In this document: piece after piece, positions 1-64,000 of the stretch
Position numbering within the stretch: position 1 is the stretch's first letter
Layout of the letters: each line of letters starts with the position of its first letter
NCBI GenBank assembly: GCA_965116195.1
Contig: OZ220491.1
Span: 1,085,080 to 1,149,079 of the forward strand
From: Acidimicrobiales bacterium
GTDB taxonomy: Bacteria; Actinomycetota; Acidimicrobiia; Acidimicrobiales; Aldehydirespiratoraceae
DNA length: 64,000 nt
Direction: 5' to 3'
Notes under the pieces: model-generated
What the model was told of the DNA's origin: nothing
Database searches by the model: none
Seen by the model: the letters and a program-made list of their open reading frames with translations, nothing else
Position numbers and translations under genes: made by a program

Positions 1-1868
<1,868 letters not shown>

Positions 1869-1888
1869 ACCAACATCCCTTCTCGCTC

Positions 1889-1903
1889 GGGGGGGGGGGG
1901 GGG
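1889..1903. repeat. Homopolymer G15 (C15 on the surface-protein coding strand), 20 nt upstream of its GTG start and just 5' of its Shine-Dalgarno
   Basis: Direct count in ctcgg gggggggggg gggctt. Apart from 18687-18705 it is the only long homopolymer in the window. Confidence 0.9.
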
Positions 1904-2094
1904 CTTAGAGCATGTATCGAAATTCTGTGTCATTGGACACTCCTTTTGGGAACAGGGCCGGGTACACCGGAGGGACCCGACTGCGACTGTCTTGGGTGGC
2001 TGAGGATGATAGCGCGGCACCGAACCCAGGTCAAGCCATTTTCGATTTCCCACCAGGGAGGGTCGGCTCAGCTCAGCAGGCGGATCGGCTCAGA

Positions 2095-3069
2095 TCACCA
2101 GGTTTCGGGTTCGTCCAGCAGATACGTGGTGCCTTCCTCGCAGTTGGTCTGTATTGAGCACCAGCGGCAGGAAGGACCGGGTGCCACAGCAGGTGGGCGC
2201 TGTTTGGTGAGCAGTTCCAGGTGGCGTTCGGCACCGTCCACCACCCGCTCGGCCGCCGAATACAACAGGTCCACGCTGACCTTCTCGAATACCGGGCGAC
2301 CCTCGTCCAGGTAGTAGGTGGCGATGAGCCTGGGTGGCAGCACCCGCAGTGACTCCAACAGAGCGTAGAAGCGCAAATCCTCACGGTGTGATGAGGATGT
2401 CCTGCCCGTTTTGAAGTCAATGACCACTTTTCCGGCCACATTTCCGTCGGGTTGGCCAAGCATCAGGTCGGGCTTGCCGGAGAGCACGATCAGTCCCCCG
2501 TGAAACGTGGCCTTCAGCGGGCTCTCGGTTGTGGGCCGCCAACGTGGTTTCAAGGGCGGGAAGCACTCCATGAACCCGGTCATGGCAGCGCCCACTACGG
2601 AGCGCAACTCGGTGCGCTCGGTGTCGCCGCATGTCCTCAGATAGTCGCTGATGCCCTTGGTGGAGTTGCTCAAGCTGGCCATGGCCTCGTCAACCAGCAG
2701 CAAAGGTGACATCTCACCGTGCCAGTGCACAGACAATTCTATTGCCTTGTGCAGGATCGTGCCGCGGGCCGTGGCCGGTGTCCAGACAAAAGGTTGGTCG
2801 TCTTCGGCCAGGAATTTCCGCTCGCAGCCGAGCACCTGATTCAGCTTGAACTTGCTCAGGTAGAGAGCTTCGTCCTTGAATGCGTCCGAAGTGATCACGG
2901 CTGTCAGCGGCTGTAGCCGTTGCTCCAGATGGTCACGCAGTTGGTTGCGCAGGTCAGAGTCGAACATCGGGCGCTCGGCTGGTGGCGCGCCGAGCAGGTC
3001 CACCAGTTGCTGCTGCGCCGGGTTGTAGTCGGCGCTGTCAAGCATGTTCATCAAGCCAGGCCCCGGCAT
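2095..3069 (-). CDS. PD-(D/E)XK nuclease family protein (RecB/Cas4-like, with 4-Cys cluster)
   Basis: ORF track, 324 aa. Core GKPDLML...KVVIDFKTG (D...D/ExK). One N-terminal Cys (LGCERKF) plus C-terminal CRWCSIQTNC matches the Cas4/AddB-type Fe-S Cys arrangement. Confidence 0.7.
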   Translation of the reverse strand: MPGPGLMNMLDSADYNPAQQQLVDLLGAPPAERPMFDSDLRNQLRDHLEQRLQPLTAVITSDAFKDEALYLSKFKLNQVLGCERKFLAEDDQPFVWTPATARGTILHKAIELSVHWHGEMSPLLLVDEAMASLSNSTKGISDYLRTCGDTERTELRSVVGAAMTGFMECFPPLKPRWRPTTESPLKATFHGGLIVLSGKPDLMLGQPDGNVAGKVVIDFKTGRTSSSHREDLRFYALLESLRVLPPRLIATYYLDEGRPVFEKVSVDLLYSAAERVVDGAERHLELLTKQRPPAVAPGPSCRWCSIQTNCEEGTTYLLDEPETW

Positions 3070-3267
3070 CCGAGGTGAGAGTCACCCAGGCGCAATGTAG
3101 TGGTCAGGATGTGATGGAGGTGGCTGTGCTGTGGTGTGGGTGTAAGGCTGTGCTGTGGTGTGATGCGGCGGTCGGGATGTGATGTGTTCATATGGCTGTG
3201 CTGACCTCTTGGCTTCGGTTGCGCTGTTTGACTGTTGAGGTTGTCATACCCACGTGAGATTATGACC

Positions 3268-3400
3268 ACATGGGTATGACACGGCGGGATTCCTCAGATG
3301 TCACGGCACCGCGAGACCATGGGTACGTGGGCACGGCACGGCGGGATTCCTCAGATGTCGCAGCGCCGCGCGATCATGGGCCTGTGGGTATGACATCGCT
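3268..3400. repeat. 57-bp tandem repeat x ~2.3; the last copy contains the ATG (3390) of the downstream CDS
   Basis: GGGTATGACA occurs at 3272 and 3386. ACGGCGGGATTCCTCAGATGTC occurs at 3281 and 3338. The period is 57, which is 19 codons and in frame. Confidence 0.85.
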
Positions 3401-3770
3401 TGGTTTCGCTGCGGCGGCTCGTTCGTTGGGTCAGGCTGCTCGCCTGCGCGGCCTCATCGTGTGTGACTTCGTCAGTCCCCCGAGGCGAGACGACCTCAAC
3501 CGTTCGATACGGTACCGCCCGGCCCCGGCACGGCCCGTTGTTGCGGTGCGTTTGCGAAACAGACCACCGAACGCAGTGCTCGCTGACATGATCGAAGGCT
3601 GCGTGGTGGCCAACCGGCTGAAGGGTGCCAGAGCAGATCTGATACGTTCCGCCCTCTGGCTGTCGGTTAATTGCCCGGAAAGCGAGCACGGTGTCCCGGA
3701 AAGCCAGGACCGTGGCGAGCAACGCGTCCATGCAAACCGCGTCCAGGTAGCCCGCACGCAGGTTGCCTGA
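3390..3770 (+). CDS. Hypothetical protein (function not recognised)
   Basis: In-frame part of ORF 3270..3770. ATG 3390 is the repeat copy adjoining unique sequence. The protein (MTSLGFAAAARSLGQAARLRGL...MIEGCVVANRLKGARADLIRSALW) has ordinary composition. The start could be 3270/3276 if the repeat is translated. Confidence 0.4.
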   Translation: MTSLGFAAAARSLGQAARLRGLIVCDFVSPPRRDDLNRSIRYRPAPARPVVAVRLRNRPPNAVLADMIEGCVVANRLKGARADLIRSALWLSVNCPESEHGVPESQDRGEQRVHANRVQVARTQVA

Positions 3771-4041
3771 ATGAGGCATGTGGCAGTTTCGCCTTTGGCA
3801 AGTTCCGACGTTTGTGATGCCCAGCCGCCGACCCCTTTGTAATCCGCCGTAGCAGGGTGCCGCAGGGTGTTGGTTCCTGCCGGTCAGACGAGCTGGGCAA
3901 CCGTTCAGAAACCGGAGAGTCGTCGGATGCGCTTCCAAGTGTCGGTCCGTGCCGGTCAGCCGAGCAGGGCAACCGATGACCAAACGCCGGAAACGCCCGG
4001 CGGTAGAGAACGGTGGGACAGCAGGTACCGTGACCCTCAGT

Positions 4042-4127
4042 GCCCGGGTGGCGAAATGGCATACGCGACTCGCTTAAAACGAGTTGTCCATAGTGGCGTG
4101 TGGGTTCGAATCCCACCCCGGGCACCA
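4042..4127 (+). tRNA. tRNA-Leu, anticodon UAA (reads UUA), with encoded CCA
   Basis: Hand-folded cloverleaf. Acceptor GCCCGGG/CCCGGGC. Anticodon stem ACTCG/CGAGT with loop CTTAAAA. Long variable arm. T arm GTGGG-TTCGAAT-CCCAC. Discriminator A followed by CCA. Confidence 0.9.
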
Positions 4128-4235
4128 TCTGGCGCGGGGGCATCCCCAACTCGCATCGCACGTTGCAGCATGCTGCGTGTCATATGTTGAGAAAATGGTA
4201 CACACGAACCGAGCCGTGGTAGCTGGAGGAACCGC

Positions 4236-4871
4236 ATGAGCCCGACCGTCACCTTGCCCGTCGTCACCGCAACCCCCGAGAGGATCGCCGATGGGCTGTT
4301 TCGGCCACGACAGTCACTGTTCCCGCCGCTGCCAACCGAAGTGTTCGACATCATTTACGCCGATCCTCCGTGGGATTACAGGGGCCAGCTGCAGCACAAC
4401 GGGCCCGGTGGTAGCGACTCGGGCGGAGCGGAGCGCCATTACCCGACTGTCAAGCTTGATGACCTGAAACGGCTCAGAGTCGGTGATGTCGCAGCGAGCG
4501 ACAGTCTGCTCTTCATGTGGGCCACGAACCCGCACCTGGACCAAGCAATCGAGTTGGGTAAAGCATGGGGCTTCGCGTGGGCCACCGTCGCGTTCGTCTG
4601 GGACAAGCAGCGGGTGAACCCTGGATTCTACACCATGAGCCAGTGCGAACTGTGCCTTGTGTTCAAGCGTGGGCGTATCCCCCGGCCACGTGGAGCGCGC
4701 AACATACGCCAACTTGTGAGCGTTGAACGGCAGGCACACTCCGAGAAGCCCGACGAAGTGCGCGAACGTATCAACGCAATGTTCCCCGAAAAATCCAAGG
4801 TCGAACTGTTCGCCCGCACCAACAGCAGTAACGGCTGGGTCGCGTGGGGGTTGGACGCGCATGGCTCGTAA
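4236..4871 (+). CDS. MT-A70 family DNA methyltransferase (N6-adenine type, DPPW motif)
   Basis: 211 aa. Motifs IIYADPPWDY, HYPTVKLDDL, LLFMWATNPHL and WGFAW...WDK. GGAGGA lies 5 nt upstream of the ATG. Confidence 0.85.
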   Translation: MSPTVTLPVVTATPERIADGLFRPRQSLFPPLPTEVFDIIYADPPWDYRGQLQHNGPGGSDSGGAERHYPTVKLDDLKRLRVGDVAASDSLLFMWATNPHLDQAIELGKAWGFAWATVAFVWDKQRVNPGFYTMSQCELCLVFKRGRIPRPRGARNIRQLVSVERQAHSEKPDEVRERINAMFPEKSKVELFARTNSSNGWVAWGLDAHGS

Positions 4872-5400
4872 CCATCTAGCCAATCGAGCGAACTGGCAAA
4901 AGCTCAGCGCAGCGCGCGGTCTGAGTGCTGAAGACACGTTCACAGTCATCATGCAGATGCACCTGAAAGACACGCTGCTGGAGGCAAAGCACAAACCCGA
5001 CGACTTGGCGGACATCTATGGAGAACGTCTTGGCTGAGACGGAAAACTGAGACCACACTGCGTGCGCCCCGAGTTCGCTGTCCGCAACACCAAAACATGC
5101 AAGGCCATCTACGTCGAGATCAAACGTCAAAAGGCCGAAGGCAACGCGCAGGAACGGGCATGCAAGTACCTGATGCCGGGGATAGTCGCGTCAGCGCGGC
5201 AGAAGGCCAATCAACCTGACGATGTGCTGCCGTTCTGGCTGATCTTCACCAACGGGATCGCCAGCGACTCCAACTACCGGCGCGAAATCCAGCACTGGTG
5301 TCAGGGCATTGATTCGCACTTGCTCTTGTGGCGGCATGTCCGTGACCATGAGGCGGTAACGAGTCACTTCGATACTCACATACGCCCGCTGCTCGACTAG
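4861..5400 (+). pseudogene. Probable cognate restriction endonuclease gene interrupted by one in-frame TGA (5035-5037)
   Basis: ATG 4861 overlaps the methyltransferase stop (coupling). The frame-1 reading MARNHLANRANWQKLSAARGLSAEDTFTVIMQMHLKDTLLEAKHKPDDLADIYGERLG-stop-DGKLRPHC continues in the same frame into ORF 5062..5400. That ORF carries a PE...VEIK (PD-(D/E)XK-like) motif. Confidence 0.55.
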
Positions 5401-5472
5401 CGCTTAGTCAAGATACAATCCTTCTGGCTTGAACGTTCAGCGAACGGGCCTCACCTGGCAAGGGGGTTGAAT

Positions 5473-6342
5473 ATGGCCGATTGTGCTTTTGTGGGTCTGG
5501 GGGTGATGGGCTATCCGATGGCGGGTCACCTCGTCTCGTCAGGCCATCAGGTGACGGTCTACAACCGCACAACTTCACGAGCGGCAGCCTGGGTCGGCGA
5601 GCACACAGGAACTGTCGCCCACACTCCGGCGGCTGCGGCCAAGGGCGCGGAGTTCGTGTTCGTGTGCGTGGGCAACGACGATGATGTGCGCTCGGTGACA
5701 CTCGGTGACAGCGGCGTATTGGCATCAATGGCTGCTGGATCCGTGTTGGTTGATCACACCACTGCATCGGCCGATCTGGCACAGGAACTTCATGCTGTTG
5801 CCTCGGCGCGCGGGGTCGGCTTCTTGGACGCACCCATATCGGGCGGGCAGGCTGGTGCCGAGAAAGGAGTGCTGACGGTGATGTGTGGCGGCAGTCAGGC
5901 AGATTTTGACCGTGCCCAGCAGGTGATCTGCGCCTACGCCAAAGCCGTCACGCTGCTCGGTGGGCCGGGCAGTGGTCAGCGCACCAAGATGGTCAATCAG
6001 ATTTGCATCGCCGGGCTGGTACAGGGTCTCGCCGAGGGTATTGACTTCGCCCGCCGTGCCGGGCTTGATGTGGATCAGGTTCTGGACACGATCTCGCAGG
6101 GAGCGGCGGGGTCATGGCAGATGGCCAACCGGGGCGCGACAATGGCACGTCGTGAGTTCGACTTCGGTTTCGCGCTGGACTGGATGCGCAAGGATCTTGC
6201 CATCTGCTTTGCAGAGGCTGAGCGCATCGGTGCCACCCTGCCGCTGACAGCGACTATTGATCAGCTGTACGCCCGGCTGCAACGCCAAGGCAAGGGCCGC
6301 TGGGACACGAGTTCACTGATTGAACTACTTGTGGATGAGTGA
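5473..6342 (+). CDS. NAD(P)-dependent beta-hydroxyacid dehydrogenase (3-hydroxyisobutyrate / 6-phosphogluconate dehydrogenase-like family)
   Basis: ORF 5467..6342. N-terminal Rossmann motif FVGLGVMGYPMAGHL. ATG 5473 has GGGGG upstream. Length is ~289 aa. Confidence 0.88.
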   Translation: MADCAFVGLGVMGYPMAGHLVSSGHQVTVYNRTTSRAAAWVGEHTGTVAHTPAAAAKGAEFVFVCVGNDDDVRSVTLGDSGVLASMAAGSVLVDHTTASADLAQELHAVASARGVGFLDAPISGGQAGAEKGVLTVMCGGSQADFDRAQQVICAYAKAVTLLGGPGSGQRTKMVNQICIAGLVQGLAEGIDFARRAGLDVDQVLDTISQGAAGSWQMANRGATMARREFDFGFALDWMRKDLAICFAEAERIGATLPLTATIDQLYARLQRQGKGRWDTSSLIELLVDE

Positions 6343-6490
6343 CCAGCCTGACGATCCGGCGAGCCTCTGGTGTCGCTGGCCGGGTTTGAGCTGCTTGTGG
6401 ATGAGTGACCAGCCTGGTGTTTCGCTGGTGATCCGGCGAGCCTCTGGTGTCGCTGGCCAGGTTTGAGTTGCTTGTGGATGAGTGACCGAC
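6328..6490. repeat. 66/77-bp tandem repeat x ~2.3 that copies the last codons plus stop (LLVDE*) of the dehydrogenase gene
   Basis: CTTGTGGATGAGTGACC occurs at 6328, 6394 and 6471. Confidence 0.9.
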
Positions 6491-6618
6491 CAAGCGTCAC
6501 GTTGGCAGTGATGACACGTTGCGGTGATGTCACATTGCAGTGAGAGTGATGTTGTGTTGCAGATGTTGTGTTGCAGTGGTGTCGCAGCGGCACCGTCCAG
6601 GCTTGGCCGCCAAGCCAA

Positions 6619-6724
6619 GGCGAACTCGTTGTGTTATTGCGGGGCGAGAACTCGTTGTGTTATTGCGCGGCGAAAACTCTTTGTGTTATTGCGCGGCGAA
6701 AACTCTTTGTGTTATTGCGCGGCG
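6619..6724. repeat. 26-bp tandem repeat x 4 copying the 3' end of sodA (FAAQ-stop on the minus strand)
   Basis: GTGTTATTGCG occurs at 6631, 6657, 6683 and 6709. The last copy holds the real TAA (6712-6714). Confidence 0.9.
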
Positions 6725-7302
6725 AAGTTGGCTGAGGCGAACTCCCAGTTGAGCAGGTGCTCCACGAAGGTGTCCACGTAGGCAGGCCTGGCGTTTTGGT
6801 AGTCCAGGTAATAGGCGTGTTCCCACACGTCAATGGTGAGCAGGGCTCGCAAGCCGTGACGCAGCGGCGTGTCGGCGTCGTCGGTGTTGAGGATGCTGAG
6901 GCCGTCGTCGCCGGAGACAAGCCAGGTCCAGCCGGAGGCGAAGTTGCCCACCGCTTTAGCGGCGAACTCCGAGTTGAACGCGTCCAGTGAGCCGAAGTCC
7001 CGGTTGAGCGCGGTGAGCAACTCAGCCGACGGTGATTCAGTGCCGCCCGGAGTCATTGAGTTCCAGTAAAAGGTGTGGTTCCACGACTGCGCGGCGTTGT
7101 TGAACAGAGCCGATGGCACGTCAGCAGCAGCAACGATGGACTCCAACGAAGCGTCCTCATGAGGCGTGCCCGTGATCATGCGATTGAGGTTGGCCACATA
7201 GGTGGCGTGATGCCGTCCGTAGTGAAAACTCATCGTGTGCGCAGTGATGTGTGGTTCCAGCGCATCGTCTTTGTAGGGGAGTGGGTCTTGTTTGATTGAC
7301 AT
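6712..7302 (-). CDS. sodA: Fe/Mn superoxide dismutase
   Basis: 196 aa. LPYKDDALEPHITAHTMSFHYGRHHATYVANLN...DVWEHAYYLDYQN are classic Fe/Mn-SOD motifs. Confidence 0.95.
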   Translation of the reverse strand: MSIKQDPLPYKDDALEPHITAHTMSFHYGRHHATYVANLNRMITGTPHEDASLESIVAAADVPSALFNNAAQSWNHTFYWNSMTPGGTESPSAELLTALNRDFGSLDAFNSEFAAKAVGNFASGWTWLVSGDDGLSILNTDDADTPLRHGLRALLTIDVWEHAYYLDYQNARPAYVDTFVEHLLNWEFASANFAAQ

Positions 7303-7382
7303 GGCAGAGGTGCCCTCCGGGTGTGGTTGAAAATGACCACCGAACCATACCGGCAGATCGGCTGAAACATATCGGCGGACCT

Positions 7383-7529
7383 GCTCAACCTGCGGTAATG
7401 CTCCCTCAGCCTGCGAAGAGGTCTGCTCAGCCTGCAGTCACGATTGCTCAGACTGCGGTCACGATTGCTCAGCCTGCGGTCACGATTGCTCAGCCTGCGG
7501 TCACGATTGCTCAACCTGCGAAGAGGTTG
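7383..7529. repeat. 21-bp tandem repeat x 7 copying the 3' end (NLFAG-stop) of the SMP-30 gene
   Basis: GCTCA(G/A)CCTGC units at 7383, 7404, 7425, 7446, 7467, 7488 and 7509. The last copy overlaps the real stop at 7511. Confidence 0.9.
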
Positions 7530-8389
7530 GTGGGTTGTCCCAGGGCGTCCACATCGGCTGCGAACAGCGCTCCGGAGTTGGGTTCGCCGCTGGTGTCGAT
7601 GCCTGCTATCGGATCACGAGCGGTGGTGACATACAGCGTGGCCAGGTCGGGTCCGCCGAAGCAGCAGCATGTGGTCTGCGGTGCTTTTGGCGTTACCACC
7701 TTCTGCATCCGCTCGCCGTCGGGTGAGAACTGCTGCACACCGAAGCCGCCGAAGAGCGCCACCCACAGACAGCCGTCAGCATCAACTGTCATCCCGTCCG
7801 GCAGACCGCTGCTGCCGTCAAAGGTATGGAAAGGTCGCCGTCGGTCAATGGCTCCGCTGTCGGGGTCATAGTCGAACTGGTCAATGCGGAACGTCAGGGT
7901 GTCAATGTGGTACATGGTTGAGCGGTCGGGACTCCAGCCGATGCCATTGGAGATGCGCACCTCCTCAAGCACTCGTTGCACGTTGTGGTCGCCGTCCACG
8001 CGATGCAGAGCTCCGACAGGCGAGCCGTCGTCGGCACCGTTCATCGTTCCCTGGAACAGCCTCCCCTCAGGGTCCACGGCACCGTCGTTGGTGCGGTTGG
8101 ATGCCGGTTCATCCGGCAGGTTGATAGTCACCTCAATCTCATCGGCCTGGTTGGTGAGGGCCACCGAAGCCCCCAGGCCCAGGGCCAAGCCCCCGCCGAC
8201 ACGGGGAGCCACATTGCTGACCGTGTTGTCGTAGCGCACCACGGACACCGGCCGGCTCGAAGCATGGTCAAAGCGATGCAGCGCTCGTCCGGTGATGTCC
8301 ACCCAGAGAAGCAGTTCCTCCACCGGTGACCACACACAGCCTTCGCCCAGTTTGGCTTCGGCTGCATGGACAACTTCTGCGTTGATCAT
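7511..8389 (-). CDS. SMP-30/gluconolactonase/LRE family protein
   Basis: Part of ORF 7511..8689. The start MINAEVVHAAEAKLGEGCVWSPVEELLLWVDITGRALHRFD was chosen at ATG 8389 (SD AGAGG). Beta-propeller-like repeats are present. Confidence 0.8.
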   Translation of the reverse strand: MINAEVVHAAEAKLGEGCVWSPVEELLLWVDITGRALHRFDHASSRPVSVVRYDNTVSNVAPRVGGGLALGLGASVALTNQADEIEVTINLPDEPASNRTNDGAVDPEGRLFQGTMNGADDGSPVGALHRVDGDHNVQRVLEEVRISNGIGWSPDRSTMYHIDTLTFRIDQFDYDPDSGAIDRRRPFHTFDGSSGLPDGMTVDADGCLWVALFGGFGVQQFSPDGERMQKVVTPKAPQTTCCCFGGPDLATLYVTTARDPIAGIDTSGEPNSGALFAADVDALGQPTNLFAG

Positions 8390-8426
8390 TGCTCTGGACC
8401 TCTGCTGATCATTGCTCTGGACCTCT
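8384..8426. repeat. 23-bp direct duplication of SD plus ATG of the SMP-30 gene
   Basis: GATCATTGCTCTGGACCTCT at 8384-8403 and 8407-8426. Confidence 0.9.
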
Positions 8427-8842
8427 ACGTCTGTTTTGGCAGTATTCGATGGCTCTGGCACCCGGTGGCATCTGAACCCGATGACTCTGGCTGGGTGACT
8501 TGGTAAGCGTCCGTGTATCATCGTCTGTCTGTCGTCGTCTGTCAATCGTCGTCTGTCAATCGTCGTGGCGAGCGTATACTTCAAACTCGTTGATGTCCGC
8601 ATGACTGCAATGGGGGTGGCGCATCTGTCATACGCACCAGAGCAGGGGCACCGAGTACTTGCCGCACGACTGCAATACGGGTGGCGCATCTGTCATGCGT
8701 CGTGGCGAGCGTACACTCCGAAGCACAATCGGTGTAGCCGTGACGCAGTGAGCGAAAAGCGTGGGCGATGTAGAACAGTGTCCGGTTGCGGCGAACCCGA
8801 GCAAGAATCCCAGTAGCAGCCTCAACACAGGAGCAACAGACA

Positions 8843-10078
8843 ATGAGCGATCAACATTCAGGCGATCAGCATCCAAGCGATCAGCATCCAGGCGAGCGGT
8901 ACACGATCATCTCGTCGGACTGTCATGCCGGCGGGAACATGGCCGCCTACGAGGAGTATCTTGATCCGGCCTGGCGCGAGGAGTTCAAGGCCTGGCGGGG
9001 TGCCTACCGCAATCCTTACCGTGATCTGCAAGATGACGGACGCTCCCGCAACTGGGACGACGACCGGCGGCTTGCTGAGCAGTACGACGACGGCATCGTG
9101 GCCGAGATCACCTTCCCCAACACCGTGCCGCCGTTCTATCCGACCGGAGCGCTGGTGGCTCGTCCACCCACTGACCGCAGCGACTACGAGCGGCGCTTGG
9201 CGGGGATCACCGCGCACAATCGTTGGCTGCGTGACTGGTGCGCTCGCTATCCCGACCAACGCTGTGGTCTGCCCCAGATATTCGCCGAGGACGTTGACGA
9301 CGCCGTTGCCACTCTGGAATGGGCCGCAGCGGAGGGTTTTCGCAGTTTCCTTTTGCCGCATATTCCGCCCGATGTTGGGCTGCCCGGTTACTGGGACCCG
9401 TGTTGGGATCGTCTCTGGGCAGCAGTGTCTGACCTGGACCTGGTGGTGACCCAGCACGGCGGCAACGGCGGCCCCAACTATGGCAAAGCACCGGCTGCCG
9501 GTGTGATCTTTTTGATGGAGGTGCCGTTCTATGCGCACCGCAACCTGGCTCATCTGATCATGTCGGGGGTGTTTGAGCGCTTTCCCGAGCTGCGTTACGT
9601 GATGACCGAGCAGGGTGTGGCCTGGCTGATCGAGGAGTTGCGCCGCATGGATGGCTATCACCGTCAGATGCGCGCAGGTCGTGTCGGTGAGTTGGGCTTC
9701 GCGGCAGACATCGTGTTGCCGTTGAAGCCGTCGGAGTACTTTGACCGCAATGTGTGGATAGGTGCCAGTTTTCCGTCGCCGGGTGAAGCTGAGGCTATCC
9801 GCAAGGTGGGCGTACACAAGGTGATGTGGGGCAGCGACTACCCGCATCACGAGGGCACTTATCCGTACTCGCTGGAGAGCCTCCAACGGGCGTTTTGCGA
9901 CTGGAGTGCCGAGGACATGCGTACTGTGCTGGCTGGCAACGCGGCTGAGCTTTACGGCTTTGACCTGGACAGGCTCGCTCCTCTGGCAGCAGCGCACGGC
10001 CCCACTGTGGAACAGGTGGCCACGCCACTGGCCGAGATACCGTCCAAGGCAACCAGCCCGGCCTTCTTCAAGCCGTAA
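8843..10078 (+). CDS. Amidohydrolase-2 (ACMSD-like) family metal-dependent hydrolase
   Basis: ORF 8786..10078. ATG 8843 with AGGAG upstream. Motifs IISSDCHAG and WGSDYPHHEG. The N-terminus has a 15-bp duplicated GDQHP(S/G) unit. Confidence 0.8.
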   Translation: MSDQHSGDQHPSDQHPGERYTIISSDCHAGGNMAAYEEYLDPAWREEFKAWRGAYRNPYRDLQDDGRSRNWDDDRRLAEQYDDGIVAEITFPNTVPPFYPTGALVARPPTDRSDYERRLAGITAHNRWLRDWCARYPDQRCGLPQIFAEDVDDAVATLEWAAAEGFRSFLLPHIPPDVGLPGYWDPCWDRLWAAVSDLDLVVTQHGGNGGPNYGKAPAAGVIFLMEVPFYAHRNLAHLIMSGVFERFPELRYVMTEQGVAWLIEELRRMDGYHRQMRAGRVGELGFAADIVLPLKPSEYFDRNVWIGASFPSPGEAEAIRKVGVHKVMWGSDYPHHEGTYPYSLESLQRAFCDWSAEDMRTVLAGNAAELYGFDLDRLAPLAAAHGPTVEQVATPLAEIPSKATSPAFFKP

Positions 10079-10084
10079 GCACTC

Positions 10085-10262
10085 CGTGAGGCGGCACTTC
10101 GTGGGCAGATGCATGACATCGTGTTGCTGTCGCAAGATGCAACAATGAGCAGCGCATTGTGAGGCGCATCATCAAGGGACACGAGTTCCAACAAGCGGCC
10201 AGTCGCAAGATGCAACAATGAGCAGCGCATTGTGAGACGGCACTTCGTGGGCAGCGCTTCGT
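10085..10262. repeat. 73-bp mosaic tandem repeat x ~2.4 ending on the GTG start of the arylsulfatase gene
   Basis: TCGCAAGATGCAACAATGAGCAGCGCATTGTGAG occurs at 10130 and 10203. GGCACTTCGTGGGCAG occurs at 10093 and 10239 (146 = 2 x 73). CTTCGTG is reused at the start codon 10261. Confidence 0.8.
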
Positions 10263-12876
10263 GACTGATCCCACCGGGGCCTACGCGGGCTTCGGGGGCA
10301 CCGTCGGCAAGGTCTTTTCCGCCTCCGAGCCTGATTGGCCGGTACCGCCCACGGCTCCTGATGGTGCTCCCAATGTGATCGTGATGATGGCTGATGACCT
10401 CGGCTATTCCGATCTGGGCTGCTATGGCTCCGAGATCAACACTCCCGAACTTGACCGGCTCGCCTCAGAAGGGTTGCGTTACACCGACTTTCATGTCAAT
10501 CCCATGTGCTCACCCACCCGGGCGTCTTTGCTGACCGGACTCAATCATCACATGGCTGGCATGGCAACTGTTCCTCACAGCGACCCCGGCTTTCCCGGCT
10601 ATGCCCACGAGTTGCGCGAGAACACGGTCACCATGGCCGAGGTGTTGCGTGATGCGGGCTGGGCCACTTTCATGGTGGGCAAGTGGCATCTCACCAAGGA
10701 TGCTCACCTCAGCGACGGTGCTCCCAAGTCGAGTTGGCCTCTGCAACGGGGCTTTGATCGCTATTACGGGATTTTGGATGCTTTCACCAACTTTCATCAG
10801 CCTCATCGTCTTTACGAGGACAACCACCACCTCAACGTTGATCAATACCCCGATGACTATTACTTCACTGATGATCTGACCGATCAGGCTTTGCGAATGG
10901 TTGATGAACTGCGGTCATCGCATCCGACCCGACCGTTTTTCATGTACTTCTCTCATGGGGCTGTGCATGCTCCGCTGCAGGCACCTGCAACGGATATTGA
11001 ACTGTTCCGGGGTCGCTATGACGCGGGCTGGGATGTGTTGAGAGCCGAGCGCTTCCAGCGTCAGAGGCAGTTGGGTGTGGTGCCTCCTCACGCTGTGCTG
11101 CCGCCGCGCAACGCCGAGGAGTTGCACGAGGCCGGTGCCTGGGATGATCTTGATGCTCGCTCCAGAGAGTTGTTTGCCCGCTATATGGAGGTGTACGCGG
11201 GCATGGTTCACAATGTTGATCGCAACTTCGGTCGCCTGCGCCGACATCTTGAAGCCGTCGGCGAGTGGGACAACACGATTGTGCTGTTCACCAGTGACAA
11301 CGGCGGCTCCCGTGAGGGTCAGTACACCGGTACCTCCGCGTATTTCCGAACTCTGCTCACGCAGGTGCGCTCGACGGGTCTGGAAGATGTGGCTGTTGAC
11401 CACGAGCGTATTGACATGCTGGGTGGCCCGCGTGCGTTGGCTCATTATCCGATGGGTTGGGCGATGGTGTCATGCACACCGTTCCGGCTCTACAAGATCA
11501 ACACTCACCGGGGTGGTCACAGTGTGCCCTTCATCCTGCACTGGCCGGCACGCTTCGAAGCCGGAACTGGAGTTGGGGTTGGTGCCGCAGCCGGAGTTGG
11601 GGGTGGTGCCGCAGCCGCAACGGGAGTTGAAGATGGTGCCAGAACCCAAGCCGGAGTTGTTGCCGTAGTTGGTGTGCAAGCCGGACCTGGAACTGGAGTT
11701 GAAGTTGGTGCCGGAGCAGTAGTTGAAGCCGACGTTGGAGTTGGAGCGGCAGCCGGAACTGGAGTTGAAGGTGGTGCCAGAACCCAAGCTGGAGTTGTAG
11801 TGGGTGGCCAAGCCGAAACTGGAACAGGAACCGTAGTCGGAGAGGTAGTCGGCGACGGTTCGTTGGCTGGGGGGATACGTACCCAGTACCAACATGTGAC
11901 CGACGTGTTGCCGACCGTGTGTGAGTTGGTTGGCGTGGCAGTGCCGCGTACCCGTCACGGTGTGGCTGTGCCAGAGCCGGCCGGGGCCAGTTTTGCGATG
12001 ACCCTGCACGATGCCACCGCGCCCTCCACCCATCCCGAGCAGTACTACGAGATGATCGGGCATCGTGGCTATTACCGTGATGGTTGGTCTATCGTCACCT
12101 GTCACCGGCCACGCCGGGCTTTCAGCGACGATCACTGGGAGTTGCACAACCTCGCCGATGACCCGACCGAGTCGGTGGACCTGGCTTCTGAATATCCGGA
12201 CAAACTCCAGGAACTTGAGCAGGCCTGGGACGCGGCGGCCTGGGCCAATCAGGTTTACCCGTTGGATGAGGGCAATTCGCTCAAGATGATCCTGCGGCCT
12301 CCGTGGTATCAACAGTGGGCAGCCGAGACGAAGTTGCGGCCTGGAACGCCCACCCTGGAGCGTTGGCGATCCCAGCAGCTGATCTTTCAGAAGAATTTTG
12401 ATGTTGATGTGGCATTGCGTTGGCGGCCCGGTGACTGTGGCATGCTCGTGGCCCATGGCGATCAGGGAGGCGGTTATGCGCTGTATGTCGAGGATGACTG
12501 CCTGATGTTTGTCCACAACGCATACGGTGATTTGACCACTGTGAATTGTGGGTTGGTGCCTACGGGTGCCTCGAAGGTGTGTCTGGCGATGGAGAACCCC
12601 GGCAATCTTGTCTGGAACGCACGGCTGAGTGTGGACGGTGAGCCGGTGGGGGAGGCCCGGGGTTTGGTGTCACTGATGGCGATGGCACCTTTTGAGGGCA
12701 TTGATGTGGGGATTGACCGCCGTTCTCCTGTCAGCTGGGATGTCTATGAACGTCACGGCCCCTTTGCCTTTACAGGTGATCTGCACTCGGTTACCTACCG
12801 CCCGGGCGAACTCGCCCCTGATGCCGGTTCGTTGTGGCTCGACTACATTCGTTCCACCGGCACTCGTTACGAGTAG
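10261..12876 (+). CDS. Arylsulfatase (formylglycine-dependent, CSPTR motif) carrying a ~105-aa repetitive insertion
   Basis: 871 aa. VIVMMADDLGYSDLGCYGSE...NPMCSPTRASLLTG. The Gly/Val/Ala-rich insertion is at 11561-11875. Confidence 0.88.
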   Translation: MTDPTGAYAGFGGTVGKVFSASEPDWPVPPTAPDGAPNVIVMMADDLGYSDLGCYGSEINTPELDRLASEGLRYTDFHVNPMCSPTRASLLTGLNHHMAGMATVPHSDPGFPGYAHELRENTVTMAEVLRDAGWATFMVGKWHLTKDAHLSDGAPKSSWPLQRGFDRYYGILDAFTNFHQPHRLYEDNHHLNVDQYPDDYYFTDDLTDQALRMVDELRSSHPTRPFFMYFSHGAVHAPLQAPATDIELFRGRYDAGWDVLRAERFQRQRQLGVVPPHAVLPPRNAEELHEAGAWDDLDARSRELFARYMEVYAGMVHNVDRNFGRLRRHLEAVGEWDNTIVLFTSDNGGSREGQYTGTSAYFRTLLTQVRSTGLEDVAVDHERIDMLGGPRALAHYPMGWAMVSCTPFRLYKINTHRGGHSVPFILHWPARFEAGTGVGVGAAAGVGGGAAAATGVEDGARTQAGVVAVVGVQAGPGTGVEVGAGAVVEADVGVGAAAGTGVEGGARTQAGVVVGGQAETGTGTVVGEVVGDGSLAGGIRTQYQHVTDVLPTVCELVGVAVPRTRHGVAVPEPAGASFAMTLHDATAPSTHPEQYYEMIGHRGYYRDGWSIVTCHRPRRAFSDDHWELHNLADDPTESVDLASEYPDKLQELEQAWDAAAWANQVYPLDEGNSLKMILRPPWYQQWAAETKLRPGTPTLERWRSQQLIFQKNFDVDVALRWRPGDCGMLVAHGDQGGGYALYVEDDCLMFVHNAYGDLTTVNCGLVPTGASKVCLAMENPGNLVWNARLSVDGEPVGEARGLVSLMAMAPFEGIDVGIDRRSPVSWDVYERHGPFAFTGDLHSVTYRPGELAPDAGSLWLDYIRSTGTRYE

Positions 12877-12879
12877 TTG

Positions 12880-13245
12880 CATGTGCGCGGCGTGCAAGTT
12901 GTTGGTCGGTCGGTTGCTCTGCTCGGTGGGGGCCGGACAACCCAGTGACACTTGTGCGCGGCGTGCAAGTTTGTTGGTCGGTCGGTTGCTCTGCTCGGTG
13001 GAAGCGGTGCAACCTGGTGACACTTGTGCGCGGCGTGCAAGTTTGCCCGTCAGTCGGTTGCTGTGCTCGGTGGAAGTGGTGCAACCTGGTGACACTTGTG
13101 CGCGGCGTGCAAGTTTGTTGGTCGGTCGGTTGCTCTGCTCGGTGGGGGCCGGACAACCCAGTGACACTTGTGCGCGGCGTGCAAGTTTGCCCGTCAGTCG
13201 GTTGCTGTGCTCGGTGGAAGTGGCGCAGTTGTCTGCGGCCGAGTC
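12880..13245. repeat. 72-bp tandem repeat x 5 (two alternating variants)
   Basis: CTTGTGCGCGGCGTGCAAGTTT occurs at 12951, 13023, 13095 and 13167, plus a leading copy. This accounts for all the overlapping ORFs between 12670 and 13289. Confidence 0.92.
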
Positions 13246-13355
13246 AACCAATCAAACCGCACTCAGTTAGTCTGTTGCACGGTCGGTAGGCCAGTCAGCT
13301 GGTTGAGAAGCAGGGACAGCCGATGATTGAGAAGCTGGGACTGCGAGCCGGGCAT

Positions 13356-13420
13356 GGAGGCGTGTGATGCACATCGGTTATTCTGTCGGGCACGGAGGTG
13401 TGTGATGCACATCGGTTATA
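13356..13420. repeat. 38-bp duplication of SD + ATG + first 5 codons of the acyl-CoA dehydrogenase gene
   Basis: GGAGG(C/T)GTGTGATGCACATCGGTTAT at 13356 and 13394. Confidence 0.9.
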
Positions 13421-14607
13421 CCGCCGAGCAGGAGGCGCTGCGTCAGGAGTTGCGCGCCTACTACGATGAGTTGCTCACTGACGAGGTGCGTGAGGCACTT
13501 GGTGCCGAGGACGGTACCGGTCCGGTGCATCGCCGTCTGGTGCGTCAGATGGGTACTGACGGGTGGCTGGCTGTGGGTTGGCCGCGGGAGTATGGCGGCA
13601 GGGGACTGTCCGCAGTGGAGCAGTTCATCGTGTTTGACGAGTCCGTGGCGTTGGGTGCGCCGATCCCGATGCTCACCATCAACACGGTCGGCCCCACCAT
13701 CATGCAATACGGAACCAGCGAACAAAAGGAGTTCTTCCTGCCCCGGATTGCCGGCGGCGAACTTACTTTTTGCATCGGTTATTCCGAGCCGGATGCCGGT
13801 ACTGACCTGGCCTCGCTGAGCACCAAGGCGGTGCGTGACGGCGACAGTTATGTGATCAACGGCCAGAAGACCTGGACATCTCTGGCCAAGGATGCTGATT
13901 ATATATGGTTGGCGGCCCGTACCAATCCGGATGCTCCCAAACACAAGGGAATATCATTGTTTTGTATTCCCATGGACACTCCTGGTATCAGTCTTGAGCC
14001 GCTTGATCTGTTGTCGAGCCACAACATCAACCACACATTCTTTGACGACTGCCGGGTGCCGGTGTCAACGTTGATTGGTGAGCAGAACCGTGGCTGGGGC
14101 CTGATCACCAGCCAACTCAACCGGGAGCGGGTCACTATTTGTTCGTCGGGTATGGTTACCAAGCGTTTTGAGGAGTGCGTGGAGTGGGCCAAGTCCGCCA
14201 AGCGCGCTGATGGTTCTTATGTGATTGACGAACCGTGGGTGCAGCGCAACCTGGCTGAGGTAGCGGCAAAGTTGGAGTTCTTGCGACTGGCCAACTGGAA
14301 GGTGGCTTGGACGGTGGCCACCAAGATTGACGGGGCTGAGCCTGACATGGCCACCATTGCCGGGTTCGTGGCTGACTCGTCGGCTGTGAAGGTGTCGGGT
14401 ACGGAGTTCTTTGTGGATGCTTACCGCAAGTTGATGCAGGTTTACGGTCAGCGTTCCTACGTGGTGGAGGGTTCGCCGGGTTATCTCACACGTCTGGAGA
14501 TGCTGTACCGCTCCACGATCATCTTGACTTTTGGTGGAGGCACCAACGAAATGCAGCGTGATCTGATCTCACAGTTCGGTCTGGGCTACCCGCGTGCGTC
14601 CCGGTGA
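13405..14607 (+). CDS. Acyl-CoA dehydrogenase
   Basis: In-frame part of ORF 13327..14607, starting MHIGYTAEQEALRQELRAYY. ACAD-like motifs: GYSEPDAGTDLASL, GQKTWTS, TFGGGTNEMQRDLI. Confidence 0.88.
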   Translation: MHIGYTAEQEALRQELRAYYDELLTDEVREALGAEDGTGPVHRRLVRQMGTDGWLAVGWPREYGGRGLSAVEQFIVFDESVALGAPIPMLTINTVGPTIMQYGTSEQKEFFLPRIAGGELTFCIGYSEPDAGTDLASLSTKAVRDGDSYVINGQKTWTSLAKDADYIWLAARTNPDAPKHKGISLFCIPMDTPGISLEPLDLLSSHNINHTFFDDCRVPVSTLIGEQNRGWGLITSQLNRERVTICSSGMVTKRFEECVEWAKSAKRADGSYVIDEPWVQRNLAEVAAKLEFLRLANWKVAWTVATKIDGAEPDMATIAGFVADSSAVKVSGTEFFVDAYRKLMQVYGQRSYVVEGSPGYLTRLEMLYRSTIILTFGGGTNEMQRDLISQFGLGYPRASR

Positions 14608-14635
14608 TGGGCATTTGTGACCGGATCGGTTCAGG

Positions 14636-14832
14636 TTCAACATTGGCACCCACATCGTCTCTGTAGTGGTATGTCCTGATGGTTCTTGGTGTCCGGGATC
14701 ATTTGGCCTCGATGATGATGATGCCGTAGCGCTTTCAACATTGGCACCCACATCGTCTCTGTAGTGGTATGTCCTGGTCGTTCTTGGTGTCTGGGATCAT
14801 TTGGCCTCGATGATGATGCCGTAGCGTTGTTG
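14636..14832. repeat. 98-bp tandem repeat x 2 including the last ~12 codons plus stop of the HTH gene
   Basis: TTCAACATTGGCACCCACATCGTCTCTGTAGTGGTATGTCCTG occurs at 14636 and 14734. ATCATTTGGCCTCGATGATGATG appears in both copies. Confidence 0.9.
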
Positions 14833-15069
14833 GGCTGCTTGCGCGGATGTGCCGAGTAGTTCTCCGATGCGCTGCCAGGAGAGACCCGTGGCCCGGGCGG
14901 TGGCAACGGCATTGACGATCTGACGCTCGCCACGAGCGCGGGCGAGTGCGGCGCGTTCGAGGAGGTATTCCTCAACGGGGCGCTCGTCGTCGGGCTGGGG
15001 TTCGTAGTCCTCGAACCGGCAGGCGAGTTCGTCGGCATGGTCAAGGATCTCTTGAATGGACTTAGGCAT
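14797..15069 (-). CDS. Small helix-turn-helix protein (function unknown)
   Basis: 90 aa. The C-terminal GLSWQRIGELLGTSAQAAQQRYG resembles a sigma-70 region-4/HTH fold. Confidence 0.55.
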   Translation of the reverse strand: MPKSIQEILDHADELACRFEDYEPQPDDERPVEEYLLERAALARARGERQIVNAVATARATGLSWQRIGELLGTSAQAAQQRYGIIIEAK

Positions 15070-15210
15070 CAGATCTCCAGGAACTTGGGTCGGGCGGTCA
15101 TGGCGTGAACCGCCACACGAACACTACAATCCAGCAAAACGACCTGTCCACAAGCCGGGGGAGACTCCAGTTGTGTAGTCGGGTAGTCAGGTAGTTGGGA
15201 GCGCCGGATA

Positions 15211-16620
15211 ATGGATTTTGAGCTTGGCGAGGAGCAGCAGGCCATCAAGAGTCTGGCCGCGCAGGTGTTGAGTGATCTGTCTTCACATGAACGGCTGAAG
15301 GCTCTGGCTGCTGAAGCAGATTTTGTGGATCGCAAGGCGTGGGCAGCACTGGCCTCAACGGGTGTCGTGGGTGCCTCGGTGCCTGAGGCCCATGGCGGTC
15401 TGGGGCTGGATTTCCTGGCGACGGCAGTGGCGTTGGAGGAGGTGGGGCGCAGCGCCTCTGTGGTGCCGTTGCTGACAACAGCCGTGATGGGTGCCATGCC
15501 GATAGCAGCCTTCGGCACGCCTGCGCAGCGCCAGCTGTGGCTGCCCGGCATCGCCGATGGTTCGGTACTGGCCTGCGCAGCCTTGGCCGAAGACGGCACC
15601 ACCCCAACAGATCCAACCACAACCGCCCGCGTTGACGTTGACAGCCGCCCTCATGGCGGTCTCGCGGGTGCCGGTGCGGTGGGGTCGTCCACAACGGCTC
15701 ATGCTGACGCTGGCGTTGATGTTCGCAAGGGTATTGCAGATGCTGGTGGAGTGGGGTCGTCCACAACCGTTCGCAATGACACCGATAGTCGTGCATGCCG
15801 GAGTCTCTCGGACGAGGGTGAAGTGGAGTTGCCCACAACCGTCCGCGTTGACGTTGACAGCCGCTCTCGTGGCGGTCTCGCGGGTGCTGGTGAGGTGGGG
15901 TCGTCCACAACTGCCTACTCCGATACTGGTGGAGGGTTCGTGTTGGACGGCACCAAGGTGTTGGTCGCAGGTGGACTTGACGCTGATGTGGCGTTGGTAC
16001 CGGCGCGGTTGGACACGGGTGAGGTGGGCGTGTTTGTGGTGCCGACCAGTGCGACTGGCTTGAGAATCCGGCCGGTGGAGATCACAACGGGACGTTCTGA
16101 GGCTCGTTTCGAGTTGTCAGGAGTGCGTGTGGGCGGGGACGCACTGCTGGGTGCTGGCGCGGTTGACGGCGAGGACATCGTGCAGTTCATTGAGGACAGG
16201 GCCAATGTCGGGCTGTGCATGAAGATGGCGGGAGCGGCAGGAGCGGCCATTGAGTTGGCTGCGGACTACACCAAGCAGCGTCAGCAGTTTGACCGGCCCA
16301 TCGCCACGTTCCAGGCGGTCAGCCAGCGTGCCGGTGACTCCTACATTGATGCCGAGGCCATCTGGTTGACCGCCTACCAGGCCGCCTGGCGCTTGTCAGC
16401 AGGTCTACCTGCCGAGCGCGAGATCGCCATCGCCAAGTACTGGGCCTCAGAAGGTGGGTACCGAGTGGTCCACGCAGCAGTACACGTACACGGCGGGGTG
16501 GGCGTAGACCGCGACTACCCCCTGCACCGGCACTTCCTGGCTGCCCGCCACATCGAACTCACCCTCGGCCACGCCGAAGAGCAGCTAGCCAACCTAGGCC
16601 ACCAAATCGCCTCGTCATGA
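15211..16620 (+). CDS. Acyl-CoA dehydrogenase with ~110-aa repetitive insertion
   Basis: 469 aa. ACAD-like N- and C-terminal parts (FELGEEQQAIKSLA...; YTKQRQQFDRPIATFQAV...). The insertion at 15600-15935 has a 216-bp internal repeat. Confidence 0.85.
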   Translation: MDFELGEEQQAIKSLAAQVLSDLSSHERLKALAAEADFVDRKAWAALASTGVVGASVPEAHGGLGLDFLATAVALEEVGRSASVVPLLTTAVMGAMPIAAFGTPAQRQLWLPGIADGSVLACAALAEDGTTPTDPTTTARVDVDSRPHGGLAGAGAVGSSTTAHADAGVDVRKGIADAGGVGSSTTVRNDTDSRACRSLSDEGEVELPTTVRVDVDSRSRGGLAGAGEVGSSTTAYSDTGGGFVLDGTKVLVAGGLDADVALVPARLDTGEVGVFVVPTSATGLRIRPVEITTGRSEARFELSGVRVGGDALLGAGAVDGEDIVQFIEDRANVGLCMKMAGAAGAAIELAADYTKQRQQFDRPIATFQAVSQRAGDSYIDAEAIWLTAYQAAWRLSAGLPAEREIAIAKYWASEGGYRVVHAAVHVHGGVGVDRDYPLHRHFLAARHIELTLGHAEEQLANLGHQIASS

Positions 16621-16685
16621 CCAATGCTCATGACCATCAACGTTTTGACTTGACAGACGCTGCGATGCTCTGGCAACATCGCTGA

Positions 16686-17198
16686 ATGCGTGGCTTGAGC
16701 GTCTTGAGACGTAGATTACGATGCAATGGGAACATTGTGGGACAAGGTGATATATGTCCCAACACGGACGCTAAAGGCGGTGAGGCTATCGAGTTGAGAA
16801 CTCGTGATGCTGACGAGCTGGCGTGTAAGTTGGCTTACGAATGTGCGTGGCGACTGTGCGACGACGCACTGAAAACCCTTGAGTCTCAGCGAACCCGAGC
16901 CGTCGCCTTATTGTCGCTAACAATAGTGGCGGCTGGTATTGTTGCATCTTCACTCTTAAGGGCCAATATAATTGATGATGTTGGCGCTATTGGCGTTATG
17001 GGGATGATGGCCTTCGGCCTCAGTACACTGGTCATAATGGTGTGTGCGGCAATAGTAGCATGGCCGCTAGACACAGAGACTGCCTTACGCCCCTCGCAAA
17101 TAATAGCTAACTATGTCAATCCATATAAAGGTGTCGAAGTAAGGCATGGATTTATAGATGTCTTGCACGCGACATGGAGACTGCCTACGACAAGATGA
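16686..17198 (+). CDS. Small multi-pass membrane protein, probably frameshifted (reading continues in another frame to 17302)
   Basis: 170-aa ORF with hydrophobic helices (AVALLSLTIVAAGIVASSLL, GVMGMMAFGLSTLVIMVCAAIVAW). Frame +2 from ~17162 reads LARDMETAYDKMKEKLNTRYACYRSAVAFVPVANVGVAMLVFDVLT-stop. The sequence is A/T-richer and lies directly upstream of hsdM. Confidence 0.45.
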   Translation: MRGLSVLRRRLRCNGNIVGQGDICPNTDAKGGEAIELRTRDADELACKLAYECAWRLCDDALKTLESQRTRAVALLSLTIVAAGIVASSLLRANIIDDVGAIGVMGMMAFGLSTLVIMVCAAIVAWPLDTETALRPSQIIANYVNPYKGVEVRHGFIDVLHATWRLPTTR

Positions 17199-17632
17199 AA
17201 GAGAAACTCAACACACGGTACGCTTGCTACAGGTCGGCCGTCGCATTTGTCCCCGTTGCCAATGTCGGAGTTGCTATGCTGGTGTTTGATGTCCTCACCT
17301 AGAGACTCTCCAGAACGTCCGCCCGATCCTGAAGGCCCGCCGCCATCGAACGAACAGGTGACACGGGATGGATCGGGTGACGATCGGCCTTTGATGCGTC
17401 AGTAGTCTTGTAGGCAAGCCCACTTGCCCGAATGTTGGTCTGTCCGGGTCCAATAGTTACCGTATCTACATAGGTTGCTATGTGGTGAGCCTATATGCTG
17501 TCTACATCTAGTGGCAGGAGTTGTCCAACGGTGCTGCCTTGGCGTGAATGCGTGACGTGAACGCGTAAGTCGGCGAAGGTGCTCTGGTTGAGGAACATCG
17601 GCGAGCTCCACCGCTTGCGGTATGCTGATCCG

Positions 17633-19777
17633 ATGAACGTTAGTACGCATGGGCGCATGGCTGATTTCATTTGGGGGATTTGTAACTTGTTGCGTGGGCC
17701 TTACAAGCGGAATGAGTATCGCAAGGTCATATTGCCACTTACGGTGTTGCGACGTTTTGACTGTGTCCTGACGGCTACCAAGCCAGATGTGCTTGATGTT
17801 GATGCGGATGCCCAATCTCGAGGACTGGTGCAGACGGTTCGTCATCAACTGCTGCTGGGTGCATCTGGGCATCCGTTTTATAACAGTTCGCGGTTGGACT
17901 TTCAGCGTTTACTGGATGATCCGGACAACCTTGCGGCGAACCTTGTCGCTTATATTGATGCATTTTCGGAGAACATCCGTGAGATAATGCGTTGTTTCGG
18001 CTTTGAGGCCCAGATTGAGCGTATGGACGAAAAGTCGTTACTATATGAAGTCATCAGAGAGTTCGCCAAGATAGACTTGTCGCCTGAGCGTGTGGACAAT
18101 ATACAGATGGGATACATCTTTGAGGAACTGATCCGTATTGGTGCCGAGCAGGCCAATGAGGAAGCTGGGGAGCATTTTACACCGCGCGAGGTGATCCGGT
18201 TGATGGTCAGTCTGCTGCTGTCGCCTGAGCCGGACTTGGGCGAGGGGTGGGTGGTCAAGACGATCTATGATCCCGCCTGCGGAACCGGCGGGATGTTGTC
18301 GGTCGCCGAGGAGTACCTGCGTGAGCACAACCGTGACTCAAGGCCGTTGCTTTATGGCCAAGACTTCAACGACGAGGCGTGGGCCGTGTGCAAGTCTGAC
18401 ATGTTGATCAAGGGTAATGATGCCGACCAGATCGTTCGCGGCGACACCTTCACCCATGACGGTTACGGCTATCGCTCCAACGGTCAGCGCTGGACGTTTG
18501 ACTACATGCTTGCCAATCCTCCCTTTGGGGTAACTTGGAAGCAACAGGAGCGCGACATCAAGAGGGAGCATGATACTCTTGTCTGGGATGGACGCTTCGG
18601 TGCCGGCACGCCGCGCATCAACGACGGGGCGCTGCTGTTCTTGCAGCACATGCTGTCCAAGATGGCTCCCGTAGATTCGGATTCTATCGGGGGGGGGGGG
18701 GGGGGGGATGCCGATTGCCGTGGCAGCCGTATTGCTATCGTGTTCAACGGATCGCCACTGTTCACCGGCGACGCGGGCAGTGGTGAGAGCAACATACGGC
18801 GCTGGATTATCGAGAACGACTGGCTCGAAGCCATGGTTGCGCTGCCTGACCAACTCTTCTACAACACCGGCATCTCAACCTATGTATGGGTTCTCACCAA
18901 TCGCAAAGAACCCCATCGTGCAGGCAAGATGCAACTCATTGACGGCCGCCAGTTCTACACCAAAATGCGCAAGAGTCTGGGCAACAAGCGCAATGAACTT
19001 TCACAAGATCAGATTGACGACCTCACCCGTATACACGGCAACTTCACAGATGGTGAGACTCGAGATGTAACTGACGAGGATCCTGTTACTCACCAGTCAC
19101 GCACTAGGGCGCGGGTGGTCAGCAAGATTTTCGCCAACGAGGATTTCGGCTACCGCAAAGTTACCATTGAGCGCCCGTTACGGTTGAATTTCGCAGCGAC
19201 TCCTGAGCGCATCGCTCGACTTGACAAACTGAAGGCATTCCAGAACCTTGCCAAGAGCAAGAAACGGCCGGGATCTCGCCATGATGCCGAGGTCGCCAAA
19301 GGTCGCATACGCCAACGGCAACTTCGCAACCTGCTGGAACGGATTGCGAATGCAACTGGTGGTGAGGTAATCCGGGATCGTGAGGCGTTCCTGGATGTGC
19401 ACAACGAGCAAGCAGCGGCTCAGGGAATCCGTTTGTCACCCACTGAACGCAAGGTTGTGCTTGCCGCACTGGGTGAGCGGGACTCTGGAGCCGCGATCTG
19501 CTGTGACCGTCGAGGCAATCCTGAACCCGATCCGGAACTACGTGACACCGAGAGAGTGCCACTGCATGAGAAGATTGAAGACTACATGACTCGCGAGGTG
19601 CTGCCCCACATTCCGGATGCATGGGTGGATGACTCAAAGACCAAGGCAGGCTACGAGATCCCCTTCAATCGACACTTCTACGTATACGAACCTCCCCGCT
19701 CACTTGATGACATAGATCAAGACCTACAAGCCCTCGAACGCGAGATCATCGGCCTGCTCGCCGATGTCACCTCATGA
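17633..19777 (+). CDS. hsdM: Type I restriction-modification system, methyltransferase subunit
   Basis: In-frame part of ORF 17579..19777. N-terminal FIWGICNLLRGPYKRNEYRKVILPLTVLRRFD. SAM motif DPACGTGGML. Catalytic NPPF (MLANPPFGV). Confidence 0.93.
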   Translation: MNVSTHGRMADFIWGICNLLRGPYKRNEYRKVILPLTVLRRFDCVLTATKPDVLDVDADAQSRGLVQTVRHQLLLGASGHPFYNSSRLDFQRLLDDPDNLAANLVAYIDAFSENIREIMRCFGFEAQIERMDEKSLLYEVIREFAKIDLSPERVDNIQMGYIFEELIRIGAEQANEEAGEHFTPREVIRLMVSLLLSPEPDLGEGWVVKTIYDPACGTGGMLSVAEEYLREHNRDSRPLLYGQDFNDEAWAVCKSDMLIKGNDADQIVRGDTFTHDGYGYRSNGQRWTFDYMLANPPFGVTWKQQERDIKREHDTLVWDGRFGAGTPRINDGALLFLQHMLSKMAPVDSDSIGGGGGGDADCRGSRIAIVFNGSPLFTGDAGSGESNIRRWIIENDWLEAMVALPDQLFYNTGISTYVWVLTNRKEPHRAGKMQLIDGRQFYTKMRKSLGNKRNELSQDQIDDLTRIHGNFTDGETRDVTDEDPVTHQSRTRARVVSKIFANEDFGYRKVTIERPLRLNFAATPERIARLDKLKAFQNLAKSKKRPGSRHDAEVAKGRIRQRQLRNLLERIANATGGEVIRDREAFLDVHNEQAAAQGIRLSPTERKVVLAALGERDSGAAICCDRRGNPEPDPELRDTERVPLHEKIEDYMTREVLPHIPDAWVDDSKTKAGYEIPFNRHFYVYEPPRSLDDIDQDLQALEREIIGLLADVTS
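18687..18705. repeat. Homopolymer G19 inside the hsdM reading frame (encodes GGGGGG)
   Basis: Direct count: atc + 19 g + atgcc. The frame is intact at this length. Confidence 0.9.
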
Positions 19778-21162
19778 TGAACGCATACCCTAGCTATCGC
19801 AACAGCGGTGTGGATGTGCTCGGCGAGGTTCCTGAGCATTGGAAACTTCGGTTGCTTAAGCATGTAGCGTCGTACCGTACTAGCAGTGTAGACAAGAAGG
19901 CATCTGACGGTGAGATACGCGTTAGGTTATGTAACTATACTGACGTCCACGATAGGGATCGTATTCGGATAGACGAAGGCGACTTTATGATAGCAACTGC
20001 ATCGCCGTTGGAACTGTCTCGCTTTAAGTTGGCTGTGGGTGACGTTCTTATTACCAAGGATGCCGAAATCGGAGTACCGGCACTTATCGAGGAGGTTTCC
20101 GATGATTTTGTTTGTGGATATCATCTCGGAATTGTTAGACCTAATGATCCAACATATTCAGGATTTGTGTTTTGGATGATACAATCAGCCGGCACCCGTT
20201 GGTACTTTAGAGGTTGCGGTGTCGGAGTTACTTTGATGGGGTTGCCTACCTATGCAGTAGTCAACCTTCCTTGCGCCGTTCCGCCGGTGGAAGAGCAGCG
20301 GGCTATTGTTGAGTATCTTGATGGTGAAACCGAGAAGATTGATACCTTGGTGGCGAAGAAGCGACTGCTACTGGAACGGTTGGCTGAGTATCGCAAGGCT
20401 CTGATCACTGGTGCGGTGACTCGCGGTCTGCCACCCGAGGTTGCGCTGGCTGCTGGGTTTGATCCGTCACCGCCGCTCAAGCCTTCGGGTGTGGATTGGC
20501 TTGGAGACGTTCCCGCTCACTGGGACGTTCGGCAACTCGGGCGAATTGGTGTGTTTTTCAAGGGAGCAGGTGGCACCAAGGAGGATGAAATCGAAGCGGG
20601 CTTGCCATGTGTTCGATACGGAGATCTTTACACTTATCATCAGTGTTTTGTGAAGGATACACGTGCTGACATTAGAGCTGAAGTAGTCGTATCGTACCGT
20701 GAACTTCGTTATGCCGATGTCTTGTTTGCTGGTTCCGGCGAGACGATTGAAGACATAGGTAAGTCTGCTGTTAACCTTATTGATGGTCCTGCCTACTGTG
20801 GCGGTGACGTGATCGTGCTTCGTCCTTGTATCGAGGTGGATGCTACCTTTCTCGGATATGCGACCGACTGCCATATCGCTACCTACCAGAAAGCTTGTAT
20901 GGGTCGAGGTGTAACCGTGATGCACATCTACAGCAGTGAACTCAAGTACCTGATTATTCTGCTGCCGCCGGTGGAGGAGCAGCGGGCGATTGCTGCGTTT
21001 CTTGATGAACGTACTGGGCGGATTGATCGGTTGTGCTTGAAGGTTGAGGAAGCGATTGAACGGTTACATGAGTATCGGACAGCGCTGGTGACGGCGGCAG
21101 TCACCGGCAAGATTGATGTTCGGGATGTACCCGCAGTCAAGGCCAAGAGTGTCAACAAATGA
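19774..21162 (+). CDS. hsdS: Type I restriction-modification system, specificity subunit (two target-recognition domains)
   Basis: 462 aa. ATG overlaps the hsdM stop (ATGATGA). Two conserved helical spacers: PPVEEQRAIVEYLDGETEKIDTLVAKKRLLLERLAEYRKALITGAVTRG and PPVEEQRAIAAFLDERTGRIDRLCLKVEEAIERLHEYRTALVTAAVTGKIDV. Confidence 0.93.
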   Translation: MMNAYPSYRNSGVDVLGEVPEHWKLRLLKHVASYRTSSVDKKASDGEIRVRLCNYTDVHDRDRIRIDEGDFMIATASPLELSRFKLAVGDVLITKDAEIGVPALIEEVSDDFVCGYHLGIVRPNDPTYSGFVFWMIQSAGTRWYFRGCGVGVTLMGLPTYAVVNLPCAVPPVEEQRAIVEYLDGETEKIDTLVAKKRLLLERLAEYRKALITGAVTRGLPPEVALAAGFDPSPPLKPSGVDWLGDVPAHWDVRQLGRIGVFFKGAGGTKEDEIEAGLPCVRYGDLYTYHQCFVKDTRADIRAEVVVSYRELRYADVLFAGSGETIEDIGKSAVNLIDGPAYCGGDVIVLRPCIEVDATFLGYATDCHIATYQKACMGRGVTVMHIYSSELKYLIILLPPVEEQRAIAAFLDERTGRIDRLCLKVEEAIERLHEYRTALVTAAVTGKIDVRDVPAVKAKSVNK

Positions 21163-24100
21163 CGAAGCAGACGACGGAGTATGCGTTCGAGTCTGTGGCA
21201 GAGTCGATGCTTGTAGAGGGAGGTTGGCGTGTAGGTGACCGGGCGGAGTGGGATGTGGAACGGGCGTTGTTCCCTGAGCGTGTGGTTGCCTTCATTGAAG
21301 CTACGCAGACTGAGTTGTGGGCGCAGTTGACTCAGTTGCACGGGGACACCCTTGCCGAGTCGTTGATGGAGCAACTGGTTCGCGAACTGGACACCAAAGG
21401 AACTCTGGAGGTGATACGTCGTGGGTTCAAGTTCTGGGGCAAGACGCTGAAGTTGGCGTACTTTCGTCCGGCGCACGGCTTGAACCCCGAGGCGCAGGCA
21501 CGGTTCGAACGCAACGAACTGACTGTCACTCGTCAGATACGGTGTCATCCCGGCAAAGGTGACACGGTGGATATGGTGCTTGCGCTCAACGGACTACCGA
21601 TAGCGACCTGCGAACTCAAGAACCCCATGACCGGCCAGAGCTGGCGCAACGCAATCCAGCAGTATCGCAATAATCGGGATCCCGGCGTGGCTCTGTTTCG
21701 TTTTACCAGGCGTACTCTTGTGCATTTTGCGGCGGATTGCGATGAGGTGCATATGACGACGCGCCTTGCCAAGAACAAGACCCGCTTCCTGCCATTCAAC
21801 CGAGGTAGCGCGCCAGGCGAAGTACGCTGCGGAAAGGGCAACCCGGCTCACTCGTCGGGATATCGCAGTGGCTATTTCTGGCGGGAGGTTCTTCAGCGTG
21901 AGAGTTTCTTGGACATTGTGGGTTCATACATCTTTGTGGAGTCTCGCACCGAGAAGGTCTACGGTGCCAAGGGCGCACGCACTGAGACTCACAAGACCCT
22001 GGTGTTTCCTCGCTATCACCAACTTGACGCAGTTACCAAGCTCATTCACGCTGCCCGTGGTGACGGGCCGGGGCGCAACTATCTGATCCAACATTCTGCA
22101 GGCAGTGGCAAAACCAACAGCATTTCATGGTTGTCGCACCGCTTGGCGAGCCTGCACACCACCGAAGACCAGAAGGTCTTTGACTGCGTGGTGGTGATCA
22201 CCGACAGGCGTGTGCTGGATCAGCAGTTGCAGCAGGCGATCTATCAGATTGAACACACCCACGGTGTCGTCAAGGCCATTGAACAAGACTCCCAGCAACT
22301 CGCCGAGGCCCTTGTTGACGGCACCAAGATCGTGATCACCACGCTTCAGAAGTTCCCGTTTGTGATGCGGCGACTGCTGATGATGGCTGGCGCAGAAGGC
22401 GACACTCCAACGGCTGCGCAAGCCCAACAGGCCGAACAGTGGCGCACTCAGATCGCTCAACGGAAATACGCAGTGATCGTGGACGAGGCACACTCAAGCC
22501 AAAGCGGCGAAAGCGCTCGCGAGATGAAAGCAGTACTTGGAGCACGCTCCCAAGCCGCTCAAGCCGAAGCCGAAAGCGGTGAAGCAGACTGGGAGGACAG
22601 CCTCAACGCAATGATGGAGTCACGGGGCGCGCAACCCAACTTGTCATTCTTCGCGTTCACGGCCACCCCCAAAGCCAAGACCATCGAATTGTTCGGCGCA
22701 GTGGGTAGGTCGGGCAAGCCGGAGCCGTTCCATGTTTACAGCATGCGTCAAGCCATTGAGGAAGGGTTCATTCTTGATGTGTTGAGCAACTACACCGACT
22801 ACAACACCTACTTCCGACTGTTGCAGCAGGCGGAGGAGGATGAGGATTTTCCCAAGCGTCGTACGTCTCGTGCTCTGGCGAGGTTTGTGAGCTTGCACCC
22901 GCACAACCTCGCCCAGAAGACAGAGGTGATCGTTGAGCACTTCCGCAACCACATCCGGCACCGCATCAACGGCAAAGCCAAAGCCATGTTGGTCACCTCG
23001 TCCCGATTGCATGCGGTACGTTACATGCAAGCCTTTCAGCAATACATCAAAGATCGTGGCTACACCGATGTGTACCCACTGGTCGCATTCAGCGGGACCG
23101 TCACCGATCCCGATACCGGCGAGGAGTTCACCGAGCCGTCAATGAACATTGATGTCGTCACAGACAAGCCGATCAGCGAAGCTGCGTTGCCGAGTCGGTT
23201 TGCTTCACCCGACTACCAGATACTGCTTGTGGCCGAGAAGTACCAGACCGGGTTTGACCAGCCACTGCTGCAAGCGATGTATGTGGACAAACGGCTTGAC
23301 GGGGTGCAGGCCGTGCAGACACTGTCACGACTCAACCGCACCGCTACGGGCAAGCAGGCCCCCTTCGTGTTGGACTTTGTCAACGATCCTGAGGACATTC
23401 GAGCTGCCTTCGAGCCTTACTACGACCAGACCCAACTGGAGGATCGCTCCGACCCCTATCAACTCAACAGGCTCCAGCACCAACTTGACATGGCGCAGGT
23501 CTATCACGATGTCGAAGTTCTGGCGTTTGCGCAGTTCTTTTTCCGTGCTCCCATCCAGCAGCGACCCGACGACCACGCCCAGCTCGAAGCTGCACTCCAG
23601 CCTGCGTGTGACCGCTTTGATGCGCTTGACGAAGAGCATCAGAGCGAGTTTCGTGACCGGCTCAGTGCGTTTGTGAACCTCTACACATTCCTGAGTCAGA
23701 TCATCCCCTACACCGACAGTGACTTTGAACGTCTGTACGCGTTCGGCAAGGCTCTGTTGCCACGTCTGCGTCCCGATCGTGATGCGGTTCGTCTGGCTGA
23801 TGACATCGAACTTGAGTACTACCGGCTTCAGAAGCGCTCGTCGGGCAGTATCAGTCCCGGAGATGATGACGAAGCCACAGTCAAACCACCCACAGAGGTC
23901 GGTACCGGTGACCCCGAAGAGCCCACCGCACCGCTGTCTGAGATCATTGAGCGTCTCAATGACCGGTTCGGCACCGACTTCACCGACTCAGACCGCTTGT
24001 TTCTCCAACAAATCCAACACGATGCCATCAACCAGGAGGACATCCGCCGCATCGCCTTGGCCAATCCGTTCGACAAGTTCAGCCTCAGTATCCGACCACA

Positions 24101-24260
24101 ACTCGAAGGACTCCTGATCAAGCGCATGGCCGAAAACGACTCTCTCGTGTCCCGGACTTTCAACGACCCCGAGTTTCAGGAAATCGTCTACAGCGGACTC
24201 CTGCAAGCGATCTTCGATTCCGTTACCGAAAAAGACGAACCAGCCAGCCTCAACGTTTGA
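21159..24260 (+). CDS. hsdR: Type I restriction-modification system, restriction/helicase subunit
   Basis: 1033 aa. ATGA overlap with hsdS. Walker A HSAGSGKTNS and DEAH box VIVDEAHSSQ. N-terminal nuclease-like region. Confidence 0.93.
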   Translation: MTKQTTEYAFESVAESMLVEGGWRVGDRAEWDVERALFPERVVAFIEATQTELWAQLTQLHGDTLAESLMEQLVRELDTKGTLEVIRRGFKFWGKTLKLAYFRPAHGLNPEAQARFERNELTVTRQIRCHPGKGDTVDMVLALNGLPIATCELKNPMTGQSWRNAIQQYRNNRDPGVALFRFTRRTLVHFAADCDEVHMTTRLAKNKTRFLPFNRGSAPGEVRCGKGNPAHSSGYRSGYFWREVLQRESFLDIVGSYIFVESRTEKVYGAKGARTETHKTLVFPRYHQLDAVTKLIHAARGDGPGRNYLIQHSAGSGKTNSISWLSHRLASLHTTEDQKVFDCVVVITDRRVLDQQLQQAIYQIEHTHGVVKAIEQDSQQLAEALVDGTKIVITTLQKFPFVMRRLLMMAGAEGDTPTAAQAQQAEQWRTQIAQRKYAVIVDEAHSSQSGESAREMKAVLGARSQAAQAEAESGEADWEDSLNAMMESRGAQPNLSFFAFTATPKAKTIELFGAVGRSGKPEPFHVYSMRQAIEEGFILDVLSNYTDYNTYFRLLQQAEEDEDFPKRRTSRALARFVSLHPHNLAQKTEVIVEHFRNHIRHRINGKAKAMLVTSSRLHAVRYMQAFQQYIKDRGYTDVYPLVAFSGTVTDPDTGEEFTEPSMNIDVVTDKPISEAALPSRFASPDYQILLVAEKYQTGFDQPLLQAMYVDKRLDGVQAVQTLSRLNRTATGKQAPFVLDFVNDPEDIRAAFEPYYDQTQLEDRSDPYQLNRLQHQLDMAQVYHDVEVLAFAQFFFRAPIQQRPDDHAQLEAALQPACDRFDALDEEHQSEFRDRLSAFVNLYTFLSQIIPYTDSDFERLYAFGKALLPRLRPDRDAVRLADDIELEYYRLQKRSSGSISPGDDDEATVKPPTEVGTGDPEEPTAPLSEIIERLNDRFGTDFTDSDRLFLQQIQHDAINQEDIRRIALANPFDKFSLSIRPQLEGLLIKRMAENDSLVSRTFNDPEFQEIVYSGLLQAIFDSVTEKDEPASLNV

Positions 24261-24456
24261 TCTGAGTTCGGCCAACAGGGTTCGTCACCCACCCCGCCGT
24301 CCGGCAGCGAGTTGTCCAGGTCTCACCTCGGGTTCACCTGGGTGTTTGCCAACATGTTCTCCACTGAGTCTGCGGGTACTGTCAGCGCACATTGGTCTTA
24401 TCCGTGACGATCTGCCTGTGACGATGACTTCTAGCCTTCCGTCCCACAAACAACTC

Positions 24457-24661
24457 CATCTCCCCGCGGGGGAGGGGGGCGTTGCGGCCTGGCCTCGTGG
24501 ACGGCGTGTCCCCTGGGTCATCTCCCTGCGGGGGAGGAGGGCATTGCCTGTTACAAATGCTCTCAAGCTCAGCATCTCCCCGCGGGGGAGGTGTCTCAGC
24601 ACCCTTCTCGCCGTTGATCATCCACCAGTCACCCTCGCATCTCCCCGGGTGGGTTACTACC
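24457..24661. repeat. Four copies of a ~29-bp hairpin-containing repeat separated by unrelated 25-37 nt segments (CRISPR-like or REP-like)
   Basis: CATCTCCC(C/T)GCGGGGGAGG(G/A)GGGC(G/A)TTGC occurs at 24457 and 24519. 3'-diverged copies occur at 24573 and 24638. The core CTCCCC-GCG-GGGGAG is an inverted repeat. Confidence 0.6.
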
Positions 24662-24689
24662 TACGACGACGGTGACTTGACCCTCCAGT

Positions 24690-24890
24690 GATCCTCCCAG
24701 GGAGCGGGTGCTAACCACATTGTGCCTCGAACCCCGGAAGCACAGCAATCCTGCTCCCAGGGGGCGAGTGCTAACCACATTGTGCCTCGAACCCCGGCAG
24801 CACAGCAATCCTGCTCCCAGGGGGCGAGTGCTAACCACATTGTGCCTCGAACCCCGGCAGCACAGCAATCCTGCTCCCAGGGGGCGGACT
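24690..24890. repeat. 60-bp tandem repeat x ~3.3
   Basis: GTGCTAACCACATTGTGCCTCGAACCCCGG occurs at 24708, 24768 and 24828. Confidence 0.92.
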
Positions 24891-25056
24891 TCTTGCTATC
24901 GGTCCTTACCGGGTTTCTGGTTGACCAAGACGGTAGGTGGAGGTCCCTCGGGGGAGAGGAAGGATGATCCTGGAAACTCAAGAAATATTTGATAATATCC
25001 TGAAATATGCTGTAAGCGGGTGGGTGATGTCATAGGGGGTTGATATAGTACAGGTC

Positions 25057-27030
25057 ATGTTGATGGAAGTCGCAGGCCGGGCTGAGGCCACTGTCAAAGA
25101 GATGCTCAACGTTGCTCATGCGGGAGGCACCTCAACTGTTGAGTTGCGTGACGTGTTGGCAGTGACCAAACGTATTGCCGCGGTGGTCGCGACCGTTCAA
25201 ACCCATCTTGCTTCGGCTGTCGCTGTGACTGAGCGTCATGGCGACGGCGGCACCGAGGTGCTTGCAGAGACCACGGGGTTGACGCGTCGTGAGGCGCGTG
25301 GGCAGGTCAAAACCGCCAAAACGATTGCCGGGTTGCCTTCGGTTCGTGACGCGGTAGCGCAGGGTCGGGTGTCTTTGGCCAACGCCAAACGGTTGGCTGA
25401 CGCGGTTGAGCGCACCAGCGCCGGTGCGGTTGAAGCTGACGGCGGGTTGTTGAAGATGGCGGAGTCGTTGCGGGCTGAGCAGTTCACCAAAGAAGCCCGT
25501 CGCTGGATTGCTGAGCAACAAGACGATGGTGGTGAGGCTGATCATCAACGCATGCGAGCCAAACGCTGTGTGCGCGTCTGGGACAACGACAACGGCATGG
25601 TCGAGTTGCACGGCACGTTTGATCCCCTCACCGGCAAACGCATAGGCAACCGGCTACGAGCCGAAGCAAACCGCCTGTACCAAAACGACAAAAAACACGC
25701 CGCACAGCAAGACCAACACGAACGCAGCAACCAGCAACAGGACGAGACCAACGGGCAGCGCCACAAAGAAGCTGACAACAACAGACGTGACAGCACACCC
25801 AACAGCAGTAGATCCGGTAGCCACCAACGCGGCCGAGCACCCGGCAACAGTAAAGCAAGCGACAGGCGGCGGAGTTTCGATCAGTGCATGGCTGACGCAT
25901 TGGACAACCTCACCTCAAACACCGTCACAGGCCCAAGTGCCAGCACCGACTCGGGAAGTGCTGCTCGCACAGGAACGACCGGCGGCACTGCTGGACCAAC
26001 CAACCCGAGCAAAACGCCCCGCAACGGCACGAGAAGCGTTGACGCGGGAACGGTTATCGACAACGGAACTGTCAGTGAAATAGGAGCGGGCAGTGCTGCA
26101 GGCTCCGGCACCCGGGCGGCTATCGGCAATTCTCAGAGGGCTCGCGATGGCACCGGTAGCGTTGATGTTGACACTGGAGCGGTCTTCGGTAACGGTGTTG
26201 TCAATGAAATGGGCGCGGGCAGTGCTGCTGGCTCTGAAGCGGTCATCGGCAACGGTCAGAGAGCTTGCCCCACTACGAGGAGCGCTGATACTGGAGCAGT
26301 TATCGGTAACGGTGATGTTGAGGGTACCGGTAACGGCTCCGGCCAGAGTTCTTGTGCTGAGTGTGGTGCTGAAACAGGAGCCCACACGAGTGCGGACAGT
26401 CAACCGGCCTTGGGTCGGGCGTTTGCGGATATTTGTGTGATTGTTCAAGTGGATGCTGTGACCGGTGAACTTGTGGCGCAACTACCTGATGGTGAACGGT
26501 TGCCAGCCAGTGTCTTGGAAAAGCTCACCTGCAATGCCCGGATCTCTGTGATTTTGTCCACTGCCAGAGGCCAACCCATCTGGCGTGCTATCGCTGCTCG
26601 TGCTGCTTCTGATACACAACGACGACTTCTGCTGGCGCGCTGGGGTGGGTGCTTCCACTGCGCAGCACACCCCGCGATGTGTCAGATCCATCACATCGTG
26701 CCCGTGGCACAAGGCGGCGAAACCAAAATCGACAACCTGATCCCGGTGTGCTGGGACTGCCACGACCTGATCCACCACAACCACTGGCAAATCCACAAAC
26801 ACCCCAAAGGAAACCACACCCTGCACCCACCTGATCCGTATCATCACGGACCCGCCCACGCACCCGAACAACCCCTGCTCTTCACACAAACCGCCCCCGA
26901 CCCCAACAACGACAACAGCCGCTTGCCTGCATCACAAACCCCTGCACTCGAGTTCAATGCACCTGCCATACATGAAACACACAAGGGTACTCCAACTGCC
27001 AAGCCTCCAGAATCTTCAGCACAGAAATGA
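25057..27030 (+). CDS. DUF222/HNH endonuclease family protein (mycobacterial REP13E12-type) with internal Gly/Ala/Ser-rich repeats
   Basis: 657 aa. The N-terminal part is DUF222-like. The C-terminal HNH is CFHCAAHPAMCQIHHIVPVAQGGETKIDNLIPVCWDCHDLIHH. Internal repeats are of the form (A/V)IGNG...GAGSAAGS. Confidence 0.85.
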   Translation: MLMEVAGRAEATVKEMLNVAHAGGTSTVELRDVLAVTKRIAAVVATVQTHLASAVAVTERHGDGGTEVLAETTGLTRREARGQVKTAKTIAGLPSVRDAVAQGRVSLANAKRLADAVERTSAGAVEADGGLLKMAESLRAEQFTKEARRWIAEQQDDGGEADHQRMRAKRCVRVWDNDNGMVELHGTFDPLTGKRIGNRLRAEANRLYQNDKKHAAQQDQHERSNQQQDETNGQRHKEADNNRRDSTPNSSRSGSHQRGRAPGNSKASDRRRSFDQCMADALDNLTSNTVTGPSASTDSGSAARTGTTGGTAGPTNPSKTPRNGTRSVDAGTVIDNGTVSEIGAGSAAGSGTRAAIGNSQRARDGTGSVDVDTGAVFGNGVVNEMGAGSAAGSEAVIGNGQRACPTTRSADTGAVIGNGDVEGTGNGSGQSSCAECGAETGAHTSADSQPALGRAFADICVIVQVDAVTGELVAQLPDGERLPASVLEKLTCNARISVILSTARGQPIWRAIAARAASDTQRRLLLARWGGCFHCAAHPAMCQIHHIVPVAQGGETKIDNLIPVCWDCHDLIHHNHWQIHKHPKGNHTLHPPDPYHHGPAHAPEQPLLFTQTAPDPNNDNSRLPASQTPALEFNAPAIHETHKGTPTAKPPESSAQK

Positions 27031-27057
27031 CAAAGGCCCCTAACCAAACCCTGAACC

Positions 27058-27801
27058 TCAACAGTTCATTGATTCCACTGTCCCATCGGCTTTGATCCAG
27101 TTAGAAACGCTGCGGCACTCAGTACCACCTTCCGACAGTTGATCACTGCCTTTCGAGAGTTGATCAAGGCTACCCCAGCCCGAGAGATGTGCACAGTCGA
27201 CAGAGCTAGCGCCAAAGAAGAGAAATGGCATCCGATAGTAGTCCGCTATGCTTACGCCTAAGGAAGCGGCCGCTTCTGCAGTATAGGTGCCCTCTGCGAC
27301 AGTATGTTCGATACCGCCGCTGAACGCACTTATACTTATGCGGTAACCATCTTCGGCGCTGTCCTCGTAACAGTATCCCCATAGATTTGCATTGCGTGGT
27401 GCGCTTGTCTGCACCACGTTCGTGACTTCTACCTTGTTTTCCGTGTAAGCGGCAACAGTCAACGCGGCCAGCAGCGCTGTTATCAGTACGGCTGACACAG
27501 CAAGAATACGGCTGGTGAGCTTGGATACCGGGCGGTATGTAACTGGTGCCGGTTGGTCAATCTGTTCAGACTGGGGTTCTTCTGTGATTGTGGTAACTTC
27601 AGGTGAGTCGGTCTGGGGTTCCCCTGCTGACGCGGTGGCACCCGGTGCGTCGGGATCCGCCTCACTTGTGCGCGGCATGATGTCCGCTGGTGTTGCGCGC
27701 TGGCCTCCAGAGTCAAACCGGGCCTCCTGCTCAGACATGGTTGCCTCAGGCGAGGCGGGTTGGTCTTCCGAGTTGGGCTGGGTTTCTTCCGTAGCCATCA
27801 T
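27058..27801 (-). CDS. Single-pass membrane protein of unknown function, paralog A
   Basis: Part of ORF 27058..27948. Start MMATEETQPNSEDQ with GGGAG SD. Acidic/Pro-rich N-terminus. TM helix ILAVSAVLITALLAALTVAAY. Cys-containing C-terminal domain (GYCYEDSAEDGYRISISAFSGGIEHTVAEGTY...). Confidence 0.65.
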   Translation of the reverse strand: MMATEETQPNSEDQPASPEATMSEQEARFDSGGQRATPADIMPRTSEADPDAPGATASAGEPQTDSPEVTTITEEPQSEQIDQPAPVTYRPVSKLTSRILAVSAVLITALLAALTVAAYTENKVEVTNVVQTSAPRNANLWGYCYEDSAEDGYRISISAFSGGIEHTVAEGTYTAEAAASLGVSIADYYRMPFLFFGASSVDCAHLSGWGSLDQLSKGSDQLSEGGTECRSVSNWIKADGTVESMNC

Positions 27802-28103
27802 GTCTCCCTGAGTGTCGGGTTGGTCTTCCGCAACAATACGAGTCGCTGCGAAATCGTGGTTTAGGTTGGTTGCAGTTCTTGTGTGAGGGGTCAAGGCCCT
27901 GCCAGGTGTCGATGTCGAAAGTCGAGCCACTTCCATTGGTGGTTGCATCAGAGGTGATCGTAGGTGGTCTGATTGGGTTTACTAAAAGTCTCGCCTCGTT
28001 TTGACCGCTGGTGGGCTGCAATCCTGGTGAGCCGCTCCGATAGTCTCTTGCCCTCAACTTGAATTTCTGTGCGCGTATCAAACATATGAATCGCTCAAGT
28101 TCA

Positions 28104-29015
28104 CTATCTCCAGCCGGAAAGGTGTGCACAGTCGCTAGTGGTGGAACCAGATCTGTCGCCAAACTCAAGGTACGGCCTCTGGTAATATTCAGCCATTGCC
28201 ACGCCTATCCCGGCAGCCCCTTCTGGGGTAAAGCTACCCTCTGCGACAGTGTGTTGAATGCCTCCGCTATACGCAACTATGCTGACGCGGTAACCATCGC
28301 CGAAACTGCTCTCGTAGCAGTGTCCCGTTACTGCTGCATTACGTGGTGCGCCTGTCTGCACCACGTTTGTGACCTCAACTTCTCTTACCGGGTTCGTGAC
28401 CTCAACTTCGGTTACGGGGTTTGTGACCTCAACCTCGGTCACTGGGTTCGCGACCTTGACCTCATTCACGGGGTTTGCGATCTCTACCTCCGTGACAGGG
28501 TTCGTGACCTCGACCTCGGTTACGGGGTTCGTGACCTCGACCTCGGTTACCGGGTTTGCGACGGTCACGGGGAGCGATGCCACTCTTTCTATCTCGGACA
28601 ATGCTTGTGGTATCACTGTGTAAGCAGCAACTGTCAGCGCTGCAAGCAGCGCGGTTATCAGCACGGCTGACACGGCGAGAATGCGGCTGGTGAGCTTAGA
28701 TATCGGGCGGTATGTAACTGGTGCGGGCTGGTCGACTTGCTCAGATGGGGGAAGATCTTCTGTGGATGCGGAAGCTTCAGGTGAGTCGAGCTGGGGTTCC
28801 CCTGATGACATGGAGGTTTCAGGCGAGATCGACTGGGGTTCCCCTGATGACGCGGAGGCACCTGGCGAGCCGGAATCTGCTCGTCCTGCAGGCATTATGT
28901 CCTCTGGTGTGGCGGGCCGGTCTCCGGTGTCAAACCGGGCCTCCTGCGCAGGCATGGTGGCCTCAGGCGAGTCGGGATGGTCTTCCGAGTTGGGCTGGGT
29001 TTCTTCCGTGGCCAT
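28104..29015 (-). CDS. Single-pass membrane protein of unknown function, paralog B (with 7 x NPVTEVEVT repeats)
   Basis: Part of ORF 28104..29213. Start MATEETQPNSEDHP with AGGAG SD. The TM helix and C-terminal domain are nearly the same as in paralog A. Confidence 0.65.
   Translation of the reverse strand: MATEETQPNSEDHPDSPEATMPAQEARFDTGDRPATPEDIMPAGRADSGSPGASASSGEPQSISPETSMSSGEPQLDSPEASASTEDLPPSEQVDQPAPVTYRPISKLTSRILAVSAVLITALLAALTVAAYTVIPQALSEIERVASLPVTVANPVTEVEVTNPVTEVEVTNPVTEVEIANPVNEVKVANPVTEVEVTNPVTEVEVTNPVREVEVTNVVQTGAPRNAAVTGHCYESSFGDGYRVSIVAYSGGIQHTVAEGSFTPEGAAGIGVAMAEYYQRPYLEFGDRSGSTTSDCAHLSGWR
28367..28562. repeat. 27-bp in-frame tandem repeat x 7 within paralog B (NPVTEVEVT)
   Basis: GGGTT(C/T)GTGACCTC(A/G)ACCTCGGTTAC-type units read directly from the sequence. 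Confidence 0.9.
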
Positions 29016-29152
29016 GATGACTCCTGGGGTGTCGGATTGGTCAAGGACCACAGTACACAGGCACACTGACAGCACCCTTGTGACATACGTATCAATACCG
29101 GGTGGCTCTCGCCCATGTGACCGATCAGAAGGTTCGCGTTTGAACCGATCTG

Positions 29153-29340
29153 GTGCGATGGTTGCGGTGTGGCGGTTGGCTGTGCATGTGGTGTAGTTGC
29201 AAGTCGGTGGCAAGGATCATCAAGGGTGCGATGGTTGCGGTGTGGCGGTTGGCTGTGCATGTGGTGTAGTTGCAAGTCAGTGGCAAGGATCATCAAGGGT
29301 GCGATGGTTGCGGTGTAGGGGTTCGCTGTGCACGCTTAGG
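29153..29340. repeat. 73-bp tandem repeat x ~2.6 filling the divergent region between paralog B and trmI
   Basis: GTGCGATGGTTGCGGTG occurs at 29153, 29226 and 29299. Confidence 0.92.
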
Positions 29341-29342
29341 CC

Positions 29343-30119
29343 ATGAGCGCAGGTCCTTTGCAGCCGGGGGAGTCGGTGCTTTTGATTGACCGCAAGCAGC
29401 GCCGCTACCTGCTTGATCTGGTTGCAGGCGGCGAATTTCACACCCACGCTGGCGTGCTGTCACATGATGACCTGATCGGGGCCGTCGAAGGCACCACGCA
29501 CCGCTCAACACGCGGTGCGGCTTTCTTGGTGTTGCGTCCCACTCTGGCAGACGCGGTGCTGAAGATGCCCAGAGGTGCCCAGGTCATTTATCCCAAAGAC
29601 CTCGGCCCGATCCTTATGCAGGCCGACATCTTCCCCGAAGCTCGTGTGCTGGAGGCCGGGGTGGGATCCGGGGCCTTGTCCATGGCGATGCTGCGTGCCG
29701 GGGCACACGTGGTGGGTTATGAGTTACGTGAGGACTTCATGGAGCGCGCCCGTGCCAACGTCCTTCGCTTCTGTGGCAGCGAGGCTCTGGCTCGTTATCA
29801 CACCGAGGTGCGTGACGTGTACGAGGGGATTGACGAGACCTGCCTTGATCGTGTTGTGCTGGACCTTCCCGAGCCGTGGCAGGTGATCAAGGCGGCTGCC
29901 GTGGCCCTGCGGCCGGGTGGAATCCTGCTCGCATACACGCCCAGCGCCATGCAGGTGTCACGCCTGCGCGAATCCCTTACAGACTCACCCTTCGTGTTGC
30001 ACGACACCTGTGAGATCATGCAGCGAGGCTGGCATGTGGACGGGCTCGCAGTACGCCCGAACCACCGGATGGTCGGCCACACCGGATTTCTCACCACAAG
30101 CCGACTGGCAACCCCGTGA
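29343..30119 (+). CDS. trmI: tRNA (adenine58-N1)-methyltransferase
   Basis: 258 aa. SAM motif VLEAGVGSGALS. GCD14/TrmI-like layout. In mycobacteria a trmI homolog (Rv2118c) lies next to the proteasome region. Confidence 0.8.
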   Translation: MSAGPLQPGESVLLIDRKQRRYLLDLVAGGEFHTHAGVLSHDDLIGAVEGTTHRSTRGAAFLVLRPTLADAVLKMPRGAQVIYPKDLGPILMQADIFPEARVLEAGVGSGALSMAMLRAGAHVVGYELREDFMERARANVLRFCGSEALARYHTEVRDVYEGIDETCLDRVVLDLPEPWQVIKAAAVALRPGGILLAYTPSAMQVSRLRESLTDSPFVLHDTCEIMQRGWHVDGLAVRPNHRMVGHTGFLTTSRLATP

Positions 30120-30486
30120 GGCTCTCCCACCCAGAACATGTGGGCGCGTCTTGGCGCACTTCACACTGCGGGTCGGCTCAGAGCGCGCGCGGATAGGTGA
30201 CCATCCACCTGCCGTTGTGTCAGCCCGGCTTTGATGTCGGGGGTCACCCGAACAACAACGACATGGTGGAGGTGTCGGTAATCATGGGTGCCTTGGATCC
30301 GGAGGTGGTGGACGCGGTGTGGGCGGTGATGGAACCGCACGTTGAGGTGCGTGAGGCGATGTTTCACCCGTTGGGGTGCCACCTCATCCATAGCTCTCCG
30401 TTGGCTCCGCCCACAGGCGGTGTTTCACCCGTTGGGGTGCCACCGTCCGCGGATCCCGCATCGCAGCGTGTTGGGGTGGAGATTGC

Positions 30487-31497
30487 GTGACAGGTCGTTT
30501 CGCTGTGGGTTGGGCTGATAGTTCTGTGAAGTCCCGTTGGCGAGGCAGTTTGACTCCCGTCATTGTCGGCGCTGGGGCAGCGGTTGCTGCACTGGTGCTG
30601 CTGATTGTTGCCCTGCCTCAGTCAACTTCTGAGCCGTCACAGATGACATCACCTGTAGAGCCGGATCCGGTGAGGACCGGGCCGAACACATCATCAACTT
30701 CAGAGCAGCCGGGGCTGACATCATCCGTAGAACCAGACCCGATCATCACCGCGCCACAAACGGTGTCAACACGCAGACCTTTGGATGACCCTCCCGATCC
30801 TGGCCCGGCACCTGACGATCACGGCTTTGCCACAGCTGAACTGGCTGCCTTGGTGGGATCTTCGGTAAGGGTCGCGGGACCGGCCTGCAGGAACATCATG
30901 CACGAGGGGAGTGGGTTCGCTGTCAGTGGGTTCGCGGTCAGTGCCGGCAATTCGGATGACGGCGACCGGGGCAACGGTGACCTCATCGTCACCAATGCGC
31001 ACCTCATGGTGGGAATGCAGGCTCCAACCGTCGAGTTGGCAGATGGGCGCGTGCTTGATGCTGTGCCGGTGGCCCTTGACCTGGTGAACGACCTGGCGGT
31101 GCTGCGCGCCGAGGGTGCCGGATTGCTGCCGTTGCCATTGACCGAGGCGGTGCCGGACGGGACGGTGGGTGCCGTCCTGGCCTGGGAAGCCTCAGGCGAG
31201 CCCGATCCCACACCGTTCAGAATTGATCGGCCGGTAACCGTGCGCACCGAGGCCGTGGCCGGCAAAGACCGGATTGAACGCTCGTCATGGCTGCTGGCCG
31301 CCGAGGTGGAGACGGGTGACTCAGGAGCCGCCCTTGTGGCTTCGGTTGATGGTCAGGCTGCGGCGCTTGGCGTGGTGTGGAGCGCTTCACGACGTGGCGG
31401 CGTTGACGTTGCCTACGCCACCCGAGCCGGTGCGGTCAAGCAGCTGCTTGAATCGTCGAATTTGAACGAACGTGTCAGCGTGCCTCCATGCCCCTAG
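30487..31497 (+). CDS. Membrane-anchored trypsin-like (S1) serine protease
   Basis: 336 aa. N-terminal TM (VIVGAGAAVAALVLLIVAL) followed by a Pro/Ser-rich linker. Candidate catalytic triad: His in VTNAHLM, Asp in NDLAVLRAE, Ser in TGDSGAALV. Confidence 0.7.
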   Translation: MTGRFAVGWADSSVKSRWRGSLTPVIVGAGAAVAALVLLIVALPQSTSEPSQMTSPVEPDPVRTGPNTSSTSEQPGLTSSVEPDPIITAPQTVSTRRPLDDPPDPGPAPDDHGFATAELAALVGSSVRVAGPACRNIMHEGSGFAVSGFAVSAGNSDDGDRGNGDLIVTNAHLMVGMQAPTVELADGRVLDAVPVALDLVNDLAVLRAEGAGLLPLPLTEAVPDGTVGAVLAWEASGEPDPTPFRIDRPVTVRTEAVAGKDRIERSSWLLAAEVETGDSGAALVASVDGQAAALGVVWSASRRGGVDVAYATRAGAVKQLLESSNLNERVSVPPCP

Positions 31498-31603
31498 GCT
31501 TGGCAGAGTTGGCGTTTTGCCGGGTTTGAGCGCAATGGAAGCGCCTGCGATGGAGTCCGGGCATCTGCGCGCAACCGGAAGCGGAGTACTGCTCAGGTCG
31601 AAT

Positions 31604-31708
31604 GCGGTGGAAACCGCCCAATCAGTCCGTCAATTCAACTTGGCGGGCTTGGAAAGGCGGCACCCTAGCGAAGCGGTGGAAACCACCCGATCAGTCCGTC
31701 AATTCAAC
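31604..31708. repeat. 36-bp repeat x 2 with a 33-nt spacer (period 69)
   Basis: GCGGTGGAAACC(G/A)CCC(A/G)ATCAGTCCGTCAATTCAAC at 31604 and 31673. Confidence 0.85.
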
Positions 31709-31966
31709 CCGCCCTGATGGACCTCATTTTGGAGGTTGAAAGCCGTAGGTCACAGTACACACGCTCATGCAACGACTGCAAGTGGCCCCAACTTGGCAAG
31801 CTCAAGAACGCCCGCCAGCGCACCTTGAAGGGCATGAACGCCCTCGCAAAGCACAATTTGGCAAGGAGGTGCGCGATTAACCCATTTGGCTCATAGGGTG
31901 CCGTCAAGATACGCGTCGCTGCGCGTGTCGCTGGCAACTAGGACACAACCACAAAGGAGTCCACCG

Positions 31967-32470
31967 ATGGCCGTAACCGATGAACTGCTGTCCAACAATG
32001 CAGGCTATGCCGAGAACTTCGACAAGGGTGAGCTGCCCCTCCCGCCTGCGCTCGGGCTGGCTGTCGTGGCGTGTATGGACGCGCGTCTGGACACGCACGC
32101 GTTGCTCGGCATCAGCGAAGGGGACGCTCACGTGATCCGCAACGCCGGGGGCGTTGTGACCGATGATGTGATCCGTTCCCTGACGATTTCGCAGCGCCTG
32201 CTACAGACCAACTCAGTCATGCTCATCCATCACACGGACTGCGGCATGCTCACCTTCCGCGACGATGATGTGAAGGACTCGATCACCGCCGACACAGGCA
32301 TTCGGCCGACCTTCTCAATGGAAGCGTTCCAAGACCTTGATGACGACATCAGACAGTCGATTGCCCGCATCAAGGCGAGTCCGTTCATCCCGAACAAAGA
32401 CGACATCCGCGGGTTTGTCTACGACTGCGCAACGGGCAGGCTGAACGAGGTCACACAACCAGCGACCTGA
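31967..32470 (+). CDS. Beta-class carbonic anhydrase
   Basis: In-frame part of ORF 31886..32470. AAAGGAG SD. Motifs VVACMDARLD and HHTDCGM (Cys-His-Cys zinc ligands). Confidence 0.9.
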   Translation: MAVTDELLSNNAGYAENFDKGELPLPPALGLAVVACMDARLDTHALLGISEGDAHVIRNAGGVVTDDVIRSLTISQRLLQTNSVMLIHHTDCGMLTFRDDDVKDSITADTGIRPTFSMEAFQDLDDDIRQSIARIKASPFIPNKDDIRGFVYDCATGRLNEVTQPAT

Positions 32471-32992
32471 AGCGCTTGGAACAAGCCACGGCGACTACCG
32501 TTGTTGCTGCGGGTTCAATGAGGTCACACAACCGGCGACTTGGAGCGCTTGGAGCAAGCCACGACGGCTACTGTTGTTGCTGCGGGTTCATTGAGGTCAC
32601 ACAACCGGCGACTTGGAGCGCTTGGAGCAAGCCACGGCGACTACTGTTGTTGCTGCGGGTTCATTGAGGTCATACAACCGGCGACTTGGAGCGCTTGGAG
32701 CAAGCCACGGCGACTACTGTTGTTGCTGCGGGTTCATTGAGGTCATACAACCGGCGACTTGGAGCGCTTGGAGCAAGCCACGGCGACTACTGTTGTTGCT
32801 GCGGGTTCATTGAGGTCATACAACCGGCGACTTGGAGCGCTTGGAGCAAGCCACGGCGACTACTGTTGTTGCTGCGGGTTCATTGAGGTCATACAACCGG
32901 CGACTTGGAGCGCTTGGAGCAAGCCACGGCGACTACTGTTGTTGCTGCGGGTTCATTGAGGTCATACAACCGGCGACCTGGAGCGCTTGGCC
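32447..32992. repeat. 73-bp tandem repeat x 7.5; the first unit is the 3' end (EVTQPAT-stop) of the carbonic anhydrase gene
   Basis: GAGGTCA(C/T)ACAACC occurs at 32447, 32520, 32593, 32666, 32739, 32812, 32885 and 32958. Only the first copy keeps CCTGA (stop); the others read CTTGG. Confidence 0.95.
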
Positions 32993-33223
32993 CTGAGCCA
33001 GGATGAAGCAGACCGAGGTCATGTAACCGGGGCACGCCAAAGGCTCCGAGGGTCAGAAGTCCAGAAGGCCAGAAGGCCAGAAGGCAGGAAGGTCAGTGTC
33101 TTCCCAGCAAGGCGGATATAAGCCTTCAGCCCCGAAGTCCGTGCCGGAAAGACTGGTGATGACATCCGAAGGCTCGGAAGTGTCGGCGATGACGCAAAAT
33201 GTGGGTAGTCCGTGGTGGCTCCG

Positions 33224-34030
33224 CTACCGGGGTTGGTCCGCGGGGCGGTAGTCGATGTTGCGATCCACGGCCATATAGATGTCGTTACCGATGGGATCGG
33301 CCAGTTCTTCGGCGAGGTGGCCCAGCAGACCTGCGCAGCGTGCCAGTAACGCCACCCCACGGGTCACGCCCAAAGGCAGGCCCACATCGGCGAGAACTGC
33401 CCCGCAGGTACCGGCCCCGTTCAGGGGCAGCTTCCTGGAAAGCACAGCGGGATGGACGCGCCCGATGGCCGCGAACAACTCCAGGTGAGGGCCGAACAGA
33501 TCGTTCCGGCGGGCCAACTTGAACAGTACCGGCGTGCGAGGATCGCCTTGTTTGTGTACCGGGTGTCCCAGGCCAGGCACGAACCGACCCGAGGCTCGGG
33601 TCTCGCTGACGACTTTCGTGGCCAGAGCGTCCCAGCCGTCATCATCGCTGGGCAGCCGGTCACAGCCATCAAGCGCGGTGTGCAGGAAACGAGCCGCGTT
33701 CTCGGTCACTCCCAGAAAGCGGTCACCACCCCCCAACAGACCGGACGCGAGCGCTCCCTGGATCGACTCGGGCGCGCTCAGCAGCGTCACCCTCGCGGCG
33801 ATGGCGGTGGGGGTGAAGCCGTGGTCGGCGAGGGCGACCAGCACAGCCTCAAACATGTTGCGCTGCTGGGGCGTGGGGCGTCGCTTGGCCATGAGCCAGT
33901 AGGCAAGTTCACCAAAGGACACCTGGCCCATGAGTTCATCAGCCAAGCTGTGACCCAGCACGGTGATGCTGTCGGCATCAGAGACACCGAGGCCGGTGCG
34001 GTAGGCGGGGGTTGCGGGAGTCATGGTCAC
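33224..34030 (-). CDS. Citrate synthase-like / citryl-CoA lyase family protein
   Basis: 268 aa. Motifs GLGHPVHKQGDPR and LNGAGTCGAVLADVG. Confidence 0.7.
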   Translation of the reverse strand: MTMTPATPAYRTGLGVSDADSITVLGHSLADELMGQVSFGELAYWLMAKRRPTPQQRNMFEAVLVALADHGFTPTAIAARVTLLSAPESIQGALASGLLGGGDRFLGVTENAARFLHTALDGCDRLPSDDDGWDALATKVVSETRASGRFVPGLGHPVHKQGDPRTPVLFKLARRNDLFGPHLELFAAIGRVHPAVLSRKLPLNGAGTCGAVLADVGLPLGVTRGVALLARCAGLLGHLAEELADPIGNDIYMAVDRNIDYRPADQPR

Positions 34031-34245
34031 AGCCCGCTTCGATAGGCAAGGGTTGTGGTGGTCATGGTCATGAGCCTGTTGCTGTGGGCGGGGTTTGTGG
34101 GAGTCATGGTCACAGCCCGCTTCGATAGGCAGGGGTTGTGGTGGTCATGGTCATGAGCCTGTTGCTGTGGGCGGGGTTTGTGGGAGTCATGGTCACAAAG
34201 CCCGTTGCAGTAGGCAGGAACCTGTCGGTGATCGTCAGTCACTCT
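34018..34245. repeat. 83-bp tandem repeat x ~2.7 copying the start codon and first ~12 codons of the citryl-CoA lyase-like gene
   Basis: GAGTCATGGTCAC occurs at 34018, 34101 and 34184. Confidence 0.92.
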
Positions 34246-35434
34246 GTGGGGCCGACAGCCAGGCGCGAATCTCGTCGCTGTGCTCGCCAAGTGTCGGCGG
34301 AGGTTGTTCGTAGCGCAGTGAGGCACCGCCGAAGGTGATCGGGTTGCGCACCAGGTCCACAGCGCGGTCACCCTCGCCCAGAGTCACGCGTGGCTCAAGT
34401 CCCAGGTGTTCAGCCAGTTCGATCCCCTCGCGCACGGAGTTGATGGGCCCGCAGGGCACTCCGGCTTCGTTGAGAGTCACGAACAGGTCATCCGCGTTCC
34501 ACTGCGCCACGGCCTCCACCAGCACCGAATGCATCTGTTCCCGGTTGCGGGTGCGGTCGGCGTTCAGTTTGAAACGCTCGTCCTCGGCCAACTCACCGAT
34601 GCCCAGCACATCACACAGGGCCTTGAACTGCCGGTCGTTGGCAGCGGTGATGATCATGTCACGATCCTTGGCGGAGATGACCTCGTAGGGGTAGACGCTC
34701 GGGTGGGCATTGCCCATCCGGCGAGGCACGGTCCCCGATGCCGTGTACGCACCGGTCTGGTTAACCAAACCTGACAGTGCCGAGGAGAGCAGGTTCAGTT
34801 CCACGAGCTGGCCCTGTCCCGTGACCGTTCGATGGTGTAACGCAGCCAGGATCCCCAGGGCCGCGTGCAGGCCGGTTATCACATCAAACACCGAGATTCC
34901 CGCACGATAGGCGGGGCCGTCAGGATCACCGGTCAGGCTCATGAGTCCCGACACCGCCTGCACAACAAGGTCATAGCCAGGCAGTCGAGCGCCCTCAGCC
35001 GTGCCGAAGCCACTGATTGAGGCGTAGATGATGGATGGGTTGACGGCCCGGGCGCTGTCGTAGTCCAGCCCGAACCTGGCCAGAGCGCCTGCCTTGAAGT
35101 TCTCGATGGCAACATCAGCACGGCGGAACAACTCCAGCACAAGCGCCACATCCCCAGGGTCGCGGAAGTCAAGCACCACTGACCGCTTGTTGCGGTTGAT
35201 CGACATAAAGTAGGTTGATATGCCATCCTTCTCCGGTGGGGCCCAGGCCCTGGTATCGTCGCCTCCCGGACTCTCCACCTTGATGACGGTTGCACCCAAA
35301 TCCGCCAGCAGCATCGTGCAATACGGCCCGGCCAGCACCCGGGACAGGTCGGCGACAATGATCCCCTCAAGCGGGGCATGTCCGGCTACAGGCGCAGCCG
35401 CTTGCTGGTCATCAGACCGTTCTTGGGTTGTCAT
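34235..35434 (-). CDS. Family III CoA-transferase (CaiB/BaiF type)
   Basis: 399 aa. LEGIIVADLSRVLAGPYCTMLLADLGATVIKVE. Confidence 0.9.
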   Translation of the reverse strand: MTTQERSDDQQAAAPVAGHAPLEGIIVADLSRVLAGPYCTMLLADLGATVIKVESPGGDDTRAWAPPEKDGISTYFMSINRNKRSVVLDFRDPGDVALVLELFRRADVAIENFKAGALARFGLDYDSARAVNPSIIYASISGFGTAEGARLPGYDLVVQAVSGLMSLTGDPDGPAYRAGISVFDVITGLHAALGILAALHHRTVTGQGQLVELNLLSSALSGLVNQTGAYTASGTVPRRMGNAHPSVYPYEVISAKDRDMIITAANDRQFKALCDVLGIGELAEDERFKLNADRTRNREQMHSVLVEAVAQWNADDLFVTLNEAGVPCGPINSVREGIELAEHLGLEPRVTLGEGDRAVDLVRNPITFGGASLRYEQPPPTLGEHSDEIRAWLSAPQSD

Positions 35435-35587
35435 GGCAGGCCTTCTGTGCGGACAGTTGGCAGCGTGAGATCACGGTCAGACTCAAGGTCGTCGCTCCAG
35501 GTGAACCCGTCGGCGTAGGCAGTGGGCATTGTGAAACCATGCAAAGACTTGAGGTGGGCGTGCGGCAATGTTTGCTGAACGTAGGCA

Positions 35588-36412
35588 GTGGGCATCGTGA
35601 AGCCGCGTACAAACTCAAGGGGAGGGCGTGAGTTCGTTGAGGCACTGGCACGTGGACTTGACGTGCTCAAGGCCTTCGGGCCCACCTCCATGGAACTCAC
35701 CGTCAGTGAGGCGGCTGCTCGCACCGGGTTGGCGCGGCCCACCGCACGTCGTCTGCTGATGACCCTTGAGCAACTCGGATACGTTCGTTTTGTCGGTGGT
35801 GCATACTCTCTCACCACCAAGGTGCTTGAGATCGGGACCGCCTGCATCGCGGCGCAGGGCTTGTGGGACGTGGCACGCCCCCATCTGGTGGCGCTGGTGG
35901 GCAGGACGCGCGAGTCAAGCTCAATGTCGCAACTCGACGGCAGCGACATTGTGTACACGGCACGGGTACCGGTCGCCAAGATCATCGCTCTTTCGGTGAG
36001 CATCGGGACACGGTTCCCCGCCGTAGCCACCTCGATGGGAAAAGTGCTGCTGTCGGAGTTGGAACCCGCAGACCTCAGCGCAGTGCTTGAGCAGCCTTCA
36101 AGGTCGGGCATCATCCCCCGCATCGTGCCCCAGCGGGCCGAGCTGGAGGAGGACCTGGCAGAAGTGCGCGAGCGCGGCTGGGCGTTGTCGGACGAATTGC
36201 TGTCGGTGGGTATCCGTTCGATAGCGGCACCGGTGAGAGACGACCGGTGTCGCATCGCGGCAGCGATCAACGTGACCGTGTACGCCGGTGAGACATCCAT
36301 CTCGCATCTGGTTGGTGAGTACCTGCCGGCGTTGCTGGACACCGCCGCCGCCGTCACCCGCGAATGGTCAAACCTGGCAATGCTGCCGATGGACGGAAGT
36401 TGGGCAGGCTGA
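35588..36412 (+). CDS. IclR family transcriptional regulator (PcaR/PobR-like)
   Basis: 274 aa. EFVEALARGLDVLKAF...LTVSEAAARTGLARPTARRLLMTLEQLGYV. The GTG start lies in the second copy of a 66-bp repeat (35522/35588). Confidence 0.88.
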   Translation: MGIVKPRTNSRGGREFVEALARGLDVLKAFGPTSMELTVSEAAARTGLARPTARRLLMTLEQLGYVRFVGGAYSLTTKVLEIGTACIAAQGLWDVARPHLVALVGRTRESSSMSQLDGSDIVYTARVPVAKIIALSVSIGTRFPAVATSMGKVLLSELEPADLSAVLEQPSRSGIIPRIVPQRAELEEDLAEVRERGWALSDELLSVGIRSIAAPVRDDRCRIAAAINVTVYAGETSISHLVGEYLPALLDTAAAVTREWSNLAMLPMDGSWAG

Positions 36413-36554
36413 CTCCCAGACCCGCTGAAACCCCCTGAGGGTGTCTGCTCGTGGGCGGATCGACCGTTGGCAGGTTGGTCCGGATTCCCATGGGGAGATC
36501 TGGTGTGGGCGCGGTGACTCGACCTGCGGGTCGGCGTGAGCATCTTCAGGGTTG

Positions 36555-37088
36555 TCAGCGATAGGTGTTGTTGCTGGTGTGGTCACCGGAAAGCCAGCGT
36601 CGCAGTGTCTCGTGTGCGTCGGCGGCACGGTCCTCGGCAATCTCATCAGCATCGGGCGCATCCACGGTGAACTCAAGCAACATGCCATTGGGGTCGTGGG
36701 TGTAGAGGGAACGGCAGTAGCCGTGTTCCAGGACAAAAGTGCCACCTTCCGGTTCCCAGCCAGCTTCGGCGATACGCCTTTCGAGGTCGCTCTGGGTCTG
36801 GGTGTCCACCTTGAGGGCAATGTGACGGAACGGCGAGGGCACGAGGTCGGGGTCAAACAGTTTCTGGTCCTCCTCATCGGCGAACTGAAAGAAGGCGAGG
36901 GCGCTACCGTCGGCCAGACCGAAGAAAGTGTGGCAGTAGACGCGTACTGCGCCGAACAGCTCATCGGCCTCGGACCATGTGGCCACCAGCGGGAACCCCA
37001 GCACATCCTCATAGAAGGCGCGCGTGGCCTCCTGGTCCTTGGTCACATAGGCAGTGTGGTGAAGTCTCTGGGCAACAGCCTGGGGCAT
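36555..37088 (-). CDS. VOC (glyoxalase/extradiol dioxygenase) family protein
   Basis: Part of ORF 36555..37160. Start MPQAVAQRLHHTAYVTKDQEATRAFYEDVLGFPLV with AAGGAGAG SD. Confidence 0.75.
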   Translation of the reverse strand: MPQAVAQRLHHTAYVTKDQEATRAFYEDVLGFPLVATWSEADELFGAVRVYCHTFFGLADGSALAFFQFADEEDQKLFDPDLVPSPFRHIALKVDTQTQSDLERRIAEAGWEPEGGTFVLEHGYCRSLYTHDPNGMLLEFTVDAPDADEIAEDRAADAHETLRRWLSGDHTSNNTYR

Positions 37089-37287
37089 GGCTCTCCTTCC
37101 TGTGTGTCCGCGTTGTGCGGCTTCGGCTGCGACGCGGACAAATGTCCGATGTGCGGACATATTACCGGCAACCGTACAAAGATGCTGCTATGGTGACTGC
37201 GAGCACAGTACGCGCTCTGCGAGCAATCGCATCACCACGCTGGCAGCGGCCGTGGTGCTTGCAGCCAGCACCCACAAAGGAGCCATC

Positions 37288-38247
37288 ATGACCAATCCGA
37301 CCAGCCTTCTCAGCGGACACAACCACATCACCCTCAATGTGGGCGGCGCACAGGAGGACCACGACTTCCACACCGGTGTTTTGGGTCTCAAGAGCGTCAA
37401 GAAGACTCTCCTGTATGACGGACAGGCACCCATCTACCACCTCTACTACGGCAACGACATCGGTGAGGAGAGCACACTCGTCACCACGTTCCCGTTCCGT
37501 CATGCCGGCCTGACTGCCACCAAGGGGAGCGGCCAGATCGGTGTCCTCACGCTGTCGGTGCCGGAGTCCTCGCTGGACTGGTGGCGCAACCGCCTGGAGG
37601 AGCACGGCTTCGACGTGACACCGGTGGAACGCTTCGGCGAGAAGCGCTTGGCTTTCCAGCATCCCTGCGGCATTGACTACGAATTGGTGGGCGTGGCTGA
37701 CGATGACCGTTCACCGGCAACTCATCCCGACGTTCCCGCGGAATACGGCATCCGTGGCGTACACAGCATCAGCTGCTCGGTGCGTGACATGGAGTTGACC
37801 GACCAGTTCATGCAGATCGGTTGGGGAAGCCGCAAAGTCGAAGACGACGGAAACGCCACCCGCTACGAGATGGGCGAGGGCGGCCCGGGTGCCATCGTTG
37901 ACTACATCTGTGAGCCGAACCGGGCTCCGGGCAGCTGGACTTTCGGCGAGGGCTATGTCCACCACTGCGCCTTCAGCGTTGACAGTCTGGAGTCCCAGAT
38001 GGCGGTCAAGCTGTTCCTTGAGGGCCTCGGCTACACGGATGTGTCTGATGTCAAGGACCGCGGCTACTTCTACTCAATCTATGTGCGGACCCCCGGCGGG
38101 CCGCTGTTTGAGGCCACCTACACAAAGCCCGAGCATTTCGCCATTGACGAGCCCAGAGACAGCCTCGGGGCACAGATCATGATCTCGCCCCAGTTCGAGG
38201 ATTCACGTCAGGAGTTGCTGGCCCAACTCGAGACAATCGAGTACTGA
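37288..38247 (+). CDS. Two-domain VOC-type ring-cleaving (extradiol) dioxygenase
   Basis: In-frame part of ORF 37087..38247. AAAGGAG SD. GHNHITLNVGGAQEDHDFHTGVLGLKSVKKT and, in the second domain, GVHSISCSV...VHHCAF. Confidence 0.75.
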   Translation: MTNPTSLLSGHNHITLNVGGAQEDHDFHTGVLGLKSVKKTLLYDGQAPIYHLYYGNDIGEESTLVTTFPFRHAGLTATKGSGQIGVLTLSVPESSLDWWRNRLEEHGFDVTPVERFGEKRLAFQHPCGIDYELVGVADDDRSPATHPDVPAEYGIRGVHSISCSVRDMELTDQFMQIGWGSRKVEDDGNATRYEMGEGGPGAIVDYICEPNRAPGSWTFGEGYVHHCAFSVDSLESQMAVKLFLEGLGYTDVSDVKDRGYFYSIYVRTPGGPLFEATYTKPEHFAIDEPRDSLGAQIMISPQFEDSRQELLAQLETIEY

Positions 38248-38357
38248 ACGCTGAGTACTGACGGCCGGGTAACCCGGTAACAAGTACCAGGTACCCGGGA
38301 ACAAGTACCGGGCACCGGCTTCGCCGCGCTCCAGGATCCCCGTCAGGTCCCCAGTAA

Positions 38358-38700
38358 GGCGCAACAGAGTTCCCGCAACTTGTCAGGGCGAGGGACGAAG
38401 GCATGACAACCAGCAAGTGGGGTCTGCTTGGGCGCGACAAAGCTCCGGCAATTTGTCAGGGTGAGGGTTCTGAGTGCGTTGGCTGGCTTTCTGGGAATAG
38501 AGGGCGCAACAGAGTTCCCGCAACTTGTCAGGGCGAGGGACGAAGGCATGACAACCAGCAAGTGGGGTCTGCTTGGGCACTACAAAGTTCCCGCAATTTG
38601 TCAGGGTGAGGGTTCTGAGTGCGTTGGCTGGCTTTCTGGGAATAGAGGGCGCAACAGAGTTCCGGCAACTGTCAGGCTGAGGGCCGAGGGCCTCAGGCCG
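38358..38700. repeat. 145-bp tandem repeat x ~2.3 (internally two ~72-bp half-units); the last copy runs into the 3' end of the intradiol dioxygenase gene
   Basis: GGCGCAACAGAGTTCC occurs at 38358, 38503 and 38648. The half-unit CCGCAACTTGTCAGGGCGAGGG / CGGCAATTTGTCAGGGTGAGGG is offset by 72. Confidence 0.9.
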
Positions 38701-39514
38701 AAGGCTCAAGGACGAAGTCGTACTCGCAGGTTCCGCCGGACATTTCAACCACCAGGGAGTCACGCACCCCAAATACGACATCACTGTCGAGGAAGTCGCT
38801 CTCGTTGTCGAAGAGATGGGTGATGACGGTCTTGTGATGCGGTGCCGACACCACAAAATGAACATGGGCGGGACGCCAGTTGTGGCGGCCGGTGGCGTTC
38901 AACAGCGCTCCGGCCGGGCCGTCGTCGGGAACCGGGTATGAAACCGGACGCACGGTTCGCACCTCGTAGCGGCCGTCAGCGCCGGTGGTGTAGAGGCCGC
39001 GCATGTTGAGCGGTGTCTGCTCGGAATCCTGCACATCGTAGAAGCCGTTGGTGGCGGCCTGCCACACATCAAGTCTGGCTCCCTTGATCGGGTCGCCCCC
39101 CAGCGAGCGCACCGTGCCGAGTATCGTCAGCGGTTTGTCGCCCTCCATCGGGTCAATCAGGATTGACTCACCCATCTGCCGAGGTGTCGCTCCCTCCACA
39201 TGGAAGGGGCCAAAAACGGTGGGTTCGGTCGTTCCCTCGGCTGCTTTGTGGTTGATCATCTCCACCAGCATCGACACACCGAGTGTGTCTGACAGCAGGA
39301 TGAACTCCTGGCGCTTCTCGTCACACATCTGGCCTGTGGCTGTCAGCGCTTCAATTCCCGCAAACCACTCTTCGCGGGTCAGGCCGACCTCAACGACGAA
39401 CTCAAGCATGTGACGCACGGCGCACTTCATTATCTCGGCGAGCCTGGGGTTCGAAGCATTGTCGAAACGTGACAGCACCTCAGCGAGATGCTCCTCAGGT
39501 GTGATGTTCGTCAT
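38693..39514 (-). CDS. Intradiol ring-cleavage dioxygenase (hydroxyquinol/catechol 1,2-dioxygenase type)
   Basis: Part of ORF 38693..39670. Start MTNITPEEHLAEVLSRF with AAGGAG SD. Motifs EGPFHVEG, YDVQDSEQ and RPAHVHF. Confidence 0.85.
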   Translation of the reverse strand: MTNITPEEHLAEVLSRFDNASNPRLAEIMKCAVRHMLEFVVEVGLTREEWFAGIEALTATGQMCDEKRQEFILLSDTLGVSMLVEMINHKAAEGTTEPTVFGPFHVEGATPRQMGESILIDPMEGDKPLTILGTVRSLGGDPIKGARLDVWQAATNGFYDVQDSEQTPLNMRGLYTTGADGRYEVRTVRPVSYPVPDDGPAGALLNATGRHNWRPAHVHFVVSAPHHKTVITHLFDNESDFLDSDVVFGVRDSLVVEMSGGTCEYDFVLEPSA

Positions 39515-39590
39515 CGGTTTCTCCTTTGATGGTTGACATTGGTTTGATGTTGGCTTGATATCTGACGGCTGGAGGGTCAGGGATGCTGTC

Positions 39591-40739
39591 TCAACCCTCA
39601 ACACCCGGGCCGACGAGCCTTCGTCGTACCGGAAAGAACTGCACCGGCCAGTACCTCTGGAGCAGTCCATAGATCCCTTTCGGAGCCAGGACTGCCATGA
39701 CCGCCGCGATCAGGCCAAGAATGATGAAGCGCCACTCGTCAGCATCTTCAAGCAGTTCACGTAAGAACCAGTAAACGCCCACTCCGATGATCGGGCCGGT
39801 GGTGGAACCGACGCCACCGATGATGGCGATGAACACCACCAGGGCGGTCCAGCGCAGCACACTGAAAGAAGAGTCGGCGCGTGCTGACGGGTTCTGCAGC
39901 AGTATCACCGCGCCGGTCATGCCGGTCCAGAAGGCCGCGAGCACCCAGACGGCCAACTTGGCCCGAGTCACCGACACGCCCAGACCCCGGGCACCTTCCT
40001 GACTGTCACGTATGGAGCGCAGAGCCAGACCCAGCCGTGACCGCAGCACCAGGACAACAATGGCCGTGGCCCCGGCAGCCAACCCGAGTGCCATCAGATA
40101 TGTGACGGTGTTGCGGGTGTCCAGGGAGTATCCGCCCAGCGATTCACGGGTCATGCTGCGGACATTTGAGCCTCCCAGAAAGTCACTCTCCAATGTGATC
40201 AGACGGAAGACCTCGGCGATCACCCAGGTACCGATGGCGAAGTAGCCGCCCCGCAGACGGAATGCCAAAGCTGCCACCGGCAGTGACAAGACGGCAGCAA
40301 CCACGCCTGCGAGCAGCACCGAGAGGTACGGGTCCACGCCGAAGTCCTCGGCGAAACTGAGCAGCGTGTAGACCCCGATGCCCACGAACATCTGCTGTCC
40401 GATTGTGACCAGACCGGCGAAACCGGCCAGCAGGTTCCACATCTGCGCCAGGGCCAGGTAGTAGAGGATCGTCACCAGTGGCACACGCAGACTGCCGTCG
40501 CTGTCCCACCACGGCAACAGGAACAGAAGCACGAACAACCCGCCAAACACGAACAATCCGACGGTGGATGGTCGGTCTGAGCGGGTGATGCGATGCTCGG
40601 CTATCTGAGGCTCGGTCATCTGATGTTCGGTCAGTTGATGCTCGTTCCCTTGATGTTCGGCCAGTTGATGCTCGTTCCTTTGATGCCCGGTCAACTGATG
40701 CTCGTTCCCTTGATGCCCGGTCATCTGATGTTCGGTCAT
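39591..40739 (-). CDS. Branched-chain-amino-acid-type (Liv) ABC transporter permease, LivM-like, with N-terminal decapeptide repeats
   Basis: 382 aa. ATGA overlap with the upstream permease stop. The multi-TM body is preceded by an (E/G)HQ-rich 30-bp repeat region. Confidence 0.85.
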   Translation of the reverse strand: MTEHQMTGHQGNEHQLTGHQRNEHQLAEHQGNEHQLTEHQMTEPQIAEHRITRSDRPSTVGLFVFGGLFVLLFLLPWWDSDGSLRVPLVTILYYLALAQMWNLLAGFAGLVTIGQQMFVGIGVYTLLSFAEDFGVDPYLSVLLAGVVAAVLSLPVAALAFRLRGGYFAIGTWVIAEVFRLITLESDFLGGSNVRSMTRESLGGYSLDTRNTVTYLMALGLAAGATAIVVLVLRSRLGLALRSIRDSQEGARGLGVSVTRAKLAVWVLAAFWTGMTGAVILLQNPSARADSSFSVLRWTALVVFIAIIGGVGSTTGPIIGVGVYWFLRELLEDADEWRFIILGLIAAVMAVLAPKGIYGLLQRYWPVQFFPVRRRLVGPGVEG

Positions 40740-41614
40740 TGCTGTCTGCGGCCCATCAGTCCGGTGGGCTTGGTGGCGAGCACCACAAGAAACAAGAGAT
40801 GGCCGAGCAGAGGCCCGGAGCCGAAGCCGTAGCTGACCTCCAACTGTCCTCCGACGGTATGGGCCACACCCAGAAGCAGGCCACCCGCCAGGGTGCCCCA
40901 GATCGATCCGAGCCCACCGATGACCACCGCCTCAAAGGCATACAGCAACTGCGCAGGTCCGTCGAGTGGTCCGAAGCTCTGCCGGATCCCCAGAAAAACG
41001 CCGGCTATGGCCACGGTGGCGAAGGCGATACCCATGGCCACTGCGTAGAGGTTGCGGTCGTTGATCCCCATCAGTCGGGCGGTCAACGGGTCATCCGACA
41101 CGGCACGGAAGGCTCGGCCCAGTGCCGTGCGTGACAGCATCAACTGAAGCCCGAGCAGCACTGTCACAGCCACAGCCAGGGTGATGAGCGGAATCCAGCC
41201 GACCGCGATGGCATCGGTGATCCTGATGCTCTCAACCTCGATTGCGCCCGCGTCAAGCCCCCGTGAGTCGGCGCTGTAGGTCTCCAACAGCGCGTTCTGC
41301 ACAACGATTCCCAACCCGAACGTCACCAGGATGGAAGGCAGGGGGTCGGCACCGATGGTGAAATTGAAGGCACCGAGTTGCAGCGCGTATCCGGTGGCCA
41401 GCATCAGCGGCACGACCACCACCAGTGACACGAACGGATTGAGACCGAGCCACGAGGTGACCGACACCGACACGAAAGCGCCCAGGACGGCCAAGTCTCC
41501 ATGGGCCAGGTTCACGAAGCGCATCACCCCGAAGGCGAGCGAGAGGCCTGTGGCGAACAGCGCGAACAGTCCTCCGAGCAGTACTCCCTGCACGATGGCG
41601 TTGAGCCACTCCAT
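40736..41614 (-). CDS. Liv-type ABC transporter permease, LivH-like
   Basis: Part of ORF 40736..41875. Start MEWLNAIVQGVLLGGLFALFATGLSLAFGVM. The start overlaps the stop of the upstream ATPase ORF (TGATG). Confidence 0.85.
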   Translation of the reverse strand: MEWLNAIVQGVLLGGLFALFATGLSLAFGVMRFVNLAHGDLAVLGAFVSVSVTSWLGLNPFVSLVVVVPLMLATGYALQLGAFNFTIGADPLPSILVTFGLGIVVQNALLETYSADSRGLDAGAIEVESIRITDAIAVGWIPLITLAVAVTVLLGLQLMLSRTALGRAFRAVSDDPLTARLMGINDRNLYAVAMGIAFATVAIAGVFLGIRQSFGPLDGPAQLLYAFEAVVIGGLGSIWGTLAGGLLLGVAHTVGGQLEVSYGFGSGPLLGHLLFLVVLATKPTGLMGRRQQ

Positions 41615-42486
41615 CAGATTTGATCCCAGGGAGTATGCCGAGACTGCTGAGTTCGGTGAACTGCTGAGCCGGTTGAGTCGGCCAAAAGTGCCGAGCCTGC
41701 TGAGTCGCCCAATTCGGCTGAGTCGGCCAAGTCGGCTGAGTCGGCCAAGTCGGCAACGCTGGTCGTGACAGCGGAGTTGTTCCCGGCAGGCAGTCCGAAG
41801 TAGGCGGCGGTGATGTCTGAGCGTTCCAGGTTCTGGGGACGACCTTCCAGGGTGATCCGTCCCTCCAGCATGCACACCACCCGGTCAGCTACCGCCATGG
41901 CCTGCCCTATGTCCTGCTCAACCAGCAAAATGGTGGCACCGGCTTCCGACAGTGCGGGCAGTGCTCCGTAAAGTGACTTGACAACCACCGGCGCAAGCCC
42001 CAGAGAGACCTCGTCAAGCAGGATCAGCCGAGGATTGGACATGAGTGCTCGGCCGATGGCGACTGCCTGCTGTTCGCCTCCCGACAGGACATGGGACTGA
42101 CGGTTCAGCAGCGGTTGTATCAAGGGAAACACGTCAAGCACGGAATCAAGGCTCCAGCCACCCGGGCGGCTGCAGTGGCTGCCGATAATCAGGTTCTCGC
42201 GCACGGTCAGGCTTCCGAAGAGCATGCGACCTTCGGGAACCAGGGCGATCCCCAGCCCGACACGCCGGTAAGCCTTGACGCGGCCGATGTCAGTGCCGTC
42301 GAAGGTGATTTCCCCGGCTCTGATGCGTACCTGTCCGGCCAGTGCGCGCAAAAAGGTGGTCTTGCCCGCACCGTTGGCACCGATCATGGCCAGCGTCTCA
42401 CCTTCAGCAACGCTCACATCAATTCCGAACAGGGCCTGGAAGTCGCCGTAGCCCGCGTCCAGACCGCGCGCCGCCAGCAGCGTCAT
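41614..42486 (-). CDS. Liv-type ABC transporter ATP-binding protein, LivF-like, with a repeat-derived ~50-aa C-terminal tail
   Basis: Part of ORF 41614..42549. MTLLAARGLDAGYGDFQALFGIDVSVAEGETLAMIGANGAGKTT (Walker A), LSGGEQQ, LLDE. An alternative GTG start is at 42549. Confidence 0.85.
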   Translation of the reverse strand: MTLLAARGLDAGYGDFQALFGIDVSVAEGETLAMIGANGAGKTTFLRALAGQVRIRAGEITFDGTDIGRVKAYRRVGLGIALVPEGRMLFGSLTVRENLIIGSHCSRPGGWSLDSVLDVFPLIQPLLNRQSHVLSGGEQQAVAIGRALMSNPRLILLDEVSLGLAPVVVKSLYGALPALSEAGATILLVEQDIGQAMAVADRVVCMLEGRITLEGRPQNLERSDITAAYFGLPAGNNSAVTTSVADLADSADLADSAELGDSAGSALLADSTGSAVHRTQQSRHTPWDQI

Positions 42487-42559
42487 TCCGGTGCCATCCC
42501 CGAAAAGACCCTTGTGGCACACCGAGGGATGTTGAGGCCGATGTTGCACGGCAGCAGCG

Positions 42560-43288
42560 TCATTCTGGTGCCACCCCCAGATAGACCTCCTGCACCTCGG
42601 CGCTGGCCATCACGGTCGTCGGGTCGCCCTCAGCGATCTTGATGCCGAAACTCATGGCCATGATCTTGCTGACCACTGCCAAAAGGGCATGCACGATGTG
42701 TTCAATCCAGACGATGGTCACACCGTCAGCATGGATGTCGCCGATGGTGGTGACCAACTCAAGCACCTCGGCTTCGGTCAGGCCTCCGGCGATCTCGTCA
42801 AGCAAAAGTATCTTGGGACGCGTCGCCAGCGCCCGCGCCAACTCCATGCGCTTGCGACCCAGCAGGGGCAGCGCGCCGGCAGTGGTGTTGGCAGCCTCCA
42901 ACAACCGGGCCCGCTCAAGAGCCTCCACTGCCACAGGGGTTGCGTTGGTTTCTGACATGGGCGTACCCGCGCCGAAGACCGCTCCCACCAGGACATTCTC
43001 AAACACGGTCATGCCCTCAAAGGGTCGAGGAACTTGTGACGTTCGGGCCAGACCACGCCGACAGCGCCAGTCAGCCGATGTCTTTGTCACATCTTCGCCC
43101 TCGATGAGGATTGAGCCGCGGTCACAGCTCAGATCGCCTGCAACAAGGTTGAGCAGGGTTGTCTTGCCGGCCCCGTTGGGCCCCACGATGCCAAGCGCGT
43201 CACCCTGCTTGACCTTGAAGGACAGGTTGTCCACGACCTTCACGCCGAAGGACTTGTCAACTCCGGCCACCTCCAGCAGCGGGGTCAT
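42560..43288 (-). CDS. Liv-type ABC transporter ATP-binding protein, LivG-like
   Basis: 242 aa. GPNGAGKTT, and LELARALATRPKILLLDEIAGGL (signature region plus Walker B). Confidence 0.88.
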   Translation of the reverse strand: MTPLLEVAGVDKSFGVKVVDNLSFKVKQGDALGIVGPNGAGKTTLLNLVAGDLSCDRGSILIEGEDVTKTSADWRCRRGLARTSQVPRPFEGMTVFENVLVGAVFGAGTPMSETNATPVAVEALERARLLEAANTTAGALPLLGRKRMELARALATRPKILLLDEIAGGLTEAEVLELVTTIGDIHADGVTIVWIEHIVHALLAVVSKIMAMSFGIKIAEGDPTTVMASAEVQEVYLGVAPE

Positions 43289-43366
43289 CGCTCCAAGCTA
43301 ACTGACCCGTGGGTACCGGGCCGCTTGCGAGACGGGCAAAATCTGGCTGAGCACCTGGTCGGTGGA

Positions 43367-44725
43367 CTATTGGATCAACTGCAGAGAACCGTCAAGGGGA
43401 TGATCGGGCACAAGGGTGTTGATTGTGACGGACAGTTCAAACGGGAACCTCTCGCCTGCCACCCACTGACCACCGACAAGTCCGGTTGTGGTCACCTGCG
43501 GGACGGGGCCTTCGTTGAAGTTGACTCTGCCCACCTGGGTCTGGAGGTCGGTCTGGCCGATGGCTTCGTTCAGCGCCGTCTTCTCGGCGGTGCCGGCGCG
43601 CTTGAGGGCGTCAATGGCGACCTCCCATACAGCGTGACCGTAACCGAGCGGCTGCTCCCAGTTGCGGCCCGTGGCTGCGATGTACGCCTCGGCCAACTCG
43701 CTGGCGGTCTGCCCGGTGAGCGACGATGTGGTGGGGTAGCGGCTGGTCCACCAGATCTCCGAGCTGAGTCCTGCCCCCTTGGGGTAGGTGGCCACCGCGC
43801 TGCTGAACAACAGGCCCTTGGCGACGGTCACCACAGGCGGGTTGAAGTCCTGTTGCAGCGCCTGAGCCTGGAAGGTGGCAAAGACCGGTGGCGGTAGTAC
43901 GCCGGTCACGATCTGCACGCCGGAGTCCTTGAAGGAAGCGATCTGGGCTGAGAAGTCCTGGGTGCCCAGGTCAAAGCGACCGTCGTCGATGATGGTGTAG
44001 CCGGCGGCTTCAAAGGCGGGCGGTTGCCCGGTCTCCGGATCTCCGAAGGCCACGCCGTCGGGATCGCCGGCCCAGAGTGCGCCGATGACCGGTTCAACAT
44101 CGGCTTGGGCCCACAACTCGAGGAACACCTCGGTCAGGTGCTCAACACCCCAGAAGAAGTGGTGATTCCACACCGAAGCAGGTTCGGGGCCGGGAGGGGC
44201 ACCCTTGACGTTCTGGTAATGCGGTTGCCATGGTGCCAGCGTTGACAAACATGGGGTCTCACCCAGATCACAGGCCGCGGCCACCGGGATGGTGGTGTCC
44301 GGCGTGCCTCCACAAAGCACCAGGTCCACTCCCTCGGCGATGAGTTCGTTGGTCACCTCGCCGGCCCGGGTTATGTCGGTCTCGGTGTCCTTGTCGATGA
44401 TCTCGATCCTGTCACCAAACAACTCGCGCATCTGGGTCAGTACGAAGTCGTCGGTCTCGCCCAATGCGGCCAGGGGGCCGCTGCGGGGTGTCACGAAGCC
44501 GATCTTGGCTGTTGGTATGTCCGACATGGCACGGGCGGCGGTGGTGGGTGCCGCTGTTGTGGTCGGGGCGGCAGTGGTTGCTGCTGCGGCCGCCGTCGTG
44601 GTTGTCACCGGTGTGGCTTCGTCATCGTCGCCACACGCAGCGAGCAGTCCGCCGGACAAGCCGACCGCGGCTGCGCCGCCCAAGAATTGCCGTCTTGAGG
44701 TCGAGCCCTTCTTGTGTTCGTTCAT
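43367..44725 (-). CDS. ABC transporter substrate-binding lipoprotein (type I periplasmic-binding fold, Liv family)
   Basis: Part of ORF 43367..44776. Start MNEHKKGSTSRRQFLGGAAAVGLSGGLLAACGDDDE (twin-arginine-like signal plus lipobox LAAC). Confidence 0.8.
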   Translation of the reverse strand: MNEHKKGSTSRRQFLGGAAAVGLSGGLLAACGDDDEATPVTTTTAAAAATTAAPTTTAAPTTAARAMSDIPTAKIGFVTPRSGPLAALGETDDFVLTQMRELFGDRIEIIDKDTETDITRAGEVTNELIAEGVDLVLCGGTPDTTIPVAAACDLGETPCLSTLAPWQPHYQNVKGAPPGPEPASVWNHHFFWGVEHLTEVFLELWAQADVEPVIGALWAGDPDGVAFGDPETGQPPAFEAAGYTIIDDGRFDLGTQDFSAQIASFKDSGVQIVTGVLPPPVFATFQAQALQQDFNPPVVTVAKGLLFSSAVATYPKGAGLSSEIWWTSRYPTTSSLTGQTASELAEAYIAATGRNWEQPLGYGHAVWEVAIDALKRAGTAEKTALNEAIGQTDLQTQVGRVNFNEGPVPQVTTTGLVGGQWVAGERFPFELSVTINTLVPDHPLDGSLQLIQ

Positions 44726-44788
44726 CAGGTTTCCTTTCGGTAGGTGAGTTGGTTGGTTACCACGGCCTGTGGCCACAGAAAGCGATGC

Positions 44789-45859
44789 TCACAGAGGCCT
44801 GCGGCCACAGAAGGCGTTGTCCAGCATCTGGCGGATACCGTCGGATTCGGGTGGCCGCACATTGGCGGACGCTTCAATCACAACTCTTCGGGTTGCCTCT
44901 TCAAGCCCATGTGTGGGCATGCCCAGAGCCGCCAGACTGGTAGGTGCCCCGATGTCCTCCGCCAGGTCATAGAACGCCGACGGGACCTCTTCGGGGGCGA
45001 TTTGAAGCGTGGCGGCGATGTTGCCGATGACCTCGGCAATCGCTGGAGCGTTGTAGGCGAGGGCATGTCCGAGCATCACCGCATTCATGCCGCCGTGATC
45101 CAGGTTGAACAGCCCTCCCAGCACGTGACAGGTCCTGTGGTGCAGTGCCGTCCCGCCACCTGCCAGCACCACGCCGGCGAGGTAGGCACCGTACAGGGCA
45201 TCAGTTCTGGCTTTGATGTCGTCGGGGCGTGCTGTCACCACGGGCAACGCACGATGCAGCACCCGGATGCTCTCCAGCGCCATGAAGCTGATGAAGGGAT
45301 TCGCACCCGGTCCGTAGAGGCCCTCGACTGAGTGTGCCAGAGCATTCATGCCGGAGGGGCCTGCGATGTGTGGCGGCAGGGTGAGGGTTAACTCAGGGTC
45401 ATAGACCACCAGCGCGGGCTTCACTCTGGCATCAACGCCCACATGTTTGTGGCCGTCATCGCTCAGGCCCCATATGGCAGTCATCTCAGAGCCTGCGTAG
45501 GTGGTGGGCACAGCAATGTGGTTCACGCCGAGTTCGCGCACGACCGCCTTGCCGAAACCGGTGGCCGAGCCGCCACCGATGGTGAGCACCGTGTCGGCAC
45601 CCTTCAGCTGGGCCAGGGCGACGGCGGATTTCACCCTGTGCACGGGGACGTGCTGCACCACATCAGCGAAGCGACCAACCACCAGACCGTCCAGCATTTC
45701 GATTATTTCAGTTGCGGGAGCATCCTCGTCGTGGGATGCGATGACCAGGATGTGCTGCGCGCCCAGGGCCCCGGCCTCTGTGACCAGTGATCGGCGCGAG
45801 CCTGCACCGAACACGACGCGACCCGCCAGCGCGTCGTAGGTGAACTCGGCGTGGATCAC
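44789..45859 (-). CDS. Maleylacetate reductase (iron-containing alcohol dehydrogenase family)
   Basis: 356 aa. TIGGGSATGFGKAV and PTTYAGSEMT. The context is ring-cleavage dioxygenases. Confidence 0.78.
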   Translation of the reverse strand: MIHAEFTYDALAGRVVFGAGSRRSLVTEAGALGAQHILVIASHDEDAPATEIIEMLDGLVVGRFADVVQHVPVHRVKSAVALAQLKGADTVLTIGGGSATGFGKAVVRELGVNHIAVPTTYAGSEMTAIWGLSDDGHKHVGVDARVKPALVVYDPELTLTLPPHIAGPSGMNALAHSVEGLYGPGANPFISFMALESIRVLHRALPVVTARPDDIKARTDALYGAYLAGVVLAGGGTALHHRTCHVLGGLFNLDHGGMNAVMLGHALAYNAPAIAEVIGNIAATLQIAPEEVPSAFYDLAEDIGAPTSLAALGMPTHGLEEATRRVVIEASANVRPPESDGIRQMLDNAFCGRRPL

Positions 45860-45991
45860 GAGCCCTGTCTTGTGTCTGTTGTCGCCAGGTCGTAAACCAA
45901 CTGCCGAGTCCCCTCCAGTTCTTGTCCGCTAGGCAGACAACTTACCACATAGCGGACAAACCCGCGCAGGTGTATCCAAACGGGCGCAGTT

Positions 45992-46960
45992 CTAGAAATC
46001 GACAGGGTGTACCGGTGCTTCGCCCTTGGCGATCATCTCGGGGATTCGCTCGGAGCCGTTCTCCCACACCAGCAGCATCGCCCGCTTTGGGGCATAGCCC
46101 TGATGTCGTATGTCCGCAGGCATGGCTGACACATCACCGGGCCGCATGATGACCCTGGCCCGCTTGGCCCCGGTGTCCCGGTCCTCCACATCCCATTGGA
46201 TCTCATCGCTGAGCTGCACAAACCACTCCACCCGGTCGTTGCCGTGGATCACCGGCAGCGTGAACTCCTCGGTGGTGGGGCAGTAGAGACTCTCGCGACA
46301 CGCAGACACCACCGAGGGGTTCCAGGTGACATCGGATCGTGACAGGTACGCGTAGAGGTTGAAGGCGCACACTTCGTTGTCGTATCCCGGAGATGCCTCA
46401 ATCACCGGTTCGCCCTGGTCCACGTCAGCAAAGCCCCGGTTGACGGGAAAGCCGGACTCGTCGCTGCGCAGCGGCTCATCTCCCGGCACGCTCACCATGC
46501 GTTGTGCCACGACACGGCGACGCATGACCGCTGCGTCGTTTGAGCCATTGCTCGGGCCGAAGGCGCTGCCGGTTTCCAAAGGCGCAGCGAAAGGGTCGTA
46601 ACCTTCGTTGGTCCAGTCCGAGAGCATGGCCTTGAAGCACTTGAGCAACTCGTCGTGGTCGAAGTTCTCGTTGTAGTCCACCTCGGCCCGCCGGTAGGCC
46701 TCATTGAAGCGTCCGGCGAACATGTCCACCGTGCCGTAGTGATTCATGGTTCCGATCACATCGTCAAAGTTGACGATGCCGTAGAAGAACCCCCAGGCCA
46801 CGTCGCGCTGCACGCATCGCAGCCAGTGGTCCACGGGCATCTGGTGGTTGCCGGTGGGCCATTCAATCGTCACGAAGTACTCGTCACGGCTGAACGTGAA
46901 CCCGCCCACGTTGAACTGTCTGTATCCCAGACTGTTGGGAGCCTGCTCGGTAACGGTCAC
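45992..46960 (-). CDS. Large subunit of a two-subunit cupin-type dioxygenase (hydroquinone 1,2-dioxygenase HapD/PnpD-like, tentative)
   Basis: 322-aa ORF with good coding character, paired with a ~170-aa upstream gene as in two-component hydroquinone dioxygenases. Next to maleylacetate reductase. Confidence 0.5.
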   Translation of the reverse strand: MTVTEQAPNSLGYRQFNVGGFTFSRDEYFVTIEWPTGNHQMPVDHWLRCVQRDVAWGFFYGIVNFDDVIGTMNHYGTVDMFAGRFNEAYRRAEVDYNENFDHDELLKCFKAMLSDWTNEGYDPFAAPLETGSAFGPSNGSNDAAVMRRRVVAQRMVSVPGDEPLRSDESGFPVNRGFADVDQGEPVIEASPGYDNEVCAFNLYAYLSRSDVTWNPSVVSACRESLYCPTTEEFTLPVIHGNDRVEWFVQLSDEIQWDVEDRDTGAKRARVIMRPGDVSAMPADIRHQGYAPKRAMLLVWENGSERIPEMIAKGEAPVHPVDF

Positions 46961-46964
46961 GTTT

Positions 46965-47095
46965 GTGTCCTTTCTTGAAGGTCTGGTCTTGAAGTTCTGG
47001 TCTTGAAGGTCTGGTCTTGAAGTTCTGGTCTTCAGGAGTCCGGTCTTGAAGAGTCTGGCAGCTGTCGCCTAGAAAGTCTGGCAGATGTCGGCCCA
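46965..47095. repeat. Short (~14-15 bp) GGTCTTGAAG(G/T)TCT repeats plus a duplicated copy of the 3' end of the small dioxygenase subunit
   Basis: Read directly. AGTCTGGCAG(C/A)TGTCG(C/G)CC is present twice; the second copy contains the real stop (47069-47071). Confidence 0.8.
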
Positions 47096-47581
47096 CCGAA
47101 AGACCGTGTCGGGGCCTTCTGTTGTCTGCAGCAGCACGACGGCCACGCTGTCACAGTGCATGCGGTAGGCCTTGCCCGCAGGCAGCAGGGTCATGTGGCC
47201 GCGCGAGGCCGTCACTGTTCCCATGAGACTTCCTTCCGGTTTCCCGCTCAAGCCCACAGATCCGTTGGAGCCCGGTTCCACGATGTCTGCGGCGGGATCA
47301 ATCAACTCAATGCGTACCGTGCCGTCCATGACAAGAGCGAATTCGTCATGGGGTGTGGCCCGCCACTCGCTGGTGCCCTCGGCGCGGATCGCTTCAAGCA
47401 CATACTCCAGGTTCTTGCCAACTGCAACCTTTTCATAGGGCGCAGCGCGTGACGCAACATCAAATATGTTGGAGAAGGCATAGTGTCTGGGGTCGTCATC
47501 CACCACTTGGACTCCGCCCATGGTGTAGCTGTCAAGTGACCCGAAATCCGTCTCGTACTGTGTTGCGGTGCTCTCGTTCAT
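47069..47581 (-). CDS. Small subunit of the two-subunit dioxygenase (HapC/PnpC-like, tentative)
   Basis: 170-aa ORF with size and position matching the small subunit. No motif certainty. Confidence 0.5.
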   Translation of the reverse strand: MNESTATQYETDFGSLDSYTMGGVQVVDDDPRHYAFSNIFDVASRAAPYEKVAVGKNLEYVLEAIRAEGTSEWRATPHDEFALVMDGTVRIELIDPAADIVEPGSNGSVGLSGKPEGSLMGTVTASRGHMTLLPAGKAYRMHCDSVAVVLLQTTEGPDTVFRWADICQTF

Positions 47582-47807
47582 GATTCGCCTCCGGCATCAA
47601 CTACCGTTTGTCGTTGTCGTTCTCGTAGTCGTTGTCGTTGCGTCACGATTTGCGTGTGTCTGGGATGACCCCGGTCGGCCGGGTCGTGTTGTGGTTGTGG
47701 ATGCATCGTGACCCCCAGTCCAGCCTCCGGTATACACATGGACGTAACGAAGATAGCAGCACCGGTCACCAGCGCGAGGCACCGGTGGCGGGACAACCGG
47801 TGTCCGG

Positions 47808-49208
47808 ATGACTGAGCATCGGGCGCAGGCGCTGACAGGAGAGGCCAGCGGGTACTCGCACGATTGTCGGCGCTGTTGCAATCGGGCGCAGGCGCTGATA
47901 GGAGAGGCCCTTGCCGAGCGGGTGACGCGCCTCGGCCACACCCTCCAGGCGAGCGGCGTGGCGGTCACTGTTGCCGAGATCATTGACGCCTCTGCGGCGG
48001 CGACCTACGTGGAGCTGGGCTCTCGCGAGGAGTTTCGAGCAGCCCTGAAGGCCACCCTTGTCAAGAGCGAGCGCCATCTGGCCGTCTTTGATGCTGTCTT
48101 TGACCGGCTGTTTCCGCTCAGCGGGACCGTTGGTGCCGGTGTTGCTGCACCCACCGCTGGGGACGCGGCGAGCGTCATTGCCCATGACGGCGACACGGCG
48201 GCGCTGGCAGCACGTCTGGTGGATGAGCACGGAGGTTTTGAGGGTGTGATGCGAGGTGAGCAACACCATCTTCAGCGTGTGCTGCGTGCCGCTGACCTGG
48301 CTCGGCTGATGAGCGATGCCCGCAAGACAAACCCGGAGTTGACGGCTGTGGAACTGCGGGAGCGCATTGAACGCCTCAAGCAACTCATGGCAGCCGAGGT
48401 GCGCTACCGCCTGGGGGAATCCTGCGACTCCGGTGTCACCGGTGACACCGACCAAGCCGCAGATGACACGGCGGTGCAGGACATCGAGTTTCTGAACGCC
48501 AGTCGAAGCCAGCTCGAGGAAATACGTGAGTCTGTCAGACCTCTGGCCCGAAGGCTTGCGGCGCGCCTGGCTCGGCGCAAACAATCCCGTCGTGGTCGCA
48601 ACGTCAACTTCCGCCGCACGGCCCGCTGGTCTCTCGCCACCGGTGGTACGCCGATTGATGTGGCCTACCAGCGAGCGCGCTTGCACAGGCCGGACCTGTA
48701 TGTGCTCTGTGACATCTCGGGCTCGGTGGCGCACTTCTCGGTGTTCACGCTGACGCTGATGTCCGCGCTCTCTGCTGAGGTGGCCAGGTGCCGTTCATTT
48801 GTGTTCGTTGATGCCGTTGACGAGGTCACCGGTCTGCTCGCCGCCACCGGCCACGGCATTGAACCCTGGCAGATCATGCGCAACACCAACGTGATCGCGG
48901 CTGACGGACACTCCGACTACGGAGCGGTACTGAACCAGTTCTGGGACGAGATCGGTGACCGGGAACTGCGACCCAACTCAACACTGTTGATCACGGGTGA
49001 TGCCCGAACGAACTACCGCGAGACGAGGGCCTCAACTCTTGAGGCGATCTCCGGTCGATGTCGCGCCGTGTACTGGTTGAATCCCGAGCCCCGCCAGGAC
49101 TGGGACACCCACGACTCAGAGATGAGCACCTATGCGCAGCACTGCACAGCTACGTTTGAGGTGCGAACGGTGCGACAGCTTGTCAGCTGTGTGGAAGAAC
49201 TGCTCTGA
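47808..49208 (+). CDS. vWA domain protein, CoxE-like
   Basis: 466 aa. MIDAS-type VLCDISGSVAHFS and LLITGDARTN. The start is uncertain because the first ~35 codons lie in a 63-bp duplication (ATCGGGCGCAGGCGCTGA(C/T)AGGAGAGGCC at 47818 and 47881). Confidence 0.75.
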   Translation: MTEHRAQALTGEASGYSHDCRRCCNRAQALIGEALAERVTRLGHTLQASGVAVTVAEIIDASAAATYVELGSREEFRAALKATLVKSERHLAVFDAVFDRLFPLSGTVGAGVAAPTAGDAASVIAHDGDTAALAARLVDEHGGFEGVMRGEQHHLQRVLRAADLARLMSDARKTNPELTAVELRERIERLKQLMAAEVRYRLGESCDSGVTGDTDQAADDTAVQDIEFLNASRSQLEEIRESVRPLARRLAARLARRKQSRRGRNVNFRRTARWSLATGGTPIDVAYQRARLHRPDLYVLCDISGSVAHFSVFTLTLMSALSAEVARCRSFVFVDAVDEVTGLLAATGHGIEPWQIMRNTNVIAADGHSDYGAVLNQFWDEIGDRELRPNSTLLITGDARTNYRETRASTLEAISGRCRAVYWLNPEPRQDWDTHDSEMSTYAQHCTATFEVRTVRQLVSCVEELL

Positions 49209-49241
49209 GCCGCTGGTTGCCCGGATCACAGGCTTGCAGGC

Positions 49242-49475
49242 TCACACTTCGATGAAGATGCACTCTCCAGGGCACTCTTCAGCCGATTCGATCACGGCCT
49301 CCTCCTGACCTGCGGGCACGGCTGCCAGACCCTCGGGTCCGCCGGGTTCCGAGAACACCTTGCCATCCTCAACGACATAGGCGAGACCGTCATCAAGCAG
49401 GGTGAACACATCGGGGGCGATCTCTTCGCACAGGCCGTCACCGGTGCACAAGTCCTGATCTATCCAGACCTTCAT
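49242..49475 (-). CDS. Small single-cluster ferredoxin
   Basis: 77 aa. MKVWIDQDLCTGDGLCEEIAPDVF...ECPGECIFIE. Confidence 0.85.
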   Translation of the reverse strand: MKVWIDQDLCTGDGLCEEIAPDVFTLLDDGLAYVVEDGKVFSEPGGPEGLAAVPAGQEEAVIESAEECPGECIFIEV

Positions 49476-49919
49476 CGTGTGGCTGTACCTCTCTTATCAG
49501 GGCAGGTCTCTCAGCGGGCCCGTTGGCTGCGTGGTGTCTGCGTGGGTTGGGATTGAGGGTTTGTGGGTCAGGGCCTGCCGAGTGAACTTCGACTGCGGGA
49601 CAGCATAGCGAGGTGCAACGAGGACCGGACGGGCAATCTCGGACGAATTTGTTTCTGGGAGACCCGCCCCGTCGGGCAGAGGTACTTTACAGGGATTATG
49701 CAAGCGAGACAGATGCTGCGAGACCTGCCCTGTCGTTCAGTGGCCCCAGCGCAGCCAAGATCGCACCGCAGGCGACGGCGGCGACAACCGATTTGCGCCC
49801 ATGACTGACACGTTGTCGGGTTCGTTGGTGTCGGCTGCCACGAGACCGATGGCGGCGACAACCGATTTGCCCCCACGATTGACAGTCTCAGCGCTTCCAT
49901 CGGCATAAGGTAGAAGAGT

Positions 49920-50271
49920 GTCCCGCTTCCCATGCACAGGAGGTGACCCATATGCCCAGGGCCTCGCACTCGGCCCCATATTCCCTCGCCCCCCATGCGC
50001 AAGAGGCGCGGTGATGCAGGTGCAATGGCAGTCCGGGCTGTCATGTCACACCTCTACGTTCCGCTCCCCTTGCGCAGGAGGTGACGAGGTGAGCGGCTCA
50101 TCGGGAGCCGGTCAAGTTGCGTCCGCCCCCGTTGCGCAGGAGGTGACCCGGACCGCATCACACGTGGGTACTCACCTTCGGGTCCGCCCCCGATGCGCAG
50201 GAGGTGACCGGAGCCTGTGTGGCGACCAGTTGGGGACTGGTAGTCCGCCCCCGATGTGCAGGGAGGTGACG
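49920..50271. CRISPR. CRISPR-like array: 6 repeats of 28-31 nt (consensus GTCCGCCCCCGATGCGCAGGAGGTGACC) with unrelated 32-34 nt spacers (one of 46 nt); orphan, with no cas gene in the window
   Basis: Repeats at 49920-49948, 49981-50011 (degenerate), 50058-50086, 50121-50148, 50182-50209 and 50243-50271. The period is 61-63 for the four best copies. Alternative readings are a structured leader or a decayed tandem duplication of the arc 5' end. Confidence 0.4.
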
Positions 50272-50272
50272 G

Positions 50273-52033
50273 GTGAGCGGCTTTGATGATGCGCACAACT
50301 TTGACGAAGCGCACCACGATCCAGCACTGACACGTCGCAGGCTGGCCGAGTTGCAGAGTGAGGTCACGTCTCTGAAGCGACGTCTCCAGGACGCCTCCAA
50401 GCGGGCGCGCGCCATGGAGCAGCGTGTCTTCGAGAACAAGGGCAGGCTCTCACAGGCGGTGTCACAGAACGAGAGGTTGACCGCCATGCTGCGCGATGCC
50501 CGCGAGCACATCAGCACGCTGCGTGAAGAGGTGGAAAAGCTCACGCAGCCACCGAGCGGTTACGGGACCGTGCTTGATCACAACGACGACGGAACGGTTG
50601 ATGTGCGTTGCGGAGGACGAAAGATGCGGGTGGCGGCACAGCCCGAACTGCTCAAGGAGTTGCGTGTCGGTGACCAGGTGGTGCTGAACGAATCGTTCAG
50701 TGCGATCATGGCGCTGCGCCCTGACCGCACAGGCGAGGTGGTCACGGTAAAGGAACTCCTGCCCGGTGGTGACCGTGCGCTGATAGTCGGCTCGGCTGAT
50801 GAGGAGCGGATCGTGCAACTCGCCGAGAGCGTGAAGCAGGAACCGATCCGCAGTGGTGACAACGTGCTCGTGGACTCCTCAGCTGCCCTGCTGATAGAGC
50901 GCCTGCCACGGCCCGAGGTGGAGGATCTCGTGCTGGAAGAGGTCCCCGACATCAGCTACGTGGACGTGGGCGGGCTTGACACCCAGATCGAGCAGATCAC
51001 CGACGCTGTGGAGCTGCCGTTCGTGCATCAGGCGCTGTTCGCCGACTACGACCTTCCTGCCCCCAAGGGCGTGCTGCTCTACGGGCCCCCCGGCTGCGGC
51101 AAGACCCTGATTGCCAAGGCTGTTGCCAACAGTCTGGCCCGCAAGGTGTCGGAGGTGTCCGGTGACACCAACGCTCGCAGCTATTTCCTCAACATCAAGG
51201 GTCCCGAACTCCTCAACAAATACGTCGGCGAGACCGAACGACAGATCCGGCTGGTGTTTCAGCGTGCCCGCGAGAAGAGCGAGCAGGGCTGGCCTGTGAT
51301 CGTGTTCTTCGACGAGATGGAATCGCTGTTCCGCACCCGTGGCTCGGGGATCAGTTCGGACATCGAGTCGACGATCGTGCCCCAGTTGTTGGCCGAGATC
51401 GATGGTGTTGAGGCGTTGCGGAATGTGATCGTCATCGGTGCGTCCAACCGTGAGGACCTGATAGACCCCGCGATCCTGCGTCCCGGGCGTCTTGATGTCA
51501 AGATCAAGATCGAACGTCCCAATGCCGAGGCAGCCGCCGCGATCTTCTCCCGCTACCTGGTGCCGACACTGCCCATAGCTGCTGAGATGGTCGAGACGGT
51601 CGGTGGTGGCGATCCGGACAAGGCCGTCCGAGCCATGATCGAACAGACGGTCGAGGACATGTACCGACCGGTTGACGACAATCAGTTCCTGGAGGTCACC
51701 TACCAGAACGGCGACAAGGAGATCATGTACTTCCGCGACTTCGCCTCGGGGGCCATGATCGAGAATGTCGTGCGACGGGCCAAGAAGCTGGCGATCAAGC
51801 GCGAGATCGCGGGCGGGGAGCGTGGCATCGCCCTGGTTGACCTGTCGGCTTCGGTCCGCCAGGAGTTCAAAGAGCACGAAGACCTGCCCAACACGACCAA
51901 CCCGGACGACTGGGCCCGGATCTCGGGCAAGAAGGGCGAACGCATCGTCTTTGTGCGCACACTGGCCTCAAGCGAGGACCTCGTCTCGGGGGGACGCTCA
52001 ATCGAGAGGGTCCAGACCGGCCAGTACCTGTGA
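50273..52033 (+). CDS. arc: Proteasome-associated AAA ATPase (ARC/Mpa)
   Basis: 586 aa. N-terminal coiled coil, Walker A GPPGCGKT, Walker [10 protein letters not shown], and the C-terminal GQYL proteasome-docking motif. Confidence 0.96.
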
Positions 52034-52205
52034 GATATCTGTGAGATCCACGAGCCTGTCTTTGTTCGTGCCACGCCTGGAGTTGCCCCGTACCGTGTCG
52101 CAGTAGCCGGTCTTGGTGCCGCATTCCCGAAATCCTGTTGCAGACTGCCGCTGGCCGACTTACCATGAGCACCCCAAGTCAAACCGAGTCCCATGGAGGA
52201 ATATC

Positions 52206-53363
52206 ATGACTAAACCCCTGCACTGGCGCGTACTCGCTGTGCTGTTCGCTGTAGTCCTTGTCGCTGCAAGTTGCGGCGACGACGATGACGGTGACGACGC
52301 AGCTTCAACAACGACTGCGCCTGCAACAACCGAGGCACCAGATGATGCGCCTGCCACAACCGAGGCACCATCTGACACTGTGGTAGTAACCCAGGATGCC
52401 GACCTGCTTGACACCGTGATGGCTCGCGGCGAACTGCACTGCGGTGTCTCGGGCGCGGCTGTGGCGTTCTCGGAGACCCAGCCTGACGGCTCCCAAACAG
52501 GCTTTGACGCCGACTACTGCCGAGCTGTGGCAGCAGCGATCTTCGGCGATGCCAACGCTGTCGTCTTCACCCCGCTGACAGCTGCTGAGCGTTTCACTGC
52601 GGTGCAGACCGGTCAGGTGGACGTGCTGATGCGCAACACCACCTGGACTCAAGGCCGCGACACCGAGGTGGGTATGGACTTCGGTCCCACCACCTACTAC
52701 GACGGCCAGCAGCTCATGGCGCGTGCCAGTGACGGCTTCACCAACGCCTCTGATGTGAGCGACATCGGCGGCGCTGTTGTGTGTACCAACGCCGGTACCA
52801 CCACCGAGCAGAACATCGCCGATGCCGCAGATGCTGCCGGGGTGGAGATAACGCTGAACACGTTTGAGGACTTCGACATCGTGACCACCAACTTCACCGA
52901 GGGGGCCTGTGACATCATCACGACTGATGGTTCGGCACTCGTCGGGCGCAAGGCCAACCAGCAGCCCGCCGGTGAGGAGTGGGTGATCTTCCCGCCCACG
53001 CCCATCTCCAAGGAGCCACTGGGCCCGACCTATGGCCAGAACAACTCGCGTTTCGCCGATGTTGTGAACTGGACCGTCTACGCAATGATCATCGCTGACG
53101 AGAAGGGCATCACCCAGGCCAACGTGGACCAGATGGCCGCCAGCCCGCCTGATGCTGAAGCGGCTCGCCTGCTGGGCGGTGAGGGTGAACTCCAGAGTGC
53201 CATGGGTCTGGCACCGGATGCCTTCATGCAGGTCATCAAGCAGGTCGGCAACTACGACGACGTATACGAACGTCACCTGGTACCGGTGGGCCTGACCCGT
53301 GAGGGCTCCGCCAATGCCGGCTGGCTTGACGGCGGCCTGATCTACGCTCCACCTGCGAGGTAA
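52206..53363 (+). CDS. Polar amino-acid ABC transporter substrate-binding lipoprotein (AapJ/BztA-like)
   Basis: In-frame part of ORF 52113..53363. GGAGGA SD. Signal plus lipobox (LVAASCGDDDD). Confidence 0.8.
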   Translation: MTKPLHWRVLAVLFAVVLVAASCGDDDDGDDAASTTTAPATTEAPDDAPATTEAPSDTVVVTQDADLLDTVMARGELHCGVSGAAVAFSETQPDGSQTGFDADYCRAVAAAIFGDANAVVFTPLTAAERFTAVQTGQVDVLMRNTTWTQGRDTEVGMDFGPTTYYDGQQLMARASDGFTNASDVSDIGGAVVCTNAGTTTEQNIADAADAAGVEITLNTFEDFDIVTTNFTEGACDIITTDGSALVGRKANQQPAGEEWVIFPPTPISKEPLGPTYGQNNSRFADVVNWTVYAMIIADEKGITQANVDQMAASPPDAEAARLLGGEGELQSAMGLAPDAFMQVIKQVGNYDDVYERHLVPVGLTREGSANAGWLDGGLIYAPPAR

Positions 53364-53418
53364 CAGGCGCGAGCAACTGCAAATGGCAGCATCTTGGCGA
53401 CACATCGTCTAGGTTTGC

Positions 53419-53446
53419 GGGGGTTGGGATGTCAGTCCCAACCCCC
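53419..53446 (+). terminator. Strong GC hairpin (11-bp stem, 6-nt loop) between the binding-protein and permease genes; possible attenuator or terminator
   Basis: GGGGGTTGGGA-TGTCAG-TCCCAACCCCC. There is no clear U-tract, so the function is uncertain. Confidence 0.4.
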
Positions 53447-53499
53447 GTTGCTGTTCCCAGCACCAAAAACACCCCGATCTGCTCCGGAGGCGCCTAGGC

Positions 53500-55035
53500 G
53501 TGTCCAACACTGAACCGGCCACGTTGGCTGCGACACAGGCGCAGCGACCCCCCATTTATCGAGACGCAACCATTGTGAAATGGTTGGCCCAGGTCATCAC
53601 CTTGCTGCTGGTGCTGCTTGCCATGTACTTCCTGGCCTCTCAAGCGCGGAGCAACCTGGAAGCCAAAGACATCAGCACCGGTTACGACTTCTTGGGCATC
53701 AATCTGGGAAGCGATCTCGGCTCCGGCATTGACACCAACCCCGACACCAGCGGTCGGGCGTTGTGGGTGGGTATGGTCAACACGATTCGCCTCTCGATCG
53801 GCGGCATCATCATGGCAACGTTGCTCGGCATCCTCATCGGCGTGGGGCGGCTTTCCAGCAACTGGATCGTCCATCGGGCCAGCAGCATCTTCATCGAAAC
53901 CGTGCGCAACATTCCGCCGCTGGTTCAGATCATCCTGCTTTTTGTTGTGATAGCCAGCCTGCCCAGCGTGGAACCCGATCAGGGGCCTGTACACGGCTGG
54001 CTGCACGTCTCCAACAAGGGCGTGTCCATCCCGCGCGTGTTCCTGGGTGACGGCTTCTATCAGTGGATGGTGTTCATCGTTGTCGGTGTCATCGCCGGCT
54101 GGCTCGCCATGCGGGCACGAACGCGTTTGCGCGAAGCCACGGGACGTGAGACCTATCCGGTGTTCAGCTTCGCGGTGGTGGTGGGCGGATTCGGGCTGGT
54201 GGGCTGGTTTGTGCATCCCGTCTTCGGCTGGGTCGGTGAGGTGTTCGACTTCTTGGCCGAGGCTGTTGACTCCCTCACCCCCCGCATCGTTCAAGCCGTC
54301 ATCTCGCTCGTTGCCCTGGTTGTGGCGGTGCTGTGGATCAGACGTTTCCTGGCTCAGCACCGCACGCCGGCAGGACTGATGAAACTTGCTGATGATGACT
54401 ACTTCCGTATTGTCTTTGCGATAGTCGGCGCGGCAATCGTGATCCTCTTCGTGACTTTGGGCTGGCCGGGACTGTCGAGTTGGATCATCAACTCCGGACG
54501 CGATCTCTTTGAGGTGCTCGGCGACAAGTTCGGCGACGGTCGCACCGGGCAGCCGATTGATGCCATGCGGCCCGACATTGAACAGCTCGGCAACTTCCCG
54601 AACTACGGCCCGGCCGGCCTCAACCTGATCCAGGGTCTGGCTGCGGTCTATTTTGGTTTGGTCTTGTACACGGCAGCCTTTATTGCCGAGATCGTGCGAG
54701 GTGGGATTCTGGCCGTGCCGAAGGGTCAGACCGAGGCTGCTCAAGCCGTTGGGCTGCGTCGGGCGACCATGCTGCGACGTGTTGTCCTGCCTCAGGCCTT
54801 CCGTGTGATAATGCCACCGCTTGGCAACCAGTACCTGAACCTCACCAAAAACACCTCATTGGCAATAGCTGTCGGCTACAGCGACATCGTGCAGGTGGGG
54901 CAGTCTGTTTACAACCAGACCGGCAAGACACTTGAAGTTGTGTCGATCTGGATGTTGTTCTATCTGGCTTGTTCACTCACCATCTCGGTGATTGTGAACT
55001 TCTTCAACGTTCGACTCAAGATCGTGGAGCGCTGA
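53500..55035 (+). CDS. Amino-acid ABC transporter permease (AapQ/BztB-like)
   Basis: 511 aa, multi-TM. EAA-loop region QTEAAQAVGLRRATMLRRVVLPQA. Confidence 0.85.
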   Translation: MSNTEPATLAATQAQRPPIYRDATIVKWLAQVITLLLVLLAMYFLASQARSNLEAKDISTGYDFLGINLGSDLGSGIDTNPDTSGRALWVGMVNTIRLSIGGIIMATLLGILIGVGRLSSNWIVHRASSIFIETVRNIPPLVQIILLFVVIASLPSVEPDQGPVHGWLHVSNKGVSIPRVFLGDGFYQWMVFIVVGVIAGWLAMRARTRLREATGRETYPVFSFAVVVGGFGLVGWFVHPVFGWVGEVFDFLAEAVDSLTPRIVQAVISLVALVVAVLWIRRFLAQHRTPAGLMKLADDDYFRIVFAIVGAAIVILFVTLGWPGLSSWIINSGRDLFEVLGDKFGDGRTGQPIDAMRPDIEQLGNFPNYGPAGLNLIQGLAAVYFGLVLYTAAFIAEIVRGGILAVPKGQTEAAQAVGLRRATMLRRVVLPQAFRVIMPPLGNQYLNLTKNTSLAIAVGYSDIVQVGQSVYNQTGKTLEVVSIWMLFYLACSLTISVIVNFFNVRLKIVER

Positions 55036-55036
55036 G

Positions 55037-56986
55037 ATGGGACTGCCGATGGGTGAACATACCGCAGCAGGTGTTCCGAGGTCACAGCAACCTGATCAAT
55101 GGGAGGAGGCAGCGACAACCAACGGCGAGCCGGAGCAGCCGAGCCTGTCGGCTCGCCAATGGGCCCACAAGAACCTCTTCTCGACGCCTTTCAACTCGGT
55201 GCTGACCGTGGTGTTCGGGTTGTTGATCCTGCTCACCGTCAGAGGCCTGCTCAACTTCACTTTCAGCGAGGAACGCAACTGGGAAGCAGTGCGCACCAAC
55301 CTGCGGTTGATCTTCACCCACGCCTACCCGCAGGACCAGTACTCCCGTATCTGGGTGTGTGTCGGTGCCGTTGTGGTGCTGGCCGGCCTGTCATTGGGTT
55401 TGCGGGTGGGAGCCGGCCGTGGTGTGTCGGTGAAGAAACTCGCGAGCAGTTTGATGGCCCTCGGCATTGCCATTGCTGTCGGGGTGGTGCTGCGTGAGCC
55501 GTCGGTGCGTACTGATGCCGAGGGATCGGTTTTGCGTGACGAAGGCGGCGGCGTTGTCCGGGAGTCTTTCGCTGCGGCCATGTCGGATCGCTGGGTCTGG
55601 TGGCTGGTAGCCGCTCTGTTGGCCGGTGCTGGTGCCGCTTTGTGGTACAGCATGGATGATCTGAAACGTCGTAACACGTTTGTTCCACCGGTCGAGTTGG
55701 GACTGGCGCTGATCGGGTTGTTGGTGCTTTCGGCCTGGGTGTATCCGTGGGGCCACTTCGCTTTCGCTGAGGGTGAGTTCATTGCTGAACCCGGCCGCAC
55801 GGTGGCAATGTCCACCAAGTTGCCGTGGACCGTCATGTGGCTGTTGCTGGTGGTGGCTGTCGCAGTTGGTCGGCAGATGCGCAGCCTGGGTACCGCGCAG
55901 CAGATCAGACTGGCATTGAACCTGGCCTGGCTGCTGTGCCCGTTCTTGCTGTTCTGGGTGGTACTGCGTGACCCGGCGCTGGACCGGGGACGTGTTGTCG
56001 CTGTGGACATACCGCTGGCTGTGCTGTTCGCTGTCTTTGGAGGGGCTGTGGTGTGGGTGCTCACAAACCCCAAGATCGGGGAACTGGGCCGCCTGCTGGC
56101 GATGGGTTTGCTGGGTCTCGCCTTGTTCAACTGGGTTGCGGCCTTCTTCGGCTGGTATCCGATGCTGCAAAAGGTGCGGCTCAGCTTCCTGCTGTTGGCA
56201 CTGGTGGCGTTGCTGGCCCACAACTTCGCAGGCGAGCGATCAAAGCGTCTGCGACTGCTGGTGGCATGGGGCTTGGGAATGGCCTTGTTTCACTACATGG
56301 CCACGATCATAAACACCCCGTCAACGGTGGAAACACCCACCGAAGCTCTGATAGGCGGGTTTGCGGTCACGGTCATTGTTGCTGTCTTCACCACAATGTT
56401 CTCGTTTCCTCTGGGCGTGTTGTTGGCGTTGGCGCGTACATCCAAGTTGCCCATATTCAGAGTGCTCGCAACCTCCTACATTGAGGTGATCAGGGGAGTG
56501 CCACTGATCACAATCCTGATTTTCTTTGCCATCATCGTGCAACTCTTTCTGCCCGACGGAATGAGCATCAGCCAACTGGCGGCAGCCACGCTGGGATACA
56601 CACTTTTCTCTGCTGCCTATCTGGCCGAGAATGTGCGAGGAGGACTCCAAGCGATACGCCGGGGCCAGTATGAGGCATCAGACGCAGTGGGGCTCAGCAC
56701 GGTGCAGCGAACCTTGTTCATCGTGTTGCCCCAGGCGCTGCGCGTTTCCATACCGCCGCTGGTGGGTCAGATGATAGCTATTTTCAAGGAGACCTCGCTG
56801 CTGGCGATCATCGGTATCTTTGACCTGCTGCGCATGGCCAACAGTGTCATTCCGGCTCAGACTCAGTTCCTGGGGGTCAAACGTGAGGGACTGCTGTTTG
56901 TGTGCGTCGTCTACTGGGTGTTCGCCTACAGCATGTCCAGGTACAGCCAGCGCCTAGAGAAGCGCCTGGGAGTGGGTGAGCGCTAG
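55037..56986 (+). CDS. Amino-acid ABC transporter permease (AapM/BztC-like) with a long extra N-terminal multi-TM region
   Basis: 649 aa. EAA-loop region QYEASDAVGLSTVQRTLFIVLPQA. Confidence 0.85.
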   Translation: MGLPMGEHTAAGVPRSQQPDQWEEAATTNGEPEQPSLSARQWAHKNLFSTPFNSVLTVVFGLLILLTVRGLLNFTFSEERNWEAVRTNLRLIFTHAYPQDQYSRIWVCVGAVVVLAGLSLGLRVGAGRGVSVKKLASSLMALGIAIAVGVVLREPSVRTDAEGSVLRDEGGGVVRESFAAAMSDRWVWWLVAALLAGAGAALWYSMDDLKRRNTFVPPVELGLALIGLLVLSAWVYPWGHFAFAEGEFIAEPGRTVAMSTKLPWTVMWLLLVVAVAVGRQMRSLGTAQQIRLALNLAWLLCPFLLFWVVLRDPALDRGRVVAVDIPLAVLFAVFGGAVVWVLTNPKIGELGRLLAMGLLGLALFNWVAAFFGWYPMLQKVRLSFLLLALVALLAHNFAGERSKRLRLLVAWGLGMALFHYMATIINTPSTVETPTEALIGGFAVTVIVAVFTTMFSFPLGVLLALARTSKLPIFRVLATSYIEVIRGVPLITILIFFAIIVQLFLPDGMSISQLAAATLGYTLFSAAYLAENVRGGLQAIRRGQYEASDAVGLSTVQRTLFIVLPQALRVSIPPLVGQMIAIFKETSLLAIIGIFDLLRMANSVIPAQTQFLGVKREGLLFVCVVYWVFAYSMSRYSQRLEKRLGVGER

Positions 56987-57039
56987 CTGTGGGGAAGCGT
57001 TCAGCCACCGAGCGTTCGACCACTGAGAGTTTGGCCACG

Positions 57040-57255
57040 GAGGGTTTGGCCACCGAGGTCAGTTTGCGACCGGTGCAACAGTCAGCATCGCAGAGTTTAG
57101 CCACCGAGGGTTCAACCACCGAGGTCAGTTTGCGACCGGTGCAACAGTCAGCATCGCAGAGTTTAGCCACCGAGGGTTCAACCACCGAGGTCAGTTTGCG
57201 ACCGGTGCAACAGTCAGCATCGCAGAGTTTAGCCACCGAGGGTTCAACCACTGGG
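57040..57255. repeat. 66-bp tandem repeat x ~3.4 inside the ABC operon (between the permease and ATPase genes)
   Basis: GAGGTCAGTTTGCGACCGGTGCAACAGTCAGCATCGCAGAGTTTAGCCACC occurs at 57055, 57121 and 57187. Confidence 0.92.
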
Positions 57256-57358
57256 GTCAGTTCGTCGGCCTGTTCCACGAGATGGAGTCGGAGGATGCGG
57301 CTGGCCGGTCTTGTTGTCAACAGAAATCACTTTGTCAGACAGAAAAAGGAGTATTGCC

Positions 57359-58138
57359 ATGAGCTTCGGTGACGCCACCATCGCACTGACCGATGAACTC
57401 GCCGCCCGCGACGACATGATCGTATGTGAGGGCGTGAACAAGTGGTTCGGTGACTTCCAGGCTCTTGACGGGATCAGCGCGGTGGTCAAGGAGCGCGAGG
57501 TGGTCGTGGTGCTCGGGCCGTCCGGGTCGGGAAAGTCCACATGGATTCGTTGTATCAATCGTCTTGAGGCGCACCAGGAAGGGCGCATTGTGGTGGACGG
57601 GGTTGAACTCACGAACGATTTGCGCAACATCGAGAAGATCCGTTCAGAGGTTGGCATGGTGTTCCAGCAGTTCAACCTGTTTCCGCATCTGAACGTGCTT
57701 GACAACATCACCCTGGCACCGATCTGGGTGCGCAAGCGCCCCAAGCTGGAGGCCGAAGGCTTGGCGCTGTCGCTGCTTGAGCGTGTTGGCATACCCGAGC
57801 AGGCCGAGAAGTACCCGGGCCAGCTCTCCGGAGGTCAACAACAGCGCGTTGCCATAGCTCGGGCATTGGCCATGGAGCCCAGAATCATGTTGTTTGACGA
57901 GCCCACGTCAGCGCTTGATCCTGAGATGATCAAAGAGGTGCTTGACGTGATGAAGGAGTTGGCGTTGTCTGGTATGACCATGATGGTGGTAACCCACGAA
58001 ATGGGCTTTGCGCGTGAGGTGGCCGACCGGGTTATCTTCATGGAAGAGGGACAGATAGTTGAGACGGGCACACCTGAGCATTTCTTCACGAACCCGTCCG
58101 AGGAACGCACCAAGTTGTTCCTCTCGCAGATACTCTGA
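57359..58138 (+). CDS. Polar amino-acid ABC transporter ATP-binding protein (AapP/GlnQ-like)
   Basis: In-frame part of ORF 57311..58138. [45 protein letters not shown]. Confidence 0.92.
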
Positions 58139-58315
58139 CCAGCCTGAGAACCCTGGACCCCACACCCGTCGCGGGTTGTCCCTTGGCCGACCCGAGCCTG
58201 CCGGGTGTAGCTGTAATCCGCCCCCGCTTGGCGGGTTCAGCTTGGTGTGACTTGTCCCAACCTCGGCTGGCCGAACGAAGATGATCACTCCCAACCACAA
58301 GTCGGCCAAGCCGTG

Positions 58316-59833
58316 ATGACTGTTCCCAAGACGCTCGGACTCGAGACCGAGTACGGGATCGTGCATCGTGGGGCACCAGAACCCAACCCGATGTTGGCGT
58401 CATCGCTTTTGATCAACGCTTATCTGCTTGCCACCGAGCAGACTCCCGAGCGTGGGGGTTGGACTGTCAGGTGGGACTTCGCTGATGAGACACCCGGCAA
58501 TGATGCCCGTGGTGGCGCGCCTGCGGACTCACAGCCACCCCAGGTTGAGACTCATCTGGTGAACGCGGTGCTCACCAACGGAGCACGCTACTACGTGGAC
58601 CATGCACATCCCGAGATGTCAACACCGGAATGTGCGGATGCCCGCTCGGCACTGCTGTATGACCGTGCCGGCGACTTGATTGCTGTTCGTTCCATGGAAG
58701 CTGTGCGGATGCTGTTGTCACCCGATGAAGAGATCATCGTTTACAAGAACAACTGCGACGGTCGGGGCAACAGCTACGGCTGTCACGAGAACTATCTGAT
58801 CAGCCGCTCGGTTCCGTTTTCACGTGTTGTCACGAATGCGACCGCACACTTCATCACCCGATCTGTCTTCACAGGCGCAGGCAAGGTGGGCTTTGAGGCC
58901 TGTGGTGTGCGCCTTGATGAGTCCGGCTTTCAGATAACTCAACGTGCTGACTTCATCGAGGAGGAAGTCGGGCTTGAGACGACACTCAAGCGTCCCATCA
59001 TCAACACACGTGACGAACCGCACGCTGATCCCGCCAAATACCGACGCCTGCATGTGATAGTCGGTGATGCCAACATGGCCCAGGTGGCGACCTTTCTGAA
59101 GTTGGGCACGACCGCATTGGTGATGGCCATGACCGAGGACGATGCGCTGAGTCGAAGGTGGCACTTTGCGTCGCCGGTCAATGCATTTCATGAAGTCAGC
59201 CGCGATCTGACATTGCGCCGGGGCTTGCAGCTGGCTGACGGTACGACCGTCACGGCGCTGGACGTGCAATGGGAGCTGTTGTCTGAGGCCCACGCCTATG
59301 TGCAGCAGCGTGGCGTGGAGGCTGTGGGTGGCGAAGTGGCCCTTGAGGTGCTGCAACGTTGGGAGTCCGTGCTCGGCGGACTGGAGCGTGATCCGATGGA
59401 GATGGCCGCTCAGGTTGACTGGGTGGCCAAACTCCGGTTGCTTGAAGGTTTGCGTGAACGTCATGGCCTTGGCTGGAACAGTCCTCGGCTCAGGGTGCTG
59501 GATATTCAGTATCACGACCTGCGTCCCGAGCGTGGGCTGGCAGCGCGGGCACAACTGGAGGTGCTGGTGTCTGATGCCGAGGCGCAGCGAGCCGTGACTG
59601 AACCTCCGAGTGACACCAGGGCGTTCTTTCGTGGTCGCTGTTTGCAGCACTTCTCAGCCGATGTGGTGACGGCAAATTGGGATTCGATCGTTTTTGACGT
59701 GGGAGAGGGTTCGCTGCGGCGGGTGTCGATGGTGGAACCGAACCGGGGGACTGCGGCTCATGTGGGTGAACTCTTTGAGGACTGCGATTCGGTCAAGGAA
59801 CTACTGCGCCGCTTGGCAGCCCAGAGGGAGTAG
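58316..59833 (+). CDS. dop: Pup deamidase/depupylase
   Basis: In-frame part of ORF 58247..59833. LGLETEYG N-terminus of the PafA/Dop family. Called Dop because it lies immediately upstream of pup-prcB-prcA. Confidence 0.85.
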   Translation: MTVPKTLGLETEYGIVHRGAPEPNPMLASSLLINAYLLATEQTPERGGWTVRWDFADETPGNDARGGAPADSQPPQVETHLVNAVLTNGARYYVDHAHPEMSTPECADARSALLYDRAGDLIAVRSMEAVRMLLSPDEEIIVYKNNCDGRGNSYGCHENYLISRSVPFSRVVTNATAHFITRSVFTGAGKVGFEACGVRLDESGFQITQRADFIEEEVGLETTLKRPIINTRDEPHADPAKYRRLHVIVGDANMAQVATFLKLGTTALVMAMTEDDALSRRWHFASPVNAFHEVSRDLTLRRGLQLADGTTVTALDVQWELLSEAHAYVQQRGVEAVGGEVALEVLQRWESVLGGLERDPMEMAAQVDWVAKLRLLEGLRERHGLGWNSPRLRVLDIQYHDLRPERGLAARAQLEVLVSDAEAQRAVTEPPSDTRAFFRGRCLQHFSADVVTANWDSIVFDVGEGSLRRVSMVEPNRGTAAHVGELFEDCDSVKELLRRLAAQRE

Positions 59834-59944
59834 CTGATCGGATTCCCTCGTACACGCCTGAGACCTTGTGTCGCTCGGGAGTGCAGGGGGCGTAGCCTGC
59901 ATGGGTGCTACCGCGTTTTGGAGTCAACATCAGGAGGAATCGTC

Positions 59945-60139
59945 ATGGCTGAACGGGAGCAGATCCGCAGGCCGTCACCTGCTTCAAGGGACCGGTCTGT
60001 GGAGCAGTCACCGCCCACATCCGATCGGGGCACTGACCTCAAGGCTCAGCTGGATGACCTGCTGGACGAGATTGACGAGGTGCTCGAGAGCAATGCCGAG
60101 GACTTCGTCAAGAGCTACATCCAGAAGGGTGGAGAGTGA
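59945..60139 (+). CDS. pup: Prokaryotic ubiquitin-like protein Pup (C-terminal GGE)
   Basis: AGGAGGA SD. 64 aa, ending LDDLLDEIDEVLESNAEDFVKSYIQKGGE. Confidence 0.95.
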   Translation: MAEREQIRRPSPASRDRSVEQSPPTSDRGTDLKAQLDDLLDEIDEVLESNAEDFVKSYIQKGGE

Positions 60140-61044
60140 CGCTGCTGCGTTTTGCGCCCCACGAGGACCCGGGCCCTGACTTTGCCGCGCTGCTGCGTCG
60201 CAGCGCGTTTGACAAGTCGCGGTCAGTCGCCGATGGTGCGGGGGCCTTTGGTACTGCTGGTGTCGGTGGTGTTTTGGGTGCTGCTGGTGTGACGGGTGCC
60301 TCGACTGCTTCAGCTACAGCAGCAGCGTCATTGTTGTCTGAGGAGATTCGTCACGGAACAACCTGTGTGTCGGTCTGCTACGGCGGCGGGGTTGTGCTGG
60401 CCGGGGACAGGCGCTCCACATCCGGCCACCTGATCAGCAATCATCGCATTGAGAAGGTGTTTCCCGCTGACCGTCATTCCGGTGTGGCGATTGCTGGTGC
60501 TGCCGGGCCTTCCATTGAGATGGTGCGCCTGTTTCAACTCCAGTTGGAGCATTACGAGAAGGTGGAGGGCACGCCCATAAGTCTTGAAGGCAAGGCCAAC
60601 CAACTCGGGCAGATGGTGCGTGCCAATCTGCCGGCGGCCATGCAGGGGCTGGTCGTGGTGCCGATATTTGCCGGCTTTGACGTGGTGGCGGGCCGGGGTC
60701 GTATCTTTGAGTATGACGTGACCGGTGGTCGCTACGAAGAGCGGGATCATGCTTCGACAGGATCAGGGTCGTTGCACGCCGACACTGTGGTGAAGTTGGG
60801 CTTTCGACCGGCGATGTCCAAAAGCGCTGCGGTTGACCTGGTGCTGGAAGCACTGTTCGTGGCTGCCGACGCTGACTCCGCCACCGGTGGGCCTGACCCG
60901 GTGCGGGACGTGTTCCCGGTGGTTGCGGTGATCAACTCCGAGGGTTACGAGCGTCTTGGTGACCGTGAGTTGCGCCGCCGCACCGAACGGATGCTGAACC
61001 GGCATCGCACCCGTCGAGGTCAAGACCCCGGCAGTGGATCGTGA
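60136..61044 (+). CDS. prcB: Proteasome beta subunit with a long propeptide
   Basis: GTGA overlap with pup. Mature N-terminus predicted at HG/TTCVSVCYGGGVVLAGDRRST. Confidence 0.93.
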   Translation: MTLLRFAPHEDPGPDFAALLRRSAFDKSRSVADGAGAFGTAGVGGVLGAAGVTGASTASATAAASLLSEEIRHGTTCVSVCYGGGVVLAGDRRSTSGHLISNHRIEKVFPADRHSGVAIAGAAGPSIEMVRLFQLQLEHYEKVEGTPISLEGKANQLGQMVRANLPAAMQGLVVVPIFAGFDVVAGRGRIFEYDVTGGRYEERDHASTGSGSLHADTVVKLGFRPAMSKSAAVDLVLEALFVAADADSATGGPDPVRDVFPVVAVINSEGYERLGDRELRRRTERMLNRHRTRRGQDPGSGS

Positions 61045-61310
61045 CAATCGAGTCGTTGTTGTCGGTCACGGTCATGCACGCCGAGTCGTGGTCAGCACCC
61101 CGGCAGCGGGTCGTAGCATTCCGTCATTCGCCATGTGTGCGGCATCGGCTGCGGAGTGTCGGATTGAGACTCCCGCAGCGGTTCGTGACCTCTGAGGGCC
61201 GGTCGGCAGCGGGATTTTCGTCGGCGCTGGGGCAGAGGTAATGTTCTCATTGGTGGTCATGGTTCTCCGTGTAGTGGGATTTCCGTTGATGCTGGGATTG
61301 GGGTAAGGCA

Positions 61311-62000
61311 ATGACCATGCCGTTCTATGTAGCGCCTGAACAGATGATGAAGGACCGGGCCGATTACGCCCGCAAGGGGATTGCTCGTGGCCGCAGTCTT
61401 GTGGCTTTCCGCTTTCAAAATGGTGTCGCTATCGTAGCAGAGAATGCCTCAAGCACGCTTCGCAAGGTCAGCGAGATTTATGACCGGATTGCCTTTGCGG
61501 GTGTGGGCCGTTACAACGAGTTTGATCAACTGCGTATCGCAGGTGTGCGTCACGCCGACCTGAAGGGGTTTGCCTTCAGCCGTGAGGATGTGGATGCGCG
61601 CAGCCTTGCCAACGCTTATGCCCAGAGCCTGGGGCAGGTTTTCACCCATGATCTCAAGCCGATGGAGGTGGAGATTCTGGTTGCCGAGGTTGGCTTGGAT
61701 GCCGCTGGGAAGAACGACCAGTTGTTTCACATCCTCTATGACGGCACCGTGATGGATGAGGATGACTGGGTGGTGTTGGGTGGTGAGACCGAGGCCATAT
61801 CGGAGCGCTTCGCCGAGGCGCTGCCAAAGGCCCCGAGGTTACTGGCTGGCGGAGTGCGGGCCGCAGTAAGTGCCCTGGCAGGACCCGATCGAACCCTCGA
61901 CGCCGCAAGCCTGGAAGCCGCCGTGCTGGACCGCCGCAACGGTCGCCGCGCCTTCCGCCGACTAACCGACGAAGAAGTCTCCACCCTGCTGTCCACCTAA
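61311..62000 (+). CDS. prcA: Proteasome alpha subunit
   Basis: 229 aa. MTMPFYVAPEQMMKDRADYARKGIARGRSLVAF. Confidence 0.93.
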   Translation: MTMPFYVAPEQMMKDRADYARKGIARGRSLVAFRFQNGVAIVAENASSTLRKVSEIYDRIAFAGVGRYNEFDQLRIAGVRHADLKGFAFSREDVDARSLANAYAQSLGQVFTHDLKPMEVEILVAEVGLDAAGKNDQLFHILYDGTVMDEDDWVVLGGETEAISERFAEALPKAPRLLAGGVRAAVSALAGPDRTLDAASLEAAVLDRRNGRRAFRRLTDEEVSTLLST

Positions 62001-62066
62001 CTCGCCCGTAACCTTCAGGTGTTACAGTGAAGTAGCAGTACAAGCGACAGGGAAGGGAGCGCGCTC

Positions 62067-62711
62067 ATGCCCACACCAGGCGAGATTCGTAATTGGGCGA
62101 CCGGTCTGGAGCCGGGCACCATATTCACGCTTGACGACGCGCAACAGGCCTGCCCCACCAAATCACGCGCAGCCATCAAGTCAACCCTGTCACGGCTGTG
62201 CCGAGGAGATGATCCTCTCCTGGCCAGAGCCGTACGAGGCCTGTACAGCCGAAGGCTGGTCGGCTCAATGATACCCACGAGGTTAGAACCCCAAGTATAC
62301 GTAGAGTTACCTTGGAGAATTGCCGGGCCCGGTGCAGGACTAGCGTCACTGAATGCTGTCAACAGCCTCTGCTGGTCAACGCAAGTGCCTGCCAAGTTGT
62401 GCATCGCTGTTGTAGGCAGACCACCAACCCCGCCCGATCGCACTACCAAATATGTCCAGCGATCTAATCGCAAGAGAGTGATGCTGACTCCGATAGAGGT
62501 ATCACTATTGGAAGCTGTCGCCAGCTTTGACGACTTTGCCGAGATGGACTGGGACGAAGCCGTGGATCGGCTAGCCAGCATACTATCGCGAAGGCAACGC
62601 AACCTTGGAGCAAGGCCAGACTTGGTCAACTATGTTGCCTCACATGAAGCATACCGAGGCGAGAGATTCGTTCGTCGCTGTGATGAATTAGGCAAAGTCT
62701 GTGGGACCTAA
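62067..62711 (+). CDS. AbiEi-like antitoxin / transcriptional regulator (type IV TA)
   Basis: 214 aa. N-terminal wHTH-like FTLDDAQQACPTKSRAAIKSTLSRLCRGDDPLLARAVRGLYSRR. Sits directly upstream of an AbiEii-like gene. A/T-richer sequence. Confidence 0.6.
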   Translation: MPTPGEIRNWATGLEPGTIFTLDDAQQACPTKSRAAIKSTLSRLCRGDDPLLARAVRGLYSRRLVGSMIPTRLEPQVYVELPWRIAGPGAGLASLNAVNSLCWSTQVPAKLCIAVVGRPPTPPDRTTKYVQRSNRKRVMLTPIEVSLLEAVASFDDFAEMDWDEAVDRLASILSRRQRNLGARPDLVNYVASHEAYRGERFVRRCDELGKVCGT

Positions 62712-62863
62712 CAAATTCTATAACAAACCTCCTTGCAACAACACACGAAATGTTGACCAAGCTGTCACCACGGACGGCCTCGGAACACTGAAACAAATAC
62801 CTATGAATGCCCTGATTCTTAGTTCTGTAGATTACAGAAGTAGATTCGCTCTTAAGCGCAGAT

Positions 62864-63871
62864 TTGCCCGCCAGTAACGTGCAGTCCGATGAACTCAGTA
62901 TCTATGGTGTTCCTAAGGCTATCTTGCGGAGATTAGCAGAAAGAACTTCTGAGAAATTAGGCTTGCCGAGGGAGTATGTGGACAAAGACATTCATGTTAC
63001 CGAGACTATACGCCACGCCATCCATCAATCTCAGAGATACCCCGCGGCTGCGACTGTCTTCAAGGGTGGTACGGCTTTGGCAAAGTGTGGCTTGGTGAAC
63101 CGGTTCTCTGAAGACGTGGATGTGAGCATCGTACCTCCCAGAGGCCGGATATTCGGTGACGCTCGCAGACGCAACACTCGCCGAGAAGTGGTCAAACACC
63201 TGCTTGACCATACATCACTAACACTAGACCACCATCGTGCTAGCGGCACTTATACTGTTGTCAGACTCACTTACGAACCCTTGTTCCTACAAAGCGACGC
63301 CAAGGCACAAATCGCCAATATAGGTGAGGTAAAGGTTGAGTACATTGTCCGTGACCACGCGCCCGGATATCATCCACTACGAACAATCTCATCATACATA
63401 GGCGAGACCGCTGCTCAGACCAACCCGAGTTTACTCGAAGAATATCCGGCATTGCGTCCGTTTCAGGTTCTGACCGCTGCACCGATATTGTCGATCGTCG
63501 ACAAGCTTGATGCCATGCACTGGCGCAGCGAATACGAAGACCTCAAAGGCATCCAAAGACGCCCACGCGACGTTTATGATCTCGCTGCTCTGCTCTCCAA
63601 CGACCAGGTAAGAGCAACAGTCAACTCTGACGCAGTAGCGGCTCTGCACGCTGACCTGACGGCTACGCTCCCGTCTGGACTGTTACAACGCAAATGCGCT
63701 AGGCCGACGGACGGGTTTGGCACCTCCAAGGCGTTCCAGCCTGGACATCCAGCCTGCGAAGCACTGCGCAAAGTCTATGACAATGTCCGCCCTACTGTCT
63801 ACAACGAAGATACCTGGATCGAGTTCGACGACGCGTTAAACATCATCAAACAACACTCCGACCTTCTATGA
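62864..63871 (+). CDS. AbiEii/AbiGii family nucleotidyltransferase toxin
   Basis: 335 aa. FKGGTALAKCGLVNRFSEDVDVSIV (NTase GG...S.D.D motif). The start is uncertain (TTG 62864 or ATG 62889). Confidence 0.78.
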   Translation: MPASNVQSDELSIYGVPKAILRRLAERTSEKLGLPREYVDKDIHVTETIRHAIHQSQRYPAAATVFKGGTALAKCGLVNRFSEDVDVSIVPPRGRIFGDARRRNTRREVVKHLLDHTSLTLDHHRASGTYTVVRLTYEPLFLQSDAKAQIANIGEVKVEYIVRDHAPGYHPLRTISSYIGETAAQTNPSLLEEYPALRPFQVLTAAPILSIVDKLDAMHWRSEYEDLKGIQRRPRDVYDLAALLSNDQVRATVNSDAVAALHADLTATLPSGLLQRKCARPTDGFGTSKAFQPGHPACEALRKVYDNVRPTVYNEDTWIEFDDALNIIKQHSDLL

Positions 63872-64000
63872 TCCATGCTGCAAATGCAACCGAGTTGGAC
63901 AATCTATGTAGGTTCGCCATCTGGAGCACCCTCAGAAGATTCGACGCTATCCTGTGCCGTAGACTTGGTTGCTGTTTTACCAGCGTTGCGGTCCTGGCCA

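Follow-up and report, generated by a model that had tools for sequence, protein, structure and literature searches.

Tandem repeats on gene starts and stops in this 64-kb stretch of DNA (the window) are best explained, with a probability of roughly 70%, by a high rate of local duplication and insertion, either made or kept, combined with purifying selection against events that break a gene or its translation. The arrays would seem tied to gene ends mainly because only duplications leaving one intact translatable copy survive. The window comes from the sponge-symbiont group 'Ca. Aldehydirespirator' (Acidimicrobiia), a sponge-associated actinobacterium. Its arrays are of local origin, carry signatures of selection and recur at orthologous termini.

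Inventory and placement of the arrays

With TRF (score of at least 50, period of at least 7, overlapping calls merged), 26 arrays were called in the window, covering 3903 bp or 6% of its length, compared with 0.35 arrays per window in 20 triplet-shuffled controls, so the repeats are real and far exceed chance expectation in the window. Repeats were counted in ~20 of roughly 48 spacers, consistent with the "at least 18" intergenic regions of the earlier note. Of the 16 loci listed there, 13 are as described; where TRF missed one of them, direct repeats were present at the listed coordinates in every case. A further gene-end array, at the prcB 3' end, lies beyond the coordinates of that list (Table 1). 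Duplication or insertion units span 14 to 145 bp, and periods concentrate at ~61-77 nt. For periods of at least 42 nt, there were 13 arrays in the window versus 15 in ~1.3 Mb of related loci.

Table 1. Positions and make-up of the repeat arrays in the window
Positions	Strand	Site	Repeat	Basis and remarks
3280..3393	+	Hypothetical ORF (3270-3770), 5' end	57 nt x 2, in frame	TRF; GGGTATGACA at 3272 and again at 3385
6320..6501	+	3-hydroxyisobutyrate-dehydrogenase-like, 3' end	3 copies of last 7 codons + TGA	Direct repeats, Pfam; copies at 6320, 6386, 6463 (spacing 66 and 77 nt); stop 6340-6342
6498..6576	.	Convergent spacer, purely intergenic	Two arrays, 16 nt x 2.8 and 14 nt x 2.1	TRF
6623..6726	-	sodA, 3' end	26 nt x 4	TRF; each unit = last 4 codons + stop (TTCGCCGCGCAATAA) + 11 nt downstream
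7382..7528	-	SMP-30, 3' end	21 nt x 6.6, seeded on F-A-G-stop	TRF; stop 7511-7513
8383..8428	-	SMP-30, 5' end	23 nt x 2, SD + ATG copied	
8517..8566	.	Intergenic, no gene terminus	14 nt x 3.6	TRF
8847..8895	+	Amidohydrolase, from codon 2	15 nt x 3.3, in frame	TRF; missing in relatives
10086..10264	+	Arylsulfatase 5' spacer, after amidohydrolase stop	Nested 73-nt repeat	38-nt block x 2; 23-nt block abutting start region x 2; start GTG 10261 backed by relatives
11559..11829	+	Arylsulfatase, internal	In-frame repeats (24, 30, 66 nt)	TRF
12882..13220	.	Intergenic	72 nt x 4.7	TRF
13300..13424	+	ACAD, 5' end	24 nt x 2, then 38 nt x 2	38-nt unit = SD + ATG + 6 codons (start 13405)
14636..14831	-	Small HTH-like gene, 3' end	98 nt x 2	TRF; copy 2 contains last ~12 codons + stop (14797)
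24456..24886	.	Spacer of restriction-modification/HNH island	Palindromic motif CATCTCCCCGCGGGGGAGG x 4-5 at 54-65-nt spacing, then 60 nt x 3.2	No gene terminus inside
29152..29332	.	Stops 10 nt upstream of trmI start (29343)	73 nt x 2.5 (35-nt block + 38-nt insert)	TRF
30354..30444	.		30-nt block x 2 around unrelated 31-nt insert (period 61)	
32447..32990	+	Carbonic anhydrase, 3' end	73 nt x 7.5	TRF; unit 1 contains last 7 codons + TGA; (33-nt block + 40-nt insert) x 7 + closing block
33993..34215	-	Citryl-CoA-lyase-like, 5' end	41.5/83 nt	TRF; unit = start + first ~9 codons (ATG 34024-34026)
35448..35620	+	IclR, 5' end	41-nt block x 3 at 66-nt spacing	Divergent CoA-transferase/IclR spacer; final copy contains start (GTG 35588)
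38358..38717	.	Intradiol dioxygenase, 3' region	72/73-nt (145-nt) array	TRF
40592..40740	-	livM, start	15 nt x ~10, in frame	TRF; unit = ATG + first 4 codons
41699..41754	-	livF, C-terminal tail	18 nt x 3, in frame	TRF
42472..42587	-	livF, 5' end	39-nt block x 2, 77 nt apart	Bridges livG stop (42560) and livF start (42486)
46973..47071	-	PnpC, 3' end	14 nt x 6-7, from CCAGACTTTCTAG	TRF; stop at 47069
47818..47909	+	vWA, N-terminal coding region	In-frame 63-nt duplication (29-nt block + 34 nt)	
49773..49884	.	Ferredoxin-arc spacer, no gene terminus	38-nt block x 2, 74 nt apart	
49921..50285	+	arc, 5' end	Six 27-28-nt blocks with arc SD, consensus GTCCGCCCCCGATGCGCAGGAGGTGACC	Blocks 61-75 nt apart; 33-47-nt inserts unrelated; last block serves true start GTG 50273
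56996..57262	.	From 10 nt after permease stop	15 nt x 4 and 66 nt x 3.6	TRF
61013..61306	+	prcB, 3' end	3 copies at 72-nt spacing, then 65-nt pair	Contains last codons + TGA (61042-61044)

The copied 3' ends of the dehydrogenase, sodA, SMP-30, carbonic anhydrase and small dioxygenase subunit (PnpC) genes, and the repeats on the 5' ends of SMP-30, arylsulfatase, ACAD, the citryl-CoA-lyase-like gene, livF and arc, were found as the earlier note had claimed. Other entries stood in part. The HTH-like repeat is present, but the gene (14797-15069, our own call) has only a weak Pfam match; the copying of its 3' end is plausible, and the gene is missing between the two ACAD genes in relatives. The intradiol dioxygenase array is also present, but it halts 2 nt before the stop (38693), which only a 7-nt run crosses, making the overlap marginal. 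At the hypothetical ORF, which had no Pfam match, the in-frame repeat holds while the start is ambiguous (ATG 3270, 3276 or 3390); the three IclR copies exist but are only 63-78% identical; and the vWA repeat, listed as SD plus start, lies inside the coding region of a gene starting at ATG 47808.

Orthologous sites in related genomes, whose comparison the earlier note had proposed, bear their own versions of the repeats. The SMP-30 3'-end unit has 6.6 copies in the window, three in the relative L084, seven in L081 and one each in L082 and L083; at the PnpC 3' end, a 13-nt unit is present twice in L001, and L005 has a single copy. Spacers are longer in the window than in relatives at the 12882..13220 array (528 nt vs 22 nt in L081 and L084), upstream of arc (797 nt vs 220-265 nt; L001 has two blocks, 62 nt apart) and after the permease (372 nt vs 40-77 nt).

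Under a naive null of random array placement (5000 permutations), the arrays avoid coding sequence (8 observed vs 17.9 expected; 0/5000 permutations as low), but overlap with terminus codons, which the earlier note had proposed to test by permutation, was 8 vs 5.0 expected (P=0.09). A survivorship null was also used, in which short random duplications are kept only if not internal to a gene. Under this null, which is rough (hand-curated arrays, our own gene calls, crude ancestral spacer lengths) and at n=27 could hide a moderate bias, 14/27 non-coding arrays contained a terminus versus 12.4 expected (P=0.28), and 5 versus 3.0 for units <30 nt; the other 13/27 contained none. The idea of a mechanism preferring gene boundaries is thus not supported, and no boundary-seeking mechanism is needed for the terminus-containing arrays, whose share matches that of random short duplications in a compact genome after loss of the gene-internal ones.

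Selection within coding sequence and at coupled junctions

All ten coding arrays have a period that is a multiple of 3 ((1/3)^10 = 1.7e-5), compared with 9/27 non-coding arrays. The internal repeats of the arylsulfatase form an insert of ~100 aa that is missing in relatives. The livM repeat is missing in L001 and L005, and in the window livM still overlaps the livH stop through ATGA; the livF tail is lengthened by its repeat with the TGATG overlap with livH retained. In L001, vWA carries an independent 66-nt in-frame duplication with other end points.

Where stop and start overlap, insertions have lengths of 2 mod 3, so that a small relay ORF connects the stop of the upstream gene with the start of the downstream one. 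Among 59 prcB-prcA loci recovered, 38 keep the ATGA overlap; of ~15 independent expansions, 11 measure 2 mod 3 (p=0.0018), and in 10 a single ORF runs uninterrupted from stop to start. The 77-nt duplication at livG/livF in the window creates a 26-codon relay ORF from ATGA to ATGA; L001 shares the period and has an ORF of 26 codons, its insert being unalignable, and L005 has the plain ATGA overlap. The geometry also occurs in the window at SMP-30 (the upstream copy starts an 8-codon ORF terminating in ATGA on the true start, 8389), at ACAD (a 12-codon ORF terminating in TGATG on the true start) and at the lyase-like gene (two 26-codon relay ORFs, each stopping 5 nt before the next ATG). In the favoured reading, the pseudo-start of such an insertion opens a relay ORF ending on the true start, keeping the stop/start coupling geometry. 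Relay ORFs keep their length as their sequence drifts (77 nt in the window and L001; 38 nt in L064 and L067).

These patterns would follow if short local duplications and insertions arise, or are retained, unusually often in this lineage and purifying selection removes every event that breaks a gene or its translation. The survivors would be arrays entirely within spacers, duplications across a gene end that leave one intact copy beside a non-functional remnant, repeats that keep the frame in N- and C-terminal tails able to tolerate them, and 2 mod 3 insertions at translationally coupled junctions. With ancestral spacers of ~0-250 nt and units of tens of bases, about half of the survivors must include a start or stop codon.

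Origin of the units and competing explanations

Short units look like microhomology slippage; TTCGCC flanks both ends of the sodA unit, which is native sequence. Many long units combine a near-identical block (93-100% identity) with a 31-49 nt insert, and long arrays follow the pattern (block + insert) x n and close with a further block; their inserts bear no relation to the native flanks. The 31-49 nt inserts had no match to either flank, to the local 1 kb (both strands) or to their own block. Plain duplication does not account for this structure, and the clustering of periods at ~61-77 nt is not predicted by random slippage. The high rate may possibly come from relaxed selection in a host-associated lineage or from altered replication or repair.

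The block-plus-insert structure, found at ~10 loci in the window and ~15 in relatives, could come from a ruler-based enzyme that inserts a short foreign fragment and duplicates its target, namely off-target Cas1-Cas2 integration ('neo-CRISPR') with selection leaving the gene-end survivors. We regard this as rather unlikely, although off-target Cas1-Cas2 spacer integration is, to our knowledge, the only machinery with an insert-plus-target-duplication signature. Sizes in the window are 28+33 (arc, three times, a CRISPR-like geometry), 29+34, 29+33, 30+31, 38+35, 39+38 and 38+36 nt, and the identical script gave 29-31 + 30-33 on E. coli CRISPR-1 as positive control; the rate per kb was 0.25 in the window, 0.014 in relatives, 0.01 in a Rhodococcus plasmid and 0 in E. 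coli. Off-target integration that founds new arrays has been reported (Nivala et al. 2018, cited in PMC6698737 and 10.1101/148544). However, neither a cas gene nor a true CRISPR array turned up among the window ORFs scanned and no Rfam CRISPR match was obtained, the blocks are not palindromic and have no common motif, the arc start codon region is copied at the beginning of one arc insert, the inserts found no match in phage or viral collections, and very many fixed events per genome would be implied. There is no fixed ruler at the prcB-prcA junction: inserted lengths form a continuous range of 38-74 nt, and the duplicated blocks measure 4-28 nt. It is likewise unlikely that the arrays are kept as useful sequence, such as expression-tuning leaders or trailers of variable copy number (contingency loci), multiple SD 'standby' sites or repeated operators. 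The SD-containing 28 nt of arc are conserved over six copies while the remainder is not, the two arc copies of L001 evolved in concert, the 41-nt block lies three times in the IclR divergent promoter region, arrays persist at the same gene ends across species (SMP-30 and PnpC 3' ends), and relay ORFs hold their length; but many arrays occupy 3' ends or convergent spacers, unlikely places for regulation, the genes concerned are ordinary metabolic and housekeeping genes, and the arc leader shows no unusual degree of structure (z = -1.4).

Insertion of dispersed mobile elements (MIRU- or MITE-like) at gene ends is very improbable. The coupled-junction geometry ATGA - ORF - ATGA is that described for MIRUs (PMC12548453), and some prcB-prcA inserts are bordered by a 4-nt ATGA repeat only. 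Against this, an all-against-all comparison of 24 units gave only chance matches of 9-11 nt, no unit or insert had a second copy elsewhere in the window (low-copy mobile families could escape detection in 64 kb alone), many units are plainly copied from the adjoining gene end, and no transposase was present among the ORFs scanned. Since the units share no sequence between loci, a local process rather than a dispersed element is indicated, as the earlier note had held. Its other alternative, an assembly artefact, was not borne out and is most unlikely: array copies show ordered variant positions, gene ends are intact, and the corresponding gene ends also carry repeats in other species, whose genomes were assembled independently, some from short reads and some to chromosome level. 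Concern over artefacts is generic for repeats in metagenome-assembled genomes, and this analysis found no evidence supporting it here.

Comparison with known repeat systems

Ordinary bacterial VNTRs and minisatellites arise by slipped-strand mispairing. The arrays of the window resemble them in their head-to-tail copies, the microhomology bordering short units (sodA), the higher-order units (15/30/60, 27/54, 41/83 and 72/145 nt) and a copy number that differs between related genomes, but their density is far higher and the long units, with their unrelated inserts, are not produced by slippage of native sequence. Flap-endonuclease defects (yeast rad27; E. coli polA 5'-nuclease mutants) leave a duplication mutator signature, and its surplus of tandem duplications, tens of bp in length and edged by short direct repeats, is similar to what is seen here; this likeness is a mechanistic lead only, the relevant genes lying outside the window.

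Neo-CRISPR arrays, as the 2018 work of Nivala, Shipman and Church reportedly sizes them, share with the window native stretches of ~28-38 nt duplicated around unrelated inserts of ~31-38 nt, and the arc array adds a 61-nt period with unique inserts. The window differs from them in having no cas genes among the ORFs scanned, degenerate blocks with no common motif, variable sizes at prcB-prcA and many arrays whose 'spacers' are identical, that is, an amplified unit.

The closest known analogue is the mycobacterial MIRU, which is located on start codons and contains an ORF coupled to the neighbouring genes (PMC12548453, PMC3184786). A described analogue thus exists, where the earlier note knew of no described mechanism that preferentially duplicates gene boundaries. 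According to PMC12548453 and PMC3184786 (citing Supply 1997), the internal ORF overlaps the flanking stop and start with -4 spacing and is thought to keep translational coupling. Both systems are actinobacterial, with 40-100 bp units, frequently tandem, between the cistrons of operons, an internal ORF overlapping the flanking stop and start, and variable copy number (MIRU-VNTR). MIRUs are one sequence family of ~40-50 dispersed copies, thought to be mobile, whereas here the unit is particular to each locus and often a copy of the adjoining gene end, and many of the arrays are found at 3' ends or not in operons. Another parallel is offered by short upstream ORFs through which ribosomes reach a downstream gene by coupling or reinitiation (PMC12548453). 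The relay ORFs, putative from their sequence, would differ from these in being by-products of insertion at a formerly overlapping junction, and are alike in starting on the upstream stop (ATGA or GTGA), ending on the downstream start (ATGA or TGATG) and keeping their length.

Arrays in the window and their local origin

The window has a G+C content of 60% and a coding density of about 80%. Its genes were called from codon usage and then checked against Pfam, and the gene names in the earlier note were confirmed in this way. TRF (score at least 50, period at least 7) returned 82 rows that merged into 26 arrays covering 3903 bp, compared with 0.35 arrays per shuffled window. The units, mostly 14-145 nt long, lie head-to-tail with their copies displayed in register, the arrangement by which a VNTR or minisatellite is recognized. 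Arrays with a period of at least 42 nt numbered 13 in the 64-kb window versus 15 in about 1.3 Mb of relatives.

The array copies were read in register against the gene ends, locus by locus. Of 16 gene-end loci listed in the earlier note, 13 were as described, and direct repeats were in place at all of its loci that TRF missed. The remaining three needed correction or caution: the vWA repeat read as SD plus start is an in-frame 63-nt duplication within the N-terminal coding region; a long array does lie near the intradiol dioxygenase 3' end but stops 2 nt short of the stop codon; and the ORF with a proposed 5'-end repeat near the left end has an ambiguous start codon. The features and their coordinates are collected in the table.

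Coordinates and structure of repeat-bearing features and neighbouring genes (window positions unless a locus handle is given)
Feature	Position	Repeat	Observation
PD-(D/E)XK nuclease	2095-3051
ORF with 5'-end repeat	3270-3770		Start codon ambiguous
MT-A70 methylase	4236-5400		With truncated MunI-like restriction fragment; outside the 15000-29300 region
Arylsulfatase	11559-11829	24/30/66 nt	In-frame insert of ~100 aa; only 9 nt there in relatives
Small HTH-like gene	14608-15210	98-nt duplication	Opposite strand, between two acyl-CoA dehydrogenase genes that are 20-88 nt apart in contigs L081 and L084
Defence-gene-rich region	15000-29300		Lower G+C (54-57%); type I restriction-modification (hsdM, hsdS, hsdR), HNH/DUF222 gene, weak toxin-like ORF
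Palindromic motif CATCTCCCCGCGGGGGAGG	24456-24653	x4-5, spacing 54-65 nt	Between hsdR and HNH/DUF222 gene, directly upstream of a 60-nt x 3.2 array; possibly a hairpin repeat of REP or terminator type
Weakly scoring ORF	28104-29213 (- strand)	27 nt x 7 (peptide PVTEVEVTN); 42 nt x 2	No Pfam match; may encode a repetitive surface protein or be a gene in decay
Carbonic anhydrase ORF	31967-32470		Aligns to positions 2-71 of 156 of the Pfam beta-CA profile only (first half); C-terminal half may be divergent, or remodelled by the 3'-end array
CoA-transferase/IclR regulator divergent promoter region	35448-35620	41-nt block x3, 66 nt apart	Blocks could be operator sites instead of neutral repeats
vWA gene	Start ATG 47808	63 nt	N-terminus MTEHR common to related locus L001
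prcB 3' end (last codons + TGA)	61013-61306	x3 at 72-nt spacing, then 65-nt pair	Beyond the range of the earlier note
AbiEii toxin	62864-63871
Ferredoxin 3' end, 'Ca. Poriferisodalis'	L037 9438-9562	36 nt x 3.5	Stop codon included; also in loci L030 and L038
SMP-30 junction		23 nt	Short ORF ending on or just before real start
ACAD junction		38 nt	Short ORF ending on or just before real start
Lyase-like gene junction		83 nt	Two 26-codon ORFs in series
livG/livF junction		77 nt	26-codon ORF, ATGA at both ends

At the right end of the window lies the actinobacterial pupylation cluster, comprising arc, a Pup-ligase-family gene, pup, prcB and prcA. Arc has its best genomic relatives in sponge metagenome-assembled Acidimicrobiia, among them 'Ca. 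Aldehydirespirator' (L001, OZ242020.1, 88% amino acid identity), L002-L006 and 'Ca. Poriferisodalis'. Collinearity was observed with L001 and L005 over 39.6-62 kb and with metagenome contigs L081, L082 and L084 over 5.4-16.6 kb. The species itself was absent from the collections queried by exact-protein look-up, and a metagenome scan returned only 75%-identical relatives. The closest relatives (L001-L005, L081-L084) have a G+C content of 68-70% (L006, 58%), and the AT shift of the window against them may stem from relaxed selection or from altered repair in the lineage.

When 24 units were compared all against all with rotation allowed, only chance matches of 9-11 nt were obtained, and neither units nor inserts had a further copy elsewhere in the window. 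A dispersed element was rejected on these grounds. The earlier note's view that a process is at work holds for the same reason, and the comparison of orthologous regions it proposed showed that related species carry their own repeat versions at corresponding sites. Between species, the SMP-30 terminus TTCGCxGGTTGA is present once in L082 and L083, three times in L084, seven times in L081 and 6.6 times in the window, and the PnpC terminus once in L005, twice in L001 and 6-7 times in the window. The vWA genes of the window and L001 carry independent in-frame duplications with different end points. Array-bearing spacers measured 528 nt in the window versus 22 nt in relatives (sulfatase-ACAD), 797 versus 220-265 nt (ferredoxin-arc) and 372 versus 40-77 nt (permease to next gene). 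A structured arc leader was rejected, its folding z of -1.4 not being significant.

The ferredoxin 3'-end repeats of 'Ca. Poriferisodalis' place gene-end repeats in a second sponge-symbiont genus. The repeats are real, remarkably dense and locally made, and related species have them again at the corresponding gene ends. A satellite-rich bacterial genome is thereby documented, with spacers enlarged up to 24-fold by satellite-like DNA, an unusual state for a compact genome. No description of such spacer growth was found in the searchable literature, nor anything on tandem repeats in sponge-symbiont Acidimicrobiia or anything specific on repeats at gene termini in general.

Reading frame and the association with gene ends

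In all 10 arrays in coding sequence the period was divisible by three (15, 15, 15, 18, 24/30/66, 27, 42, 57, 63 and 3-24 nt; chance 1.7e-5). Each of them lies in a linker or in a tail at the N or C terminus, and the relatives are without them. Among the non-coding arrays, the period was a multiple of three in 9 of 27.

The earlier note had claimed that gene boundaries are preferentially duplicated and had suggested a permutation test of array positions. Under random placement in the window (5000 permutations), the strong signal was avoidance of coding sequence, with 8 arrays in coding sequence versus 17.9 expected and 0 of 5000 permutations as low, while the overlap with termini showed a weak excess (8 versus 5.0 expected, P=0.09). 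Since this naive permutation gave only coding avoidance and a weak terminus enrichment, it was replaced by a survivorship model, in which short duplications fall at random and are lost only when they lie wholly inside a gene. For a duplication of length l and a spacer of length g0 without the extra copies, P(contains terminus) = 1 - max(0, g0-l+1)/(g0+l-1). This model, which is rough in that the arrays were hand-curated and the g0 values approximate, gave 12.4 expected terminus-containing arrays among the 27 non-coding ones, and 14 were observed (P=0.28), so that no boundary-seeking mechanism is needed. That arrays are associated with starts and stops reflects survivorship under selection for intact genes, for reading frame and for translational coupling. 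What appeared to be a mechanism copying boundaries becomes a selection filter that is legible in the sequence as a frame rule, an intact-copy rule and a coupling rule.

Relay ORFs at stop/start junctions

Units in which a start codon stands next to an out-of-frame stop have periods of 2 mod 3, and the short ORF opened by the pseudo-start terminates at the real start or immediately ahead of it, as seen at four junctions in the window. Such a small ORF, running from the upstream stop to the downstream start of an expanded junction, is here called a relay ORF. At livG/livF, the plain ATGA overlap is retained in L005; L001 has the same 77-nt period and 26-codon ORF as the window, with an insert that cannot be aligned with the window's.

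The prcB-prcA junction was recovered from 59 Acidimicrobiia loci including the window, where the spacer is 266 nt; three loci with large negative spacers were left uninterpreted. The two genes overlap by ATGA in 38 of the 59 and by 1 nt in two. About 15 independent expansions were found, with inserted lengths of 9, 9, 17, 38, 47, 50, 53, 58, 65, 65, 74, 110, 122, 270 and 296 nt, and in 11 of the 15 the length is 2 mod 3 (binomial p=0.0018). Ten expansions form a single unbroken ORF of 13-99 codons that begins at A/GTGA on the prcB stop and ends at the ATGA of the prcA start. The sister genomes L064 and L067 have in common a 38-nt insert whose length and ORF are conserved at 56% sequence identity, indicating that the ORF body drifts neutrally and that length and frame are held. 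The pseudo-start resembles the real 5' end of prcA less and less as the distance to the reinitiation codon grows (27, 24, 12, 11, 6, 5, 4 and 4 nt). This junction is a clean natural experiment, in which insertions at overlapping stop/start codons survive when they create a relay ORF, and it shows one route of small-ORF birth. In the prcB-prcA spacer of L023, a 69-nt unit x4 lies wholly within a 99-codon relay ORF that connects the prcB stop with the start of prcA.

Long units and comparison with known systems

The short units are copies of contiguous native sequence (sodA 26 nt, SMP-30 21 nt, PnpC 14 nt, livM 15 nt), and the TTCGCC microhomology flanking the sodA unit is what slippage would be predicted to leave. 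Many long units are built otherwise, with a block of 24-41 nt repeated at 93-100% identity around an insert of 31-49 nt. The long arrays read as n rounds of (block + insert) closed by one more block, and their inserts are unlike the native flanks (7 x 73 + 33 nt at the end of the carbonic anhydrase gene; 2 x 73 + 35 nt upstream of trmI). Block and insert lengths fall into two groups, 28-30 + 31-34 nt (arc, vWA, 24457, 30354) and 38-39 + 35-38 nt (10129, livG/livF, 49773), with periods of 61-63 and 73-77 nt. The inserts were related neither to the DNA that follows the second block, nor to that preceding the first, nor to their own block, and had no match within 500 nt on either strand; an origin as copies of nearby DNA within that distance or as decayed block copies is not supported by these comparisons. 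An odd base composition was also rejected, the inserts having that of the genome.

Duplications arise or persist at a high rate in this lineage, and the block-plus-insert structure may have been written by CRISPR machinery or by some repair route. One alternative is that the long units date from old duplications whose blocks are held by selection and by short-tract gene conversion, with the remainder drifting; the prcA similarity gradient fits this, but perfect blocks of 28-38 nt beside fully unrelated sequence strain it. The other, which we consider improbable, is that they would be footprints of machinery, not slippage, that duplicates a target of ~28-39 nt around a new fragment of ~31-38 nt. 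The one process we know of that duplicates a target of ~30 nt around an insert of ~33 nt is off-target integration by Cas1-Cas2. Rampant off-target spacer integration in a virus-exposed sponge symbiont, seeding CRISPR-like mini-arrays across the chromosome that recombination amplified and that survived only at gene ends, would be the best candidate for it. The arc array has the geometry, with blocks of 27-28 nt, mutually unrelated inserts of 33, 33 and 34 nt and a period of 61-62 nt, and the same detector returned 29-31 + 30-33 nt for E. coli CRISPR-1. Block/insert pairs are also concentrated in the window, at 0.25 per kb; relatives have 0.014 per kb and a Rhodococcus plasmid (100 kb) 0.01, and 50 kb of E. 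coli yielded no pair. However, no cas domain was found in about 50 window ORFs scanned, and an Rfam scan of the window returned tRNA-Leu only and no CRISPR family. The blocks are degenerate (71-96% identical) and without a common motif; palindromic blocks, as in many CRISPR repeats and terminators, were rejected (mean z 0.15). Across species, the prcB-prcA expansions vary continuously in size (38-74 nt) with blocks of 4-28 nt, and one arc insert opens with the arc start region in duplicate form. No insert had a BLAST match in 50,697 phage records, and three insert 24-mers were absent from viral contigs, a comparison of limited reach for an uncultured sponge symbiont.

Among known systems, CRISPR or neo-CRISPR arrays share with the arc array a regular alternation of repeat and unique spacer, but the arc blocks are not near-identical, and no adjacent cas genes were found among the window ORFs scanned. 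Phase-variable contingency loci switch expression by frame or spacing through units of 1-9 nt placed in promoters or 5' coding sequence; the window units are mostly longer, and many arrays are situated in convergent spacers or at the 3' ends of genes. A diversity-generating retroelement pairs a variable repeat at a gene's 3' end with a template repeat further downstream, but no reverse transcriptase domain was found in the window ORFs scanned. VNTRs or minisatellites resemble the window arrays in their head-to-tail units and in copy numbers that differ between species at the same site; the short window units copy contiguous native sequence, while the inserts of the long units match no flank.

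The closest known system is MIRU-VNTR, but the window repeats are not members of that family, since MIRUs have a shared consensus at dispersed loci and the 24 units compared have none. MIRUs insert at start codons with an internal ORF coupled at -4 spacing (2025 review, PMC12548453), and their ORFs overlap both flanking genes (older review, PMC3184786). An internal ORF overlapping the flanking stop and start in this way is present at livG/livF, SMP-30, ACAD and the lyase-like gene, in L001 and in the 10 prcB-prcA expansions. On this comparison, the prcB-prcA relay ORFs follow the logic proposed for MIRUs, and extend it to unrelated, locus-specific sequences in another actinobacterial class.

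Follow-up and report, generated by a model that had tools for sequence, protein, structure and literature searches.

Short open reading frames (mini-ORFs) that end on the start codons of genes in the window probably arose as by-products of local tandem duplication, which is rampant here, and passed a filter that leaves chains of translation unbroken. By the window we mean the whole stretch of 64,000 nucleotides that was analysed. The original prediction was that four duplications at gene 5' ends create mini-ORFs whose stop codons overlap the authentic starts. All four translate as predicted, at exactly the predicted coordinates, and their periods of 23, 38, 77 and 83 nt were recovered independently. 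Since the 83-nt array has 2.4 copies, it contains a second, serial mini-ORF (34110-34196), which is the fifth overall and goes beyond the prediction. The mini-ORFs and the genes at which they lie are as follows.

8386-8412, minus strand: mini-ORF 1 (case 1), MISRGPEQ followed by a TGA that overlaps the real ATG at 8389 (ATGA)
7511-8389, minus strand: the SMP-30/gluconolactonase-like gene that follows mini-ORF 1, 292 aa (Pfam PF08450, E=1e-78)
13367-13405, plus strand: mini-ORF 2 (case 2), MHIGYSVGHGGV followed by a stop, with a 1-nt overlap (TGATG) with the acyl-CoA dehydrogenase start
13405-14607, plus strand: acyl-CoA dehydrogenase, 400 aa (Pfam)
42483-42563, minus strand: mini-ORF 3 (case 3), 26 codons, linking livG (stop in the ATGA at 42563) with livF (start in the ATGA at 42486)
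42560-43288, minus strand: livG, ABC ATPase, 242 aa (Pfam), its stop overlapping the start of mini-ORF 3
41614-42486, minus strand: livF, ABC ATPase, 290 aa (Pfam)
34027-34113, minus strand: mini-ORF 4a (case 4), 28 codons, opening in a GTGA overlap at 34113 and closing in the GTGA of the citryl-CoA-lyase-like start (34030)
34110-34196, minus strand: mini-ORF 4b, the upstream serial copy, 28 codons, stopping on the start of mini-ORF 4a
34027-34242, minus strand: alternative bridging ORF, 71 codons, from a GTG 8 nt inside the CoA-transferase end to the citryl-CoA-lyase-like GTGA
33224-34030, minus strand: citrate-synthase-fold (citryl-CoA-lyase-like) gene (Pfam), with no Shine-Dalgarno (-4.7 kcal/mol)

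In the four cases and in the serial copy alike, the stop codon lies on the next start codon of the same strand (NUGA or URRUG). It is important to consider that a period of 2 mod 3 and a stop-on-start are a single observation, because a stop codon can overlap a start codon solely in the +1 frame (NTGA or TRRNTG). Moreover, among 54 called starts in relatives, 29 have a context of the overlap type (about half, in this lineage), and simulated start-spanning duplications with a period of 2 mod 3 give the overlap geometry in 46-53%. Given this expected rate, finding the geometry in all four cases corresponds to p of roughly 0.05-0.08.

Cases 1, 2 and 4 are not present in relatives, and their copies are 86-100% identical. 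Anti-Shine-Dalgarno pairing at the downstream starts is -7.0 kcal/mol in cases 1 and 3, -13.3 in case 2 and -4.7 in case 4, where the median at random positions is -3.0 kcal/mol. Thus, case 4 lacks a strong ribosome-binding site of its own, cases 1 and 3 are borderline and case 2 has one. On these values, coupling would clearly be unnecessary for case 2 only.

Mini-ORF 2 arose from a 38-nt duplication that contains GGAGG, the ATG and the first 5 codons of the acyl-CoA dehydrogenase gene. The start of this gene is fixed by its closest homologues (identity up to 94%), which are also 400 aa long, and relatives have neither the duplication nor the TGA at this position. As the Shine-Dalgarno is strong in both copies (-9.3 and -13.3 kcal/mol), this mini-ORF has most likely arisen recently and neutrally, as a by-product. 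Mini-ORF 1 came from a tandem duplication of 23 nt (8383-8426) that comprises the Shine-Dalgarno-like region and ATGATCA of the SMP-30 gene, whose start is confirmed by orthologues of also 292 aa in the relatives L081 and L082. The ATGA start is shared with these two relatives and so is ancestral. With a moderate Shine-Dalgarno (-7.0 kcal/mol in each copy), mini-ORF 1 may likewise be a young neutral by-product. At case 4, the 83-nt unit itself consists of two sub-repeats (41+42 nt) of the citryl-CoA-lyase-like gene's initial ~41 nt, and relatives have a plain 4-nt overlap between the CoA-transferase and this gene, which is the ancestral junction.

The genome that contains the window belongs to the Acidimicrobiia, family Aldehydirespiratoraceae, and is sister to the MAG OZ242020.1. 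Tandem Repeats Finder (TRF) and a dot-plot scan found local repeats at 52 loci, covering 12.4% of the window; most relatives have 1-4 loci per 10 kb, and a shuffled window has 2 loci. The junctions orthologous to the window's arrays are short or overlapping in relatives. The arrays fit local tandem duplication (slippage-type VNTR), as they consist of head-to-tail local copies whose length varies between close relatives. Selection on frame is visible when repeats inside coding sequence are compared with intergenic ones: the period is divisible by 3 in 14 of the 15 loci inside coding sequence, whereas intergenic arrays span all three classes. The internal insertions of the sulfatase and of a second acyl-CoA dehydrogenase are also in frame.

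The junctions of the liv operon bear on selection on the mini-ORFs themselves. In relatives, livG and livF meet in a plain 4-nt stop/start overlap, which is the ancestral state. As comparison shows, mini-ORF 3 is an old 77-nt tandem duplication of this overlapping junction. As a repeat it is imperfect; the duplication can be recognised over ~30 nt only, and TRF missed it. A tree over 3563 aa joins the window and L001 as sisters at 100% bootstrap, and this sister genome (L001/L164) has the same 77-nt period, the same 26-codon frame and ATGA at both ends. The interior of the mini-ORF, however, is only 27% identical between the window and L001, which is the level expected at random. The livG-livF spacer is 73 nt in both; the other 11 of the 12 positive spacers measured differ in length. 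The real support for selection is this retention of length, frame and both overlaps in a bridge whose sequence was randomised, seen at one locus and in one sister genome.

The other two liv junctions also carry insertions. The C-terminus of livF has a 55-codon in-frame repeat extension (about 41617-41784), with the ancestral TGATG overlap with livH preserved, and the N-terminus of LivM is extended by the following repeat.

40600-40739, minus strand: about 9 in-frame copies of a 15-nt, MTEHQ-like repeat at the LivM N-terminus, with the ATGA overlap with the livH stop kept at the first copy

At this position L001 carries an in-frame insertion of its own, 78 nt long. Across all three liv junctions of the window, the stop/start chain is unbroken despite insertions of 77, 165 and 135 nt.

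Several further loci bear on frame, and three additional features are needed to describe them.

35522-35578, plus strand: upstream ORF (uORF) of the IclR gene, 18 codons, from a 66-nt (0 mod 3) duplication
50089-50286, plus strand: mpa/arc uORF, 65 codons, a counter-example that begins at an upstream copy of the mpa/arc start region, crosses the GTG at 50273 and stops at +11
10086-10264, plus strand: the 182-nt amidohydrolase-sulfatase spacer with 73-nt repeats, tileable by five NTGA-linked ORFs, the last of which ends on the sulfatase GTG at 10261

The IclR locus was correctly described in advance: the period is 66 nt, and the 18-codon uORF ends 9 nt short of the GTG at 35588. The accompanying claim of periods divisible by 3 for all other 5' duplications holds for this locus, but is incomplete, as the mpa/arc start (GTG 50273) has an exact 11-nt copy 184 nt upstream, i.e., at 1 mod 3. 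The mpa/arc leader consists of 61/62-nt units, each with GCAGGAGGTGAC, and a 62-nt duplication of this leader is also found in L164. In the 63-nt case (47818-47909), part of the N-terminus is duplicated internally and in frame, with a repeated segment that leaves out the start codon, and the same is true of a 15-nt repeat at 8847-8895 that the prediction did not cite. At the amidohydrolase-sulfatase junction, relatives have a GTGA overlap. However, antisense strands contain chance chains of NTGA-linked ORFs of similar length, and the tiling of this spacer carries low statistical weight. An independent instance is found at trmI of L001, where a distance of 149 nt (2 mod 3) is accompanied by a 50-codon uORF ending on ATGA. 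Among the 6-8 start-spanning duplications in the window, four are 2 mod 3, two or three are 0 mod 3 and one is 1 mod 3; there is no significant frame bias in this small census (n=6-8). The proposed selection for termination-reinitiation coupling is partly supported. It is plausible at the two operon-internal junctions, where relatives have a plain 4-nt overlap and Shine-Dalgarno pairing is weak or absent, and the retained length and frame of the 77-nt bridge speak for it indirectly. It is weakened by the lack of a significant bias in the frames as a whole and by the ~50% base rate of the geometry.

We propose the following mechanism. Local tandem duplications of 14-145 nt have accumulated at nearly all gene boundaries and survive solely where no gene gets broken. 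If a start codon lies within the duplicated unit, the gene keeps the downstream copy and the upstream copy opens a new frame. A period of 0 mod 3 gives an N-terminal extension or a short uORF, and a period of 2 mod 3 puts the new frame at +1, the sole frame in which its stop can overlap the start. Operon junctions here normally consist of stop/start overlaps of 4 nt or 1 nt, which is why about half of the genes start in an overlap context, so that the mini-ORF often ends exactly on the real start. Where the duplication runs across an ancestral overlapping junction, stop-on-start is guaranteed and the mini-ORF necessarily open, as it is composed of the 5' end of the downstream gene and the 3' end of the upstream gene, each in its own frame.

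At livG-livF and CoA-transferase-lyase, where Shine-Dalgarno pairing at the starts is weak or absent, ribosomes that finish the upstream gene may reinitiate on the mini-ORF, terminate at the next overlap and then reinitiate on the real gene. Termination-reinitiation coupling requires overlap, and a spacing of about 20 nt abolishes it (PMC10666635). By such a relay, translational coupling could survive a spacer that would otherwise abolish it, and purifying selection would preserve the length and frame of the bridge while the peptide is free to drift. A broader and more doubtful idea, which the sequences permit us to put forward tentatively, is that throughout the clade such selection on chains, amid frequent duplication at boundaries, keeps generating "relay" mini-ORFs de novo and maintaining them. 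If true, MIRU-like coupling elements and uORFs would be born by an endogenous, non-mobile route, and one would expect a genome-wide frame bias of start-spanning duplications together with bridges that are conserved in length and free in sequence.

The geometry might instead be a neutral by-product, i.e., a product of arithmetic and the common NTGA/TGATG start context, with no selection for coupling and no function. This is a possible, though rather unlikely, explanation of the data. The simulated duplications and the 29 starts in relatives are in line with it, as are the young appearance of cases 1, 2 and 4, which relatives do not have, the frequency of NTGA chains by chance and the toleration of a 1-mod-3 case at mpa/arc. 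In addition, it follows from logic alone that duplicating an overlapping junction gives an open mini-ORF. However, neutrality does not readily explain why the 77-nt length and both overlaps were kept in the sister species despite a random-level interior and 11 changed spacers elsewhere, why the chain is unbroken at three of three liv junctions, or how the case 4 start does without a Shine-Dalgarno.

Other explanations fit less well. The position of the mini-ORFs directly upstream of metabolic and transport genes could suggest regulatory leader peptides that sense the supply of a metabolite or amino acid by attenuation or stalling, which had been offered as an alternative. This was not borne out and is now very improbable: the window's peptide bears no relation to that of L001 (MTLLPCNIGLNIPRCATRVFSGMAPE versus MSLPEVPPGDGAAVRTPETGPEAARR), the mini-ORF sequences merely copy the ends of neighbouring genes, a search for Rfam leaders and riboswitches found none (the sole Rfam match is one tRNA), and no RNA fold is more stable than those of shuffled sequences (z-scores -1.7 to +0.8). 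A mobile, dispersed repeat family that targets start codons with a coupling ORF, like the mycobacterial MIRUs, would match in unit size, as one MIRU class has units of 77 nt, and in having ORFs that overlap both flanking genes. MIRUs themselves are on record as a precedent (PMC12548453). We rejected such a family, as an all-against-all comparison of 16 unit consensuses gave only chance matches of 8-9 nt and each unit aligns to the 5' or 3' end of its own adjacent gene; we see hardly any room for it. Assembly indels or misplaced starts could also turn N-terminal repeats of 0 mod 3 into apparent 2-mod-3 uORFs, given that this looks like a long-read MAG and the contig names of relatives suggest long-read assemblies. 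Such an artefact is most unlikely, however, because the 77-nt period recurs in an independent genome, the 41+42 structure is identical in both 83-nt copies, the gene lengths of 400 aa and 292 aa equal those of the orthologues exactly, and long ORFs are intact even across a G19 tract.

The reading that we prefer, local duplication filtered by the need for unbroken chains, can be compared to known systems. Bacterial leader peptides and regulatory uORFs are similarly short ORFs located directly upstream on the same transcript, but the window's mini-ORFs do not have a conserved peptide, a regulatory codon run or an attenuator structure. Translational coupling by termination-reinitiation at NUGA/URRUG overlaps, overlapping uORFs of M. 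tuberculosis among them, has the identical ATGA, GTGA and TGATG geometry, and the downstream starts are often without a Shine-Dalgarno. Chains from uORF to gene and from uORF to uORF are known (10.1101/2022.06.01.494293; PMC6728339; PMC10666635). Such coupled uORFs have been described as static, however, whereas those of the window were visibly created by duplication of junctions, and one is traced across a speciation.

MIRUs at junctions within operons, e.g., senX3-regX3, are also tandem units of tens of nucleotides at gene starts inside actinobacterial operons. At senX3-regX3, unit sizes of 77 and 53 nt have been reported, both of which are 2 mod 3. Each MIRU carries a small ORF with a 4-nt overlap between its stop and the next start, the ORFs couple at -4 nt, and this overlap has been read as letting an insertion persist with downstream expression undisturbed (PMC12548453). 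A unit of this type, 40-100 nt long, at an operon junction and with an ORF overlapping the flanking stop and start, fits both the 77-nt and the 83-nt units. However, MIRUs form a dispersed family with a shared consensus that is thought to be mobile, and their host is Mycobacterium rather than a member of the Acidimicrobiia, while each array of the window has a sequence of its own, copied from the end of an adjacent gene. We regard the mini-ORFs of the window as a variant, generated locally, of the coupled uORFs and MIRU ORFs already known.

The four mini-ORFs, each a short ORF opened by the upstream copy of a duplicated start codon, are all present in the sequence exactly as the original prediction had given them. 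When the window was scanned for start-containing repeats, these four and no others turned up with a period of 2 mod 3. The identities of the genes are backed by Pfam, and their starts by the lengths of orthologues.

23 nt, minus strand: two copies of the unit GCAGAGGTCCAGAGCAATGATCA; the upstream ATG opens MISRGPEQ, whose TGA lies inside the ATGA of an SMP-30-like gene
38 nt: a unit with GGAGG, the ATG and five codons of an acyl-CoA dehydrogenase gene, giving MHIGYSVGHGGV with TGATG at its end
77 nt: between livG and livF, a 26-codon ORF connects two ATGA sites at a distance of 77 nt
83 nt: a unit giving a 28-codon ORF, with GTGA at both ends, upstream of the citryl-CoA-lyase-like gene of the citrate-synthase fold; a second serial copy of the mini-ORF lies at 34110-34196

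Overlap between a stop and a start codon is possible in two forms only, NTGA (stop at +1) and TRRNTG (stop at -2). Both stops fall in the +1 frame, and a period of 2 mod 3 is both necessary and sufficient for an upstream copy of the start to lie in this frame. Therefore, although a period of 2 mod 3 does accompany a stop on the real start in 4/4 cases, as predicted, these are not two independent facts but a single observation. Start contexts of the overlap type are also common, being found at 16 of the 33 gene starts called in L081 and L082 (loci of related genomes) and at 13 of 21 in L164 (a locus of the sister genome). In simulations that placed random tandem duplications across start codons in four loci, 46-53% of those with a period of 2 mod 3 gave a mini-ORF whose end falls exactly on the real start. 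Given this rate and the commonness of the context, the probability of finding the stop on the start in all four cases is roughly 0.05-0.08.

For a duplication that spans an ancestral overlapping junction, this outcome is certain, and the resulting mini-ORF would consist of the downstream gene's 5' end and the upstream gene's 3' end, each in its own frame. Ancestral overlaps are found at the livG-livF junction (ATGA or GTGA in L003-L009, L083 and L163) and at the junction of the CoA-transferase and lyase genes (a spacer of -4 in L001, L003 and L007), and the ATGA of the SMP-30 gene is likewise ancestral. A metagenome scan with LivF found only one close relative, with a plain ATGA overlap. Among the four cases, the start context is derived only at the acyl-CoA dehydrogenase gene (TGATG).

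In a census of the window, we counted repeats with the start codon in both copies.

Period 2 mod 3: 23, 38, 77 and 83 nt
Period 0 mod 3: 66 nt (IclR), 15/30 nt (LivM) and perhaps 57 nt
Period 1 mod 3: 184 nt (mpa/arc)

With case numbers this small, no frame bias of start-containing repeats can be claimed from the window census. It had been proposed that the other 5' duplications have periods divisible by 3. This is true of those on the second line, but the mpa/arc case was overlooked: the start region GGTGAGCGGCT has a further copy 184 nt upstream, across three 61/62-nt units, and a 65-codon uORF passes over the real GTG to stop 11 nt inside the gene. The previously reported 63-nt case is indeed an N-terminal duplication, but an internal one whose repeated segment contains no start codon, and the same applies to a 15-nt repeat at 8847 found in the window scan. 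A repeat with d=32 at 44776 was rejected as a fifth case, as it is a stop-spanning duplication of a 3' end; the real start is at 44725. Chains of NTGA-linked ORFs were also rejected as a statistic. Potential NTGA junctions occupy about 1.8% of positions on the plus strand and 1.5% on the minus strand, and by our estimate an NTG overlaps roughly half of random stops; because equally long chains are frequent on antisense strands too, such chains are uninformative alone. The mpa/arc leader (the gene encodes a proteasomal ATPase) holds 5-6 units of 61/62 nt at 49923-50272, each with a Shine-Dalgarno-like GCAGGAGGTGAC. Two such units (AAAGGATGTGAC) occur in the sister genome (L164, 9918-10000), so this array is older than the split.

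The duplications belong to a much larger repeat load. Local tandem repeats occur at 52 loci and cover 12.4% of the window, as compared with 1-4 loci per 10 kb in most relatives and 2 in a shuffled window. The window belongs to a genome of the Acidimicrobiia. The relatives are syntenic loci in MAGs labelled Candidatus Aldehydirespirator or Aldehydirespiratoraceae and Acidimicrobiaceae, with 75-87% nucleotide identity to the window. In a tree built from 12 concatenated proteins (3563 positions), the window and L001 (OZ242020.1) are sisters with 100% bootstrap. The GC content is 60% in the window versus 66-71% in relatives, and this, together with the repeat load, suggests that duplication has become more frequent in this lineage specifically or that selection has relaxed. 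Arrays occupy positions that are short or overlapping junctions in relatives (204 nt versus -4, 445 versus 2, and 528 versus 24), and their units are recognisable copies of the adjoining gene ends. Reading-frame selection is clearly visible in the periods: these are divisible by 3 in 14/15 repeat loci inside coding sequence, and belong to all three mod-3 classes in intergenic arrays. Two large intragenic insertions relative to orthologues are both in frame.

The tandem arrays are mutually unrelated and lie almost all at gene boundaries (e.g., 6623-6726, 12882-13220, 24694-24886, 29152-29332, 32447-32990, 38358-38691 and 57026-57262). Some have higher-order structure (33993-34215, 38358-38691, 29152-29332 and 40592-40740), with old, diverged sub-periods inside young, near-identical longer periods (41+42 in 83, 72+73 in 145, 35/38 in 73, and 15 in 30 in 60). 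In-frame repeat insertions are found in a sulfatase (11563-11854; periods 24, 30 and 66) and a second acyl-CoA dehydrogenase (15603-15928; period 72), and in neither case in the L081 and L082 orthologues. A 1.7-kb insertion at 31499-33236, where the L001 spacer is 13-23 nt, contains an ORF resembling carbonic anhydrase (31967-32470) and an array in which a 73-nt unit is repeated in 7.5 copies at 97% identity. Between the two acyl-CoA dehydrogenase genes is a small DUF6362-like gene (14797-15069, minus strand) that is missing in relatives, with a 98-nt duplication across its 3' end (14636-14818). An island of lower GC (55-56%) at 16700-27050 carries a DUF222/HNH gene and a type I restriction-modification system (hsdM at 17579-19777, hsdS and hsdR). 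The hsdM gene contains an unbroken, in-frame G19 tract (18689-18707), at which phase variation is therefore possible. There is also a G15 tract (1889-1903), and near the window's left edge long GGT/AGT/CGT trinucleotide-type repeats (284-460 and 1375-1454) lie in ORFs with no Pfam match.

It was originally proposed that the mini-ORFs reflect selection for translational coupling. Much of the geometry is arithmetic and the census gives no frame bias, but the livG-livF bridge is conserved. L001 has the same two ATGA sites 77 nt apart with a 26-codon ORF between them, and all other relatives have a plain overlap, which places the 77-nt duplication in the ancestor shared by the window and L001. Traces of livF 5' coding sequence remain in the upstream copies. 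The 52-nt interior of the mini-ORF has only 27% identity between the two genomes and the peptides are unrelated, yet the mini-ORF has kept its length, its open frame and the overlap at either end. Among 12 positive spacers measured, this is the only one of equal length in the window and L001; differences at the remaining spacers range from 24 to about 1700 nt. At neighbouring junctions, LivF has gained 55 C-terminal codons of in-frame repeats with the ancestral TGATG overlap with livH kept, and LivM has been lengthened by in-frame 15-nt repeats (about nine) that follow an ATGA still overlapping the stop of livH; at this LivM position L001 carries an in-frame insertion of its own. These sequence comparisons partly support the view that selection acts at coupled junctions despite the arithmetic, and the neighbouring liv junctions agree with livG-livF.

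The analysis demonstrates that start-containing segments were duplicated, how the frames relate to each other, that overlaps were ancestral and that one bridge is conserved. Beyond this, we propose that ribosomes ending the upstream gene would reinitiate on the mini-ORF and then again on the real gene, so that coupling would outlive the spacer. In experiments, a spacing of about 20 nt abolishes termination-reinitiation (PMC10666635). The start of the lyase gene lacks a Shine-Dalgarno (-4.7 kcal/mol), and relatives with an acquired spacer at this junction have evolved GGAG-type sites. In the window, the lyase GTGA is reached by a 71-codon ORF that begins 8 nt inside the CoA-transferase gene, or by the two serial 28-codon ORFs. 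Because the 38-nt unit itself contains a strong Shine-Dalgarno (-13.3), its mini-ORF is most simply read as a neutral by-product, and that of the 23-nt unit, with a moderate one (-7.0), may be likewise. Scans of relatives for further start-spanning duplications that are not in frame found only the L001 livF and trmI cases. The latter is an independent instance: ATGAGCGAGCGG recurs 149 nt upstream, a distance of 2 mod 3, and a uORF of 50 codons ends on ATGA (L001, 4049-4201); inside this uORF are in-frame 36-nt repeats derived from the trmI start region.

If ribosomes are indeed passed on through the mini-ORFs, operons can tolerate insertions between coupled genes, and overlapping uORFs and MIRU-like ORFs have a simple evolutionary origin. 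The many independent duplications would then serve as a natural experiment for gauging how strongly selection acts on translational coupling in uncultured bacteria. Should there be no such function, the genome still presents a striking proliferation of tandem repeats with visible reading-frame selection. Overall, the original observation is confirmed and its interpretation partly supported.

Several known systems were compared. The alternative that the mini-ORFs are leader peptides with regulatory use fails on peptide conservation and structure, and a structured-RNA or riboswitch reading was dropped after testing. The sole Rfam or ARAGORN match in the window is a tRNA-Leu (anticodon TAA, 4042-4127). 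A dispersed repeat family was rejected, as the array units have no common consensus. MIRU elements are the nearest analogue, but their defining dispersed consensus is missing here, so that membership of this family fails. NUGA/URRUG coupling is widespread, including uORFs in M. tuberculosis (10.1101/2022.06.01.494293), and has the same geometry as the mini-ORFs. What was found is a variant of this known coupling architecture that is generated locally, in an unusually repeat-rich genome.

What the first reader, a model, noticed from the sequence alone, without database searches (positions are those of the whole stretch)
10085..49900. Six repeat arrays with different unit sequences share a 72-74 bp period
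Periods measured directly:
- 73 at 10130/10203.
- 72 at 12951/13023/13095/13167.
- 73 at 29153/29226/29299.
- 73 for eight copies from 32447.
- 145 with a 72-bp half-unit at 38358.
- 74 at 49777/49851.

Other arrays fall at 57, 60, 61, 61-63, 63, 66, 66, 66/77, 69, 77 and 83 bp.

The units show no obvious overall similarity. One 11-mer, ATCATCAAGGG, is shared by the 10130 and 29153 units. A common length without a common sequence suggests a length-determining mechanism. About 73 bp is roughly seven helical turns, which could reflect a protein footprint, a slippage constraint or a template length. That last point is inference only.
Basis: partly seen in the sequence, partly recalled or inferred. 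Interest (0 to 1): 0.6.

Follow-up and report, generated by a model that had tools for sequence, protein, structure and literature searches.

The report
Locally born minisatellites at gene ends
The gaps between genes of this uncultured Acidimicrobiia bacterium are crowded with unrelated tandem repeats, and their periods of about 61-66 and 72-74 bp trace back to small insertions that add about 35 bp of new DNA and duplicate the adjacent 28-38 bp, a geometry I know otherwise only from CRISPR spacer integration.

Summary
Four are solid: periods 72, 73, 73 and 145 (= 73 + 72). The pairs at 10130 and 49777 are only 35-38-bp direct repeats spaced 73 and 74 bp apart.

The units share no sequence, fold, promoter or terminator. 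As a bare histogram peak, 72-74 bp is not significant (scan statistic P 0.04-0.56) and shows no 10.5-bp phasing.

The anatomy is still non-random. Most loci are "R-S-R": a 26-39-bp copy of local sequence (R), often a gene's start, stop or ribosome-binding site. It is followed by a 31-38-bp segment unrelated to anything nearby (S), then R again.

- Two-copy loci hold about 1.5 copies.
- Multi-copy arrays mostly end in a partial unit of roughly R length.
- R of about 28-30 gives periods of 61-63. R of about 36-38 gives 72-74.

One founder event is seen directly. Relative L005 carries a 73-bp insertion (35 new + 38 duplicated) that its 92-96%-identical relative L001 lacks.

Syntenic spacers measure 9-110 bp in most relatives. 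Non-coding close repeats are about 36-fold denser here than in 2.47 Mb of related genomes.

My best reading is insertion-duplication founders later amplified by unequal recombination. The enzyme is unidentified. A Cas1-Cas2-like integrase acting off-target is the leading, unproven candidate.

The parts
10086..10260 (.). Locus A, upstream of the sulfatase start (GTG 10261). A 38-bp repeat R (GTCGCAAG...GTGAGGCG) lies at 10129-10166 and 10202-10239, around an unrelated 35-bp segment at 10167-10201 (period 73). It is nested in an older, decayed pair of about 36 + 37 bp that begins with the 23-mer GTGAGGCGGCACTTCGTGGGCAG, found at 10086 and 10232.
12882..13220 (.). Array B: period 72, 4.7 copies, starting 6 bp after the stop of the sulfatase ORF. 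Two unit variants plus a hybrid unit give a 216-bp higher-order period, the pattern expected from unequal crossover.
29152..29332 (.). Array C: period 73, 2.48 copies (R about 35-36, S about 37-38). It ends 10 bp before the TrmI start codon at 29343.
32436..32990 (.). Array D: period 73, 7.5 copies. Each unit begins with a copy of the last 8 codons of the beta-carbonic-anhydrase gene. Only the first unit keeps the stop codon. The array ends in a 33-bp partial unit.
38358..38691 (.). Array E: a 37-bp core R (84% alike between copies) alternates with two unrelated segments of 36 and 35 bp, giving a 145-bp unit present 2.3 times. It lies between convergent genes and ends 1 bp before the dioxygenase stop. 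The same spacer is 9-110 bp in relatives.
49773..49884 (.). Locus F: a 34-38-bp direct repeat (GGCGGCGACAACCGATTTGC...) spaced 74 bp, around an unrelated 36-40-bp segment.
49921..50272 (+). Locus P, upstream of the ARC ATPase gene. Six copies of its 27-28-bp ribosome-binding-site region (GTCCGCCCCCGATGCGCAGGAGGTGAC) are spaced 63, 75, 62, 61 and 61 bp, with five mutually unrelated segments of 33-48 bp between them. Copies decay with distance from the gene. Relatives carry a single copy.
6320..6487 (.). Locus H: a 31-bp R covering the last codons and the stop of the 3-hydroxyisobutyrate dehydrogenase gene, plus a 35-bp S (period 66). It was amplified, and one unit was lengthened to 77 bp by an 11-bp indel.
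3867..3975 (.). R-S-R pair, 37 + 35 = 72 bp (R copies 86% alike).
8597..8699 (.). R-S-R pair, 38 + 27 = 65 bp. R carries an ATGAC start-like motif on the minus strand.
30354..30444 (.). R-S-R pair, 30 + 31 = 61 bp, upstream of the trypsin-like protease gene.
31604..31708 (.). R-S-R pair, 36 + 33 = 69 bp, between the protease and carbonic-anhydrase genes.
42472..42587 (-). Locus T: a 77-bp duplication of the ATGA stop/start junction between two ABC ATPase genes (R 27-39 bp). An insertion of the same net size sits at the same junction in relative L010. More distant relatives have a single junction.
47818..47909 (+). R-S-R pair, 29 + 34 = 63 bp, in frame at the 5' end of the VWA/CoxE gene.
33989..34215 (-). 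Array K: period 83 (two 41/42-bp sub-units). It is a plain tandem multiplication of the start codon and first 12 or so codons of the citrate-synthase-like gene, with no unrelated segment. Most relatives have a single copy.
40592..40740 (-). About ten in-frame 15-bp copies (higher orders 30 and 60) of the first five codons of an ABC permease gene, at the junction with the upstream permease gene.
24694..24886 (.). Array of period 60, 3.2 copies, between hsdR and the DUF222-HNH gene.
57026..57262 (.). Array of period 66, 3.6 copies, with an internal 15-bp sub-repeat, between two ABC transporter genes.
14636..14818 (.). Plain tandem duplication of 98 bp (1.87 copies), after an acyl-CoA dehydrogenase gene.
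3268..3380 (.). Plain tandem duplication of 57 bp (1.98 copies, 84% alike).

Best explanation
These are minisatellites born in place, not copies of a shared element.

**Shown**
- Each locus is built from local sequence, usually a gene's last codons and stop, its ribosome-binding site and start, or a stop/start junction.
- The basic form is R-S-R. A 26-39-bp piece of local sequence (R) is present twice, around a 31-38-bp segment (S) that matches nothing nearby.
- The period is R + S. R of about 36-38 with S of about 35-37 gives the 72-74 class. R of about 28-31 with S of about 31-35 gives 61-66.
- One such event is caught between two close relatives: 35 new bp plus a 38-bp duplicate.

**Inferred**
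- Founders arise by an insertion that makes a long target-site duplication. Two ends of a short, stiff DNA fragment would join the target about one fragment-length apart, which would explain why R is about equal to S.
- Unequal recombination or slippage between the two R copies then multiplies (R + S), giving arrays that end in a partial unit of length R.
- Only insertions whose R overlaps a gene end or lies in a spacer survive selection.
- The enzyme is not identified. The only known machinery with this geometry is the CRISPR adaptation integrase (Cas1-Cas2) acting at non-CRISPR sites.

Ordinary slippage also operates in this lineage. It explains the plain arrays of 14-42, 57 and 98 bp.
For: **Local origin**
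- Array K repeats the citrate-synthase-like gene's start region, which is single in relatives.
- Array D starts with the carbonic-anhydrase gene's last 8 codons.
- Locus H covers a stop codon.
- Locus P repeats the ARC ribosome-binding-site region, single in relatives L001, L003, L005, L081 and others.
- Locus T duplicates an ATGA gene junction.

**Geometry**
- Objective extension gives 37+35, 31+35, 38+35, 30+31, 36+33, 37+36, 39+38, 29+34, 38+36, 28+33 and 26+36.
- S falls in 31-38 bp in 11 of 16 two-copy loci (P = 2e-6). R/period is about 0.5 in 10-12 of 16 (P = 4e-4).

**S is not a decayed copy of a flank**
- z-scores of S against either flank run from -1.6 to +1.7 in 12 loci, including loci whose R copies are 96-100% identical.

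**Founder event**
- L005 16972-17044 is 35 bp of novel DNA plus a 38-bp duplicate. It is absent from L001 (92-96% identical), L004 and L009.

**Repeated events at one site**
- Locus P has five different S segments, and its two youngest R copies differ by one base.

**Amplification**
- Arrays C, D, K and E have fractional copy numbers of 0.42-0.6.
- Array B contains a hybrid unit and a 216-bp higher-order period.

**Lineage-specific**
- The same spacers are 9-110 bp in most relatives, against 204-1727 bp here.
- Non-coding close repeats are about 36-fold denser than in the background.

**No shared element or structure**
-.
Against: - The R and S statistics are post hoc, come from about 16-20 loci, and have boundaries uncertain by a few bases.
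- R varies from 26 to 39 bp, more than one fixed ruler would allow.
- Some arrays do not fit R-S-R. Array B's fractional copy is 0.71, the 60-bp array's is 0.22, and array K and the 15-bp array have no S at all.
- Plain two-copy duplications coexist (57 and 98 bp here, and L112 in a relative).
- For older loci such as T, the middle segment shows faint resemblance to the upstream gene's 3' end. Decay of a plain duplication cannot be excluded there.
- No source was found for any S segment in the window, 160 loci, phage records, plasmid records or IMG/VR.
- No cas1 or cas2 gene and no canonical CRISPR array was found in the window or in any fetched locus.
- Only 2% of the genome could be examined.
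Confidence: 0.5

Rival explanations
1. Ordinary slipped-strand or unequal-crossover tandem duplication at gene boundaries, followed by uneven decay. Parts carrying a stop codon, ribosome-binding site or start codon stay conserved and the rest randomises. On this view the 72-74 cluster is a small-sample fluctuation inside a broad 57-83-bp band.
For: - The sharp peak is not significant.
- Plain duplications exist in the same window: 57 bp at 1.98 copies, 98 bp at 1.87 copies, array K, and the 15-, 21- and 26-bp arrays.
- At junction T the conserved core is exactly the stop/RBS/start overlap, and the middle segment faintly resembles the upstream gene's end.
- In relative L112 a 73-bp pair does have S related to its flank (z = 5.4).
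Against: - Young loci have R copies 96-100% identical but S unrelated to either flank: A, L005, N, Q and P copies 3-4.
- The L005 event is an insertion of new sequence relative to a 92-96%-identical genome.
- Decay cannot explain the tight S length or the ~1.5-copy rule.
- Locus P has five different S segments at one site.
Confidence: 0.3
2. The arrays are functional, for example rows of protein-binding sites, promoters or small upstream ORFs, with spacing set by a protein footprint or by helical phase.
For: - Cores often include ribosome-binding-site or start-like motifs.
- Cores are better conserved than the segments between them.
- An RNA polymerase footprint of about 60-75 bp lies in the same range (my own knowledge, not tested).
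Against: - No promoter or terminator consensus lies inside the arrays in 28-40 kb.
- No unit folds better than its shuffles (z from -1.3 to +1.1).
- There is no Rfam match and no 10-11-bp phasing.
- Cores are unrelated between loci.
- Arrays D and E lie between convergent genes.
- All of these features are absent from relatives that keep the same genes.
Confidence: 0.07
3. The units are diverged copies of one dispersed element of the MIRU, REP or MITE kind.
For: - They lie between genes of an actinobacterium, as MIRUs do.
- Relatives do carry a dispersed hairpin-like element.
Against: - The all-against-all comparison of 19 units on both strands found only the two halves of array E to be related. 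Other best matches are 10-11-mers.
- Units are visibly derived from the adjacent genes.
Confidence: 0.02
4. The arrays are assembly or polishing artefacts of a long-read metagenome assembly.
For: The nearest genomes are long-read metagenome assemblies. The window's own genome could not be retrieved to check read support.
Against: - Arrays carry structured unit variants, hybrids and decay gradients.
- In-gene repeats keep the reading frame: periods 15, 21, 24, 27, 63, 66 and 216.
- Sister assemblies from the same kind of data lack the arrays.
- Similar events occur in two other independent genomes, L005 and L010.
Confidence: 0.03

Closest known systems
Off-target ('neo-CRISPR') spacer integration by Cas1-Cas2. 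This is Nivala, Shipman and Church 2018, which I could not read. I rely on its summaries in 10.1101/148544, PMC6698737 and PMC7054753.
   Same: - A spacer-sized insert (about 33-36 bp) sits between two copies of a repeat-sized piece (about 28 or 37 bp) of ordinary genomic DNA.
- Repeated additions occur at one site, as at locus P.
- Older copies are degenerate.
[quoted passage not shown] Variable duplication length at sites lacking those motifs is therefore plausible; that last step is my inference.
   Different: - No cas genes or resident CRISPR array could be shown.
- No protospacer was found.
- The density (about 14 loci in 64 kb) is far above anything I know to be reported.
- Many loci were amplified afterwards with the same insert.
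- Duplication lengths spread over 26-39 bp.
Canonical CRISPR arrays
   Same: - Repeat and spacer lengths, and periods of 61-75 bp.
- Locus P (six 27-28-bp repeats, five unique 33-48-bp spacers) would probably be called by a CRISPR finder.
   Different: - Every locus has its own repeat, derived from neighbouring genes.
- There is no palindromic repeat core, no leader and no cas neighbourhood.
- Arrays C and D repeat one identical 'spacer'.
Mycobacterial MIRU / ETR / QUB minisatellites (VNTR loci). Described from my own knowledge of Supply et al. and of Frothingham and Meeker-O'Connell.
   Same: - Actinobacterial intergenic tandem repeats of about 50-110 bp.
- Some overlap the stop and start codons of flanking genes.
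- Copy number changes by slippage or recombination.
   Different: - MIRUs share a consensus sequence, and these do not.
- Density here is roughly ten-fold higher or more.
- An R-S-R origin has not, to my knowledge, been described for them.
Generic bacterial tandem duplication by slipped-strand mispairing
   Same: - This explains the plain arrays here: 14-26 bp, 41.5 bp, 57 bp and 98 bp, and the in-frame coding repeats.
- It also explains the later amplification of the founders.
   Different: It creates whole copies of contiguous sequence. It does not explain unrelated middle segments of constant length.
Target-site duplication by transposases or casposases
   Same: A staggered attack on the two strands, then fill-in, duplicates local sequence on both sides of an insert.
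   Different: - Known duplications are 2-15 bp and flank a kilobase-scale element of constant sequence.
- Here the duplication is 26-39 bp and the insert is a different ~35-bp sequence each time.

Membership tests
CRISPR array | Direct repeats of about 23-47 bp separated by unique spacers of similar, uniform length | tested here: inconclusive
   Met at locus P (six repeats, five unrelated segments), A, E and F. Not met at C and D, where the 'spacer' is the same in every unit.
CRISPR array | One repeat sequence shared by the arrays of a system | tested here: not met
   Repeats differ at every locus. The all-against-all comparison found no relation between them.
CRISPR array | cas genes or a leader next to the array, or at least in the genome | tested here: not met
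   No Cas family turned up among the window's ORFs in Pfam or PADLOC, apart from a weak Cas4-like PD-(D/E)XK nuclease at 2095-3069 (E = 3e-6). No canonical array was found in the window or in 160 loci. The rest of the genome could not be examined.
CRISPR array | Spacers match mobile genetic elements | tested here: inconclusive
   No match in phage records, plasmid records, seven exact-pattern scans of IMG/VR or the local sequence held. The organism's own viruses are probably not sampled.
Neo-CRISPR (off-target spacer integration) | The duplicated 'repeat' is ordinary local genomic sequence | tested here: met
   Relatives carry the same sequence as a single copy at K, P, T and the L005 site.
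Neo-CRISPR (off-target spacer integration) | The insert is new DNA of spacer length | tested here: met
   L005 has 35 bp absent from L001. In the window S is 31-38 bp in 11 of 16 two-copy loci and is unrelated to the flanks.
Neo-CRISPR (off-target spacer integration) | An active Cas1-Cas2 in the same genome, with matching repeat and spacer lengths | not testable with these tools
   The 3,445,870-bp chromosome is known only through one identical protein record. It could not be fetched.
MIRU-type minisatellite | Tandem 40-100-bp units between genes of an actinobacterium, with ends overlapping flanking stop or start codons | tested here: met
   Loci D, H, T, K and P overlap stops, starts or ribosome-binding sites.
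MIRU-type minisatellite | A consensus sequence shared among loci | tested here: not met
Slipped-strand tandem duplication | Whole contiguous copies, so the segment between two cores is homologous to a flank | tested here: not met
   Not met in 12 R-S-R loci. Met for the 57- and 98-bp duplications, array K and the 15-bp array, so both kinds coexist.
REP / MITE dispersed element | Similar copies at many loci, with terminal inverted repeats or a stable hairpin | tested here: not met
   No inter-locus similarity. No unit folds better than its shuffles.

The most novel reading that the evidence does not exclude
In this Acidimicrobiia lineage a short-DNA integrase has repeatedly inserted fragments of about 33-36 bp at non-CRISPR sites across the chromosome. 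The most likely candidate is the CRISPR adaptation complex Cas1-Cas2 acting without a leader or cognate repeat. Each event duplicates about one fragment-length of target. Survivors cluster at gene ends, and recombination between the duplicates then turns them into minisatellites. If the window is typical of the genome, this would be natural 'neo-CRISPR' formation at roughly one locus per 4-5 kb. It would also be a previously unrecognised way for bacterial minisatellites to arise.
Probability: 0.3. Interest if true: 0.9.

Novelty: new variant of a known kind. Interest (0 to 1): 0.72.

Why it matters
- Bacterial minisatellites are normally attributed to slippage, and the reason for their typical unit lengths has not been settled. 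This window offers a concrete, testable origin: an insertion with a long target-site duplication, whose size sets the period.
- If Cas1-Cas2 is responsible, it would show that off-target spacer integration happens at scale in nature. It would also show that it remodels intergenic regions, including ribosome-binding sites, start codons and gene junctions, and can seed new repeat-spacer arrays from ordinary DNA. That bears on how CRISPR arrays arise.
- If another enzyme is responsible, it is an unknown integrase activity.
- Either way, the lineage is a natural system for watching minisatellite birth. Founder, amplified and decayed stages sit side by side in one 64-kb window, and a dated founder event exists in a relative.

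Tried and rejected
**Hypotheses tested and dropped**
- **Shared element.** An all-against-all alignment of 19 units on both strands found nothing beyond the two halves of array E.
- **Structured RNA or hairpin.** No unit folded better than its shuffles. Rfam gave only a tRNA.
- **Promoter or terminator arrays.** None lay inside the arrays in 28-40 kb.
- **Helical phasing or a sharp 72-74 peak.** Neither was significant.
- **Truncated carbonic-anhydrase gene disrupted by array D.** Rejected. The protein is complete, and the array merely starts with its last 8 codons.
- **Locus P as a genuine type I-E CRISPR array.** Rejected. Its repeat is the orthologue of the relatives' ARC ribosome-binding-site region and, by my reading of the sequence, lacks the I-E palindrome.

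**Searches that returned nothing**
- **Source of the inserted segments.** No match in the window and 160 loci, phage records, plasmid records or seven IMG/VR scans.
- **Retrieving the window's own genome.** An exact look-up of two proteins failed. The cluster look-up gave no accession.
- **CRISPR or cas search.** Nothing in the window or the loci.
- **Relatives' TrmI upstream region.** I compared it with array C to tell R from S. Synteny breaks there, so it was uninformative.

**Heuristics and sources that failed**
- GC3 frame analysis and ORF-cover heuristics discriminated coding from non-coding poorly at this GC content.
- The Nivala 2018 paper itself is not held in the library.

Full report
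**What the window is**

The window is a gene-dense stretch of chromosome at about 60% G+C. It carries a Pup-proteasome cluster (ARC ATPase, Pup-ligase family protein, proteasome subunits), a type I restriction-modification system, ABC transporters and acyl-CoA enzymes.

The closest genomes are uncultured Acidimicrobiia, labelled 'Candidatus Aldehydirespirator' or Acidimicrobiaceae metagenome-assembled genomes. They are about 75-95% identical in protein sequence and largely syntenic from 29 to 47 kb. A protein identical to the window's TrmI is on record from one 3,445,870-bp contig. That genome could not be fetched, so everything below rests on 64 kb plus 160 loci (2.47 Mb) from other genomes.

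**Checking the observation**

TRF and direct reading confirm four arrays: 12882-13220 (period 72, 4.7 copies), 29152-29332 (73, 2.5), 32447-32990 (73, 7.5) and 38358-38691 (145, 2.3, made of 73- and 72-bp halves about 65% alike). The loci at 10130 and 49777 are not arrays. Each is a pair of 34-38-bp direct repeats, spaced 73 and 74 bp, with unrelated sequence between.

The repeats are far beyond chance:
- Five Markov shuffles gave none, against 34 observed.
- Tandem arrays with period of 40 bp or more number 13 in this window and 13 in 1.39 Mb of other loci.
- Close direct repeats whose spacing is not a multiple of three number 17 here and 18 in 2.47 Mb elsewhere, about a 36-fold excess per base.

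Inside supported genes the periods are mostly multiples of three (12, 15, 18, 24, 63, 66, 216), with weak two-copy exceptions of 10 and 16 bp. Between genes they are not constrained this way. That pattern is what selection on real sequence would leave.

The 72-74 peak is weak as a bare histogram feature. A scan statistic gives P = 0.04-0.30 against uniform nulls and 0.37-0.56 against a lognormal fit. No 10, 10.5 or 11-bp phasing is detectable. The broader 57-83-bp band is enriched relative to the background (Fisher P = 0.001).

**What the units are not**

An all-against-all comparison of 19 units on both strands found only the two halves of the 145-bp unit to be related. No unit folds better than its shuffles. 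Rfam finds only a tRNA. No promoter or terminator consensus lies in the arrays between 28 and 40 kb. A shared dispersed element and a structured RNA are therefore excluded at this sensitivity.

**What the units are**

Comparison with relatives shows that the arrays are built from the neighbouring genes' own ends.
- The 83-bp array at 33989-34215 repeats the start codon and first dozen codons of the citrate-synthase-like gene. Relatives L002, L004 and L010 have one copy and an 18-27-bp spacer.
- The eight-copy 73-bp array begins with the last eight codons of a complete beta-carbonic-anhydrase gene. Only the first unit keeps the stop codon.
- The 66/77-bp locus at 6320 repeats the last codons and stop of the 3-hydroxyisobutyrate dehydrogenase gene.
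- The 77-bp pair at 42472 duplicates the ATGA stop/start overlap of two ABC ATPase genes.
- Upstream of the ARC gene, six copies of its 27-28-bp ribosome-binding-site region lie 61-75 bp apart. Every relative examined has one copy.
- Syntenic spacers of 9-110 bp in most relatives measure 204-1727 bp here. The largest also contains the carbonic-anhydrase gene.

**The internal geometry**

Most loci are not plain tandem duplications. They consist of a core R present twice, around a segment S that is unrelated to the other S segments and to both flanks. The z-scores run from -1.6 to +1.7. This holds even where the two R copies are 96-100% identical, so decay cannot be the cause.

With a fixed extension rule, the two-copy loci measure as follows:

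| R + S | Period |
|---|---|
| 37 + 35 | 72 |
| 31 + 35 | 66 |
| 38 + 27 | 65 |
| 38 + 35 | 73 |
| 30 + 31 | 61 |
| 36 + 33 | 69 |
| 37 + 36 | 73 |
| 39 + 38 | 77 |
| 29 + 34 | 63 |
| 38 + 36 | 74 |
| 26 + 36 | 62 |
| 28 + 33 | 61 |

- S lies in 31-38 bp in 11 of 16 two-copy loci (binomial P = 2e-6).
- R/period lies near 0.5 in 10-12 of 16 (P = 4e-4). Both tests are post hoc.
- R falls into two groups, 26-31 and 35-39 bp. These give the 61-66 and 72-77-bp periods.
- The multi-copy arrays mostly end in a partial unit of roughly R length: 2.48, 7.45, 2.42 and 4.6 copies. That is what (R+S)n+R predicts.
- Locus A is two nested events of the same size, about 36+37 and then 38+35.

**A founder event seen directly**

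Relative L005 and its 92-96%-identical relative L001 differ by a 73-bp insertion at L005 16972-17044. It consists of 35 bp with no counterpart plus a perfect 38-bp second copy of the adjacent intergenic sequence. L001, L004 and L009 have the single copy.

Both R copies in L005 share six differences from L001, so the event is recent. This is the same 38 + 35 geometry as locus A, in a different genome. L010, the closest relative, has several further insertions at gene junctions, including one of 77 bp at the same ATPase junction as the window.

**How it most likely works**

- *Shown:* the material is local, the structure is R-S-R, S is new, and the sizes are constrained.
- *Inferred:*
  - A founder arises by an insertion that joins the two ends of a short DNA fragment to the two target strands about one fragment-length apart. 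Fill-in then duplicates the target.
  - A 35-bp duplex is stiff, which would explain why R is about equal to S.
  - Unequal recombination or slippage between the R copies then multiplies the unit. The hybrid unit and 216-bp super-period in array B, and the identical inner units of array D, fit this.
  - Only events whose R overlaps a gene end or lies in a spacer leave an intact gene, which explains the location.

The only machinery I know with this geometry is Cas1-Cas2. Off-target integration that creates 'neo-CRISPR' arrays from ordinary DNA has been reported (Nivala et al. 2018, which I know only through 10.1101/148544, PMC6698737 and PMC7054753). [quoted passage not shown] Variable duplication length at foreign sites is therefore conceivable.

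Locus P has five different inserts added next to one core, with older copies decaying. It looks like repeated acquisition at one site.

**Why caution is needed**

- No cas gene or canonical array was found in the window or the loci. The only hint is a weak Cas4-like nuclease.
- No S segment has a match anywhere searched.
- R varies more than a single ruler should allow.
- Plain slippage products are also abundant here: arrays of 14-26 bp, 41.5 bp, 57 bp and 98 bp.
- Older loci such as the ATPase junction could be decayed plain duplications held by selection on the stop/RBS/start.
- The statistics are post hoc on about 16-20 loci.

I put the insertion-duplication anatomy at about 0.5, the Cas1-Cas2 assignment at about 0.3, and plain slippage with a chance cluster at about 0.3 as the main rival.

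**Verdict**

The invariant is not a 73-bp period as such. It is an event that adds about 35 bp and duplicates about 28-38 bp.

The closest known things are neo-CRISPR formation and mycobacterial intergenic minisatellites. The loci fail the membership tests for CRISPR (no common repeat, no cas genes shown) and for MIRU (no consensus). I rate this a new variant of a known kind, of high interest. It is decisively testable with the full genome sequence.

Noticed in passing
window 18689-18707: A run of 19 G lies inside the hsdM methylase gene of the type I restriction-modification system (17579-24260). It could be a phase-variation tract or a homopolymer error of long-read assembly. A second run of 15 G lies at 1889-1903.
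   Followed up: partly
window 16600-29300: This stretch has lower G+C (0.54-0.59). It holds the type I R-M genes, a DUF222-HNH endonuclease (25057-27030) and unannotated ORFs with a 27-bp (9-codon) repeat at 28365-28556. Synteny with relatives breaks just upstream of TrmI, so this looks like an inserted island.
   Followed up: partly
window 31886-32470: A complete beta-carbonic-anhydrase gene sits between the protease and citrate-synthase-like genes. Relatives have only a 29-64-bp spacer there, so the gene is an insertion specific to this lineage. It is flanked by repeats on both sides.
   Followed up: partly
window 2095-3069 (minus strand): A PD-(D/E)XK nuclease with weak similarity to Cas4 and DruK models (PADLOC E = 3e-6). 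It lies next to a tRNA-Leu(TAA) at 4042-4127 and an MT-A70 methyltransferase at 4236-4871.
   Followed up: no
window 62067-63871: An AbiEi/AbiEii toxin-antitoxin pair lies directly after the proteasome subunit genes, in a stretch of lower G+C (0.53).
   Followed up: no
window 15617-15911: The acyl-CoA dehydrogenase gene 15211-16620 contains a 216-bp (72-codon) in-frame internal duplication. This explains its extra length between the N-terminal and middle domains.
   Followed up: partly
window 10261-12876 and 11470-12516 (minus strand): The sulfatase ORF runs about 435 codons past its Pfam domain, through a region of 24/30/66-bp repeats. A 348-codon ORF on the opposite strand would encode a GTxFNSG-like repeat and has the better third-position G+C. 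Which of the two is the real gene there is unresolved.
   Followed up: partly
L001 ~9100-9300; L006 and L007 ~11190-11370; L094 1-167: Relatives carry a dispersed intergenic element of about 80-190 bp (…CCCGAGCGGCCCGT…AGCGAACAAGAGCGGG…CCTATCCGC…). It is present as a perfect 80-bp tandem pair in L094. I did not see it in the window's orthologous spacers.
   Followed up: no
L010 13835-13940: The closest relative has a plain 36-bp tandem repeat (about 2.6 copies) directly upstream of its TrmI gene. That is the same position as the window's 73-bp array C, but no convincing sequence relation was seen.
   Followed up: partly
window 49242-49475 (minus strand): A 77-codon ORF lies in a stretch whose DNA is 83-87% conserved with L001, L003 and L005. 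Its position next to the ARC gene is also conserved. No function is assigned.
   Followed up: no
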